Assembly (NCBI GenBank): GCA_020137815.1
Contig: CM035356.1
Span: 6,386,001 to 6,450,000, forward strand
Source of the DNA: Hormiphora californensis
Taxonomy: Eukaryota; Animalia; Ctenophora
Reading direction: 5' to 3'
Length of the DNA stretch: 64,000 nucleotides
Under the pieces are notes generated by a model. That model was not told where the DNA came from. It saw only the letters and a list, made by a program, of their open reading frames with translations, and made no database searches. Below, one piece after another: positions 1-64,000 of the stretch (within the stretch, counting starts at the first letter, position 1; each line of letters starts with the position of its first letter). The position numbers were made by a program, and so were the translations under genes.

Positions 1-180
1 GTCGTTGTGACGTCACGTGTGACGTCACGACGTCAAAATGACGTCGAATTTTGAAAATTTCGTCAAATCAGTTTCCTACAACCCAGGTACAATTGAATTA
101 CATTTAAACACTTTAGTTGACAAATAGCTTAGTTGTTTAAGGTCATAAATGACCTCAAACGACCAAAAAAGAGTACAAAT

Positions 181-392
181 TTAGAGCAAAAACTAATTGA
201 AATTAGTTCGCCAGAAAGGTGGCCCATTTTGAACATACTCCTTCTTTTCCGTCACCTTTGAGTTGAAGGCGGAAAAGTTTACGGATACCTCAATGTCTTT
301 GAAGTCTCAACTCAAAGGTGACGGAAATGAAGGAGTAAGTTCAAAATGGGCCACCTTTCTGGCGAACTAATTTCAATTAGTTTTTGCTCTAA
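181..392. mobile_element. Palindromic MITE with ~85-bp terminal inverted repeats
   Basis: TTAGAGCAAAAACTAATTGAAATTAGTTCGCCAGAAAGGTGGCCCATTTTGAAC... at 181 is mirrored by ...GTTCAAAATGGGCCACCTTTCTGGCGAACTAATTTCAATTAGTTTTTGCTCTAA ending at 392; short non-coding spacer. Confidence 0.8.
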
Positions 393-510
393 TTATAGTG
401 ATACATGATAGTTAGAAACATCTTATTCATTCATAGACATGATTTAAACACACCATACATCAATTTTACGAACAACGATAATAGAGTTCATCCAGTGAGT
501 TAGGATGTCC

Positions 511-619
511 CAGGAACCGACCGAATCTGGAAATACTGGTCCCTGATTGGCTGATAATCAGTCACGTGACCTAAATAACGAGTTCTGATTGGTTGTTTAC
601 TTGTTTCGGTCGGTTCCTG
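511..619. mobile_element. hAT-like MITE (CAGGAACCGACCG TIR), copy 1, overlapping the 3' end of the MATH-BTB ORF
   Basis: TIRs CAGGAACCGACCGAA / TTCGGTCGGTTCCTG; flanking direct repeat GATGTCC (504-510, 620-626); near-identical to the copy at 7306. Confidence 0.9.
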
Positions 620-2328
620 GATGTCCCCTTCTTTTCTTCATCCTCATCCTCCCATAGTTTCCTCCTAGCTCCAGAGAAGGGTCTCTTGTTAGAACAGGGC
701 CAATTTGAGTTCACTATCTTGCTCCAATGATTCCTTGCCATAGTTGCCAGTGTCCCATCATTTGGTATCACGACATTAACTTTGAATTTTCTATCACTCT
801 CTTCCTTTAAAGCTGTCATCAATTTACAGCTAGTTTCTGCATCGGTGTTCAACTCAACAGCCTCAGCTAGCAAGGATAGGGTATCCGCATCACATAGATT
901 GAAGTTGAAGTTTTCAAGCCAGTATTTAAGAAATGGGACAGAGTATAGGAGAGATTGTTGCACGAACTGGTCCACAATATCGAATTCCACTGCCATCACC
1001 ATAACGAGATCCATGTGAGATCGTTTTGTTGTTTCCACTAGTATCCGAGAGATCCTGAACATAAACTTTACTTTATTTTCCGGGACACAAGAAATGAGAT
1101 AGTCCAACAACCGTCTGTCTGAGTATCTCACTGCCGAGTCCAGGGCGAGAATAGCGTAGTTCCAATAGGCACCAAAATCAAGAGCTATTTTAGGGAGATT
1201 CCTCTTGTAGAACTCTAAACACCCATCCTTTGCCCAATCTACTTTGAATACAGCAACCATTTTGACAAAGTCGCTGAAAACTTTAAATTCGGTGGTATCC
1301 AATAGCATTTCTAAGGTCCCTGTGTAACACGCATCTGCAAAGATTCTAACGGATTTGGAATCAAAGTCTGACACATCATGCTCTAGTTCCCCCTCCGTCT
1401 CAATAATAGTTGAAAGAACTGGAGAATTTGTTGATAGAACAAGAGAGTTTAGGAACATTTCAGTTCCGTCTTGTAGGGAAAAGATGGCGTTTCCATGAGT
1501 AGGAAGGCATAACTTCTCTCTTCCGAAGTCGAATCTTTCTGAAACCTTTTCCTTGCATGAAAATGGTTTATCATGTATTAAAAAAGTAACCACTGAGTTT
1601 TTGTCAAATCCCGTATCAAACACAATCTTCTGTCCTAAGTTTCCTGTTTTTGTTACGATAGAATCTGGTCCGCGTACAGTAATTATAACCGCTCCACTTT
1701 GAAGATTTGAGTCAAGTTGACCATTCAAATTGTGCTTCGTTACCGTAAAGTTAAACGTCAGAGCTTCACATTTATATTGAGCCACCGTGACCCAAGTCGA
1801 GTTATTGGCTTGGTGGCTGCTGGTCATGATATTTTCATCTGAAGATAGAAAATCATCCATCATTCGATCAAAAATCACCATATTAGATCTAGCTTTAGTA
1901 ACAGTGGATGGTCCAATGTAGCTGTCCATTATCGTGACACTTGCTTCAATCGTAAAGTGTTCAACTTTAGCTAGGTCTTCCAACAAATTGTAATCGTCTC
2001 GTCCCGCTGCTAGATTATTGGGCTTGGCGTTTGAAAACTTGCATTTGTGATTAGTGGTTCTGTTCACTCCATCGGTAACGTTGGTCAAGGTAAAAGATGT
2101 TACGCACATCCACTCCTTTGTTGATTGCATAGGTCTACAGCAAAGGTATACGCCTAAGTGGACACCACTTTCTTGCAAGTAAAGATCCCAAGAAAATCCT
2201 TTGAAGATGTGGGGTTCACTGTACGAAGGTGAAGAAAACTCAAAGTTCCGTTGGAATTTTGTAGTAGCTGCCATGATGTAACCAGTAGAGCTAGATTCTA
2301 GAGGAAAGCACGAATTTGAAACAATCAT
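571..2328 (-). CDS. Intronless MATH-domain + BTB/POZ-domain protein (Cullin-3 adaptor-like)
   Basis: 585-aa ORF. MATH-like N-terminus (FSWDLYL...LGVYLCC...EWMCVTSFTL...FTIEASVTI). BTB-like segment (FSLQDGTEMFLNSLVLSTNSPVLSTII...DVSDFDSKSVRIFADACYTG). Pyrimidine-rich CAG acceptor at 2350 just upstream of the ATG. Confidence 0.75.
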   Translation of the reverse strand: MIVSNSCFPLESSSTGYIMAATTKFQRNFEFSSPSYSEPHIFKGFSWDLYLQESGVHLGVYLCCRPMQSTKEWMCVTSFTLTNVTDGVNRTTNHKCKFSNAKPNNLAAGRDDYNLLEDLAKVEHFTIEASVTIMDSYIGPSTVTKARSNMVIFDRMMDDFLSSDENIMTSSHQANNSTWVTVAQYKCEALTFNFTVTKHNLNGQLDSNLQSGAVIITVRGPDSIVTKTGNLGQKIVFDTGFDKNSVVTFLIHDKPFSCKEKVSERFDFGREKLCLPTHGNAIFSLQDGTEMFLNSLVLSTNSPVLSTIIETEGELEHDVSDFDSKSVRIFADACYTGTLEMLLDTTEFKVFSDFVKMVAVFKVDWAKDGCLEFYKRNLPKIALDFGAYWNYAILALDSAVRYSDRRLLDYLISCVPENKVKFMFRISRILVETTKRSHMDLVMVMAVEFDIVDQFVQQSLLYSVPFLKYWLENFNFNLCDADTLSLLAEAVELNTDAETSCKLMTALKEESDRKFKVNVVIPNDGTLATMARNHWSKIVNSNWPCSNKRPFSGARRKLWEDEDEEKKGTSRNRPKQVNNQSELVI

Positions 2329-4046
2329 TTTCGCTTTTAAGTTTTAAATCTGGACAGGGAAAAAACAAAACACACTCAAAACATAACAGGTGCTTTTTAT
2401 TGAATCTGAACAGACGCAACATGACGCTTATTATCTCTGCTTTATCTCACGTCACATGAAACCTTTATAACAACCCCAAAAAACGAGTTTCATTATATCA
2501 TGCAAAACAATTGTCTCACAAAAGAAGTTCATCTCAGCACCGGGCCAAAGGCTGCGTAAGGGCTCATTTACAAAATTGGATCCTGATATCAGGGTCCTGA
2601 TGGCTCCTGCCCACCCCCTATACTAACAATTGACGCGACGCAACTCTCGACACATGTAAAATGAGCTGTGCAACCGCTTCACGTGGTTTAGCGTCGAGAG
2701 TCGACTGTTATGCCTGATGGCAGATTCCAGTTTGTAACTGGGGCGTAACTGTGTTCGTAGCAACAGCAAAGACAGTCGCCTTGTATGACAAAAAACACGA
2801 AAAACACATTATTGCAGTACTGGTCCCGGTATACCCTTTTCCGCACTTCGTACTTGGGTACAGTGTCCCCTCTCTTCTTGGGAAGGAGAGAGGGAGTCGC
2901 TCACTCGCCCCCATCCCGAACTAAACGTAAGAAAGAGGGGATATCATACCCAAACTTCGTACTGCCTCCGGCTCGCCGTTTATGTGAAAAATTGCAATAT
3001 GATGCCAAAGAAAATACCTCAAAGCAAACTCTAGGCTTCATAATCGTGAATCTTGGGAAATGAGTTCAGGGGCATCTTACCTTCTAATATGTTTCTGAAT
3101 GACAACTACGGAGGAAGCCTGTTGTTTTTCCCGGTCCCGTTTCTCCCTCTCTAACCGGGATCTGTTCACCAGAGCATCCCGGGAATCAGCACTGACCTGA
3201 GGGAGGTTTTATGAAACAGAGATTGTAGTAGGGGGGTATACTTGGAGGCGAAAGAACACGCAGAGGGTTTCGGGAATTGGCCTAAGGAATTTTCATTAGC
3301 TTTAGGTATCTTGTCAACTTTTCATGGCCTTATAATGACTAAAGCACTATGGAAGTGTTAATCAAATTGTCAAATTTCTCCACATATGACATACACATAC
3401 CGAATGCCGATACATACTGGACCTAGCATTATGTTACCTTGGTAGTAAACATGTTCTTCACACCACTGCCTGGTGTAGGATGCTGGCGTGTTGTTCACAT
3501 CCCCCTTCACACATAATCCCCTCCTGAGTTATACATAGATCCTACACAAGAAAGGGGGAGGGGGTATATTAGATCAAACATGGAGGGAGGGGGAGGGAGG
3601 TGTATTGAACTTATAAAGAGAGGGTGTATGTGTGTGGCTCTAGGTTATAGCGTACCAAACTCTGCCGTACGACAGAACTGTGTTGCAACCTGTCATAAAG
3701 TCTGTGGTCTGTATGAAAGACATAGAGAGGGTATAATGTATATGATAAAGTGGAAACAGGGAAAACAACTTGAATTATAATTGGAAAGCAAAAAAGGGGA
3801 TGAGTTTCAAATATATATATTCCAACACAATATTATATTATTGTATATAACGGGGTCACGTTAATCAAGAGAATATATATATATATATCCCCTAATTAAA
3901 CATAAGAACAGATCTCTGTAACAGATCTTAGGAAAGGGGGGTCACGGTATTATATCCTCTCCAAACCACTCAAAAACACTACAAATTGGTGGTTTCAATA
4001 ATTTACAAATTAAAGTTCTTCCAAATTAACCATAGTTTCGTTGTTT

Positions 4047-4160
4047 GTTACCATAGCAACTGTTGTTAGGTAGTTACCATGGTTACCATAGCAACTGTTG
4101 TTAGGTAGTTACCCTGGTTACCATAGCAACTGTTGTTAGGTAGTTACCATAGCAACTGTT
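4047..4160. repeat. ~35-bp tandem repeat in the SDHA 3' UTR with four GTTACCATAGCAAC (X-box-like) motifs
   Basis: Motif at 4047, 4082, 4117 and 4143. Confidence 0.8.
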
Positions 4161-4174
4161 CTCGTTAGCATTGT

Positions 4175-7100
4175 TTAGTAAGCCCTGATAACGGGTGGGA
4201 CGGTCTTGCACTCCTCCTCATCAAGTGTAATGTCAATAACAGGACGGTAATCGAGAGTCGTTTCACCGGTAGCAGCGTTCTGGTAGGACAGGGTGTGTTT
4301 CCTCCAGTGTTCCTCCAAGGGCTTCTCGACCTGGCCTTCAAGTGGCACCTTGTAGTCGAACTCGTCGATCCTGTAGAGAGGAGAGAGAGTTAGATAGAGA
4401 AAGTAAGAGAGTTAGATAGAGTTAGTTATAGGAGGTAAGAGAGTTAGAGAGGGGGAGAGAGTTACATAGAGAAAGTAAGAGAGTTAGATAGAGAAAGTAA
4501 GAGAGTTAGATAGAGAAAGTTAGAGTTAGATAGGAGGTTACATAATATGAATAGAACGGTGCCCCAACGGTACGGATAGTAGGAGTGTAGGAAGTAATAA
4601 ATTGGGGATAACACTTAACAGTCAAATTAAACACCAGCTAAATTATACATGACTGTAATAGCGATGCGGCCCGGTTCGTAGAGGGCAGTATTTTGTGAGA
4701 CACTACCTATATTTTGAGTCGCCTGACACTGCGCTCCAATACATTACCTGTCAGGGTAGTCCTCACGAGCGTGGGCTCCACGACTCTCCTTCCTTGCACA
4801 GGCACTCTCGATAGTCTGGCAGGCATTCAGAGCAATATTCTGGAGCTCTAGTGTCTCAATTAGGTTCGTGTTCCAGATAAGACCAGTGTCATTGAGGTGA
4901 AGGTGATCCATCTTCTTGTAGACCTCCCTGGAAAAGTGAAACAATTGTGTTAGGGTCTGGGCGAGCACGTTGTGTTTGAGAGAGGGAGAGAGAATAAGAG
5001 TGACTATCAAGACAGCCATATTAAACATAGAAGAAGAATTGTCAACTAAAGAGAACTGATCATATCATGGACTGTCTTCACACTCCTATCAAGACGGTAA
5101 TCCCGTACCTAATTTTCTCGACTCCCTCCTCCAAAACCTCGCCAGTTCGGAAAACAGCCGCATAGTTCTGCATGGTTTTCTGGATCTCCATACGGACTGC
5201 AGCAGTCGTCTCAGTTCCCTGGGCGTGTCGCAGACCGTCAATGTTGGAAATTGATGCCTCGCCTGCGGGGAATTGTTGTGTGAAAACTGTTTGATTTTCA
5301 AACTAAAATAGAGATGTGAAACGGAGTAGTGAGAAAATAAAACAAGACTCTTATATAGAACATTTGAATATAATCACCTGCACTGTCCTTCAGCTCAGCC
5401 TGTGCAGCTCCTGGAGTATAATCCTCTTTGATGGTATGAGCACACGCCCGTCCAAAGGCAACCAAATCTAGGAGAGAGTTAGCTCCCAGCCTGTTGGCCC
5501 CATGCACACTGGCACACGCAGCCTCGCCCGCAGCGAGCAATCCTGGAATAACCTTGTCTTTACCAGTGGCGTGGTCGAAGGTGATCACCTGAGAGGAAAT
5601 AGGTGGTTATTATATTCGGAAAATGTGATTATTATTCGGAAAATGTGAATCGGTACGATGTACGTGATATGGGAGTGTGCGCGGTGTTGCGAGGTCACGT
5701 GACAATTGCTGTCACTGAATGCTTTCCATATGTGCGCGTCACCGCGCCATCCTCCCTCCTTCCCCCGCATCTTACCTCTCCTCTCCAGTTGGTAGGGGTG
5801 CCTCCCATGTTGTAATGGACGGTAGGTAATACGGGAATAGGTTCTCGTGTGACATCTACTCCGGCAAAGATCATGGCAGTCTCGGAAATTCCAGGGAGTC
5901 GCAGGGCAAGCTGTTCCGAAGGCAAGTGAGAAAGCTGGGAGGAACGTTCGTTACTAATTTTGGATTCTGGAACGAAGCCAAAAATCGTCACACACACGTA
6001 CACACACGTCACACACACTAATAAAACAATTTGATTTTTCTAACCTGTAGATGAATATGGTCTCCCTCAGGTCCACAGCCTCGTCCCTCTCTTATCTCAA
6101 TTGTCATGGCCCTACTGACGACGTCTCGAGAAGCCAAATCCTTTGCATTAGGTGCATATCTTTCCATGAATCTCTCTCCATTTTTGTTGGTCAAGAAACC
6201 GCCCTCCCCTCGGCATCCCTCTGTAATGAGACATCCTGCTCCGTAGATGCCTGGAGAGGGAGGGATTGAGGAGATATTAGAGCGAGGGGTGAGGCTGTTA
6301 GGTATACATTTGAGTTGTTCATTTAGACCACCCTTCAAGTAATCGAAATCCAGCTAAAGAAGAAGAAAAGTCCAGCAAAAAGAGCGTTCAAAATTCACCG
6401 ACCCCAAGGGGATTATAATTGTGGCCGGGGGATCATCCCTAAGACTCACCGGTTGGGTTCAAATCAATACTAACCAGTTGGGTTCAAATCAATACTCACC
6501 AGTTGGGTTGGTGACGCGGTCACCCCTCCACTAGGGCCGCGCGAAGCTCGTGTCATCACCAACCAGTTGGGTTCAAATCAATACTAACCAGTTGGGTTCA
6601 AATCAATACTAACCAGTTGGGTTCAAATCAATACTCACCAGTTGGGTTCAAATCAATACTCACCAGTTGGGTTCAAATCAATACTAACCAGTTGGGTTCA
6701 AATCAATACTAACCAGTTGGGTTCAAATCAACATTAATACTAACCAGTTGGGTTCAAATCAACATCAATACTCACCAGTTGGGTGAAACTGCACAAACTC
6801 CATGTCCTGGTTGGGTAGGCCAGCTCGTGTTACCATAGCAGTACCATCCCCAGTACACGTGTGAGCACTGGTACATGAGAAATAGGCCCTTCCGTAACCT
6901 CCACTTGCTAGGACCGTGTTTTGAGATCTGAATCTGTGGATACTACCGTCTTCCATACACATTGCAACCACACCTGGGGAGAGTGTATACAGGTTAGAGC
7001 AAGAGAGGGAAAAGAAGTGCTGGGTTCTAAAAACTCATATATTTTCCCTCTCTTGCTCTAAAATGTATCTATAAAGTTGTGAGCAAGAGAGGGAAAAGAT

Positions 7101-10100
7101 ATGTTTTTTTCGGACCTTTTAGATGCTATTTTTATACCTAAACTTTAGTCATAAATATAGCGTCAAAAAGCATTGCCTGCTGCTTATATTATTATGCCCT
7201 CACGACAATTGTATTACTTAACAACAGGGTGACTCTATTGTTTGTGTACACAGATCAGTACACACATTATCACTGTCAGTATACACTTCGGTGAAATACA
7301 ATATGCAGGAACCGACCGAATCAGGAAATACTGGTCCCTGATTGGCTGATAACCAGTCACGTGACCTAAATAACGAGTTCTGATTGGTTGTTTACTTGTG
7401 TCGGTCGGTTCCTGACAATATGGCTGTGTGACTTCACGCAGACATATAATTGTACATTTACACAATGTTTCCCTCTCTCTGTCATGTATGTTGCATGTCT
7501 ACTTATTACCAGTGTGTGGGTGTGTTAAAATTGAACCGAACTGTGTTGTGTGTTCACTGTTCATTAGGAACAGTGTAAATTGTCACACTCTTTTTTCTCT
7601 CACATTTCACTAAAAACTCACCCTTGCATTCTCACATTTCATTAAAAACTCACCCTTGCATTTCACTAAAAACTCACCCTTGCATTCTTACATTTCACTA
7701 AAAACTCACCCTTGCATTTCACTAAAAACTCACCCTTGCAATTCACTAAAAACTCACCCTTGCATTCTTACAATTCACTAAAAACTCACCCTTGCATTTC
7801 ACTAAAAACTCACCCTTGCATTTCACTAAAAACTCACCCTTGCATTTCACTAGAAACTCACCCTTGCATTTCACTAAAAACTCACCCTTGCATTCTTACA
7901 TTTCACTAAAAACTCACCCTTGCAATTCACTAAAAACTCACCCTTGCATTCTTACAATTCACTAAAAACTCACCCTTGCATTTCACTAAAAACTCACCCT
8001 TGCATTTCACTAAAAACTCACCCTTGCATTTCACTAAAAACTCACCCTTGCATTTCACTAAAAACTCACCCTTGCATTTCACTAAAAACTCACCCTTGCA
8101 TTTCACTAAAAACTCACCCTTGCATTCTCACATTTCACTAAAAACTCACCCTTGCATTCTCATATTTCACTAAAAACTCACCCTTGCATTCTCACAATTC
8201 ACTAAAAAACTCACCCTTGCATTCTCACAATTCACTAAAAACTCACCCTTGCATTCTCATATTTCACTAAAAACTCACCCTTGCATTTCACTAAAAACTC
8301 ACCCTTGCAATCTCACATTTCACTAAAAACTGACCCTTGCATTCTCACATTTCACTAAAAAACTCACCCTTGCATTTCACTAGAAACTCACCCTTGCATT
8401 TCACTAAAAACTCACCCTTGCATTCTTACATTTCACTAAAAACTCACCCTTGCAATTCACTAAAAACTCACCCTTGCATTCTTACAATTCACTAAAAACT
8501 CACCCTTGCATTTCACTAAAAACTCACCCTTGCATTTCACTAAAAACTCACCCTTGCATTTCACTAAAAACTCACCCTTGCATTTCACTAAAAACTCACC
8601 CTTGCATTTCACTAAAAACTCACCCTTGCATTTCACTAAAAACTCACCCTTGCATTCTCACATTTCACTAAAAACTCACCCTTGCATTCTCATATTTCAC
8701 TAAAAAACTCACCCTTGCATTCTCACAATTCACTAAAAACTCACCCTTGCATTCTCATATTTCACTAAAAAACTCACCCTTGCATTTCACTAAAACCTCA
8801 CCATTGCATTCTTACAATTCACTAAAAACTCACCCTTGCATTTCACTAAAAACTCACCCTTGCATTCTCACATTTCACTAAAAACTCACCCTTACATTTC
8901 ACTAAAAACTCACCCTTGTATTCTTAAATTTCACTAAAAACTCACCCTTGCATTCTCTCATTTCACTAAAAACTCACCCTTGCATTCTCACATTTCACTA
9001 AAAACTCACCCTTGCATTCTCACAATTCACTAAAAACTCACCCTTGCATTCTCATATTTCACTAAAAACTCACCCTTGCATTCTTACATTTCACTAAAAA
9101 ACTCACTCTTGCATTCTCATATTTCACTAAAAACTCACCCTTGCATTCTCAAATTTCACTAAAAACTCACCCTTGCATTCTTACATTTCACTAAAAACTC
9201 ACCCTTGCATTCTTACATTTCACTAAAAAACTCACCCTTGCATTCTCACATTTCACTAAAAAACTCACCCTTGCATTTCACTAAAACCTCACCATTGCAT
9301 TCTTACAATTCACTAAAAACTCACCCTTGCATTCTTACATTTCACTAAAAACTCACCCTTGCATTCTCACATTTCACTAAAAAACTCACCCTTGCATTTC
9401 ACTAAAAAACTCACCCTTGCATTCTCACCTTTCACTAAAAACTCACCCTTGCACTCTTGCATTTCACTAAAAACTCACCCTTGCATTTTACTAAAAACTC
9501 ACCCTTGCAATCCACTAAAAACTCACCCTTACATTCTTACATTTCACTAAAAACTCACCCTTGCATTTCACTAAAAACTCACCCTTGCATTCGCCGTCCT
9601 CCATGATAAGGTCCAGTGCGAAATACTCGATAAAGTAGCTACAGTTGTAGGCGAGAGATCGGCCGTATAGTGTGTGGAGAAGGGAGTGACCTGTCCTGTC
9701 CGCAACGCAACAACACCTATCGAGAGTGGATAATTTTAAATTAATCACTATCAAACATTAGGGGGTATGTATAAACCCGGATAACCCGGATAACCCGGAT
9801 AGTCCGGATAATTGATGTTTTAGAGATATATCTGGATAACCAAGCTCGGATATGGGACTCCGGATAACTCGGATACTGAAATCCGGATAACTTGGATAAC
9901 TCGGATAAGGGTCCGAATAACTCGGATAAATGTCCGGATAACTCGGATAAGGGTCCGGATAACTCGGATAAGGGTCCGGATAACTCGGATAAGGATCCGG
10001 ATAACTCGGATAAATGTCCGGATAATTGATGTTTTAGAGATATCCGGATAACCAAGCTCGGATATGGGACTCCGGATAACTCGGATACTGAAATCCGGAT

Positions 10101-11919
10101 AACTTGGATAACTCGGATAAGGGTCCGGATAACTCGGATAAATGTCCGGATAACTCGGATAAGGGTCCGGATAACTCGGATAAGGGTCCGGATAACTCGG
10201 ATAAATGTCCGGATAACTCGGATAAGGGTCCGAATAACTCGGATAAATGTCCGGATAACTCGGATAAATGTCCGGATAACTCGGATAAGGGTCCGGATAA
10301 CTCGGATAAATGTCCGGATAACTCGGATAAGGGTCCGGATAACTCGGATAAATGTCCGGATAACTCGGATAAATGTCCGGATAACTCGGATAAGGGTCCG
10401 GATAACTCGGATAAATGTCCGGATAACTCGGATAAGGGTCCGGATAACTCGGATAAATGTCCGGATAACTCGGATAAATGTCCGGATAACTCGGATAAGG
10501 GTCCGGATAACTCGGATAAATGTCCGGATAACTCGGATAAGGGTCCGGATATCTCTAAAACATCAATTATCCGGAATATCCGGGTTATCCGGGTTTATAC
10601 ATACCCCCTAGTGTTCCTTTTTTAGGGGCCACCCTGTAACTTACCTGTGAGCCTGGCCACCCTTCCCGTAGTTATAACTCTGTCCACCGAATGCTCTTTG
10701 GTAAATAAGTCCCTCGTCAGTCCGACTGAATGGCATGCCATAGTTTTCCAACTCGATAACTGCCTTGGGCGCTTCTCTGGAGAATGGAGTATGGGCGTTG
10801 GAAAATATTGAATAGTATCAGTTTCATATTCTAACCCAGGAGGAGCCCTCTAACCCTTCTAAGTATTGAGAGAGAGATAGCGAGACTTTGGAGTGAGATT
10901 CAAGTAATGCAAATAATTTGTATTTTATAACACACCTGCACATGTAGTGAATGGCATCTTGATCGCCCAACCAATCGCTACCCTTCACTGTATCGTAATG
11001 GTGCCACCTCCAATCATCAGTCTCCATGTTACCCAGAGCAGCGTTGATACCACCTGAGGGGTGGGGAACAATTAGGGAACAATTAGGGAACAGTTATGGA
11101 ACAATTAGGGAACAATTAGGGAACAGCTAGGGAACTATTAGGGACCAAGGGGGTTAAATCTGATGAGCTTTATAGAAGTAGAAAATGAAAAAAATTTCAC
11201 CTCACTAGGCTGTCACAAGGATCTTCAGATAAAACACACTAGACCTACCTTGAGCAGCGACGGTGTGTGATCGTGTGGGGAAGAGTTTGCTAATTACAGC
11301 TGTTTTGAAACCCGCCTCGGCACATCCGAATGCTGCCCGTAACCCGGCACCACCGGCACCAACTACCACTGTGTCATAGGTGTGATCTACCACGGTGTAG
11401 TTGCCGTGCATCTGGTCTGTAGGGGTGGATGAGGAGGGGTTAGAGAGGTGGGGATGGGGTTAGAGGGTGGAGGGGGTGGTTTTAGGGGGTCAGCGGGATG
11501 GAGGAGGGGAGTTATAATAGTCTTGAGGGGGGGCAACCAAGCGAAAACATCACACGTTCTCTCACACAAGCAGAAATCGGGCGTGAGAGAGAGAGAGAGG
11601 GATACCCATGCAAACCCAACGAAAACATGTCCTCTCATCTCTCATTAATCAAATGTGTTCTAAACCATGGTGACATCCTAAAAATACTTTAATCCTCCTG
11701 ATCCTTCCCTCTCTCAATCTTTGAGATTGAGAGGAGGATGGAGAGAGCTGAAGGGAGAGAGCGAGAGAATGTGTGAGTGAGAGAGAGAGAACGTGTGAGT
11801 GAGAGAGAGAACTAACCAGGTCTTGAAGAGTTGGCCGCTGATCCGACAGGGCAAATGTGAAGGGATCTGGCAGCAAGCCTCTTGGCGGCTGAAACAGCTG
11901 AGCTACTTCGGGTTATCAT
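4175..11919 (-). CDS. SDHA: Succinate dehydrogenase flavoprotein subunit, mitochondrial (12 coding exons)
   Basis: Exons 11817-11919, 11249-11416, 10936-11053, 10645-10776, 9583-9716, 6776-6973, 6045-6250, 5776-5934, 5378-5588, 5109-5262, 4748-4927, 4175-4370; all GT-AG and phase-consistent. Motifs [103 protein letters not shown]; Arg/Ser/Ala-rich transit peptide. Confidence 0.98.
4380..4545 (-). repeat. Degenerate ~22-bp repeat of the branch-point region (CTAACTCTCT...) in the last SDHA intron
   Basis: Repeated GAGAGTTAGATAGAGAAAGTAA on +, directly upstream (minus strand) of the acceptor at 4371. Confidence 0.7.
6444..6785 (-). repeat. 25-bp tandem array of the SDHA exon6/intron6 donor junction
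   Basis: Minus-strand unit TGAACCCAACTG|GT(G/T)AGTATTGATT; true junction CACCCAACTG|GTGAGTATTGAT at 6776/6775; ~11 copies, interrupted by a ~50-bp insert at ~6510-6560. Confidence 0.9.
7306..7414. mobile_element. hAT-like MITE (CAGGAACCGACCG TIR), copy 2
   Basis: Same TIRs as the 511 copy; perfect 8-bp target-site duplication ACAATATG (7298-7305, 7415-7422). Confidence 0.92.
7601..9591 (-). repeat. 24/32-bp tandem array of the SDHA exon5/intron5 donor junction (~70 copies)
   Basis: Minus-strand unit CAAGG|GTGAGTTTTTAGTGAAATG with an optional extra 8 nt (TGAGAATG/TAAGAATG); true junction GAATGCAAGG|GTGAGT at 9583/9582. Confidence 0.95.
9759..10610. mobile_element. Non-autonomous TIR element with internal 21-bp GGATAA-based tandem repeats (SDHA intron 4)
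   Basis: TAGGGGGTATGTATAAACCCGGATAACCCGG...CCGGGTTATCCGGGTTTATACATACCCCCTA; internal CCGGATAACTCGGATAA(GGGT/ATGT) array; no clear TSD. Confidence 0.8.
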
Positions 11920-12294
11920 TGTGCTACAGCAAAGGAGTAATAGGTTAGGGGCGGCATCAAATTGGAGGACCTTTGGTCTTACGGCTACTGAGGGGGGCAG
12001 ACGGGTTGAAAAAGTCACTTTCGGTGTTAGGAAACATTAGGAAACATTAGGAAACACATTGAGTGGGTGCAAGTAAAGATTTCATCAAGAAAAAAGAAAA
12101 GAGAACTTAAACGCCCACACTAAAGTGGCGTGTAAGATTAAAATATAACTGAACAACATCAACTTTAAATTAAACTCATCCCGCAGCGTTTATATAATAA
12201 AATTTTTTACACATGCTACATTTTTTCTGAAATTTAACTGCGATCTACCCCAATACAACGTCATCAAAAACAGCAACAAAATATTAAACCAACA

Positions 12295-15200
12295 CTACTT
12301 TGGGTTGATCTGTACAGCGTTATCTCTCTCCAAGTTAGCAAATGGATCAACATGTGCCTCCTCGTTAACTCGTGTTAACAAAAGGATAACGGTTAACATT
12401 CCAAATAGACTGATGATCAATATAACTATCCAACGGCGGAGATTAGCAGAAAAGGGATCGTCTCTCGTCCGACTTTTTGACACATGCAATCTGAGATCGG
12501 GAGATGATAAATTAGGGTCGGGGTGAGTAACAAATGGGTGAGTAACAAATGGAGAACAATTTTCTGAGGAAGGTGTTGTGGGAAGAATTATTACCTGAGC
12601 CATCGGGTCAACCATTCTTTCAAACTACGACGTCTGTATTTATCCTCATCACAGTCAAATGATGCTACACTGGGTCTGACTGGCTCCTCCCGTGAGTCTA
12701 CCGCTACCTTGCTCCTGTCATAGGAACCTGTGTGGAGAACAAATGAGGGGGTTAGGAACCTGTGTGGAGAACAAATGAGGGGGTTAGGAACCTGTGTGGA
12801 GAACAAATGAGGGGGTTAGGAACCTGTGTGGAGAACAAATGAGGGGGTTAGGAACCTGTGTGGAGAACAAATGAGGGGGTTAGGAACCTGTGTGGAGAAC
12901 AGATGAGGGGGTTAGGAACCTGTGTGAAGAACAAATGAGGGGGTTAGGAACCTGTGTGGAGAACAAATGAGGGGGTTAGGAACCTGTGTGGAGAACAAAT
13001 GAGGGGGTTAGGAACCTGTGTGGAGAACAGATGAGGGGGTTAGGAACCTGTGCGGAGAACAGATGAGGGGGTTAGGAACCTGTGCGGAGAACAGATGAGG
13101 GGGTTAGGAACCTGTGTGAAGAACAAATGAGGGGGTTAGGAACCTGTGTGGAGAACAAATGAGGGGGTTAGGAACCTGTGTGAAGAACAAATGAGGGGGT
13201 TAGGAACCTGTGTGGAGAACAAATGAGGGGGTTAGGAACCTGTGTGGAGAACAGATGAGGGGGTTAGGAACCTGTGTGGAGAACAAATGAGGGGGTTAGG
13301 AATCTGAGTGAAGAACAAATGAGGGGGTTAGGAACCTGTGTGGAGAACAGATGAGGGGGTTAGGAACCTGTGTGGAGAACAAATGAGGGGGTTAGGAACC
13401 TGTGTGGAGAACAAATGAGGGGGTTAGGAACCTGTGTGAAGAACAAATGAGGGGGTTAGGAACCTGTGTGGAGAACAAATGAGGGGGTTAGGAACCTGTG
13501 TGGAGAACAGATGAGGGGGTTAGGAACCTGTGTGGAGAACAAATGAGGGGGTTAGGAACCTGTGTGGAGAACAGATGAGGGGGTTAGGAACCTGTGTGAA
13601 GAACAGATGAGGGGGTTAGGAACCTGTGTGAAGAACAAATGAGGGGGTTAGGAACCTGTGTGGAGAACAAATGAGGGGGTTAGGAACCTGTGTGGAGAAC
13701 AAATGAGGGGGTTAGGAACCTGTGTGGAGAACAAATGAGGGGGTTAGGAACCTGTGTGGAGAACAAATGAGGGGGTTAGGAACCTGTGTGGAGAACAGAT
13801 GAGGGGGTTAGGAACCTGTGTGGAGAACAAATGAGGGGGTTAGGAACCTGTGTGGAGAACAGATGAGGGGGTTAGGAACCTGTGTGGAGAACAAATGAGG
13901 GGGTTAGGAACCTGTGTGGAGAACAAATGAGGGGGTTAGGAACCTGTGTGAAGAACAAATGAGGGGGTTAGGAACCTGTGTGGAGAACGAATGAGGGGGT
14001 TAGGAACCTGTGTGGAGAACAAATGAGGGGGTTAGGAACCTGTGTGGAGAACAAATGAGGGGGTTAGGAACCTGTGTGGAGAACAGATGAGGGGGTTAGG
14101 AACCTGTGTGGAGAACAAATGAGGGGGTTAGGAACCTGTGTGGAGAACAAATGAGGGGGTTAGGAACCTGTGTGGAGAACAGATGAGAGGGTTAGGAACC
14201 TGTGTGAAGAACAAATGAGGGGGTTAGGAACCTGTGTGGAGAACAAATGAGGGGGTTAGGAACCTGTGTGGAGAACAGATGAGGGGGTTAGGAACCTGTG
14301 TGAAGAACAAATGAGGGGGTTAGGAACCTGTGTGGAGAACAAATGAGGGGGTTAGGAACCTGTGTGAAGAACAAATGAGGGGGTTAGGAACCTGTGTGAA
14401 GAACAAATGAGGGGGTTAGGAACCTGTGTGGAGAACAAATGAGGGGGTTAGGAACCTGTGTGGAGAACAAATGAGGGGGTTAGGAACCTGTGTGGAGAAC
14501 AGATGAGGGGGTTAGGAACCTGTGTGGAGAACAGATGAGGGGGTTAGGAACCTGTGTGGAGAACAAATGAGGGGGTTAGGAACCTGTGTGAAGAACAAAT
14601 GAGGGGGTTAGGAACCTGTGTGAAGAACAAATGAGGGGGTTAGGAACCTGTGTGGAGAACAAATGAGGGGGTTAGGAACCTGTGTGGAGAACAAATGAGG
14701 GGGATAGGAACCTGTGTGGAGAACAGATGAGGGGGTTAGGAACCTGGGTGGAGAACAAATGAGGGGGTTAGGAACCTGTGTGGAGAACAAATGAGGGGGT
14801 TAGGAACCTGTGTGGAGAACAAATGAGGGGGTTAGGAACCTGTGTGAAGAACAGATGAGGGGGTTAGGAACCTGTGTGGAGAACAGATGAGAGGGTTAGG
14901 AACCTGTGTGGAGAACAAATGAGGGGGTTAGGAACCTGTGTGGAGAACAGATGAGGGGGTTAGGAACCTGTGTGGAGAACAAATGAGGGGGTTAGGAACC
15001 TGTGTGAAGAACAAATGAGGGGGTTAGGAACCTGTGTGGAGAAAAGATGAGGGGGTTAGGAACCTGTGTGGAGAACAAATGAGGGGGTTAGGAACCTGTG
15101 TGAAGAACAAATGAGGGGGTTAGGAACCTGTGTGGAGAACAAATGAGGGGGTTAGGAACCTGTGTGGAGAACAAATGAGGGGGTTAGGAACCTGTGTGGA

Positions 15201-18200
15201 GAACAGATGAGGGGGTTAGGAACCTGTGTGGAGAACAAATGAGGGGGTTAGGAACCTGTGTGGAGAAACAAATGAGGGGGTTAGGAACCTGTGTGGAAGA
15301 ACAAATGAGGGGGTTAGGAACCCTGTGTGAGAACAAATGAGGGGGTTAGGAACCTGTGTGGAGAACAAATGAGGGGGTTAGGAACCTGTGCGGAGAACAG
15401 ATGAGGGGGTTAGGAACCTGTGTGGAGAACAAATGAGGGGGTTAGGAACCTGTGTGGAGAACAAATGAGGGGGTTAGGAACCTGTGGTGGAGAACAAATG
15501 AGGGGTTAGGAACCTGTGTGGAGAACAGATGAGGGGGTTAGGAACCTGTTGTGGAGAACAAATGAGGGGGTTAGGAACCTGTGTGAAGAACAAATGAGGG
15601 GGTTAGGAACCTGTGTGAAGAACAAATGAGGGGGTTAGGAAACCTGTGTGGAGAACAAATGAGGGGGTTAGGAACCTGTGTGGAGAACAAATGAGGGGGT
15701 TAGGAACCTGTGTGGAGAACAGATGAGGGGGTTAGGAACCTGTGTGGAGAACAGATGAGGGGGTTAGGAACCTGTGTGAAGAACAAATGAGGGGGTTAGG
15801 AACCTGTGTGGAGAACAAATGAGGGGGTTATGGAACCTGTGTGGAGAACAAATGAGGGGGTTAGGAACCTGTGTGAAGAACAAATGAGGGGGTTAGGAAC
15901 CTGTGTGGAGAACAAATGAGGGGGTTAGGAACCTGTGTGGAGAACAAATGAGGGGGTTAGGAACCTGTGCGGAGAACAGATGAGGGGGTTAGGAACCTGT
16001 GTGGAGAACAAATGAGGGGGTTAGGAACCTGTGTGGAGAACAAATGAGGGGGTTAGGAACCTGTGTGGAGAACAAATGAGGGGGTTAGGAACCTGTGTGG
16101 AGAACAGATGAGGGGGTTAGGAACCTGTGTGGAGAACAAATGAGGGGGTTAGGAACCTGTGTGAAGAACAAATGAGGGGGTTAGGAACCTGTGTGAAGAA
16201 CAAATGAGGGGGTTAGGAACCTGTGTGGAGAACAAATGAGGGGGTTAGGAACCTGTGTGGAGAACAAATGAGGGGGTTAGGAACCTGTGTGGAGAACAGA
16301 TGAGGGGGTTAGGAACCTGTGTGGAGAACAAATGAGGGGGTTAGGAACCTGTGTGGAGAACAAATGAGGGGGTTAGGAACCTGTGTGGAGAACAAATGAG
16401 GGGGTTAGGAACCTGTGTGGAGAACAAATGAGGGGGTTAGGAACCTGTGTGGAGAACAAATGAGGGGGTTAGGAACCTGTGTAGAGAACAAATGAGGGGG
16501 TTAGGAACCTGTGTGGAGAACAAATGAGGGGGTTAGGGGGCAAAGAAAATTATTGAATCATGACCCTCTTTTCCTTACAAGAAAGTTAAAATGGGTACGT
16601 GCTGTCAAGTCAAGTCGTAAATAGAAATGACACAGTGGCAAGTTTCTATTGCAACATGACAAAATAAATTCCCGTAACTTGAAGTGGTTACCCTAGTTAC
16701 CATGGTAGTTTAGTCACTCTAGTTACCATGGTAGTTAAGTTACCCTAGTTACCCTGTATAGTAGTACCTGTGTTAGGTGACACAATTCCCACTGGAATGG
16801 AGCTGTCCTGCTTTTTAACCAGGGCCGCAACTGCAGGCGGTGTCTTAGGTTCAACCTCTGCTGCTTCTTGTTGCAGGGGTGGTCCGGGGGATGGCGTAAG
16901 TTTTACCACCGCTAGAAACAGATATTATTGATTATTTCATAGTCCTATTTTCTGCTCAAAGAAAAAAAATAGGGCCGGTTATTTCTAAAGATCAGCATAT
17001 TGTGTTTAAAGCAAAAAAGGTAAGCTATCACCGACTAACCGTTAGTACGTGCGGTTGGCATTGGTGTGCTAGTGTGTATGGGCGGTGGGAGGGTTCTGGG
17101 TACTACTGGCAGGCCGAGACCGGGCCGGGCCCAGGTCTCAGTAGCAAGGCCACTCCTCAGCGCCTCCGCAATGGCAGACTTGTTACTAGGTTCAGGGAAT
17201 ATTCCCTCCTGCGTGAGAGGGGTTTAAACATCATCAGATAGTTTTTACCCTTCAAAACTTCCACCAAAATATCCAACCAAAACAGAAACTTGGTCACGAA
17301 ATGACAACCCTCACACTCTGAGTGGTGATTAATAATTAACTAATTACAGTCGGACCCCGATTTAGTGGCATCCTCGGGGGAAAGAAATCCTGCCACTAAA
17401 TCGGGGTGCCACTAAATCGGGGTGAGCCATATTTGGCCCATAAAAACCTATTTTATGCCCAAAATGCTATACTAAGACTAAAGACACCTGTTATATGCAA
17501 TATTCATGTATTGATGACATGATCATATCTAATTAGAAATAGAAAACTATCAAATAACTTTTTCAAAAAATTTGTGAAAAATTTTCTAAGTCATACCAGC
17601 CCGTCCAATTTGTGTTTCGAATCGGTGCAGCTTCCTGGATGTCCTGTCTAATTAGCAGGTTCGAAACGAACCGATACGTGATACCATGCCGAATCGGTGC
17701 ACCCTAAGCGGGTGAGGAAGTATCAAAATTTCAAAATAACATTTTCTCTCAAAATTTATGGGGAGCACCGATCAAAGCATTGACAATCGTACTGTAAAAT
17801 TTTGCAAAAAAAAGTTTTAAAATTTTTTAAAGGTATACCAGCCACGTCCGAATCGTGTTTCGAATCGGTGCATCTTATCGCATGTCTTGCTGCTAATTAG
17901 ACGGTTCGGAACGAATCGAAACGTGATCCCCATCGAATCGAAATTTTGACGCTTGGTAAACTTATGACTCAATGGCCCCATGGGGATCACGTATCGGTTC
18001 GTTCCGAAATGTTAATTAGCAGCAGGACATGCGATAAGATTCACTGATTCGAAACACGATTTGGACGTGGCTGGTATTCCTTTGAAAAATTTTCAAAAAA
18101 TTTTCAAAAAAATTCACAAAAAAATTCAAAAAAATTTTTGGGGGAAAAAAATCCTGCCACTAAATCGGGGTGCCACTAAATCGGGGGCCACTAAATCGGG

Positions 18201-18661
18201 GTCCGACTGTACCTAATTACTAATTACCACACTAACCTGGCATGTTATACAGGTGTAACCCCCAGGTGCAGTGGTGGCCGGTAGGGACTGGGCGTATTTA
18301 GTCAGGCACTGTTTATGAAACACGTGTAGACATAGTAGTCGGATAGTGGGGTGTGCAGATAGTGGGTCGTTACAGAACCGACAGTTAGGCACGTACTCCG
18401 AGTCTTGCAGCCATTTTAGATAAGTTTGGACAATACACTGTGTGGAATAAAATGGTTGTTTTTATCTTTTGTGAAATCAAAAGTTATTACACTTGGTTTA
18501 TTTATATCAGTCTGAAATCGGTTGTCAAAGCTAAGATATAAGATGAAATGTTTGGGTACCTGGGAGTGAGTTGAGAGAAGACAAGTCTCACAGACGTTTA
18601 CCCGACATTCAAAACAAAACAAGTTTGTGACCTTCTTCAGCGGACATTTACAGAGCCCCAT
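12295..18661 (-). CDS. ZFPL1: Zinc finger protein-like 1 (B-box-like + RING/PHD-like zinc fingers, C-terminal TM; cis-Golgi), 6 exons
   Basis: Exons 18560-18661, 18237-18437, 17040-17208, 16768-16911, 12595-12727, 12295-12490, phase-consistent. [28 protein letters not shown]...[15 protein letters not shown]...RLLCLHVFH...TAPGGYTC...WARPGLGLP...DEDKYRRR...TM...DPF. Confidence 0.95.
12721..16537 (-). repeat. 32-bp tandem array (~119 copies) of the ZFPL1 intron-4 branch point + acceptor junction
   Basis: Minus-strand unit ACCCCCTCATTTGTTCTCCACACAG|GTTCCTA; true junction CACACAG|GTTCCTATGAC at 12728/12727. Confidence 0.97.
17347..18209. mobile_element. Tc1/mariner-type MITE (CAGTCGGACCCCGATTTAG TIR, TA TSD) in ZFPL1 intron 2
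   Basis: TA|CAGTCGGACCCCGATTTAGTGGC...GCCACTAAATCGGGGTCCGACTG|TA; sub-terminal CCACTAAATCGGGG repeats; internal ~100-bp inverted repeat at 17835-18080. Confidence 0.88.
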
Positions 18662-19321
18662 ACTTTCCTACTGATGGGACATGTTAGTTGAAAGAGTTAG
18701 GGAATGTTACATGTTAGAGTTGAGAGAGTGAGGGAATTTTAAAGTTGAGACATGTTAGAATAAGTTGAAGTAGGCTGAGAGAGTGAGAGAGTGAGGGAAT
18801 TCGAGATAATGAAGGAATAGGAAATGAAATGATACAGAGTCAGTGGAATCAATACACCACTCATTGAAAGGAACCCAATTTACAATAATTGACAGAGGTT
18901 TTGACACAATTTGGTCACCTTCCCCGTTTCCCAACTTCATAAAAATATCAAAGAAAATATAACACATTTGATGATTCAACCATCTTTCATCATCAGATAT
19001 AGGTTCTCGTTTACAAATTGTAAAGGAGGTTTAGAACATTATATAACAAGGTGATATATAGGATCCAGCTACATTTTAAACACGAGATTATTTTTGAGAA
19101 ATAATATACACAATATATTTTGTCAGTAGATCTAAATAGAGAGCTAACTACTTTAGAGCTAACTACTTTAGAGAAAAAAGAACCAGCTTTCAAAACATAC
19201 ACCCCAATAAAATCCCACTCTCAAATAAAACACACAATAAATTTTCAAACATTTACATTCATCACATCGACAGCGTTGCTCCTTTATCAAGATTTTCATC
19301 ATATAATGGGTGTTCCCCAGC

Positions 19322-20460
19322 TCATGCCACAGATAAATCATCCATTTGTCTGCCGTACGGAACAGTTCCCGCACCACCTCTTGAGCCTCCGTCCCCCCTG
19401 GGTTAAAAAAGTTATAAACTATCTTCATTCTCTATCTCTCATTCTAAATAACTATCTCTGTCTCTCTAAGAGAGACTCTTTTTATCACTTACTTTGGTCC
19501 AATAGTTAGGACCATATAGGCCATTCCACCCATAAGGAATCCAAGAGATCCCACCCAAGCAGTCGCTGAACCGCAGATCATGGGTGATGGTATACACAAT
19601 CTGAGGAATTACATAATTAAATGTATGAAAACTATCCATATATGTCTCACTTCATGTGTCTCAAAACAGCAGAAAAGCACATTTGTGCAGTCTTTATGGA
19701 GTGGTAATTGCGGCTTACTACTGCTACAGCCTGCACAGATATAACATGCACACGTATACAAAATTACTGTACACGCGATGTCCAGTAGGCTATACCATAC
19801 TATACTATACTATACCATGCTAATTTTTATAGAACTGCTTTTTCAGCAGCAGATATGCCTTCCTGGTAAGATCAAACCGTGCTAATATTACACAAGGTCA
19901 CGGATCACATACGCAAAATAAAGTGCCATTTTCTGCCAGTGCCGGATCTGATCTGATTTTGAGTCCAGCCACTTTCCCAGGTCAAGGAACAGGAACAGAA
20001 AGGTCGCTTCCAGCATCAGAACACATACACCCGCACACCTGTATTTGGATAAACATGATGATAGGATCGAAGAAAGGAAATCAACCCTGCCCTCCCCAGT
20101 TCTATGAAATTTACCCTCCCCAGTTCTATGAAATGAGCCCATTTCCGGGTACTTACACCATGTAAATTCCCATTGCAATGCATTTCGCAGAGAAGGATAT
20201 CAAAACAAAGATTCCACACAGTGATGCAACTGAAAGAAGAAATAGAGATAAAGCTCAAACCATTCATACAGCACTCAAGTGTTCATGCGTGAGAACAAGT
20301 GTAAATAGACGAATCAGGAGGAAGATTTAAAAGAAAAGGAACTCAACAAATTGATAGAGCATGATTACTACTTACCCACTGCCCCAACAGTTGATACTCC
20401 CTTAGCAAGTGTCCGGACCCAGAAAGTCCCCTGTTGGGAGGGCGGTGCCTGATCTACCAT
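19322..20460 (-). CDS. CACFD1: Calcium channel flower homolog, 5 exons
   Basis: Exons 20376-20460, 20157-20229, 19913-20038, 19493-19600, 19322-19397 give MVDQAPPSQQGTFWVRTLAKGVSTVGAV...LMLEATFLFLFLDLGKWLDSKSDQIRHWQKMALYFA...GMAYMVLTIGPKGD..., matching the Flower pattern (LLCEAPFC...RSWQKAVFY...LGKKGD). Confidence 0.88.
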
Positions 20461-20765
20461 CGGCTATAATGGGCAATTAGTGAATAACCATTGATATCAC
20501 ACATCAAGACAAAGACTTGTTTAATGCAAATGGAAAATGTAAAAATGTGCTACATATATTGTTCACCGGTCACGAAAATAAGAGAAAAATACGGAAAATA
20601 AATAATGGTCATGGAATAAAGTACTGTTTTTAGAAAACGTGAATAAAACATAAAACGTAAATAAAGTTATACCTTAACTGTTATGTACTACTAAACATTT
20701 AATAAACGTAAAAACTCTTTAAATTCTGATTTAAAAAGTGTTTTAATCCTGTTTAACACCCCATA

Positions 20766-21366
20766 CTAAACACCATCCTCCTCTTCATTTGCTTTATTTG
20801 CTGTTTCTGCAACCTCATCTGTTTTTAGAGTATCTTTGTAACTCGGTAATCCAAGCTCGAAATAATCTGAAAAAGAGATTTGTCGACATTTGGGATTCAA
20901 AAACGCGATGAGCAAACCATAGTACACAAACAAGATGCGTGGAATAGTATGGTAAATTACAATGATAAATACCTTTAACAACTGGAGGGTCACTGTAGCA
21001 CAGACAGGCTGAGAAAAATCGACACAGTGCTCCGCAAATAGCTATCACAAATCCACCGCAGAAAATGGCAATGAAAACCACAACTGAAACAACGAAAATC
21101 AGTATTGAACGATCCGGGGTGGGCTCGGTAGCCTTGGTCGGGGTGTGGGTGTGAAACAAGCGGGATCCAGGGATGGGCTTTAAATCATACTTCCGAGTGA
21201 TAAGCTATCTCCACTGGGATCATGGTTTTCAACGGCGATCCTCCTACGTTTGGTGTAGCCCGAAACAACTGAAAATAGAGTGGGTCAGTTATGAATGGTT
21301 TTTACCCCATCTTTCATACTTACAGTGGGGTAATAGGATGGAAACAAATCCAGCAGAGGGCCTCAT
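20766..21366 (-). CDS. Small single-pass membrane protein with a cytoplasmic LPSY (PY-type) motif; 5' part not joinable in frame
   Basis: The TM exon (SILIFVVSVVVFIAIFCGGFVIAICG) ends at donor 20973 and splices in phase to 20766-20866 (DYFELGLPSYKD). A signal-peptide-like exon starts at ATG 21366 but the frame breaks near 21180-21205 (error or pseudogene). Confidence 0.45.
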
Positions 21367-21909
21367 CACGTCATTTGTAAATTGGCGAGCTTGAAAAGTT
21401 AAATGCGAAAATTTTCCGCTCAAAAACAATTTGAATTTGAAGATTTGACAATTTTATTTCACGTGCGATCGCGATGCATTCTCAGAAATGAATGGAACGC
21501 GCAATAAAAGTCTTCGACTACGCTGCAATATCGTCTAAAAAGCCGCGCGCTTGCATTCAAGCTCAACACGAAATAAAATTTTCAGTTTTCTTACTTTCAG
21601 GTCCAATTTTTTTAAATTCCCGGTTCTCCGCTCCATTTTTCCATGCTTTCTCGTTCCCCGTCATTGGAGCTTGTTATCAACCACCTTCCTAAACTTGAAT
21701 TACTCAAAATGAAACTGTTCGTACAGTACTGAAGCCTGAAACAGGAGTCGGGACCCCTGACAAAAGCGCTCACCAGTGCAGGGTGTTCAACATTCTAACT
21801 TTGAGCTTAAGAAAAGACAAGACAAGATCCGTAAAGACAAGCCCACACACACACAATTTAATCACAGCACATCACTTTATTTTGCTACAACTTATTATAA
21901 TTTATTTTT

Positions 21910-23005
21910 ACTAGAGTACCCGTTTGCTGGGAACCCGTGACCTGGTAAATGGTAATTAATCCTCATATAACCGGTGACATTTGTGTTTGATTTTTAAAAG
22001 ATAATTTGTTTGTTCTCATAGTAGGAGCGGTTAGATCAGCACGTGCAGAAAGTCGCGTGCCACCCTAATCTCAGGTTACTCTCACGGCTTCATTTTGCAT
22101 CCAATCCAAAAGTGACCTTCATCAAACCTGTAGATCTCCTCAAGGAGAAGCGAAAACTTGAGGGACATTTCTTGATAATGATTGGATGCGACCTCGAGGA
22201 GCTATGACAATGCGCAAAAAGGGGTGGCATGCGACTTTAACCACGTGGTGATCTAACCGCTCCTACTATATCATACACCTTGGGTTTTTGAAAAAACGGC
22301 CATTACAATTTTGGCGAGGCGGGTAAATCATTTACTGTAACGCGCGAATTTTCCCAAAAAAAGCGCTGCTTTTTTACGCCGCGCGCGGAACCTAGAATTA
22401 CGCGCGCAGTGTAAAATTTTAAAATTCATTGAAAATTTCCTCGCGTCTTATGTCGCCAAAAAAAAGTCGACGAAAAATTCCAAATTCGTGAATTTAGAAT
22501 TATAAGAACTCCGGTCAGTTCTCATCTTGCCAATCCGTTTTCCGGGAACCCCTGGCCAAAGGACATTGAAATTCACATACCGACCAAGTTTCATATCGAT
22601 TGGAGAAGATTTTGGGTGGCTATGGTGAAAAATATCGTATTTTTGGCATTTTTAACTTTCCCGACGCGATTTACGACCCTCAAACATTGAGTTACGGGAA
22701 ATCGCTATCAAGTAAAATGAAGTTCAAACGATTCTCTTTCCCCACTATTGCGTTAGTTTTTTGATTTAGAGCCGTTTTCAGGGTCTTAGAAGCGTTTGAA
22801 AAATGTAAGTCTTTTTGTCGCAATGACGTCACCCCGTGACGTCACTGTTGTAAAGATCGGATCAAAAATCTGAGCCCGTACTTACACCCGCCTTGGTCCA
22901 AAGTACCAGTGTACAAATTTTCAGGGGTCTAGCTCAAAAACTGTAGGAGGAGTAGGGAGAAAACAATTATCGGACTAACATTTTGGAAATTATTATATGG
23001 ATGAT
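21910..23005. mobile_element. Probable degenerate non-autonomous interspersed repeat (Helitron-like) hosting the 22019 MITE
   Basis: Non-coding; ACTAG start and AAGTTTCAT / GGAGGAGTAG / TTATTATATGGAT-type motifs typical of such repeats; pattern recognition only. Confidence 0.3.
22019..22268. mobile_element. MITE with TAGTAGGAGCGG TIR, copy 1
   Basis: TAGTAGGAGCGGTTAGATCA...TGATCTAACCGCTCCTACTA. Confidence 0.8.
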
Positions 23006-24329
23006 GATAAAAATATTCTTAATCCACTAATTTATTATTTTAATCACCCAATTAACTTATTATTTTTAATCAAAAGTAATCTGTATTATTCAATCTGACT
23101 CAAGCTACCCAGCTGTTATCACTCACTTTTCTTTCTTCTTTTTTTGTATCAATTTTGTCCAACCTTAGTCACTGCCTTTCCACATCATCCACTTCGATGA
23201 ACTTTTTCAACTTATTTCACTTCCCTCACACTATTTCAAACATGACTCCACCCTAATTCTTACTAGTTAACAATATTCAAATCACAATCACCTATCTTTT
23301 CTTCTTTTTTATACCATAACGTATTTTTTATACTCTTTTTTCCTCGGACTAAATCTTCTCTCTTTCTTATTATTTCTTGATCAAAATTAGCTTGAATGGC
23401 ATTCCTCTGGCTATGAGAAGGCCGCTATAGACGCGGTGTTAGTTTTAACGATAATCTCGGTGTTCTTTAAGTATATCTTTAAGTTCTAGTTTAAACGAGT
23501 AGTGAACTAGCATATTTAACGCATGATAGCGGGATATAAATATTCGATATTATTATATTATTATTATTATTATTCACAGTCACCCAGACCCCAGTCACAT
23601 ATAAACACCATTACTGGACCTTGTCAATATTTGTCTACAGTTTTGAGGTCAGCCCGTTTTATCACGAAAACCTGGGAAACCTCCACGACCAGCGTCAAAA
23701 TCTGGGTGTTTGGTGAGTGCTGACAAACGGTTTTTAGGGTTAGGGCTAAAGTAGAGTTAGAGTTGGGATTTGGGTTGGGGTTAGGCCTTGACATTTCCTA
23801 CCAGATAAACTTTGAATTAGCCAAAACGGTGTTTTGGCGGTTAGAGCCATTTTAGTGAATCAACTTTTTTGGAAGCACACACCTGTTAACAGGCCACGAA
23901 ACACCCAGATCGTAACAGCGCCCGACCTTCACCATCCATCTATTGGTGCGAGAATTCTATTCTCACTGCCCAGGTTCTGCCCAGGTCGGCGGATCTGGAT
24001 CCAGATTTGGGTACGATTCCCCCCCCCCCCCCACTCACTCTCATTTGCTGTTTCTCCCGCAGACTGTCGCAACTGTTATTAGATCCTAAGAGATGCAAAA
24101 CTGTGACGAACACCGAACACCTGTTTTAGTGTAGAAACCAGAGTGTGCAAAGACTGATCAAATAGCGAGTGTTTAATCAAATCAAATCCATTCAAATCAC
24201 CTGGCGTTATCTACAACGTTTAGACCATTTTAGCATACTTTTTTAATTTTTTTGGAAAATCGGGGCAATGAGTACGGTTTTCACCGCGGTTATTAACCTA
24301 TACAGCATGCTATTATTTGAATCATAGGT

Positions 24330-24425
24330 TTGACTGGTTTTGTTGGCGAGAAGGTTTGCGAGCTTCTTGTAAAATACCTCGGCTCTTGGACCCCTGACAC
24401 CCATTGTTGAATCATAGAATTCGGC
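24330..24425 (-). mobile_element. Relic of a non-LTR retroelement ORF C-terminus
   Basis: STMGVRGPRAEVFYKKLANLLANKTSQTY resembles the STxGGMGxEAxxFYKRLAxxLAxK motif of invertebrate non-LTR elements. Confidence 0.45.
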
Positions 24426-24644
24426 TGTTTGATACATCACGATATCCTAATATTCTCACATCCAGGCTTTACACACTCAATAGCAATAGGAGCTTGGCGT
24501 TTTGTGTCTTTTTGCAGTACTTGCGTTTAGCACACTAATCTGGCTTCTCCTAAAATACGACAAACAGATATTTACAACCAGCGTATATTTAGATACACTT
24601 TCTCAGCCTACTATAGACTCTTTTTCTCTCAGTTTGTACTCTTC

Positions 24645-24646
<2 letters not shown>

Positions 24647-24712
<66 letters not shown>
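24647..24712. repeat. (CT)n microsatellite
   Basis: Directly visible. Further GA/CT tracts at ~25413-25555, 25690-25790, 29408-29529, 29790-29883, 35268-35365, 43772-43883 and 43995-44100. Confidence 0.95.
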
Positions 24713-24715
<3 letters not shown>

Positions 24716-25702
24716 ATCCGTACTAATTAATACATGGAAGCGTCCTATTTTGGTCTGCTCAACTCCTATATTGGTCATACCAGTGGTATGATACCACCTG
24801 CACATTTACACATGTAGGGCGTAGTCTTATAATCAAATCGGTCTAATCCCCACCCCCGGTTCTGATCTTGAGTTTATTCCTAAATCCCAGAACATTCTCG
24901 ATAGGTTCCACGGAACACAGTTAACTTGGTTAAGAATTCTCATTTCAAAGCGACAGTTATTTTATCACAGATTCTCTCTTATCTATCATCTGCCAGCTGC
25001 AGCTTTGTGCAGTGCAAGAAGATAAAAAACATCTGCCACCAAGCTAAGCAACCTCCCCTAGTATTATGTAACGCTGGTGCAACACATATATATTATGCAA
25101 CAAACCATAGTGTGCTGCTCTTCTACAAACAAAATATTTCATTGTACAGGGTGTCCCACTGTGCACTGTGCATATTATATTGTATCTAATTTTGAATTAG
25201 TATTTACGTGTTAAATTCACTAGAAATACCCAATAATTTACTGAGCTAAACCAATCATCGCCGCTGCGGGCTGCCACAGTAACTAATGATTATTTGGTGT
25301 GTAAGCTTTTTCTATGTCTGCAGTACTGACCTAACACACTTGCACACTGTGTGTATACATGCATTGTATCCTCTAAAAAAGGTAGACTATCATTAGACAA
25401 AACACTCACACAGTGAGAGAAAGAGGGAGAGAGGGAGCTAGAGCGAAAGGAGAGAGTGAGAGAGAGAGGGAGAGAGTGAGAGAGAGTGATAGAGAGGGGG
25501 AGAGAGAGAGAGAGAAAGAGAGAGAGGGGGAGAGAGGGAGAGAGAGAGAGAGAGATATAAACTTTCTCTCACATACATTGAGTGTTGTGCATTGTCTAAA
25601 ATATCCGTACCGAGGAAATGTATGTGACATTTTAACAGTTGGAAAAGTCCTCTCAACACACGACTCCAGTTCTTTCTTTTTCATTTTCATTCTCTCTCTC
25701 TA

Positions 25703-25758
<56 letters not shown>

Positions 25759-26206
25759 CCTCTCTCTCTTTGTTTCTATCTTTCTCTCTCTTCAGCTTGT
25801 GTGTCTTTTATGCTTCTTATTCTTTATCTGTAAAGCAGCACACACAGCCCCGGCGTGAGAAAATGCTTTTTAGAGTGGTGTGATATATGCACTCTAGTAT
25901 GACACGATGGGGCGATCAAATATAACCATATGGTATCATACTAGAGCGGTATTGCAACAACTGTGCATATATATCAGTTATCACACCATTGACAATTTAG
26001 GAAACAGTCACAGTCCAACCCCGATTTACCGGAATCCCGATTTACCGCGATGATAAATTTCCCTCCAGCATTCCGGTTAATCGTAAATCGGGGTCCGTAC
26101 TTAACGTCTTGCGCTTTACTTCATAATGACCCCTTCACTTCCACTATAATCTTAGTGATGTTCTGATCTCTAAATCTAACCAACATTTCTCTAGGATGGA
26201 TTAATC

Positions 26207-26644
26207 ATGTGTGATGACGAGGTGATATTTAATTTTGAGTCAGATATTCCAGTCGTCCAAAGTCCCACTTCAGCCCCACCGCCCAGCCCAGAGGGAGTGA
26301 GACGCCATGAGATGGCCCCTGCGCCACCTAACTCTATGATAATGCCACCCTTCCCGAACCGCGCCCCAAACCCTTCCCGACACCATCTCCCGTTAGACCA
26401 GCTGGCAGAGCGGTTAAATTCCCTCTGCGAAGAGTTTTCTGAAATGGAAACAATGGACTGTTGCGAACAAATCGTTCGAAGTGGGGCCGAGGTTAGCTCA
26501 CTCAAGATGAGTTCTCTAAAGAGGAGAACAAGCGAGAAGTTATTACCATATCCTATTATCTCCCGGGGAGAGGGAGACAAGGCAGGGTGTAGGGGTAAAT
26601 CAGGACGATCGCCTCCCTTTCTAATTCACTCCGCACCTCGGTGA
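26207..26644 (+). CDS. Hypothetical Pro-rich 145-aa protein, single coding exon
   Basis: Non-repetitive ORF preceded by a CTAAC branch point and TTTCTCTAG acceptor (26194); no domain recognised. Confidence 0.55.
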   Translation: MCDDEVIFNFESDIPVVQSPTSAPPPSPEGVRRHEMAPAPPNSMIMPPFPNRAPNPSRHHLPLDQLAERLNSLCEEFSEMETMDCCEQIVRSGAEVSSLKMSSLKRRTSEKLLPYPIISRGEGDKAGCRGKSGRSPPFLIHSAPR

Positions 26645-26818
26645 TCAATCCTTCTCTTTATCAGTGTTTCCTTTTTTTTCTTCTTTTTAAGACACAATTA
26701 AATACAGCATGCGGTTTGTGTTAGGACAGGGTTAACTTCTTCAAACGATTACAGAAATACATTCTTGTGTACAGCTATATTGTTATTTTTGGTTCTGTTA
26801 TTTTCTGTTTGTGCAAAA

Positions 26819-27206
26819 TAGTAGGAGCGGATAGATCTGCTGCCGCCAAAAGTCGCACGCCACCCGATTTGGGCATTGTCATAACCCCTTCATTTCAAAT
26901 TCAATCAAAAAATGGTCCTGAAGTTCAGGACCATTTTGTGATTTGATATGAAGTGAACAAACTACATAGGACCCCGATTTAGGGACACCCTCGGGGGAAA
27001 GGCTCTTGTCCACTAAATCGGGGTGTCCACTAAATCGGGGTCAAATAAGGTTAATTTCCTTTATCGGGGGAAAAAAAATCCTGTCCCTAAATCGGGGTGC
27101 CACTAAATCGGGGGCCCCTAAATCGGGGTCCGACTGTATAACAATGTCCAAATCGGGCGGCGTGCGACTTTTGGTCAAGGTGGGAGATATCTATCCGCTC
27201 CTACTA
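26819..27206. mobile_element. MITE with TAGTAGGAGCGG TIR, copy 2, carrying a nested CAGTCGGACCCCG-family MITE (~26965-27137)
   Basis: TAGTAGGAGCGGATAGAT...ATCTATCCGCTCCTACTA; inner GGACCCCGATTTAG...CTAAATCGGGGTCCGACTG|TA. Confidence 0.8.
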
Positions 27207-27669
27207 AAACGAGGGAACGTTTTGAGTGAAATTTGCTTTTTTTTTCCGCTGGCATTTGAAAAATGTATAAATACACGCCACACCAGAAAATGCCATGTTT
27301 CGATATATATTTTCGGAGCGAAAACTGCAGCATATATCAAAAATTGTTTCATGCCTTCTTTTTTGTGTCATATTTCTTCCAGATCTACTGTTTTTTGTTC
27401 AAATAACTCTTCTAACACTGTGTGGACACTTTCTGTAAAGAGGGAGAGTTTTTTGTGTTTGCCGGCAGTCAATGCACAGCATCGGTCGCTCCACCTGACT
27501 TCCTTCAGGCAGTCATGTGGTGTGTAGCATTACGTGTGTTTGTGTCTTAGATTGCGTTTTATTTTTTGTATCCAAAGTACGGTTAAATGAATTTCATATA
27601 ACGTGATATATACACCACAATTACATATTATATGCGATAGAAAATGCTCCGAGTTTCAATTCTCACATC

Positions 27670-27993
27670 TTAGATAAGAGGTTCCCCGGTGCTGCTGCTG
27701 CACAGCTGCCTCAGTATTCGGACTTGATGTAACGCGCGACAGTCGTATCTCTTTACAAACGATAGTTCAAGCTTGCGCGGCTGCGCGCTTATCAAACTCA
27801 AAATGTGGTGCGCGAAGGAGTTTATGCGGGGGTTCTCGCGCGTTACGTTGTTCCCACTCCCTTGGGACTGTAGTGGGGTACCAATTGCTGTCTTCCGGCT
27901 GCTGGCGGTGCTGTGCAGCAGATAAAGTACGTAATGTCTCCCTCTCTCATTGGATATAGGGGGACCTAGACGGTCGTTCTGTGTGGCGGACAT
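27670..27993 (-). CDS. Hypothetical 107-aa protein
   Basis: GC-richer ORF whose ATG lies 2 nt after CCCTAAT...CATACAG (acceptor at 27996); no domain recognised. Confidence 0.4.
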   Translation of the reverse strand: MSATQNDRLGPPISNERGRHYVLYLLHSTASSRKTAIGTPLQSQGSGNNVTRENPRINSFAHHILSLISAQPRKLELSFVKRYDCRALHQVRILRQLCSSSTGEPLI

Positions 27994-28316
27994 GTCTGTA
28001 TGGTCGATAGAATATAGATTAGGGAGAGATGGATATCACTAGGAGAATAGAAACACGGCGAATAAAAGAAAGGATCATCTCTGTTTTTACACAATCAGCG
28101 TGACATTAAAACATAAACACATTACAGATCCCAGATAGAAACACTTACTCAGCGAATAGTATAATTTTCTATCGTTAACCCTTGTAAAAGACTGCCCTCT
28201 CCGAACCGGGAGCGTTAAATGTTTCCCAAAAAACTGTACCTTGAACTGAGGTCTCTGTTCAAACCAAAAAAAATTACACTGCTTTAAACCCGTCAGTCCT
28301 AGTTCTACTAGTTACA

Positions 28317-37419
<9,103 letters not shown>

Positions 37420-38377
37420 CGGTTCATGAGATCATTCCGGATATCATCTCACTTCCTGTAATGCTTCATTTTAATGTGTTGAAATATGTAATATAATCAT
37501 TTATATATACCACTTTATAGTGTAAAATAATGGAGCACGCACCAACAGCCTGTAACGCTTGACATACTCGCTCACTTTCAAAAGTGGTGCAAATCTTGCC
37601 TCAAACAAGAGAAATATCAAATCTAACCAAAGTTAGGGTTTTTGAGTTAGCGACATCGAGTAAACACTAGGTACAGCAACGAGTTTTTTGTCTTTCTCGC
37701 CTCACCAGGACAGTGGGAAGTTTCATATGACCCAACTGGCCCCCACTTTTTAGTTCGGTTTCAATTTTATCAATTATCGCTTAATTAAAAAAGGAATCTA
37801 GGTTATGGTCAATCTATCTGCAGGGGTATGAGTAAGAGGGGACTGCTACAGCAACAAAACAACAAAACAACAAACCGACACCGGATTTTTGATCGTTTTT
37901 GAAACATTTTATTTGCTGAGCTGCAGCTGTACCGCAGTACTTAATTATGAGCCGCGCGTATTGTACCGCGCAAAAACATGACGCGCAGCTAATTTCACAA
38001 TTATACACTCCAGCACAACAATTTGTTTGACATAAGCTTAGAGAAATAAAACTTGAATTTGCAACAATAATGTGTTTTCGTTATGAAAAATCGGAAAAGT
38101 AAAAAAATCTGTCAGATAATTTATAAATTTACACCTTATTAATATTTTTCCTTTATTTACATTACATTCAAATATCATATGTAAATATTTTGATATACAT
38201 ATCCATTTCGAAGTGTCAGTATTGGTTATCAATATATTTTGGTGTAACAACGGGGTCTAAAAAGTCTACACATCACTCATTCACTCATCTACAACCTCAA
38301 CTCACCTACACACTACTTCAAGTACTTCAGCTTCATTTCACATGCAACACTTCACCAGCGCCTATAAAACATCACTA

Positions 38378-41300
38378 CTAGTTTTCCTGCAGTTGGAGGT
38401 GTCCTTTTGGTATTTCAGTACGTTGTTCCTCCTCTTGATTCTCCATGGTAACGACAGTCTCCTCCCTAGCAACCGTCTCCATGGCATCCGGTTCATCAGT
38501 GAACTCCTGATGGTTTATTGGTTTCACTCGTTTTACCATCATTACAGATATGGTCGAGAGTGCTATGCAGCCACAACCAATTAGTGTCCACACGTCCGGG
38601 TACTCCCTGTAGGAAAAATGAACATGAATTTAGTGGATTGGGGACAAGGGACTCGGATCTAGTGTGCAGATAGACCCTCTGGAATATTGCAGATTGATTC
38701 AGTCACTAATGAAACAAAGGAAGAGAGTTCATCTACAGAAGAAAGAAAAACTCAAAAGATCACCGCTAATCAACAAACTAGCCGATATAGTATACCACAC
38801 ATCACACCATATATTACCTGAAAATGAGAAACTGGAACCCAAAAGGCAGGATGACATCCAGGTACTTTAGAAGGGAAGTTTTACCGGGTTGTCCATACTG
38901 CATCGCTGCACAGACTGACAGTTGTTGGAGACAGTACATTAACCCAACCATCCACAGGTAGGTAAAGTTCTGAGGGAGGAATCAGATAGGAGATTAGGAG
39001 GTTTTGAGAGGGATTGCAGTAGTTGTGTGAGGGAGATAGGAGGTTTTGAATTGGGAGATATGCGGTTCTGAGAGGGGGAGATGAAGTTCTGAGAGGGGGA
39101 GATGTGGTTCTGAGAGGGGGAGATGTGGTTCTGAGGGAGGGAGATGTGATTCTGAGGGAGGGAGATGTGGTTCTGAGAGAGGGAGATGTGGTTCTGAGAG
39201 AGGGGAGATGTGGTTCTGAGAGAGGGAGATGTGGTTCTGAGAGAGGGAGATGTGGTTCTGAGGGAGGGAGATGTGATTCTGAGGGAGGGAGATGTGGTTC
39301 TGAGGGAGGGAGATGTGGTTCTGAGGGAGGGAGATGTTTACTGTGTAGTTGTATGAGGGAGAGATAGGAGGTTCTGAATTGGGAGATATGGTTTGGAATT
39401 GGTTCTCGTTTACTGGGGCCTGGGCCGCGGGGGATCGATAAGAGGAGGTTTTGTCTGGCAACCCGATATGAGCGCACTGTTTGAGAGTCAAAACGGGGTC
39501 TTGTGTGTAGAATTAGATGGACTCGGTTGAAGCAAGATCAAAACCAGCTTCATTCTTCTATCTTCATGAAGACATGGCCTCTCATTTTTTACAACTAATT
39601 ACCAGAATTGAAGGCAATGTCCAGGTTTTCTTCATGTCCTTGTCTGCAATGCTTTCAACCAATACGGTTACTGAAAAGGAAGAGTGAGTGAGAGGACGAG
39701 TGAGTGTAGAGACACGACATCTATGACATGGTAAGCACATATGGTATCCACATGATAACCACATGCTATGCACATGGTATCCAAATGGTAACCACATGGT
39801 AACCACATGGTAACCACATGGCAACCACATGGTAAATACATGGTAACCACATGGTAACCACATGGTAACCACATGGCAACCACATGGCAACCACATGGTA
39901 ACCACATGGTAACCACATGGTAACAAGCTATAATTACCCATAAGAATGAGTGTAGAGACAAGAAATCCAAGGGAACTCAGACACATTACTATCACAGTTG
40001 TAGGGACTGCCCCGGTACACGATACTGACACATACTTTGCTGCCTTGAAGAAGCCTCTTCCTGTTGTTCGGAGGGATTGTAGGTTAGTATCTCTATTATA
40101 ATTTGGAGATGTCGCGTCGAAGTGGCCGTTCGTTCAGTGCGTTTCTAAGCGACAGTGCTCCTTCATAAAACACTTCATATGACGAAAGCTGTAAATCTGT
40201 TATTCACACTTTTGGAACTTCCGGTGGAAGTTTGTTAATATTTTTGAATGACTTTCAACATGTCAGTTCCGAAAGCTATCAATTCAGTTGCCATGGCAAC
40301 CGTGTTATTGACGTGGAAGGGGGCGAAAAGAACCACCCGGCGAAGCCGGGTGGGTTATCAAAAAGCCCTTACTTGAGGCGCACCCAATGGGTGCGCTAGT
40401 ACTAGGTATAATTAGGATTTAGGCTGCCCGGGTTTCTTGTGTTTGAAACTGTGATTGTTTTAGTCTGAGAAATACTGATTACTGAATGATGAAATGATCT
40501 GCTGATAATGTCATAACATTACCTAGAGCGACGACAATGGAGATATAGAAAACAGGAGAGCTCCTCCCACTCTCTCCACCCCCAAATATAAAGGAAGGCT
40601 GGGCCACAAAGAACACCCCAACGGTTGCCACCACAAGGGAGATGTAGTCAAATATCAGGAGTTTTTCTTTCAGGAACACGTGAGATAGGAGGACTGTGAA
40701 GATCGGAGCTGTAGTCAGAAGGAGGGTCGCCTCACCTGTAAATTACAGTGTAATGGAGCTGTTACCATGGTTACCTGGTCACCGGGGTTACTAGGAAGCG
40801 ATGTACAGGGGATTACGCGATGTGCCCAACGGGGTTACCAAGGTTACCATTAAGGTTACCAGGTTACCAAAGTTACTCGAACCCCTCTCTTTCGAACTCC
40901 ATTTTGGGCAGGCCACAGCGGTAGTAACAACACACCCTACCTACCGATGGGAAGATGACGGAGGGCAAAGACAGTTGACATTGCGGTAAGTGTTCCCAGA
41001 ATGGCCGTCAGCACTATCATCCTCCAGTTTTGGTATTCCGTGGGTCCTGGGTACCTGGTCAAGGGGGAGGTATAGTAATCAACTCAGTAATAAAAATAAG
41101 TTCAAAATAACGGGTGACAACTAAAAATCTGGACACTTTTCTGTGAGCTCTAGCGCCGTCCCCGTTTGAGATACAGCTTCAGGCCAGTGATAGAACGAAT
41201 TTTCAGACAATTTTGAATCAGAATAACACAACGGGAAAGACTTAAAAGTTCATTTTCATTGCGATATCGCATCACTTCCTCTTCCCCCACCAAAGCATGT

Positions 41301-43062
41301 GTTACGTGAAATTTACACACTTTTCTAGCACCTCTAGCACCAGTTCTTTTTGAGATACAGCTTCGGGGCAGCGATAGAATGATTTTTTAGACAATTTTGA
41401 ACGAAATTAACTTTGTTCCACACTCCGTTAATCTCAACTCTGATCACAGAATCATCTGTAACAAACCTTTCAAATCGTAGTTTACAGGTAATTTGAGAAA
41501 TCGCCATTTTGACGATCTCTCGAAACATTTATGACGTGGAAAACCAACTCCCTGATAAGCTAAAATGTTGAAACTTGGCAGTTATGTTGGTTATGGCATG
41601 AACAACCAGACTTCCAATTTTGAGAATTCTATTTCATCGGGAAGGTTGTTTCTGATCACATAGAAATCTCAAATCTCCGTACTACATGCTTTGGTGGGTC
41701 AAGAGGAAATGATGCGATATGGCAATGAAAATGAACTTTTTAGTTTTTCCCGTTATGTTATTCTGATTCAGAATTGCCTGAAAATTCGTTCTATCACTAG
41801 CCCGAAGCTGTATCTCAAACGAGACCGGCGCTAGAGCTCACAGAAAAATGTCCAGATTTTTAGTTGTCACCCGTTATATAGATCCGTCAACATTAGAAGG
41901 GAATGATTACCTACCCCTGCAGGCAACCATTGTTACCCCTGGCAACCAGAAAAACAACTTACAAAAAGGGAATGATTACTAATTACCTACCCCTGGTAAA
42001 AGTTTATGAGGCAGGTGATAGCTAGTGTAAAGAAAAACCTCCACCAAAGTATCTCCACAATGGGCATGTCCTTTATCAAATCTGCAACAGGATATCAGAG
42101 CTTGTTACCATGGTTACCATGGTTACCAGGAGATCAGAGCTTGTTACCATGGTTACCATGGTTACCAGGAGATCAGGTCGGTCAACAGCAGCAGGGATCA
42201 ATGGAAGCAGGATTTGGGAATTGGGAGGTATAAAAGGGAGAGAGAGTCGAGCGAGGCAAGGGAAATCAACACACCGTGGTTTGGGAGCCGTACGGTATAT
42301 ATAATGGATATAGTTATTCAGTCAGACCCCGATTTACCGGGATTCTCATGGGAAAGGGAATCGGGGTTCCGGTATATCGGGGCCTGGTAAATCGGGGTCC
42401 GAGTATACCTGTGAATAATGAGCATATGGCAAAGAAGAAACAGGAGAGAACTGTGTAGAAGTAAACCCAATAGTCATCAGGCATGGCCGATATTATCTCC
42501 TTCCCCCGGCGAGTCAGCCAGCTTTGTTCTGCGTATAGCCGTAGCTTTCCAACCAACTCAAATACTGACATCACCCACTTCTGTAGGGGGGATTGGTGTG
42601 TTTTAGCGGTGCTCACAGTCCTAACAAACTAAAACAAAATGCAACTGAGCAGCAGCAGCTGTATGCATAATTAATTGGAATATGTGCAGTAGTGAGAAAT
42701 ATTTTGTAGTCTATGTAGTAGTAGTAGAACCAAACCAGTGGTCCAACCACATTGGATCAAATGAGCTGTACGGTACTGCTGCAGCTATAAAGTGTCAAAA
42801 ACCATTCAATTTGAATTACAGTCGGACCCCGATTTAGTGGCATCCTCGGGGAAAAAATCCTGCCACTAAATCGGGGTGCCACTAAATCGGGGGCCACTAA
42901 ATCGGTGTCCGACTGTAATTCAAAGCAAGTTGCTTGAGTTTCAAACTAAATATTACCTTGACAGTGAGGTTGATGTTTCTAAATTCCACGATAGATAGCT
43001 CTGAGAGATCTTTTAGTTTATCTCGCGCTGAGGCCTTGTAGACCAGCCAATCGTAATACCAC
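38378..43062 (-). CDS. SLC35G-like EamA/DMT-family transporter; first exon not located
   Basis: Exons 42957-43062, 42409-42628, 41991-42081, 40945-41054, 40523-40735, 39938-40060, 39603-39670, 38818-38969, 38378-38606, phase-consistent. Motifs [81 protein letters not shown]. Confidence 0.88.
38967..39385 (-). repeat. 21-bp tandem array of an SLC35G acceptor junction
   Basis: Minus-strand unit CACATCTCCCTCCCTCAG|AAC; true junction TTCCTCCCTCAG|AACTTT at 38970/38969; about 13-14 clean copies at 39060-39335. Confidence 0.85.
39735..39925. repeat. 11-bp tandem repeat GGTAACCACAT next to an SLC35G donor
   Basis: Directly visible; begins ~12 nt into the intron. Confidence 0.9.
40090..40399 (+). 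mobile_element. Non-autonomous Helitron
   Basis: A|TCTCTATTATAAT 5' end; 3' GC-rich hairpins (ACCCGGC-GAA-GCCGGGT; GCGCACCCA-A-TGGGTGCGC) followed by CTAG|T. Confidence 0.7.
41108..41876. mobile_element. Long-TIR (~200 bp) non-autonomous DNA transposon, TA-flanked
   Basis: TAACGGGTGACAACTAAAAATCTGGACA...TGTCCAGATTTTTAGTTGTCACCCGTTA; inverted similarity extends to the CCCACCAAAGCATGT / ACATGCTTTGGTGGG pair. Confidence 0.88.
42819..42915. mobile_element. Short CAGTCGGACCCCG-family MITE, TA TSD
   Basis: TA|CAGTCGGACCCCGATTTAG...CTAAATCGGTGTCCGACTG|TA; related copies at ~26010-26097 and ~42319-42403. Confidence 0.85.
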
Positions 43063-43271
43063 CTGGTGAAAATGGAAACAGGTTGTTAGCAAACTGATTC
43101 ACATTCATTCAAAATAGAAGGATTTGGCCACATTGATGCCTGAGTGAGATCGAGGTCACGCAGCGACCGAGATCGAGCTCGCACATGTGTGTGAGCTCAA
43201 TCTTGGTCGCACACGGTGTCTATGTCACCAACATTCTATTCTGGCGGCGCAGACCCAGTCCTGACTCACTA

Positions 43272-43580
43272 AGCGGACTGGCTCGGCGCTGCCAGCTAGA
43301 TTGGAAGAATCCAGAGCGGTCTGGCGGTGCCAACCCGATCTGAGCGGACTGGCTCGGCGCTGCCAGCTAGATTGGAAGAATCCAGAGCGGTCTGGCGGTG
43401 CCGACCCAATCTGAGCGGACTGGCTCGGCGCTGCCAGATAGATTGGAAGAATCCAGAGCGGTCTGGCGGTGCCGACCCGATCTGAGCGGACTGGCGCTGC
43501 CAGATAGATTGGATGAATCCAGAGCGGTCTGGCACTGCCGACCCGATCTGAGCGGTCTGGCTCGGCGCTGCCAGATAGAA
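43272..43580. repeat. GC-rich 71-bp minisatellite (~4.3 copies)
   Basis: GCGGACTGGCTCGGCGCTGCCAG(C/A)TAGATTGGAAGAATCCAGAGCGGTCTGGCGGTGCCGACCCGATCTGA at 43273, 43344 and onward. Confidence 0.9.
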
Positions 43581-43770
43581 TCGAAGGGACATGGGTCCAT
43601 GCCATGGGTTTTCTGATCATGGCTCCTTAATTTTCGATCGCACCTCGAATTTTCCATCTGACGACTTATAGTGTCGAGAACCATTGCAACGTGTGATCAA
43701 TACATTCAGCTGAAGCACTACATGGACAAGGCAGGCTGTTCGAAAGAACGAAGAAACGAAGAGAAAGATT

Positions 43771-43888
<118 letters not shown>

Positions 43889-43996
43889 AAATGAATTGGA
43901 TGCTAAACTATTTTGACACTACTATATCTCTGTCTGTCAGTCGTATCTCTCTCTCTATCTCTATTTCTTGTCTCTGTTGCCTCCTCTTATTCTCTC

Positions 43997-44059
<63 letters not shown>

Positions 44060-44854
44060 TCTCTCACTCACTCTCTCTCTCCCTCACACTCTCTATCGCT
44101 CTCTAATAATACCTAGTTAGTGTAAGTAATAAGAGAGATAGAGACAATTGTGTTGATTGTGACGTATTGAGGAACGGATGATTCAGTTTAATAAGTGCCC
44201 CTCACTTGCTCGTTAGCTAGTCCATTCTCAATCCTCCCCATCACATCTCACTATCTCCTCCTGTCTACTCTCTCTCTCCTCTCATCTCTCTCTCGTATCT
44301 CTCCCTCTCTCATTCTCCTCTCATTCCTCTTCTCTCTCTCTTCCTCAATAATAGACCGAAAATAGACAGAGCTTATATTTTGTCGACTTTTTGGTCTGCA
44401 TTAAAACGTTGCAACAAATGGCAAGTAACCAGCTGGAGTTATGAGATCTGATCAATCCAATAGAATCCAATTGCCAATGGAGACAGAAAAATGATAAACT
44501 TGATTTTTTTGTCAATGAATTCGGAAAAATTCTACACATAACATTCACAGGTCAGATAACATGTTGAAGGGTCTCTCATTTAGTCACAGAATATCTCTCT
44601 CTCTCTCTCAGTTATTTTAAATTTTACAAAACACACACAGGTCACGGAGTAGTTCTCTCTCTCCCACAAATTAATATAATTACATTTTCTTAGATCAACA
44701 TCTTTTCATTGACAATTAATATATTAATATCTTTATATTCAACAATTCTCTCACTCTCTCACAGTACATTATATATTAACTAAACTAAAGCAGGCGATTA
44801 GACTTCAGCGGGGAGAGGTCTCCGGCCGCGGTGTCTACGGAACGCTTTTCCAGG

Positions 44855-47800
44855 TCACTCTGTTGATCGTTTGTTCACGTACTCGTACAGATTACCCTCG
44901 TCACACTCGGTACAACTACAGTACTGGATCTGCTGGATTTCAATGTCTTGGACGACACCTGGAGGAAGAGAGGAGGGTTAGTTGTATGTTGGTGATGTTC
45001 GGCACGGAGTGACGGCCGGTTAATGTAACGTGAAAGGTGAAGACATCATATAATATAATATTCAAGTATTTCAATAGTACAACATAAATTAGGAGAATGA
45101 TCAGCTATAGATGTTTGGAACACGAACAGAACTGTCAGAGCATGGACCTGACAGGAACAAACTGGTATAATAACCTACCGAAACAGTCGAAAGAATGCAC
45201 TTCGGTCAGCATGGTTGGAAGACAACACTTGCAGGTTGTGATCAGTTGCCCATAATCGTCCCTCGCTTGAGATCGCTCACAGGGTGAATACTCAAAGCAG
45301 TATTTGATGATAATCGGGTTAACCTGTAACAATATCGGGCCGTTATGATCAGCATTTAATTATATTAGTGAGCAGGTATGTTACCCCTCTGCACTATACT
45401 ACAGTACTACAGTACTTAATACTAGCTCACGGATATGCTATAATAGGGGTGACTTCGCGTAACTAAGCTACTTACCGAGACACAGATGGTATCGTTGTGA
45501 ACAACTGTTATCTTGTCAGTAGGGAGGACAGTCTGGACGGAACATTTTGGAAGGGAGCCAGGTGGTGCGGTAGTGACGGTTGGTTTAACGGTGGTTTCAG
45601 GTTCTGCTGAGGTGGTCGCAATGGGGGAGGTCGCTGTAGGGGGAGGAATGTGTTAGCAATTTGATGATGTAATCCCTCTCTCTTGCCCTAATAATTCAGT
45701 AGCTGGTTACCCCTTCCTCCTCCCTTGCCAAACAAACAATGGGGTAACCTGGGGGTAACCAGTAGTGTCACCAGGGGGTAACCAGGAGGTAACCAGGAGG
45801 TAACCAGTGGGTAACCATTGGATACCAACAACACATACCCCCGAAACTTACTTGTAATAGTTCGTGTCTTCTTGCAAATGTGTAGGGTAGGTTTGTAGTG
45901 GCCAGTTGTTGCGTCCTCATTATCGGTAAAGAGAGGTACAGATCCTTCTGTAGTTTCATCGTCAGCAATCAGTACGAAACCGTAGTTCTCCTCCACTCCG
46001 TTCTCTGCCCAGTCGGCGAGTGTGTCGGCAATGTTCACCTGCACACAGTGGTAATTAGGGAGATATTTAAGAATTGTTCTTAAATTTCAACCTAAAATAT
46101 AAATTTTGACTCGTAATATTGACCTACAGGAGGAACGAGTAAAACTAGGGAGGAAGGGAGACTGAGAGAGGTTTGAGAGACAAAGAAAGCAGGGGAGTAA
46201 AAAGACAGAGCATTGTAAAAAATATTTGTAAAAAAAGGAACAGCTCTTTCTGCTAAGTACATACCCAGATGGCAGTGCCTCCCACTTGGTCAATAGAGAC
46301 AACAGCCTCCCCAATCGATTGGGAGTTGTAGTTTGTTTTGATGTCGTCCCAAGACACTGTATCTTCATTCCAATCAGTCGTGATCTAGGGGGGACAATAA
46401 GACATTATCTCTTGCTCAAACTAATCATCTCCAAGATAACCAAGATCTTTGGGGCGTATAACTATAAAGATAAACAGATCTTATATAAGTTTCACCTATT
46501 ACCCCCTCGGCCTCAATATATTGCTTCGGCCCGGTGTGATCGAGCCGACAGCTACTGAGAACATGTCAATCACTAATTATTAATTAGTAATTAATTAATT
46601 ACCTTGTACACAGAGAAGGAAGTGTTTCTTGTGCTGTCAGTGCTACTTGGTTTCAGGTAGTTCAACTTGATCCACCCGTCATTTACCTCTACATACTTGA
46701 AATCTAGGAGGAACCCGGGGATTAGCCAAAATAAAGACAAATGTTCAAGTGAGCTCTCACACTAAAGAGATAATTGCTAGATAATTAATGACTTAGTTAA
46801 CAAATTAGTCATCTACATAATTACCAAACTACAAATTAAAAACAACGGTGGTTTTTATATTCTATATAATTACCAAAATAAGAAACTTACTACTTCCAAT
46901 GACGGAACTGACATCAAACTTAATAACGGTCCTGTACACGTTTCCATCAACATCCTTTCCGACAGTCAGGGACTCATTGTTGTATCCCTTATCGTCATTG
47001 TGCACCAGAAGGGTCGTGGCAGTCACTTCAACGGTCTTCTCGTAGAAACTATCCGATTCGTTACAAACCTGGGGGTGAATGATGTTATATTAGTACTTAG
47101 TAGTAGAGTTATATTATTAGTGATTGAGTTATATGAGTAGTAGTAGAGTTATATTACTAGTTATTGAGCTATATTAGTAGTGATAGCAATATTATATCAG
47201 AGCAATTGAATCTGGGGGAAAAGTACTAAAGTAGGAGCATAGTACTCCCATGGGGGGAATCCATAATCAAACGGGTGGGGGATCAAGCAAAAGAATTAAA
47301 CTTACAGGAACGTCGACGATTTTGTAGCAAATATCGATGTAAGGGATGAACTCAGTGACATCGGAATCGTTGGTGAAACTATAATATCGGATATCCTTGG
47401 CTGATGTTCCTTCAGTTGATCCATCAGTGTACTTGTTCACCAACGCAACACCATAGTTAACCTACGCATAATATAATTACAAGACAAATCTCTCCACTTC
47501 AGAGCTTCATATTCCACCTCAAATGAAGATTAACTCATACCTTGTTATCACTGGAATCGTAAGGGCTGATCCATTCCCGGATGGTGTCAGTGAAATCAGC
47601 GACAACTTCCTTGTCATAAGTTGGTTCCTTGTTCAATGGGTCAAACTCTCCGGTTTTGTCCTACAAAATAAATTATTTCAAACCAAGAAACACAATCGAT
47701 TGAAAATTATAAAGTACTGGGACATAGAAATGGATAAAAAAGTTAAAAAAAGAAATATAACCTACCCCTAAATTCTGTTCAGAAGTCAACTGTCCGGTAG

Positions 47801-50800
47801 AAGTGATAACATTTCCAAAGCTCCTATCCATAGGGTAAAGCTCCGTCACCTGAGACTTCCAATCATCGGTACCTTCAGATTCAGGCTTGACAATGAGAGT
47901 CAGATAGGACTCGTATACCACAACCTGCTCCGCGGGTGGCCGAGAGCTGTAATCAACCAGATCAAATACCAAACCGGACAATCGAAGTGGGTTAGTAGAA
48001 GTTCGCCCGATGATAAGTTCATTGAGGTTCTCGAAACCGGAATAACCCTCCGTGAAAACAGCAGAATCAATGAGAGAGCTGAGGGGGACGACATCCCGGT
48101 AACCATCTTCTGGCTTCGTGCATTCCACTGGTTCGACTGGCGATGTTGTGGTACTTGAGGTAGTTGGAGTGGTAGTGCTGGAAGTAGTTGATGGAGTGGT
48201 GGTACTAGAGGTAGTTGATGGAGTTGTGGTACTTGAAGTAGTTGATGGAGTTGTGGTACTGGAGGTTGTTGATGGAGTTGTAGTGCTTGAGGTAGTTGAT
48301 GGAGTGGTAGTGCTAGATGTAGTTGATGGAGTGGTAGTGCTTGAAGTAGTTGATGGAGTGGTAGTGCTAGATGTAGTTGATGGAGTGGTGGTGCTAGATG
48401 TAGTTGATGGAGTGGTGGTGCTTGAGGTAGTTGATGGAGTGGTAGTGCTAGATGTAGTTGATGGAGTGGTAGTGCTTGAGGTGGTTGATGGAGTAGTGGT
48501 GCTTGAAGTAGTTGATGGAGTGGTGGTGCTTGAGGTGGTTGATGGGGTAGTTGTGCTTGAAGTAGTTGATGGAGTGGTTGTGCTTGAGGTGGTTGATGGA
48601 GTAGTAGTACTTGAGGTAGTTGATGGAGTGGTGGTGCTTGATGTTGTTGATGGTGTAGTGGTACTTGAGGTAGTTGATGGTGTAGTGGTACTTGAGGTAG
48701 TTGATGGAGTAGTTGTGCTTGAGGTGGTTGATGGAGTAGTAGTACTTGAGGTAGTTGATGGAGTTGTAGTGCTGGACGTAGTTGATGGCGTGGTAGTGCT
48801 AGAGGTAGTTGATGGAGTGGTAGTGCTTGAGGTGGTTGATGGAGTAGTGGTGCTTGAAGTAGTTGATGGAGTGGTTGTGCTTGAAGTTGTTGATGGAGTA
48901 GTGGTACTTGAGGTAGTTGATGGAGTGGTAGTGCTTGAGGTAGTTGATGGAGTAGTGGTGCTTGAGGTAGTTGATGGAGTGGTAGTGCTGGACGTAGTTG
49001 ATGGGGTAGTGGTGCTAGAGGTAGTTGATGGAGTGGTTGTGCTTGACGTGGTTGATGGAGTAGTGGTGCTTGAGGTGGTTGAGGGAGTGGTGGTACTTGA
49101 GGTAGTTGATGGAGTGGTAGTGCTAGATGTAGTTGATGGAGTGGTAGTGCTTGAGGTGGTTGATGGAGTAGTGGTGCTTGAAGTAGTTGATGGAGTAGTG
49201 GTGCTTGAGGTAGTTGATGGAGTGGTAGTGCTGGACGTAGTTGATGGGGTAGTGGTGCTAGAGGTAGTTGATGGAGTGGTTGTGCTTGACGTGGTTGATG
49301 GAGTAGTGGTGCTTGAGGTGGTTGAGGGAGTGGTGGTACTTGAGGTAGTTGATGGAGTGGTAGTGCTAGATGTAGTTGATGGAGTGGTAGTGCTTGAGGT
49401 GGTTGATGGAGTAGTGGTGCTTGAAGTAGTTGATGGAGTGGTGGTGCTTGAGGTGGTTGATGGGGTAGTTGTGCTTGAAGTAGTTGATGGAGTGGTTGTG
49501 CTTGAGGTGGTTGATGGAGTAGTAGTACTTGAGGTAGTTGATGGAGTGGTGGTGCTTGATGTTGTTGATGGTGTAGTGGTACTTGAGGTAGTTGATGGTG
49601 TAGTGGTACTTGAGGTAGTTGATGGAGTAGTTGTGCTTGAGGTGGTTGATGGAGTAGTAGTACTTGAGGTAGTTGATGGAGTTGTAGTGCTGGACGTAGT
49701 TGATGGCGTGGTAGTGCTAGAGGTAGTTGATGGAGTGGTAGTGCTTGAGGTGGTTGATGGAGTAGTGGTGCTTGAAGTAGTTGATGGAGTGGTTGTGCTT
49801 GAGGTGGTTGATGGAGTAGTAGTACTTGAGGTAGTTGATGGAGTGGTGGTGCTTGATGTTGTTGATGGTGTAGTGGTACTTGAGGTAGTTGATGGAGTGG
49901 TTGTGCTTGAAGTTGTTGATGGAGTAGTGGTGCTTGAGGTAGTTGATGGAGTGGTAGTGCTGGACGTAGTTGATGGGGTAGTGGTGCTAGAGGTAGTTGA
50001 TGGAGTGGTTGTGCTTGACGTGGTTGATGGAGTAGTGGTGCTTGAGGTGGTTGAGGGAGTGGTGGTACTTGAGGTAGTTGATGGGGTAGTTGTGCTTGAC
50101 GTGGTCGATGGGGTAGTTGTGCTTGAAGTAGTTGATGGAGTGGTAGTGCTTGATGTTGTTGATGGAGTGGTAGTGCTTGATGTAGTTGATGGAGTAGTTG
50201 TGCTAGACGTAGTTGATGGGGTAGTAGTGCTAGAGGTAGTTGATGGAGTGGTAGTGCTTGAGGTGGTTGATGGAGTAGTTGTGCTTGAGGTAGTTGATGG
50301 AGTGGTAGTGCTGGAAGTAGTTGATGGAGTAGTGGTGCTTGAGGTAGTTGATGGAGTGGTAGTGCTTGATGTAGTTGATGGAGTAGTGGTGCTTGAGGTA
50401 GTTGATGGGGTGGTAGTGCTAGAGGTAGTTGATGGAGTGGTAGTGCTTGATGTAGTTGATGGAGTAGTTGTGCTTGATGTGGTTGATGGAGTAGTGGTAC
50501 TTGAGGTAGTTGATGGAGTGGTGGTACTTGAGGTGGTAGATGGAGTAGTTGTGCTTGAGGTAGTTGATGGAGTGGTAGTGCTGGACGTAGTTGATGGGGT
50601 AGTGGTGCTAGAGGTAGTTGATGGAGTGGTTGTGCTTGACGTGGTTGATGGAGTGGTTGTGCTTGACGTAGTTGATGGAGTGGTAGTGCTTGAGGTAGTT
50701 GATGGAGTGGTAGTGCTTGAGGTAGTTGATGGAGTGGTGGTGCTTGAGGTAGTTGATGGAGTGGTAGTGCTGGACGTAGTTGATGGGGTAGTGGTGCTAG

Positions 50801-53800
50801 AGGTAGTTGATGGAGTGGTTGTGCTTGACGTGGTTGATGGAGTAGTGGTACTTGAAGTAGTTGATGGAGTGGTGGTACTTGATGTGGTAGATGGAGTGGT
50901 TGTGCTTGATGTAGTTGATGGAGTGGTTGTGCTGGAAGTAGTTGATGGAGTTGTTGTGCTTGAAGTAGTTGATGGAGTAGTGGTACTTGAGGTAGTTGAT
51001 GGAGTGGTGGTGCTGGAAGTAGTTGATGGAGTAGTTGTACTTGAGGTAGTTGAAGGAGTGGTGGTGCTTGAGGTAGTTGATGGAGTAGTGGTACTTGAGG
51101 TAGTTGATGGAGTGGTAGTGCTTGATGTAGTTGATGGAGTAGTGGTGCTTGATGTAGTTGATGGGGTGGTTGTGCTAGAAGTAGTTGATGGAGTAGTAGT
51201 GCTTGATGTAGTTGATGGAGTGGTTGTGCTTGATGTAGTTGATGGAGTAGTGGTACTGGAGGTAGTTGATGGAGTGGTGGTGCTTGATGTGGTTGATGGG
51301 GTAGTTGTGCTTGAAGTAGTTGATGGAGTGGTAGTGCTTGATGTAGTTGATGGAGTAGTTGTGCTTGATGTGGTTGATGGAGTAGTGGTACTTGATGTAG
51401 TTGATGGAGTAGTGGTGCTTGAGGTGGTTGATGGAGTGGTTGTGCTGGAGGTAGTTGATGGAGTGGTGGTGCTTGAGGTAGTTGATGGAGTGGTGGTGCT
51501 TGATGTTGTTGAAGGAGTGGTGGTGCTTGAAGTAGTTGATGGAGTGGTAGTGCTTGATGTAGTTGATGGAGTAGTGGTACTTGAGGTAGTTGATGGAGTA
51601 GTGGTACTTGAGGTGGTAGATGGAGTAGTTGTGCTTGATGTAGTTGATGGGGTCGTAGTGCTAGAGGTAGTTGATGGAGTGGTAGTGCTTGATGTTGTTG
51701 ATGGAGTGGTGGTGCTTGATGTAGTTGATGGAGTGGTAGTGCTTGATGTTGTTGATGGAGTTTTGTTTTTTTGGGGGATGGTTTTTAGTGGTGGGTGGGT
51801 GGGGGTGTTGGGTGGTTTGTGGGGGTTTTTTTTGGGGGTGGTTTGGGGGGGGGGTGGTTTGGGTTTGGGAGTGGTTGGTTAGGGGGTTTTTTGTTGTTTG
51901 GGGGGGTTTGATGGGGGGTGGTGTTGTGGGGTTGGGGTTTTTTTTTTGGGGGGGTATTTTGGGGGGGGTTTTGGGGGTTTTTTGGGGGTGGGTTGTGTGG
52001 TAGGGTTGTGGGTGGGTTTTGGGTGGGGTTTTTTTTGGGGGGGGTTGTGCTGTGTGGGTTTAAAGGGGTTTTTTGTGAGGGAAGTATTTTTGGGTTTGGG
52101 TGGTTTTTTGTGGAGGGTTTTGGGGGTGGTTTTTTTTTGGGGGGTTTGAGGGTGGGTTGTGTTTAGGGGGTGGTTTTTGAAGGGGTTTGGGGTTTTTGGG
52201 AAATGTGGTTTTTTGGGGGGGGGGGGGGGGTTTTTTGTGGTATGGTTTTTGGGTGGTTTTTTGGGGTTTTGGGGGGTTTTGGGGTTTTGTTGGGAATGGG
52301 GGTTTTTTTTTGTGGAGGGTGTTTTGTGTGGGGTTGGGTTTTGGGGGGGAGTTTTGGGGTTTTGGGGTTTTTTTTGGGGGGGAGGGGGTTTTTGGGGGTT
52401 TTGGGTGGGGGTTTTGGGGGGGGTTTTTTTCGGGGGGTTGAAATTTTGTGATGGGGTTTTTGGTTTGGGGGTTTTTGGTTGGGTGGGGTTTTTGGGGGTG
52501 GTTGGGGGGGGGGTTTGGGGAAAGGGGTTTTTTTTTTTGGAGGTGGGGGAAATGTTTTTGGGGGGGGTTTGGGGTTTTTTGGGGGTTGGGATGGGGGGGT
52601 TTTGGGGTGGTTTGGGGGGGGGTGGTGAGGTTTTGGGGGTTTTTTTTGGGGGGTTTTGGGGGGGTTTTTTTGTTTAATTTTGGGGTTTAAAAAATTTTTT
52701 GGTTTTAGTGGTTTGTGTGGTTGGGGGGTTTGAGAGTTTGGGGTTTTGGCTAAAATGGGTTTTGGGTGGAGTTTTGGGGAGTGCTGGGGTTTTTGGGGTT
52801 TTTTTGAGGGGAATTAAGGTTTTTGGGTGGGGTTTTGGGGGGGGGGTGGGGGGGGGGGTTTGGGTTGGGGGGGGGGTTTTTTTTGTGGGGGTTGTGCTAG
52901 GGGTTTTTGATTTGTTGTTTTTGTGGGTTTTTTTGGGGGGGTTTTGGGTTGGGTGTTTGGGGGGTTTTTTGGGGGGTTTTGGGGTTTTGGTGGGGAAATG
53001 TTGGGGGGGGAGGAGGGGGGGGTGGGTTTAAAAATGGGGGGTTTTTTGTGTGGGGAGGGGTTTTGGGGGTTTTTTTTGAAGGGGGGTTGGGGGGTTTTTT
53101 GGAGTGGAGTGGGGTTGGGGTTTTTTGTGGGTTGGGGGTTTTTGGGGGGGGGTTTTTTTTTGTGTGGTTGGTGTTTGGGTGGATGGGAAATGTTGTGGGG
53201 TTGTTGGGGTTTTTTGGGGGAAAGGGGTGGTTTGGAATTTGGGGGTTTTGTGGGGGTTGGGTGGGTTTTGGGGGGTTTTGGGGGGGGTTTTGGGGGGAAG
53301 GGGTGGGTTTTTTTGGGGGGGGTTGTGGGGTTTGGGTGGGTTTTGTTTGGGGGGTTGTTTTGGGGGGGGGGTTTTTTTAGGTGGAAGATGGTTGAGGAGG
53401 GGGGGGGTTTTTGTTGGTTGTGTTGGGGGAGGGGGGGGTTCTGGGTGGTGGTTTGGGAAAGGGGTTTTTGGGGGGTTTTTTTTGGGGGGTTTTTGGAAAG
53501 GGGGTGTTGGGGGGGGTTGGGGGGTTTGGGTTTGGGGTTTTTGTGCGGGGGTTTGTGGGGGGTTGAGGGTTGGTTTTTTAGTTGAGGATGGTTTTGGTGT
53601 GGGGGTTTGGGGGGTTTTTTTGGGGGGAAATTTTGGGGGGGGGGGGGTTTTGCTGGAAAGGGGGGTGGAGTGGTTTTGGCTTGGGGTTTGATGGGTGGTA
53701 TGAAGTTGTGGTTTTGTGGGGGTTTTGTGAAATGGTAGTGGGTTTTGGGGGGGGGGGTGGTTTGGTTTGGGTGGGGGTTTGGGGTTTTGGGGGTGGTTTG

Positions 53801-56800
53801 GGGTTTTTGAAAATGGGGTGGGTTTGGGGTGGGTTGGTTTTTGGGGTGGTGGTGTGTTGATGGGGGTGGTGCTTTGGGTGGTTGATGGGGGTTTTTGTTT
53901 TCAGGTGTTAAGGGGTTTGTTTAATGGGTGTTGGGGCTAGTGTGGGGGTTGATGGAGTGGTAGTGGCTTGGTTTGATGGGTGATGGGAAGGAGTTTTTGA
54001 TGGGAGTGGGTTTTGGGTGGTTGAAAGGAGTTGGTTGTGTTGGGGTTGGGGTGGGGTTTATGAGTGTGTTGGTAGTTGTGCGGAAGGGGTTTGGTGGTTG
54101 GAATGGGGCTTAGTTTTTAGGTTTTCTGTATTGGTAGTTGTAGTGTTATGGAGTGGGTGATGGGTGTTTGGAAGGGGGTTGATGGAGGGGGTTGTATGAG
54201 TGGTTTTGATTGGAGGGGTGTTAGTGTTGATGGGGTGTTGTGCTTGAAGTTGTTGATGGAGTTTTGTTTTGAGGAGTTTGGTAGTGGGGGTGGGGGTTTT
54301 GTTGGTGGTTTGGTTTTTTTGTATGGTGTGGTGGGTGGGGGGTGGGGGTGTGGGGGGTGGTTTTGGGGGTTTTTGGAGTGGTTGGGGTTTAAATGGTTTG
54401 GGGGGTTATCAAATTTGTTTTTTTTTTTTTGAATTGTTTTGATGGAGTGGTGTGCTTTGGGTTTTGGATGGTTGTGGTTTTGTGTGTGGGGGTTTTTGAA
54501 AATGGAGGGGGTTTTTTGGGCCGTAGTGTGTGGGGGAAAGGGGGGTTTTGTGTGGGTGGAAGTTTAAATTGGTTTTTTATGGAGTGGGTTTTGTTTTAGT
54601 GGTTTTTGTTTGGTTGGATGGGGTTTTGTGCTGGGGTGGTTGATGGAGTGGGGTTTCTTGGTTTTTGAATGGGGGTTTCGTATGGTTTTGGAAAGGGGGT
54701 TTTGTGAGGTTTTGTTAGTGGGTTTTGGGGTTTAAGGGGGGTGTGTAGTGGTTTTTTTTGGGGGTGGGGGAAGGTTTTGGGGGGAAAGGGGGTTGATGGA
54801 GTGGGGGTTTTTTGGGGTTTAATGGGTTTGGTTTGGTAAGGGGGTTTAGGGGGGTTTTTGGGGGGGGGGGGGGGTAGGGGGAGGGGGGGGTTTGGGTTTT
54901 AGTATTTTGGGGTTTGGGGGGTTTTTTACTTTTGGTTTAAAAGGTTGTTTTTTGAGTTTTATGGAGTGGTTGGGGGGAGGGGTGGGTTTAAAAATATTTT
55001 GGGGTTTTTTATGGGTAGGTAAAGGGGGTTTGGGGGGTGGGTGGGTGGTTTGGGAAAAGGGTTTTGGGGGTTTTTTTGATGTTGATGGGTGGGGTTGGGT
55101 TTTTGGGGGGTTTTGGGGTTTGTGGGGGGGGTTTTTGGGTTGGGGGGTTGGGTTTTGGGTTGTAGGGGGTTTTTTAAATTTTTTTGGGTTTTGTCGGGGG
55201 GTTTATTGGGGTTTTAGTGTGGGTTTTGGGGGGGTGAGTGGGGGGGTTTGGGGGGTTTGAGTGTTTATGGGTGGGGGGGGTTTTTTATTGGGGGGGGTGG
55301 GTTTTTTTTTTTTTTTTTGGGGGGGGGTGGTAGGTTGTGTGGTGGGGGTTTTTGGCAGAAATTTGATGGAGGGTGGGTTGTGGGGAGGGTTGGGGGGTGG
55401 GTTTTGGGGGGTTTTGTTTAGTTTTGGGGGGGAGTTGGGTTTTGGTGGGTGGTTGGGGTGGGGTGGGTTTGTTTGGGAATTTTTTTAGGGGGTTTGGGGT
55501 GGGTTGGGGGTGGGGGTTTTTGGGGTGGGGTTTTTTGTTTTATGGGGTAGGGGGTAGGGGAGTGGTTTGGGTGAGGGGGGGGGTGGTTTTTTGGGTTTTT
55601 TGGGTTTTTGGGGGTAGTGGTTGGGAGGGGTAGTGGGGTTTGAGGTTTGGGGGGTTTTTTTTGATTTTTGAAGGGGGGGGTTTTGGGGGGGTTTTGTTTT
55701 TTTGGGTTTGTGTGGGGGTTTGGGTTTTAGTTTTGATGGGGTTTTTTTTAAAAAAGGGGTTTATGGGTTTTTGTAATTTAAAGGGGGGGTTTTGTATTGG
55801 GGAGTGTGGGTTTTGGGGTTGGGGAGTTTTTTTTGGGGGGAGTTTTTGAATGGGGAAGTGTGGTTTTAAAAGGGGGAAGGGGTTGGGGTTTTGGGTTTTT
55901 TTTAAATGTTTTGGGGGTTTGAGGGGGTTTTTTTGGGGGGGGGGTCTGGGGTGTTGATGGGGGTGGTGTTTTGGTTTGGGGGGGGGTGGTGGTTTCTTTT
56001 TGGGGGGGGTTTTGGGGTGAATTTGGGTTTTTTGGGAAATTTTTTGGTTTGAATTTTTGGGTGGAAATGGTTTGGGTGGGGGTTTGTTGGTTTAGGAGTG
56101 GTGTGTGAGTGGTTGGTGGGTTTTTTGTGGTCGTGTGGTTGATGGAGTGGGGTCTAGTGTGGGTTTATGGGTTTTTGGAGGTGTGAAGTTGTTGAAAGGG
56201 TGGTTTTTGTGGTGGGTTGTGATGTGTGCTAGGTGTTGATGGGTGTATCTGTGGGTTGTTTAAGGGTGTGTTGGGGTTTATGGGTGTAGTGCTGGTGGGT
56301 TGATGGAGTGGGGGTTCTGAGGGGGGTTGATGGGTTTTGTGCTGGGGAAGTAGTTGATGGAGTGGTTGTGCTTGGTGGTTGAGGGTGGTTGTGAGTAAGG
56401 GGGTGGATTGGTTATGATGGTTTGGTATGGTGGTTTATGGAGTGGTTGTGGGTGTTGAGGGTGTTGTGGGTTGTTGATGGGTGTGTGTGGTAGTGGTTGA
56501 TGGAGTGGTATTGGGTGGGTGATGGGTGTTGTACTTGAAGGTGGGTTTATGGGGTGGTTGGTAAGTGTGGTGATGGTTTGTGTGTTGAAGTTGATGGAGT
56601 GTAGTGACTAGTGTGGGTTTATTGGGGTGGTGTGCTAGTGGTGGTTTATGGGGGAGGTGTGTGTTGAAGAGTTTGGATGGGTTTAGTAGTGGTTGTTGAT
56701 GGAGTGGTGTGCTGTGTGGTTGATGGAGTTTGTTGTTGAGGGAGTGGTGGTAGTGGTTGTTGAGTGTTGTGGTGGGTGGTGGGGTGGGGGTTTGGGGGGG

Positions 56801-59800
56801 TTTGGGTGGTGTGTATGGTGTTTATGGGTGTAGGTAAGGAGTGGGTTTATGGGAGTGGTGTCGTAGTGGTTGAGGAGTGGTTGTACTTGGGTGGTTGATG
56901 GATGGGAGTGTGTAGTGGTTGATGGAGGTTTGTGTGGAAGATGGGAGGGTGGTTTTAGGTTAGTGGGTAGGGGTGGTGGTTGGGGTTGAGTTTTGTGTGG
57001 TTTATTGGGTGTGATGGTGGTGCTGTGGGGGTTGATGGAGTGTAGTGCTAGGGTGTTATGGGGGTTTGCTGTGTGGTTGAAGGGGTTGTGGTGGTCGGGA
57101 AGTGGTTGTGGAGTTTAGTCTGTGGTGGTTGATGGAGTGTTTTGCTGTGGTGTTTGATGGGGTTTGTATGGGTTTAAGGTGGGTTTTGGGGAGGTGGTAT
57201 GGTTGAGGGGGTTGTGCTATGGTGGGTTTATGGAGTGGGGGTGCTGTTTTGGTTGATGGGGTTGTGTTGTGTGAGTGGTTTAAGGAGGGTGTGGTGTGGG
57301 GTTTGTGAAGTAAGTGGTTGATGGAAGTGGTTGTGCTGGTGTGGTTGATGGAGTTTTGGAGGTGAAGGTGGTTGATGGAGTGGTTGTGCTGGAAATGTTG
57401 AGGAGGGAGTGTAGTGGTGGGGGGGTTTGTGTGGAGTAGTTGTGAGTGGTGTTGAAGGGTTTTGTTGAGGTGAAGGAGTTTTGGGGTTTGTGTGGTGTGG
57501 TTGATGGAGTGGTAGTGCTAGTGGTGGTTTGGATGGGTGTGGTGGTGGTTGATGGGTTTGTGCTGGTGGGTGGTGGTTGTGACTGTTGGGTAGTGGGTGA
57601 TGGAGGGTGGTGTTTGTGGTGTGGGGGTTTTGAAATGGTGTTGGATGGAGTGGTTGTGCTTAGTGGGTTTATGGAGTGGTAGTGCTAGTGTGGTTTATGG
57701 GTTTTGTATGGGTTGTTTTGTTTGGAAATTGGTGGGGTGAAGTTGGGTTTATGGAGTGGGTTTTAGTGGTTGTTGATGGTTCTGTGACTGGAAGTAGTGG
57801 TTATGGAGTGTAGTGCTAGGGTGGTGGTGGAGTGGTGTGCTTGGGGGGTTGAGGGTTTGGACTGGTTGAAATGTGGTTGAGGAGTGGTAAATGCTAGTGG
57901 TGGTTGATGGGGTTGTGATGGTAGTAGGTTTTGAAGGTGAGTGTGGTATGGGGTGGTTTGATGGAGGTTAGGGTGGTTTGTAGGGTGGTTGAATGGGGGT
58001 TTCTTGTGGACTGGTGGAAGTAGTTGGGAGTGGGGTGGGTGGTGGTTGTGGTGGGTTTTGCGTGTGTGTGTGGTTTTGTAAGGGGGATGGTTTGGGTGGT
58101 TTGGGTGGGTGTGGAGTGTTGAAATGGTGTTGGGTTGTTGAATGGGTGGTTAGTGTTAGGGTTTTTGGGCTGGAGTGGTTGATGGAGTGGTAGGGTTTGG
58201 GGGGGTTTTGTGGGATGGGTGTAGGTGGGTTTATGGGTGGTTGTGGGTGAGTGGGGGTTTAGGGGTGGTTGGAGTGTGTGTTTATGAGTTGGGGGTTTTG
58301 GTGGTGAGTTGGGTGATGGAGTGGTTTGTGCTATGGTGGTTGATGGGGAGTAGGTAAGTGGGGTTTAGGAGTTGAAGGGTTGGGGTTTTGAAATGTTGTG
58401 ATGGGAGTGGTTTGTGTAGTGGGGTTGTTGATGGAGTGTTTGTGCAGGAGTGGTTGATGGAGTGGTGGGGCTGTGGGGGTTGATGGAGTGGTTGTGCTTA
58501 GTGGGTGTGATGGGGGTTTTTGGTGGTGGTTGAGTGTTGATGATGGTAGTGCTTGTAGTGGTGTGTGGTTGTTTGGTGTAGTTGATGGTGGTGGTGTTGC
58601 TGGATGGTTAAGGTAGTGGTTGTTTTGGGGGGTGTGCTGGAAGAGGTGGGTGGATGTTGTGGTGTGGTAGTGGATTGGTGTGATGGGGGTTGTGATGGGG
58701 TGGGTTTTGGAGTGGTTGGTGCTTGGGTGGTGATGGAGTGGTGGTGAGTGTGGTTGATGGAGTGTTGTGGCTGGTGTGGGTTTATGGGTTGTGAGGGAGA
58801 GTGGGTTGATGTTGGGTTGTTTCTTGTGTTGATGGAGTGGTAGTGCTGTGTTGTTGAGGGTGTAGTTGGAGGGTTGAGGGTGTGGTTTTGGGGGTTGAAA
58901 GGGTTTTGTGACTGGTGAAGTGGTTGATGGAGTGGTTGTGCTGGGTTTGAGTGGGGTGGGTGGTGAGGTGTTGAGTGTGTTGATGGGAGTTTGTGTGCGG
59001 GGAGGGGGTTGATGGAGTGGTGTGCTAGTGGTTGTTGATGGGGTGTGGTGGTGAGGTGGTTGAGGGTGTTGTGCTGGGGGGTGAGGAGTTGGGTAGTGGT
59101 TGAGGGGGTTTTTTGGTAGTGGTTGGTTGGGGTGTTTTGGGGGGTGGGATGGTGGGTTTATGGAGGGGGTTGTGGGTTGAGTGGGGGTTGTGGGTGGTTG
59201 TGGTGGTAGTGGTTGGGAGGTGGTTGGCTGAAAGGGGGTTGATGGGGTTTCTGTGAGGATATGTGTTGATGAGTGGTTTCTAGTGTGTTGAGGAGTTGGC
59301 TAGTGTGTTGATGGAGTGGTGGTATGAGGGAGTTGATGGAGTTGGTGGGCTTGGGTGGTTGATGGAGTGGTGTGCAGAGTAGGTTGATGAGGGTTGGTGT
59401 GGAGTGGGTTGATGGAGTGTTGTCTGGGTGTTGATGGAGTGGTGGGGCTTGGGTTTGAGGGGGGAGGGGTGGTAGTGGTGATGTGGTTGTAGGGGTGATG
59501 GGGTATGGGTGTGTGGGGTGGTGTACTTGATGTGTTGAGGAGTGGGGTGCTGAGGTGTTGTGGTGTGGTGTGATGTTTGAGGTGGTGGAGCTTGAGGTAT
59601 TGTTTACGGTAGGGTGTGGAGTGTTGGGGAGTGTGGTTGACTGGAAATGGGTTTTGGGGGGTGTGGGTGATGGTGTTGATGAAGGGTGGCTTGAGGTGGT
59701 TGATGGGTTGTGTGCTGGGAAGGTGAGTTGAGGAGTGGTTGGTGCTGGAGTGTTGATGGAGGGTGTACTGGGTGTTGATGGGGTGGTTGTTGAGGTGTTG

Positions 59801-62800
59801 ATGGAGTGGTGGGGCTAGTATGGTTGATGTTGGGTTTTTTGGAATTTAAGTAGTTGATGGAGTGGTTTGTGCTTGAGGTAGTTGGGGGGGTGGGGGTTAT
59901 GAGTAGTTGTGGGTTAAGGGTTGTGCTTATGTGGGTTTATGGGTAGGGGTGTGTGAAGGTAAATTTATGAGTGGAAAATGAGGGTGTTGATGGAGTGGTG
60001 GGCTTGAGGTGGTTGAGGGTGGGTTGGTGTTGAGTGGTTTTGGAAATGTATGTAGAGTTAGTTGATGGAGGGTGGTATGGGTAAGGTAGTGGTGATGGAG
60101 GGGGTTGTGAGAGTGTTGATGAGTGGTGGCTTGAGGTGTTGATGGAGTGGTGGTGCTTGGGTGTTGATGGGGGTGTTTTGTACTTGAGTAGTGTGATGGA
60201 GTGGTTGTGTTGGGGGGTTGATGGAGTGGTTGTGCTGATGGGTTGATGGAGTTTGTGCTTGAGGGGTTATGGAGTTGTGTGTATAGGTTGAAGGGATGGT
60301 AGTGGTGGTGTTGAGGTTGTGGGTGTGGTTTGTGGGGTAGTTTGTGGTGTTGGGTTGATGGAGTGGGTAGGTTTCTGGTGTGTTGATGGGGTGTGTGCTT
60401 TAGGGGGTGATGGGTTGTTGTGTGAGTAGTTGATGGAGTGGTGGGTGGAGTTGTTGGTGGTGGTGGTGTGTGAAATGGTGATGGAGTGGTTGTGCTTGAG
60501 GGGTTTGATGGGAGTGTTGCGAGGGGATGATGGAGTTTGGGGGTTTGGGAAAATGGTTGATGGAGGGGTGTGGAGTGGTGTTGAAGTAGTGATGGAGGAG
60601 GTATTCTGAGGGAAGGGGATTTAGAAGTAGTGATGGGGGTGGTAGTTGTGGTGGGTTTATGGGAGGTTGTGTGGGATGGGGTGTTGATGGAGTGGTGTCT
60701 GAGGTTGTTGATGGGTTGGGGAGTCTAAATAGTTTTGGAGGGTGTTTGTGAGGGGTAAGTTGTGGAGGGTGGTGTGGTGTAGGTTGATGGGTGGTTGTAG
60801 TGAGGTAGTTGATGGAGTGGTGGTGCTTGAGGTAGTTGATGGTGTGGTGGAGCTAGAAGTAGTTGATGGAGTCGTGGTACTTGAGGTAGTTGATGGAGTG
60901 GTGGTACTTGAGGTAGTTGATGGAGTGGTGGTGCTGGAAGTAGTTGATGGAGTGGTGGTGCTAGAAGTAGTTGATGGAGTGGTGGTACTTGAGGTAGTTG
61001 ATGGAGTGGTGGTACTTGAGGTAGTTGATGGAGTGGTGGTGCTTGATGTAGTTGATGGGGTAGTTGTACTTGAAGTAGTTGATGGAGTGGTTGTGCTGGA
61101 GGTAGTTGATGGGGTAGTTGTACTTGAAGTAGTTGATGGAGTGGTTGTGCTTGAGGTAGTTGATGGAGTGATGGTGCTAGAAGTAGTTGATGGAGTGGTG
61201 GTACTTGAGGTAGTTGATGGAGTGGTGGTGCTTGAGGTAGTTGATGGAGTGGTGGTGCTTGAGGTAGTTGATGGAGTGGTAGTGCTAGAAGTAGTTGATG
61301 GAGTGGTGGTGCTCGAGGTAGTTGATGGAGTGGTGGTGCTAGAAGTAGTTGATGGAGTGGTGGTACTTGAGGTAGTTGATGGAGTGGTGGTGCTTGAGGT
61401 AGTTGATGGAGTGGTGGTACTTGAAGTAGTTGATGGAGTGGTGGTGCTTGAGGTAGTTGACGGGGTAGTTGTACTTGAAGTAGTTGATGGAGTGGTGGTA
61501 CTTGAGGTAGTTGATGGAGTGGTAGTACTTGAAGTAGTTGATGGAGTGGTAGTACTTGAGGTAGTTGATGGAGTGGTAGTACTTGAGGTAGTTGATGGAG
61601 TGGTGGTGCTTGAGGTAGTTGATGGAGTGGTGGTGCTAGAAGTAGTTGATGGAGTGGTGGTACTTGAGGTAGTTGATGGAGTGGTGGTGCTTGAGGTAGT
61701 TGATGGTGTGGTGGAGCTAGAAGTAGTTGATGGAGTCGTGGTACTTGAGGTAGTTGATGGAGTGGTGGTACTTGAGGTAGTTGATGGAGTGGTGGTGCTG
61801 GAAGTAGTTGATGGAGTGGTGGTGCTAGAAGTAGTTGATGGAGTGGTGGTACTTGAGGTAGTTGATGGAGTGGTGGTACTTGAGGTAGTTGATGGAGTGG
61901 TGGTGCTTGATGTAGTTGATGGGGTAGTTGTACTTGAAGTAGTTGATGGAGTGGTTGTGCTTGAGGTAGTTGATGGGGTAGTTGTACTTGAAGTAGTTGA
62001 TGGAGTGGTTGTGCTTGAGGTAGTTGATGGAGTGATGGTGCTAGAAGTAGTTGATGGAGTGGTGGTACTTGAGGTAGTTGATGGAGTGGTGGTGCTTGAG
62101 GTAGTTGATGGAGTGGTGGTGCTTGAGGTAGTTGATGGAGTGGTAGTGCTAGAAGTAGTTGATGGAGTGGTGGTGCTCGAGGTAGTTGATGGAGTGGTGG
62201 TGCTAGAAGTAGTTGATGGAGTGGTGGTACTTGAGGTAGTTGATGGAGTGGTGGTGCTTGAGGTAGTTGATGGAGTGGTGGTACTTGATGTAGTTGATGG
62301 AGTGGTGGTGCTAGAAGTAGTTGATGGAGTGGTTGTGCTTGATGTAGTTGATGGAGTGGTGGTGCTTGAGGTAGTTGATGGAGTGGTGGTACTTGAAGTA
62401 GTTGATGGAGTCGTGGTACTTGAGGTAGTTGATGGAGTGGTGGTGCTAGAAGTAGTTGATGGAGTGATGGTACTTGAGGTAGTTGATGGAGTGGTGGTGC
62501 TTGAGGTAGTTGATGGTGTGGTGGTGCTTGAGGTAGTTGATGGAGTGGTGGTACTTGAAGTAGTTGATGGAGTGGTGGTACTTGATGTAGTTGATGGAGT
62601 GGTGGTGCTTGATGTAGTTGATGGGGTAGTTGTACTTGAAGTAGTTGATGGAGTGGTGGTACTTGAGGTAGTTGATGGAGTGGTGGTACTTGAGGTAGTT
62701 GATGGAGTGGTGGTACTTGATGTAGTTGATGGAGTGGTGGTGCTAGAAGTAGTTGATGGAGTGGTGGTGCTTGATGTAGTTGATGGGGTAGTTGTACTTG

Positions 62801-64000
62801 AAGTAGTTGATGGAGTGGTAGTGCTTGAGGTAGTTGATGGGGTAGTTGTACTTGAAGTAGTTGATGGAGTGGTGGTGCTTGAGGTAGTTGATGGAGTGGT
62901 GGTACTTGAAGTAGTTGATGGAGTGGTGGTACTTGATGTAGTTGATGGAGTGGTGGTGCTAGAAGTAGTTGATGGAGTGGTGGTACTTGAGGTAGTTGAT
63001 GGAGTGGTGGTGCTAGAAGTAGTTGATGGAGTCGTGGTACTTGAGGTAGTCGATGGAGTGGTGGTGCTTGAAGTTGTTGATGGAGTAGTGGTACTTGAGG
63101 TAGTTGATGGAGTGGTGGTGCTTGAGGTAGTTGATGGAGTGGTGGTACTTGAAGTAGTTGATGGAGTGGTGGTACTTGATGTAGTTGATGGAGTGGTAGT
63201 GCTTGAGGTAGTTGATGGGGTAGTTGTACTTGAAGTAGTTGATGGAGTGGTTGTGCTTGAGGTAGTTGATGGAGTGGTGGTGCTAGAAGTAGTTGATGGA
63301 GTGGTGGTGCTTGATGTAGTTGATGGGGTAGTTGTACTTGAAGTAGTTGATGGAGTGGTAGTGCTTGAGGTAGTCGATGGGGTAGTTGTACTTGAAGTAG
63401 TCGATGGAGTGGTTGTGCTTGAGGTAGTTGATGGAGTGGTGGTGCTTGAGGTAGTTGATGGAGTGGTGGTGCTTGAGGTAGTTGATGGAGTGGTGGTGCT
63501 AGAAGTAGTTGATAGAGTGGTGGTGCTTGAGGTAGTTGATGGAGTGGTGGTACTTGAGGTAGTTGATGGAGTGGTAGTACTTGAGGTAGTTGATGGAGTG
63601 GTGGTGCTAGAAGTAGTTGACGGAGTGGTGGTACTTGAGGTAGTTGATGGAGTGGTAGTACTTGAGGTAGTTGATGGAGTGGTGGTACTTGAAGTAGTAG
63701 ATGGAGTGGTAGTACTTGAGGTAGTTGATGGAGTGGTGGTGCTAGAAGTAGTTGATGGAGTCGTGGTACTTGAGGTAGTCGATGGAGTAGTGGTGCTTGA
63801 AGTAGTTGATGGAGTGGTGGTGCTGGAAGTGGTTGATGGAGTTGTGGTACTTGAAGTAGTTGATGGAGTGGTGGTGCTAGATGTAGTTGATGGAGTGGTG
63901 GTGCTAGAAGTAGTTGATGGAGTGGTTGTGCTTGAGGTAGTTGATGGAGTGGTGGTGCTTGAAGTTGTTGATGGAGTGGTGGTACTTGAGGTAGTTGATG
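44855..64000 (-). CDS. Giant mucin-like protein, 5' end outside the window: (PSTTSSTTT)n, two DNRLRE/CBM96-like domains, PTS linker, C-terminal cystine-knot-like domain
   Basis: The repeat exon ends at 47766, followed by exons 47541-47660, 47306-47461, 46891-47068, 46603-46703, 46265-46384, 45852-46038, 45476-45633, 45179-45323, 44855-44958, phase-consistent. Repeat variation is almost all at minus-frame third positions. Motifs NNESLTVG...YRTVIKFDVSS, DWNEDTVSW, LADWAENGVEENYGFVL; C-terminal ICVS...YCFEYSPC...TCKCCLP...DC...IQYCSCTEC. Confidence 0.85.
48140..51760 (-). repeat. 27-bp coding tandem repeat (PSTTSSTTT), clean block 1
   Basis: CCATCAACTACCTCAAGCACCACCACT consensus on the minus strand. 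Confidence 0.95.
51761..60790. other. Degraded G/T-rich region retaining traces of the 27-bp mucin repeat; probable assembly/consensus artefact
   Basis: Abrupt boundaries with clean repeat on both sides; residual GTTGATGGAGTGG words; homopolymer G/T runs with loss of A and C. Confidence 0.75.
60791..64000 (-). repeat. 27-bp coding tandem repeat (PSTTSSTTT), clean block 2
   Basis: Same unit; open on the minus strand to the window edge. Confidence 0.95.

What the first reader, a model, noticed from the sequence alone, without database searches (positions are those of the whole stretch)
4380..47170. Window-wide pattern: intronic tandem repeats are amplified copies of each intron's own splice signals
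Seen: in at least four unrelated genes the repeat unit spans the exon/intron junction itself. Donors: SDHA 9583 (~70 copies), SDHA 6776 (~11), SLC35G 41991 (2), Ig gene 34037 (2). Acceptors: ZFPL1 12727 (~119), SLC35G 38969 (~14), Ig gene 28782 (3), nested gene 35971 (2). Many other introns carry branch-point arrays. The units share no sequence with each other, so this is not a transposon family, and the functional site is always the exon-proximal copy. A series from 2 to >100 copies is present. Inference: a mutational process focused on splice junctions (microhomology-seeded slippage, possibly coupled to transcription or splicing) drives intron expansion here. The spliceosome would then have to ignore dozens of perfect decoys (strict exon definition) or use them (recursive splicing, NMD-coupled regulation). 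The null alternative is general slippage filtered by selection. I am not aware of this being described as a system, but I cannot check the literature.
Basis: partly seen in the sequence, partly recalled or inferred. Interest (0 to 1): 0.88.

Follow-up and report, generated by a model that had tools for sequence, protein, structure and literature searches.

The report
Splice-junction "mirage" repeats in comb jelly
Several introns of a comb jelly carry tandem copies of their own exon edge and splice signal (up to about 117), a repeat type already named "mirage" in lancelets; RNA joins at the true site in the two places tested, and the copies likely come from ordinary repeat growth in short introns rather than from a process aimed at splice sites.

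Summary
The window is ctenophore DNA. In 45 modelled introns, six duplications span a splice junction: SDHA donors 9583 and 6776, SLC35G donor 41991, and acceptors ZFPL1 12727, Ig/FN3 28782 and SLC35G 38969. RNA contigs use the exon-proximal donor at both SDHA arrays; no acceptor array was tested with RNA. The class is known: lancelet "mirages" (PMC3087553, PMC3902484) and human F7/CBS/LMNB2 minisatellites (PMC1557585). This scan has noted it in other genomes too, once window-wide. Junction-spanning events are not clearly more frequent than random placement predicts: 6 versus 2.7-5.2 expected (P 0.03-0.43), and 3-4 versus 2.9-4.2 with TRF alone. Minisatellites lie nearer intron ends than chance (P 0.004-0.026), though only in long introns, several with inserted interiors. 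Junction arrays are also larger (median 385 versus 67 nt, P 0.002). Best reading: ordinary slippage seeds them, and a unit kept intact by selection lasts and grows. New for ctenophores in my searches; one selected window cannot settle a genome-wide bias.

The parts
4175..11919 (-). SDHA, 12 exons, 654 codons
   Evidence: open spliced frame, all GT-AG; SDHA homologues; tblastn of P0003 over all exons
7598..9592 (-). SDHA intron 5 donor array, 24/32-nt units with 9 exon bases; true donor follows 9583; a 12-unit block occurs twice
   Evidence: RNA contigs of 4 of 4 runs join exon 6 to the exon-5 end
6440..6784 (-). SDHA intron 6 donor array, 25-nt unit, about 11 copies in two blocks; true donor follows 6776
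   Evidence: RNA joint skipping 525 nt in 3 of 4 runs
11064..11148 (-). SDHA intron 2 branch-point array (11 nt x7.7), ends 10 nt before the acceptor
4382..4533 (-). SDHA intron 11 branch-point/pyrimidine array (about 22 nt), ends 11 nt before the acceptor
12295..18661 (-). ZFPL1, 6 coding exons
   Evidence: open frame; P0124 and Bolinopsis P0126 align across the junctions
12721..16537 (-). ZFPL1 intron 4 acceptor array, 32 nt x about 119 (branch motif, pyrimidine tract, CAG, 7 exon bases); true acceptor precedes 12727
   Evidence: exon homology; no RNA laid here
28317..37416 (-). Ig + FN3-like single-pass membrane protein gene, 7 exons
   Evidence: open frame; Ig domain by Pfam; FN3 label from my reading of the sequence, no Pfam hit on the two short exons scanned
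28775..28863 (-). Ig/FN3 intron 5 acceptor array, 29 nt x3, 8 exon bases
34182..34425 (-). Ig/FN3 intron 2 branch-point array (12 nt x20, CTAAC)
32323..32362 (-). Ig/FN3 intron 3 branch-point array (7 nt x5.7)
34019..34038 (-). 10-nt doublet at the Ig/FN3 intron 3 donor (2 exon bases)
35891..35990 (+). two diverged copies of a candidate acceptor before a nested 192-codon open frame (35972-36550)
   Evidence: junction unverified, no Pfam hit
38376..43062 (-). SLC35G/EamA-type transporter gene, 9 modelled exons, 5' end not modelled
   Evidence: open frame; P0121/P0122 alignments; EamA
38967..39390 (-). SLC35G intron 7 acceptor-derived repeats: 21-mer array 39060-39337 inside a larger diverged duplication
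41897..41995 (-). SLC35G intron 3 donor, one diverged extra copy
47098..47184 (-). branch-point array in intron 3 of the mucin-like gene's modelled part

Best explanation
These are mirage-type minisatellites whose units span or abut an intron's own splice signals, and they likely start as ordinary slippage duplications that hit a splice signal often because the introns are short, then likely persist and grow because selection keeps one copy of the unit intact. Step 1 (shown): units of about 24-32 nt hold exon edge plus donor, or branch motif plus acceptor plus exon edge, and end in 2-4 nt homologies. Step 2 (inferred): such a duplication is tolerated only if the exon-side copy keeps a whole signal, so the functional site is the exon-proximal one by construction. 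Step 3 (inferred): a neutral seed can decay or be deleted in both copies, while a signal-bearing seed cannot fall below one intact copy, so it has more time to be amplified by slippage and unequal exchange. Step 4 (shown for two donors, inferred for acceptors): the spliceosome uses the copy that has a full exon beside it; decoys carry only 3-10 exon bases, and most mis-splices would hit a stop at once and likely be degraded.
For: Median intron 220 nt, 45 introns. Spanning events 6 of 26 non-transposon duplications versus 4.0 expected (P 0.18); 6 of 32 versus 5.2 with transposon-internal ones (P 0.43). TRF only: 4 of 36 versus 4.2, 3 of 30 versus 3.7, 3 of 23 versus 2.9. No lean to the ends in the 19 arrays of short introns (mean quantile 0.457, P 0.26). 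Junction arrays are bigger, not clearly commoner: median 385 versus 67 nt, P 0.0016; 4 of the 5 largest. A 12-unit block is repeated in the SDHA array, as unequal exchange would give. RNA contigs: 525-nt intron skipped to the exon-proximal donor in 3 of 4 runs; exon 5 end joined to exon 6 in 4 of 4 runs, although the first SDHA intron 5 decoys would stay in frame. Decoy use gives a stop within 1-6 codons at SDHA intron 6, ZFPL1, Ig/FN3 and SLC35G intron 3. Precedent: PMC3087553, PMC3902484, PMC1557585.
Against: If only tolerated placements count, spanning is 6 versus 2.7 (P 0.032). 21 of 26 non-transposon events touch or lie within 30 nt of an intron end versus 10.0 expected (P 3e-8; 21 of 32 versus 12.1, P 9e-5; P 0.002 with doubled seed lengths); the 30-nt zone was chosen after seeing the data. 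Short homologies are scarcer across junctions (4-mers 2.5 and 4.3 per 1000 versus 10.5 in interiors), so a homology-weighted null would expect fewer spanning events. The lean to the ends is strong in the 11 arrays of long introns (0.19, P 6.5e-5); inserted or nested sequence was shown inside 4 of the 5 long introns that hold them (SDHA intron 5, ZFPL1 intron 2, Ig/FN3 introns 2 and 3), not inside Ig/FN3 intron 5. The protected-seed step is untested. RNA came from other individuals whose arrays may differ, and contigs drop rare isoforms.
Confidence: 0.62

Rival explanations
1. A mutational process focused on splice signals (for example transcription- or spliceosome-coupled breaks or R-loops repaired by microhomology slippage) creates duplications preferentially at junctions and branch points.
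For: End lean of minisatellites, mean quantile 0.36-0.41, P 0.004-0.026, absent for microsatellites (0.56-0.69). Acceptor-side 30-nt zone 9 versus 2.7, P 4e-4. All 6 CTAAY-repeating events are at acceptor ends. Homology supply is lower at junctions and not higher in the branch zone.
Against: Spanning count at chance in the TRF-only test. Zone result falls to 4 versus 1.8 (P 0.10) at 20 nt. No lean in short introns. The window was picked from very many for showing this pattern. Nothing here links breakpoints to a fixed distance from the junction: exon bases per unit run from 2 to about 30.
Confidence: 0.2
2. Pure chance plus selection of this window: no bias of any kind in the genome, and the size difference is a fluke of two very large arrays.
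For: Only 6 spanning events; two arrays give 64% of the added intron bases; detector yields about 0.65 false hits per 26 shuffled sequences.
Against: Rank test on sizes is not driven by two values alone (P 0.0016); threshold-free end lean holds at three TRF cut-offs.
Confidence: 0.12
3. The decoys are used: recursive splicing or NMD-coupled regulation makes the arrays functional.
For: ZFPL1 and Ig/FN3 decoys read AG|GT; decoy use would mostly give immediate stops, so steady-state RNA could hide it. Human CBS and 6-16 arrays use two extra donors (PMC1557585 Introduction).
Against: ZFPL1 decoys would regenerate GTTCCT, seen in 0 of 45 donors here. Ig/FN3 leftovers would be 29-58 nt, below the shortest intron of 79 nt. 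SLC35G decoys have no GT. No decoy joint among those listed (11 loose ends were not shown).
Confidence: 0.04
4. The large arrays are assembly artefacts.
For: Scattered one-base indels cluster in part of the ZFPL1 array and the window ends in G/T-rich noise after about 51760, so polishing is imperfect and copy numbers may be off.
Against: Units come in recurring variants in irregular order (ZFPL1 57/20/19/4 copies of four types; SDHA 27 types); small arrays are too short to be misassembled this way.
Confidence: 0.02

Closest known systems
Amphioxus 'mirage' minisatellites (Adh3, globins BflGb6/BflGb9, troponin C, PGBD5): PMC3087553 (passages), PMC3902484 (one passage); original Canestro et al. 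2002 not held, known only as cited there
   Same: Tandem copies of the gene's own exon-intron boundary, at 5' or 3' boundaries, unrelated units of 10-160 nt, several genes in one genome, normal splicing retained, highly polymorphic marine animal.
   Different: A ctenophore; copy numbers up to about 117 against 3-6 for BflGb6; branch-point-only arrays beside them; allele and somatic length variation not tested here.
Human minisatellites whose first unit spans a donor: F7 IVS7 (37 nt, 5-9 copies), CBS IVS13, 6-16, LMNB2, PDGF intron 4: PMC1557585 (abstract, Introduction, Discussion)
   Same: Unit holds a few exon bases plus the donor; the most upstream donor is used (as at both SDHA arrays).
   Different: All five cases named there are donors; here three are acceptors, where the functional site is the last copy and upstream-first scanning cannot explain the choice.
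Tandem repeats at exon-intron boundaries that reshape human genes: PMC2812944 (passages); intron gain by tandem duplication (Rogers model, as cited in PMC3087553)
   Same: Internal tandem repeats at boundaries with cryptic sites.
   Different: No new intron or exon is shown here; the junction positions match homologues at SDHA, ZFPL1 and SLC35G.

Membership tests
Mirage minisatellites (lancelet) | Repeat unit spans an exon-intron boundary of the host gene | tested here: met
   6 of 45 introns; four are clean tandem arrays
Mirage minisatellites (lancelet) | Both 5' and 3' boundaries can be duplicated | tested here: met
   3 donors, 3 acceptors
Mirage minisatellites (lancelet) | Locus-specific units in the 10-160 nt range | tested here: met
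   units 21-32 nt; longest shared word among ten units 9 nt
Mirage minisatellites (lancelet) | Regular splicing of the mRNA is kept | tested here: inconclusive
   met at 2 of 6 arrays (SDHA donors, other individuals, contigs only); the other 4 had no RNA laid
Mirage minisatellites (lancelet) | Length differs between alleles and somatic cells | not testable with these tools
   no genome or second haplotype held
F7-type donor VNTR | First unit contains the authentic donor and is the one used | tested here: met
   SDHA introns 5 and 6
Transposon- or introner-derived repeat family | Shared sequence between loci, terminal inverted repeats | tested here: not met
   no shared unit sequence; inverted ends found only at other, non-junction elements
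Recursive splicing (ratchet points) | AG|GT that regenerates a usable donor and leaves a spliceable remainder | tested here: not met
   GTTCCT matches 0 of 45 donors; Ig/FN3 remainder 29-58 nt; SLC35G has no GT; sequence test only
Recursive splicing (ratchet points) | Intermediate junction or lariat reads | not testable with these tools
   only assembled contigs were available

The most novel reading that the evidence does not exclude
In this ctenophore, intron growth is led genome-wide by amplification of splice signals themselves (junction and branch-point arrays), either because mutation is focused there or because signal-bearing seeds are protected. The spliceosome then picks the last of more than 100 complete branch-point/acceptor copies, 56 of them identical to the true one, which would make it a strong natural test of exon definition in the earliest-branching animal lineage, one with short introns.
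Probability: 0.25. Interest if true: 0.65.

Novelty: new member of a known kind. Interest (0 to 1): 0.3.

Why it matters
The class is known but its origin is called unclear in the lancelet paper (PMC3087553), and my searches found no genome-wide test of enrichment. This genome offers a dense set for that test. The ZFPL1 array is the useful specimen: the first decoy acceptor sits about 260 nt from the donor, a normal intron length here, yet only the copy 3.8 kb on leads into the conserved exon. How a short-intron animal makes that choice is directly testable. If the bias is only persistence of protected seeds, it is an ordinary curiosity.

Tried and rejected
No whole genome is held for this window, so every enrichment test is on one window. 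The metagenome scan with a repeat motif of this genome returned 2 short transcript-like contigs without introns, so no independent genomic sample. No look-alike stretch among earlier windows (which looked up 2880-14879 only) and no other notes on this genome. RNA was laid on 6030-7100 only; all acceptor arrays and the other donors are untested. The 8 holder runs each carry at most 17% of the stretch's words; I draw nothing on habitat from them. Low complexity as the cause of branch-zone arrays was tested and rejected: short homologies are not commoner there (9.2 versus 10.5 per 1000 for 4-mers), with the caveat that old decayed duplications inflate the interior figure. A better-looking CAG acceptor about 29 nt inside the Ig/FN3 exon at 28782 was rejected because it and the next CAG run into stops. 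Rows dropped before counting: the nested-gene acceptor (other strand) and a 14-nt exon match in SLC35G intron 6; 6 events were classed as transposon-internal, by eye at first and backed for the host elements; both counts are given. Canestro 2002, Gao and Lynch 2009 and Zhuo 2007 are not held. Reed and Maniatis 1986 (duplicated sites need flanking exon sequence) is recalled; one search gave only a listing of papers that hold those terms. No supplements were read.
Full report
Organism and genes. A ZFPL1 exon is 100% identical to EukProt protein P0124 and 76% to Bolinopsis microptera ZFPL1, so the DNA is from a ctenophore. I recall the P0124 id style as that of the Pleurobrachia bachei gene set; that label comes from no call. 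I modelled 45 introns in 8 minus-strand genes; all are GT-AG, median 220 nt, range 79-4040. SDHA gives a complete 654-codon frame matched exon by exon by P0003. ZFPL1 junctions match P0124 and P0126, SLC35G junctions match P0121 and P0122. The Ig/FN3, mucin-like and flower-like models rest on open spliced frames; their names, and UBE3B, are partly my recall.

Observation. A self-alignment detector found 33 local duplications in 22 of 45 introns; it gives about 0.65 false hits per 26 shuffled sequences. Six span a junction: SDHA intron 5 donor (64 CAAGG|GTGAGT), SDHA intron 6 donor (10 exact plus one variant), SLC35G intron 3 donor (2, diverged), ZFPL1 intron 4 acceptor (114 CACAG|GTTCC), Ig/FN3 intron 5 acceptor (3) and SLC35G intron 7 acceptor (12 CTCAG|AAC, array detached by about 90 nt). 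Six events repeat the sense-strand branch motif CTAAY, all at acceptor ends. Ten tested units share no word above 9 nt. Seeds end in CCTA, GT and AATG homologies at the three arrays examined; in ZFPL1 the CCTA of the branch motif pairs with CCTA in the exon start.

Which copy is used. Contigs of four RNA runs (at most three samples, three studies) were laid on 6030-7100. Three of four skip 525 nt to the exon-proximal donor of intron 6. All four continue from exon 6 into the true end of exon 5, not into repeat sequence. The first decoys of intron 5 would stay in frame, so decay of stop-carrying RNA does not explain their absence. Limits: other individuals, contigs that drop rare forms, 11 loose ends not shown, and likeness set at 90%. 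No acceptor array was tested; for those the exon-proximal site is inferred from frame and homology. Decoy use would give a stop within 1-6 codons at the other four arrays checked.

Is it more than chance? I collapsed each array to one unit and placed the seed at random in its own intron. Spanning: 6 of 26 non-transposon events versus 4.0 (P 0.18), 6 of 32 versus 5.2 (P 0.43); 6 versus 2.7 (P 0.032) if only tolerated placements count. With TRF alone and no hand filter: 4 of 36 versus 4.2, 3 of 30 versus 3.7, 3 of 23 versus 2.9. So the headline pattern is at most about twofold and not established. Nearness to ends is different: 21 of 26 touch or lie within 30 nt of an end versus 10.0 (P 3e-8), 21 of 32 versus 12.1 (P 9e-5); that zone was chosen after seeing the data and weakens at 20 nt. 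The threshold-free version gives mean quantiles 0.36-0.41 (P 0.004-0.026) for minisatellites and 0.56-0.69 for microsatellites. It splits into 0.457 for 19 arrays in short introns (P 0.26) and 0.19 for 11 in long ones (P 6.5e-5). Long-intron interiors include an RNase H remnant, a nested open frame and dispersed or foldback elements, which inflate the apparent target. Against my reading, short homologies are 2-4 times scarcer across junctions than in interiors. Junction arrays are larger: median 385 versus 67 nt (P 0.0016), 4 of the 5 largest, and two of them supply 64% of the 9 kb that duplication adds to these introns (a post hoc test). All P values come from one window that was picked for this pattern.

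Mechanism. Shown: unit anatomy, short end homologies, a repeated 12-unit block in the SDHA array, true-donor use at two sites. Inferred: ordinary slippage seeds; tolerance forces the functional site to the exon side; a seed that holds a needed signal cannot be lost and so lasts and grows; the spliceosome needs a full exon beside the site. Upstream-first scanning as shown for F7 (PMC1557585, Discussion) covers the donors. It cannot cover ZFPL1, where 57 of 117 parsed units are of one type, including the true one, and the last is the functional one. There I rely on exon-sequence dependence of duplicated sites (Reed and Maniatis 1986, recalled, not read). Recursive splicing fits poorly: GTTCCT is in 0 of 45 donors and Ig/FN3 leftovers would be 29-58 nt.

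Known relatives. Ebner et al. 2010 (PMC3087553, passages) describe tandem repeats spanning exon-intron boundaries in lancelet Adh3 and globins, named mirages, at both boundaries, not disturbing splicing, possibly general in cephalochordates, origin unclear. PMC3902484 (one passage) adds troponin C and PGBD5. PMC1557585 (Introduction) lists human F7, CBS, 6-16, LMNB2 and PDGF. PMC2812944 (passages) covers boundary repeats in human duplicated genes. The Hormiphora genome paper (PMC8527503, passages) reports high indel heterozygosity in introns and many nested genes; the passages shown do not mention junction arrays. PMC10078293 (passages) concerns repeat length affecting splicing, not repeats made of splice sites. 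Searches gave no ctenophore case and no genome-wide enrichment test; most subscription papers are not covered. Earlier notes of this scan report the same class in annelids, sharks, a ray, an urchin and once window-wide; they led me to the mirage paper, which I then read in passages.

Verdict. Real, dense and clean, but a new member of a named kind. The claim of a junction-focused mutational system is unproven; size and end-lean effects are worth a genome-wide test. Interest 0.30.

Noticed in passing
window 4047-4156, 16687-16753, 39726-39924, 40760-40870, 42088-42176, 45741-45821, 40287-40300: Many arrays are built on GTTACCATG/GGTAAC-type palindromic words. Five places match an RFX X-box-like consensus (recalled) exactly, against 0 in 100 shuffles; four of the five are copies in one array. 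If these are regulatory sites, they would be a non-splicing test of the protected-seed idea.
   Followed up: partly
window 18667-18800 (-): A further branch-point doublet (32 nt x2) ends just before a CAG 7 nt upstream of the ZFPL1 start codon; possibly a 5' UTR or trans-splice acceptor. Not counted in the tests.
   Followed up: partly
window 39701-39960 (-): 14 nt from near the end of SLC35G exon 6 recur near the 3' end of intron 6, about 246 nt on; may be a decayed donor-side duplication.
   Followed up: partly
window 9754-10615: Foldback element in SDHA intron 4: inverted ends around a 21-nt internal array.
   Followed up: partly
window 17330-18226, 26970-27140, 42313-42408, 42810-42924; 41107-41877: Small inverted-repeat elements with TGCCACTAAATCGGGG repeats, and a larger foldback in SLC35G intron 3.
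   Followed up: partly
window 33136-33878 (-): Retroelement remnant (RNase H, zf-RVT; both below Pfam's curated cut-off) inside Ig/FN3 intron 3.
   Followed up: partly
window 35972-36550 (+): Nested antisense open frame of 192 codons with a hydrophobic stretch and tyrosine motifs, no Pfam hit.
   Followed up: partly
window 48148-51761 and 51760-64000: A 27-nt coding repeat x134 (Ser/Thr/Pro-rich on the minus strand) runs into G/T-rich noise (read to 53000; skew stays extreme to 64000) that looks like failed base-calling.
   Followed up: no
window 700-2330 (-): A long intronless reading frame that looks BTB-like by eye, probably nested in an intron of the UBE3B-like gene.
   Followed up: no
window 43272-43586: 71-nt x4.5 GC-rich repeat upstream of the modelled SLC35G exons, unexplained.
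   Followed up: no
window 6173, 6933, 6935: All four RNA runs differ from the window at these SDHA exon positions: allele, species difference or window error.
   Followed up: no

Follow-up and report, generated by a model that had tools for sequence, protein, structure and literature searches.

In human F7, the first unit of the 37-bp VNTR of intron 7 crosses the exon-intron boundary, and in minigenes the resulting pseudo-donors proved functional when tested, while the most upstream of the identical donors alone was used (Borensztajn et al. 2006, PMC1557585). That report also cites donor-repeating arrays of 10-25 units in IFI6 (6-16) intron 2, CBS intron 13, LMNB2, and PDGF intron 4; the authentic donor alone is used in LMNB2 and PDGF, and two pseudo-sites are used besides it in IFI6 and CBS (cited in PMC1557585). 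Amphioxus "mirages" are intron-exon boundaries, 5' or 3', that have been duplicated in tandem; they are recorded for Adh3, the globins BflGb6/9, troponin C, and PGBD5 (PMC3087553; PMC3902484). Several occur per genome, and they leave normal splicing undisturbed (PMC3087553).

The window analyzed here, a stretch of 64,000 nucleotides from the ctenophore Hormiphora californensis, holds such an array in the gene for SDHA. The gene model lies on the minus strand (4175..11919) and comprises 12 coding exons for 652 aa; all 11 introns are GT-AG, the frame has no internal stop over the 652 aa, the product shares 90% identity with the SDHA of Mnemiopsis leidyi, and ctenophore SDHA proteins align to the 12-exon model without gaps. 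Exon 5 (9583..9716, minus strand, 134 nt) matches residues 189-232 of SDHA chain 8gs8_A (664 aa) and ends in a phase 1 authentic donor after 9583 (site at 9582). Intron 5 is 2609 bases long, and a tandem array fills its first ~1985. The unique remainder (6974..7597, minus strand) carries the real acceptor (AG at 6975-6974), beyond which the gene model places exon 6 (6776..6973, minus strand), into which the loose ends of RNA contigs read.

The array is a junction-spanning minisatellite (7598..9592, minus strand) of 24/25- and 32/33-bp units, with 70 donor-like sites that consist of the real donor at 9582 and 69 copies. The first-pass annotation had counted about 70 copies of a strong donor behind exon 5, and the number stands: 66 of the 70 sites, including the real donor, read exactly AAGG/GTGAGT (cut after AAGG), and four are variants. 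Shuffled sequences gave a mean of 0.31 exact sites and a maximum of 2, with none of 100 shuffles reaching 66. "Strong" is accurate only in part, as the exon 5 donor, although fairly strong, is not optimal: by predicted U1 duplex energy it ranks 7th of 32 donors in the window, and it agrees with the textbook consensus at six of nine positions. TRF reported period 32 with 69 copies, and period 24 over one part; the 69 complete units comprise 31 of 24 bp, one of 25, 29 of 32, and eight of 33. At its end, every unit carries the final 8-9 bases of exon 5. The two unit sizes do, as had been proposed, restart through microhomology, which is visible when the exon end is set against the last unit and the tail: an intronic AATG equals the AATG of the exon for the 24-bp unit, and a GA in the intron matches the GA of the exon end for the 32-bp unit. 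The block duplication noticed earlier is likewise present. A higher-order block at 8358..8708 (minus strand) recurs 530 bp further on, at 7828-8178, over 351 bases with at most two mismatches, and the order of private unit variants recurs at the same distance. The motif TTTTTAG, initially credited to each unit, occurs in 65 of the 70. It stands before a 12- or 20-base piece and then the next donor, as an acceptor would in a putative tandem microexon array, and its pyrimidine run is five bases long; a search by eye for a branch-point-like motif in the array units saw none.

The units are head to tail and fall within the range of ~10-160 bp, the outermost lies over the real junction with the splice site reiterated in the intron, and the normal mRNA uses the exon-adjacent site, as seen in RNA contigs of runs X8 and X9 and in P0132, an apparently transcript-derived protein from a contig of 1427 bases. 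The SDHA array is an ordinary junction-spanning minisatellite, of the kind represented by the F7 VNTR and the amphioxus mirages. As in F7, identical donors are reiterated into the intron and the upstream-most is used, in F7 even with some pseudo-sites in frame; F7, however, is a mammalian gene with 5-9 copies of one unit, for which length polymorphism and decoy capacity have been shown, whereas the ctenophore array has 70 copies of two interleaved units plus a block duplication and is known from sequence and assembled RNA (PMC1557585). LMNB2 and PDGF are similar in that the authentic site alone is seen in use (for SDHA, in shallow contigs), while IFI6 and CBS differ in their use of pseudo-sites, none of which was seen in use in SDHA at shallow depth; the SDHA array outnumbers all four, with 70 copies against 10-25 (PMC1557585). 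The mirages belong to a marine invertebrate and involve both 5' and 3' boundaries, and so cover the donor and the acceptor arrays of this window. Their units measure 10-160 bp, with few copies in the globin cases, against 24/32 bp and 70 copies in SDHA, and haplotype and somatic length instability has been shown for the mirages (PMC3087553). Both the arrangement and the use of the first site are already published (PMC1557585, PMC3087553), and the SDHA array is new for its lineage only. A literature search, mostly without subscription papers, found no ctenophore case, and the accessible parts of PMC10078293, PMC4039745, and PMC8527503 contain nothing on junction-spanning arrays.

Sequencing runs were compared by means of a query made of exon 5 and the first two array units, covering four of eight DNA and four of twelve RNA-labelled runs. 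The RNA runs are marine metatranscriptomes, represented by contigs with a depth of ~4-11 in the three close runs, and rare forms get dropped from such contigs. Those of X8 and X9 show two differences in 141 bases of exon 5, match the window as far as 9580, and then run on into exon 6; a contig of X7 also ends at 9580. The three bases past 9583 are common to the intron start and exon 6, and the contigs of X8 and X9 join 9583 to 6973. P0132 crosses this junction gap-free, and the exon boundary proposed at 9583 is upheld. Exon 5 is spliced straight to exon 6 in the X8 and X9 contigs, without pieces of the array between. A contig of X20 has the same join but 18 differences in 137 bases, and therefore comes from a relative. 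At the protein level, P0132 is 99.75% identical and gap-free from residue 37 to residue 440, a span that includes the positions of introns 5 and 6, and P0124, at 97.5% identity and without gaps, spans both introns canonically. X20 shares its species label with the DNA run X1 despite the 18 SDHA differences (window 9582-9718); its label or sample probably covers another species.

All four DNA runs compared (X1, X5, X6, and X15) contain array unitigs. X1 may be the source sample, X5 and X6 represent one sample (S2), distinct from X1, and X15 bears a second species label, so that the presence of the array in raw data, on which the earlier proposal depended, is borne out in assemblies of two samples and under a second species label. 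The number of unitigs aligned was 160 for X1, 23 for X5 (mostly array), 62 for X6, and 18 for X15. X5 and X15 connect an array unit to the unique tail past the array end, and the unitigs of X1 and X6 contain many unit variants, among them those that differ in T-run length in the assembly. No contig among the four DNA runs spans the whole intron 5 array, and under a rule of 31 bases none formally links exon 5 with the array: X5 and X6 enter the intron by 7-10 bases, and record 10 of X15 has 30 exon bases, below the threshold. Contig depth was considered as a measure of copy number and rejected, because the array-to-exon ratios of X5 and X6 differ several-fold although they come from one sample; the alignments of these two runs used unequal likeness settings, X1 lacks coverage of exon 5 and gives no calibration, and depth does not equal copy number. 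The array is real and common to several samples. The figure of 70 copies is taken from this assembly only, given that there is no spanning contig and no formal bridge and that the depth ratios disagree. When metagenome contigs were screened for the array unit, no match emerged. In the neighboring intron 4, an element at 9760-10610 with inverted ends (TAGGGGGTATGTATAAACCCGG) is filled by a 21-bp array; the sequence of sample S2 (X5, X6) parts from that of the window precisely at position 9759, and X15 carries a third version. Intron 4 looks polymorphic for insertions.

Other junctions in the window are also reiterated. Intron 6 of SDHA begins with a second donor array (6444..6783, minus strand; 12 sites, 25/31-bp units), in which each of the 11 decoys leads immediately to a stop; it is broken by ~55 bases of other sequence, and some copies read GTTAGT. 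The neighboring gene, which we take from its features to be ZFPL1-like, has an array of 119 tandem 32-bp acceptors (12721..16537, minus strand), each copy a complete acceptor with CTAAC, a pyrimidine tract, and CAG. Of these acceptors, the last (12727) alone leads into an open frame, and it is there that P0121 is joined, a Pleurobrachia bachei gene model (not a read) from EukProt with 90-98% identity per exon to this gene. By these identities and that of SDHA to its Mnemiopsis leidyi counterpart, the animal falls among the ctenophores, in or near Pleurobrachia. The donor of the same gene at 18237, placed from P0121, has no extra copies. Altogether, of the 64 splice sites annotated across four genes, three have at least five extra copies and a fourth has four; a fifth gene at ~26200-36500 is left out of this set. 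In a transporter-like gene (38970-39337, minus strand), a 21-bp array has CCTCCCTCAGAAC in common with the real acceptor (38969), from which it is set back by 90 bases; the worn copies nearest this acceptor read AA, not AG, as if competing AGs had been lost.

The window contains further repeats and open frames. On the minus strand at 48148-51761 are 134 copies of a 27-bp coding repeat, Thr/Ser/Pro-rich and mucin-like; downstream of them lies an open frame of 10 exons, which ends at ~44800. The adjoining sequence (51760-64000) is garbled and G/T-rich, with GC skew up to 0.98, and has the look of a poorly assembled region, which may derive from the mucin-like repeat. An intronless ORF of 585 aa (571-2328, minus strand) is MATH/BTB-like by eye. 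Short MITE-like elements, which have inverted ends and contain TGCCACTAAATCGGGG repeats, form a dispersed family at 17350-18210, 26970-27140, and 42820-42920, and small arrays made of palindromic GTTACC/GGTAAC words lie at 4047-4150, 16690-16753, 39726-39924, 42088-42176, and 45741-45817, several of them near intron ends. An open stretch (33524-33878, minus strand) inside an intron of the receptor-like gene left out of the site count has a motif suggestive of a non-LTR retrotransposon RNase H.

Our preferred reading is that the array is a 70-fold minisatellite of the exon 5/intron 5 junction, that the assembled RNA uses the first donor, and that repeat instability probably produced the copies as a neutral by-product, removed with the intron; we put its probability at about 85%. 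The junction was probably first duplicated by slippage or mis-repair between the short matches (AATG 24 apart, GA 32 apart), after which slippage and unequal exchange would have enlarged the array, mixed both units, and copied the 530-bp blocks. Because the coding exon would stay intact only where duplications face outward, it is such duplications that would survive. The array is likely harmless in that, by analogy with the human experiments, the most upstream, exon-defined donor among identical ones would be committed first; the rare choice of any decoy beyond the first would bring an early stop and probably nonsense-mediated decay, and the array copies would leave with the excised intron. 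Masking of the decoys by RNA structure was considered and rejected, the real donor having a predicted openness of 0.44 and the seven that follow it 0.32-0.71. Since the donor ranks 7th of 32 by predicted energy and is predicted to be no more open than its decoys, position is likely to decide the choice, rather than strength or structure. The earlier suggestion that an essential gene tolerates a 2-kb donor array fits the RNA contigs with the 9583-6973 join and the gap-free P0132. Against neutrality stands the occurrence of the array under the second species label of X15, which could mean age or maintenance.

Function of the decoys is one alternative to this neutral reading. When each donor choice is translated, two of the 70 donors keep the frame open, the real one and the decoy at 9558, which closes the first array unit (9559..9582, minus strand, 24 bp); the other 68 of the 69 decoys lead to early stops. 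Use of this +24 donor would add eight residues without a stop, as the first-pass annotation had stated. It could be a used donor that yields a minor SDHA isoform with eight extra residues in the FAD-binding domain, with the inner decoys tuning SDHA via unproductive splicing, a scenario that we regard as very unlikely. The +24 and real donors are identical in their nine bases and equal in predicted U1 duplex energy, and because human IFI6 and CBS each use two pseudo-sites besides the authentic one (PMC1557585), some use of the in-frame +24 donor is plausible by analogy. However, the isoform hinted at earlier finds no support in the shallow RNA contigs: none of the four RNA runs gives evidence of decoy-donor use, depth is 0 over 9527-9571, and the first unit is uncovered in all four. 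Nor does the insertion appear in proteins. Among 75 homologues (those matching the pattern, from 120 fetched, many of them partial), the spacer at the insertion point has eight residues in 72, nine in three, and never 16, and all 12 ctenophore-cluster proteins that cover the site, of 15 among the matches listed, lack the insertion. We take this point to be a short hairpin in the FAD-binding domain. The in-frame status is itself near chance, in that 31 of the 69 units are 24 bp long and stop-free in the +24 frame, and the sister arrays have no in-frame decoy.

Two further explanations concern the existence of the array rather than its use. That it is an assembly artefact, or greatly over-expanded, would agree with the garbled stretch from ~51760 to the end of the window, with the low array-to-exon depth in X5 and X15, and with the want of a spanning contig; we consider it extremely unlikely, given the unitigs in all four DNA runs, the joins of unit to unique tail in X5 and X15, and the ordered recurrence of private variants at 530 bp. 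Alternatively, minisatellites may arise preferentially at splice sites through a genome-wide process, for example if pausing of transcription or of the spliceosome favors breaks or slippage. The three reiterated sites of 64, and the fourth with four copies, are in keeping with such a bias, as is a placement null in which three of nine intronic arrays lie at junctions against 0.92 expected (P ~0.05). But P rises to ~0.17 without the focal array, and a second, cruder null expects 2.6 where three are seen; both nulls concern one window and an array list hand-picked from TRF-type repeat calls. Enrichment of arrays at splice sites was accordingly rejected, neither null being significant once the focal array is dropped: the introns of this window are simply array-rich, and an excess at junctions is unsupported. 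We judge a splice-site bias unlikely; it would in any case be compatible with the neutral by-product explanation, to which it merely adds a cause.

Taken alone, the SDHA array matters little; it extends junction-spanning minisatellites to a ctenophore. A broader reading is that ctenophores of this group amplify junctions genome-wide (three of 64 sites here, with up to 119 copies), that the exon-adjacent site wins on both sides, as first donor and as last acceptor, as exon definition would predict, in a lineage among the first to branch off in animal evolution, and that the +24 donor leaks a minor +8-aa SDHA whose share is set by the array allele. We think this combination quite improbable. With 69 decoy donors in SDHA intron 5 and the 118 decoy acceptors of the neighboring gene, the window offers a natural test of how strictly the exon-adjacent site is used outside bilaterians.

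Follow-up and report, generated by a model that had tools for sequence, protein, structure and literature searches.

Tandem copies of exon-intron borders, called mirages, are known from amphioxus genes, namely Adh3, troponin C, the globins BflGb6 and BflGb9, and PGBD5 (PMC3087553, PMC3902484). The portions of these reports available to us give units of 10-160 bp (PMC3087553) and describe mirages, including one of the acceptor type, that leave splicing undisturbed (PMC3087553, PMC3902484), i.e., normal mRNA is still made from the affected genes. In humans, according to the available excerpts, a 37-bp VNTR in intron 7 of F7 has the real splice site in its first unit, followed by identical pseudo-sites that are functional but silent (PMC1557585), and a 25-bp VNTR in intron 18 of ABCA7 has alleles of up to ~427 units (PMC5954066). 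A related idea, the Rogers model, is outlined in the parts available of two papers and explains intron gain by duplication of AGGT-containing sequence (PMC3265369, PMC4974935).

Here, we describe an array of acceptor sites in intron 4 of ZFPL1 in the ctenophore Hormiphora californensis. The window, i.e., the whole stretch of DNA analysed, covers 64,000 nucleotides (GCA_020137815.1, contig CM035356.1, 6,386,001 to 6,450,000), and its features are collected in Table 1. The array spans an exon-intron border, has a unit size within the mirage range (32 bp), keeps its splice signals and consists of homogenised copies. As far as the available descriptions go, amphioxus mirages resemble the ZFPL1 array and two arrays in the neighbouring SDHA gene in that border copies stand in tandem, mostly keep AG/GT and affect both donor and acceptor borders. 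BflGb6 is of the same acceptor type as ZFPL1 (intron 3' end plus exon start). However, its 3-6 units of 150-160 bp contrast with 118 extra copies of 32 bp here, and in ZFPL1 the copies hold seven exon bases and a stop, the junctions read AG/GT and the host is a short-intron ctenophore. F7 and ABCA7, as described in the available text, are donor arrays, in which 5'-to-3' scanning picks the first site, and thus match the SDHA arrays, while in the acceptor array of ZFPL1 the last site must win. Formally, the ZFPL1 array could also be taken, in the sense of the Rogers model, as one GT...AG segment that begins in unit 1 and ends in unit 119. However, with an existing acceptor inside the duplicated sequence, neither an additional intron position nor an additional exon is created.

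Table 1. Positions in the window (minus strand) of the ZFPL1 exons, the intron 4 array and the SDHA arrays, with the evidence for each.
Feature	Position	Strand	Evidence
ZFPL1 coding exon 1, B-box-like zinc finger	18560..18661	-	gene model; Pfam zf-B_box E 3.8e-5
ZFPL1 exon 2, RING finger	18237..18437	-	gene model; domain match; 100% identity to P0001 across exon 2
ZFPL1 exon 3	17040..17208	-	gene model; 17040-17189 under RNA contig X16 record 1
ZFPL1 exon 4, donor opens intron 4	16768..16911	-	gene model; RNA contig X16 record 1
Unique 5' part of intron 4 (~230 nt)	16541..16767	-	donor to first decoy AG = 259 nt
Distal unit 1, likely ancestral branch-site region, microhomology at 16537-16534	16509..16540	-	unit listing; same flank in DNA run X2
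Decoy acceptors (118 units), with branch-like motif 24 nt upstream of AG, pyrimidine tract, AG, 7 exon bases, stop	12760..16540	-	repeat and unit analysis
Higher-order block, 16 unit types repeated at 18-unit offset, indel units mostly in second copy	15200..16320 (approximate)	-	unit-type comparison
Unit 119, coding acceptor of exon 5	12728..12759	-	gene model; homologs; RNA contig
ZFPL1 exon 5, 133 nt, purine-rich start	12595..12727	-	gene model; homologs; RNA contig
ZFPL1 exon 6, predicted membrane anchor and stop codon	12295..12490	-	gene model; homologs; hydrophobic segment
SDHA intron 4 donor-site array, 69 extra copies	7598..9582	-	repeat finding and boundary mapping
SDHA intron 5 donor-site array, 10-11 extra copies	6444..6775	-	repeat finding and boundary mapping

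Gene model and anatomy of the array

The six-exon model with exon 5 starting at 12727 encodes an open protein of 314 aa. It has N-terminal B-box and RING matches, a predicted C-terminal anchor (hydrophobic segment at about residues 270-289) and orthology to named ZFPL1 proteins, and is 68% identical to a Bolinopsis microptera protein of that name. Domain matches and homologs support the gene identity proposed in the first-pass annotation. In all four homologs examined, G-S-Y-D-R lies across the exon 4/5 join and therefore 12727 is the coding start of exon 5.

Tandem Repeats Finder reports the array at 12721-16537 with period 32, 119.1 copies and 96% matches. On the minus strand this corresponds to 119 AG-ended units, with the G of the AG running from 16509 down to 12728, each unit combining 25 intron bases and seven exon bases. 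The first-pass annotation had counted 119 decoys before the real acceptor; the number of units stands, but the last one is the real acceptor and 118 are decoys. It was right that the array fills most of the intron (3,813 of 4,040 bases, 94%). AG ends every upstream unit and is directly followed by GT in 116 of the 118. The decoys have the same acceptor score as the real site, 11.9 bits. Identical sequences are found in 57 of the 118 upstream units, and variation is concentrated at two tract positions, the variants being interspersed with no short period; the copies are homogenised, with tandem turnover that includes block duplication. In this turnover, 16 unit types recur at an offset of 18 units (units 8-23 and 26-41), a number reached in 0 of 200 shuffles (maximum 14). 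Seven units bear indels (numbers 23, 29, 31, 33, 38, 39 and 40). Such a recurring block is what unequal exchange is expected to leave.

The two ends of the array share a microhomology of 4 nt, between the ancestral branch-site region (16537-16534) and positions +4 to +7 of exon 5 (12724-12721), with mismatches on both sides. This supports the earlier proposal that a match between exon start and branch region seeded the array. When the window was searched for unit 20-mers with up to 4 mismatches, none was found outside the array, hence no dispersed repeat is seen locally.

A coding role of the array is ruled out by a stop every three units on both strands. Masking of the decoys by RNA structure was also rejected, as the last units together with the exon start form a less stable fold than shuffled sequences (z +1.8; as stable a fold in 196 of 200 shuffles) and, of the 16 inverted pairs found between 12200 and 18800, none reaches into the array with an arm.

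Decoy outcomes and the observed transcript

In model translations, 113 of the 118 decoys lead to Gly-Ser-stop and one to Asp-Ser-stop (207 aa), while the remaining four have delayed stops, at 218, 218, 239 and 240 aa. The earlier claim that each decoy gives an immediate stop thus holds for 114; truncation before the hydrophobic segment, and with it the membrane anchor, is predicted for all 118. Exons of a plausible length, 165-293 nt, would result from the nearest decoys. Together with the decoy scores, which are like that of the real acceptor, this speaks against a simply tolerated array, the explanation we prefer below.

The transcript evidence consists of one low-depth metatranscriptome contig, with two of the four RNA-labelled runs, X16 and X19, examined. 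This contig, X16 record 1, is 361 nt long, has a depth of 3.2 and maps to exons 3, 4 and 5. Behind 12733 it ends loose, and there its sequence is that of exon 4 (0 mismatches in 30). It thereby bears out the predicted join of 16768 to 12727, from exon 4 to the last acceptor. No repeat unit is covered in X16, which with one contig at depth 3.2 is silent about decoy use, and X19 covers no ZFPL1 exon. Seven listed exon differences separate the contig from the window; all seven match sample S4 and four are also found in organism B. The only exon-5 contig of S4 (X6 record 11) follows the unit for 12 nt and then turns into unrelated sequence, thus the transcript may derive from an allele that lacks decoys next to the acceptor. 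ZFPL1 carrying the array may be spliced normally, as the last acceptor is used in this one contig, whose allele is possibly without adjacent decoys.

Origin of the array and alternative explanations

We suggest that the array is probably a neutral mirage minisatellite, seeded at the microhomology, expanded by slippage or unequal exchange and tolerated by splicing to the exon-adjacent copy. The first duplication likely involved the 32 bases at the intron 4/exon 5 border, and slippage or unequal exchange would then have expanded them to 119 copies. The microhomology would rebuild a branch-like motif in each copy and therefore amplify whole acceptors. The last copy would win by exon definition, because only this copy precedes the full purine-rich exon and a nearby donor, while the decoys carry seven exon bases; purines make up 62% of the first 60 nt of exon 5 compared with 28% of the array unit. 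Any leak to a decoy would bring in a premature stop ahead of the last junction, and NMD would remove such transcripts, therefore selection against the array would be weak.

The surroundings of ZFPL1 are consistent with a general mutational process. Among the 30 boundaries of the 15 mapped introns of ZFPL1 and SDHA, the two genes of the window included in the count, three are amplified. The array is thus not the singular case that the first-pass annotation took it for. It belongs to a described class, the amphioxus mirages as presented in the available text (PMC3087553), and the adjacent SDHA has two donor arrays, which suggests that this genome is prone to such mutations rather than that ZFPL1 has a device of its own.

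An unlikely alternative is recursive removal of the array. Splicing from the exon 4 donor to decoy 1, 259 nt away, would regenerate a CAG/GT junction that re-splices to the last acceptor in one or several steps, and the resulting mRNA would be identical to the direct product, making the array self-correcting. Like the decoys, ratchet sites have an acceptor directly followed by GT, from which the donor is regenerated after splicing. Here, GT follows nearly all decoys, but it is also the natural start of exon 5. The last three bases of exon 4 are the same as those of the unit, which makes the regenerated donor identical to the unit junction. This donor reaches 7.4 bits compared with 2.6-12.7 (median 7.3) in the 15 real donors, the small set from which the matrix was built, and matches six of nine majority positions, like the five weakest of these donors. 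Short introns dominate locally (median of the 15 mapped introns 187 nt) and pairing across the intron would therefore favour decoy 1; that the spliceosome of a short-intron animal takes this decoy and then clears the array from the regenerated AG/GT is nevertheless improbable in our estimate. The ratchet points that are known occur singly, as conserved sites of very long introns, while ZFPL1 has 116 AG-GT copies at a spacing of 32 nt in an intron of 4 kb with a unique part of ~230 nt, i.e., no single site in a long intron. Partial re-splicing would mostly still end on a decoy, and the available text of one report states that in Drosophila and mammals the exon junction complex keeps regenerated sites from being spliced again (PMC8184009). 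Amphioxus mirages are spliced correctly and no such route is mentioned in the portions available (PMC3087553). The single RNA contig fits ratcheting and direct splicing alike, and the earlier proposal of recursive splicing at the AG/GT units finds no support in our data.

We are more doubtful still that the array tunes dosage, with a copy-number-dependent share of splicing lost to decoys and NMD, so that ZFPL1 expression would depend on array length, similar to the ABCA7 VNTR. Each of the 118 decoys is a poison site, and differences in repeat-to-flank depth among DNA runs X6, X2 and X7 hint at length variation, but contig depth differs from copy number. In the available account, the donor-containing ABCA7 VNTR gives one-unit retention and exon skipping; however, the retention is unaffected by VNTR length (PMC5954066). 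Decoy-spliced RNA was not found in the one contig of depth 3.2. The housekeeping neighbour SDHA has similar arrays, which speaks for a mutational process that is general. None of the 11 distinct substitutions hits the AG, an outcome that chance would give about half the time and that therefore is no sign of selection on the decoy AG. The suggestion that copy number tunes NMD and expression is thus without support in the present data.

Inflation of a shorter real array by the long-read assembly is improbable. We compared contigs of four of the 17 DNA runs, X5 and X6 (one sample), X2 (another sample) and X7; X6, a candidate RNA run, behaved as DNA. In X5, X6 and X2 the repeat bins have a much greater depth than the flanks. 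Single repeat contigs of X6 have depths of 3422 and 1506 compared with 207 in the flank, and an X2 contig enters the same distal flank of the array with 1 mismatch in 30; both argue against inflation, as do the interspersed variants with no short period. The peak repeat-to-flank depth is ~196-fold in X6, 33-fold in X2 and 3-fold in X7, although contig depth is not copy number. These ratios, again as depths and not copy numbers, and the differing exon-proximal end in S4 bear on haplotype length. Three loose ends of S4 have no good match in the window except a GA microsatellite. On the other side, the indel units are concentrated in or beside the second copy of the duplicated 16-unit block, and the last 12 kb of the window are G/T-rich and of low complexity, resembling unpolished read noise. 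A rough unitig calibration gives ~18, 7 and 3 copies in the other samples, but it is unreliable and inconsistent, falling below the lower bound of at least ~24-fold from the two X6 repeat contigs. About 18 units may represent a recent duplication or assembly stutter, which makes the total of 119 uncertain. A few copies also seem to be retained in organism B, which could mean that the array is old and weighs against our preferred reading.

Judging by nematodes, a position downstream of a real donor should favour cis-splicing, and the ZFPL1 decoys lie in such a position. It is very improbable that unpaired decoys take a spliced leader and thereby split some of the pre-mRNA into a 5' piece and a 3' piece capped by the leader: junctions between leader and unit were not found, even though the leader is widespread in ctenophores (on 56% of full-length reads in one species, in the available text of PMC8527503).

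Implications for splicing in ctenophores

If the array is a neutral mirage, the class described in lancelets extends to a ctenophore; our literature search found no paper on mirages in ctenophores. Among the cases compared, a set that leaves aside the Adh3 copy numbers, the ZFPL1 array has the highest acceptor copy number. Arrays that span a boundary mislead both gene prediction and assembly. Were the ratchet true, recursive splicing would tolerate a mutational accident, the array would be a natural self-correcting ratchet, and acceptor mirages would be largest where the exon begins with GT. With 118 sequence-equivalent acceptors before the real one, the locus offers a ready-made system for testing how a 3' splice site is chosen in a lineage that has short introns and trans-splices a spliced leader, and would set exon definition against re-splicing in an early-branching animal.

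The array in the ZFPL1 gene

The ZFPL1 model consists of six exons bounded by GT-AG and gives an open protein of 314 aa, with a B-box match in exon 1, a RING match in exon 2 and a hydrophobic stretch around residues 270-289. Exon 2 as a query returns 10 candidates, including four proteins. Among the homologs, P0001 is 91% identical to the model and P0003, named ZFPL1 of Bolinopsis microptera by its source, 68%. With the homolog P0002 as query, P0003 is 84% identical and the named non-ctenophore animals about 36-43%, which suggests a ctenophore origin of the window. All four homologs carry G-S-Y-D-R across the exon 4/5 join, so the coding start of exon 5 is at 12727. Intron 2 holds a MITE-like insertion that is polymorphic and contains nested inverted repeats, see the table.

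As the first-pass annotation had claimed, the array fills almost all of intron 4, covering 3,813 of its 4,040 bases (about 3.8 of 4.0 kb). It had also counted about 119 decoys before the real acceptor. The array is indeed present, but its 119 AG-ended units (16509 to 12728, minus strand) are 118 upstream acceptors plus the coding one. In each unit, the AG follows a pyrimidine tract and stands 24 nt behind a branch-like motif; after it come the first seven bases of exon 5. Identical copies make up 57 of the 118 complete units, and variation is mostly found at two pyrimidine-tract positions.

A run of 16 successive unit types reappears at a distance of 18 units, longer than any run in 200 shuffles, and all seven units with indels lie within or beside its second copy. 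This repetition represents either a recent unequal exchange or assembly stutter. The last 12 kb of the window are probably unpolished long-read noise, so the 119 units should be read as roughly 100-120.

The proposed CCTA microhomology between exon start and branch point is found at 16537-16534, where the bases are the same as those of exon 5 at +4 to +7 and the neighbouring bases on either side mismatch. The first duplication probably occurred at these 4 nt, which would explain the unit length as well as the branch-like motif rebuilt in every copy.

Choice of the acceptor

An immediate stop had been expected at every decoy. This is the case for 114 of 118 (113 Gly-Ser-stop and one Asp-Ser-stop, 207 aa), but not for the other four, three of them indel-bearing units, where stops come at 218-240 aa. 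The membrane anchor is nevertheless lost with all 118 upstream acceptors, in line with the predicted truncation before the TM. A decoy stop precedes the last exon junction by a wide margin, which makes NMD a plausible outcome for such transcripts.

In a matrix built from local sites, the decoys score the same as the real acceptor. Masking of the decoys by RNA structure was rejected, as folding and inverted-repeat results show no hiding. The last copy differs from the decoys in what comes after it: a 133-nt exon, whose first 60 nt are 62% purine vs 28% for the unit, and then a donor. For this reason, it is likely that exon definition selects the last copy, while NMD clears any leak.

The main rival is re-splicing from a regenerated AG/GT junction, which would result in the same mRNA. 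This junction scores like the median local donor; however, re-splicing is blocked by the exon junction complex in flies and mammals, according to PMC8184009, and we consider it unlikely here. Dosage tuning lacks direct support and appears improbable, inflation of the array during assembly likewise and somewhat more so. A spliced-leader sink, equally without direct support, is very improbable.

Alleles in DNA and RNA samples

Six of the 21 listed runs were examined, all as contigs. The following depths are not copy numbers. In sample S4, the bin with units 1-2 has a depth of 28,745 in run X5 vs 344-814 on the flanks, and the repeat contigs of run X6 are 3,422 and 1,506 deep vs 207. In sample S2 (run X2), repeat bins reach 10,237 vs ~310, and one contig continues out of the repeat into the same distal flank as in the window, with 1 mismatch in 30. 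In organism B (run X7), two contigs extend over 23-29 nt of the unit, and depth in the repeat bins is 150-205 vs 64, which suggests that it carries a few copies.

The only exon 5 contig of S4 (X6) departs from the unit after 12 nt (12728-12739) into unrelated sequence. In another contig, a GA microsatellite abuts a unit in the same register. Possibly, an insertion separates the array from the true acceptor in S4.

The predicted join of exon 16768 to exon 12727 is seen in one contig of the metatranscriptome run X16, with 144 and 67 bases on either side. This contig (361 nt, depth 3.2) covers exons 3, 4 and 5, and its loose end behind 12733 consists of sequence from exon 4. All seven exon differences listed between this contig and the window are shared with S4, four of them also with organism B, so that the contig may come from an allele without decoys beside the acceptor.

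Known mirages and neighbouring arrays

Mirages are minisatellites spanning an exon-intron border, and the ZFPL1 array shows four of their six features: it spans a border, has a minisatellite-sized unit, keeps the splice signals and has homogenised copies. On the other two, undisturbed splicing and length instability between haplotypes, the observations are the X16 contig that uses the last acceptor but may stem from an allele without adjacent decoys, the unequal repeat-to-flank depths of X2, X6 and X7, and the different exon-proximal end in S4. In amphioxus mirages leave splicing undisturbed, as stated in PMC3087553 and, in agreement, PMC3902484. In the human arrays, the donor copies of F7 are silent (PMC1557585), while the donor VNTR of ABCA7 does alter splicing (PMC5954066); both are donor-type, in contrast to the acceptor-type array of ZFPL1. 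No report of mirages in ctenophores was found in the literature searched, a scope that leaves out most subscription journals.

The gene next to ZFPL1 has 11 exons giving an open 616-aa frame, with FAD_binding_2 matches in two of three exons tested, and reads from its sequence as SDHA-like. ZFPL1 and this gene together have 15 mapped introns (median 187 nt), and border-spanning arrays occur at 3 of their 30 borders: at one acceptor in ZFPL1 and at two donors in SDHA. The distance from the donor to the first ZFPL1 decoy is 259 nt.

Arrays and other features of the window
Feature	Position	Strand	Description
SDHA intron 5 donor-site array	6444-6775	minus	10-11 extra copies, all with GT
SDHA intron 4 donor-site array	7598-9582	minus	69 extra copies, all with GT
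SDHA intron 3 array	9894-10555		21 bp, ~31 copies, mid-intron; no splice border spanned
Short branch-site-like motif arrays	11064-11148; 4398-4533	minus	directly upstream of two SDHA acceptors, AG excluded
Possible extra SDHA exon	11815-11920	minus	mitochondrial-presequence-like frame, <400 bp downstream of ZFPL1 stop codon; by eye
ZFPL1 intron 4 array	12721-16537	minus	32-bp period, 119.1 copies, 96% matches (Tandem Repeats Finder)
ZFPL1 intron 2 element	17345-18209		865 bp, terminal inverted repeats; missing from one X5 contig
12-bp array	34182-34425	minus	~20 branch-site-like motif copies, directly upstream of apparent acceptor near 34166; by eye
21-bp array	39060-39337	minus	13 acceptor-like copies, ~90 nt upstream of apparent acceptor near 38971; gene resembles membrane transporter; by eye
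Mucin-like open frame	47673-51878	minus	9-residue Ser/Thr/Pro unit x134
Low-complexity sequence	51760-64000		extreme G/T skew, degenerate, extending the mucin repeat

The ZFPL1 array is a real and unusually long acceptor-type mirage, of a class already described. Its value is that it naturally tests how 3' splice sites are chosen in an animal that branched early and has short introns.
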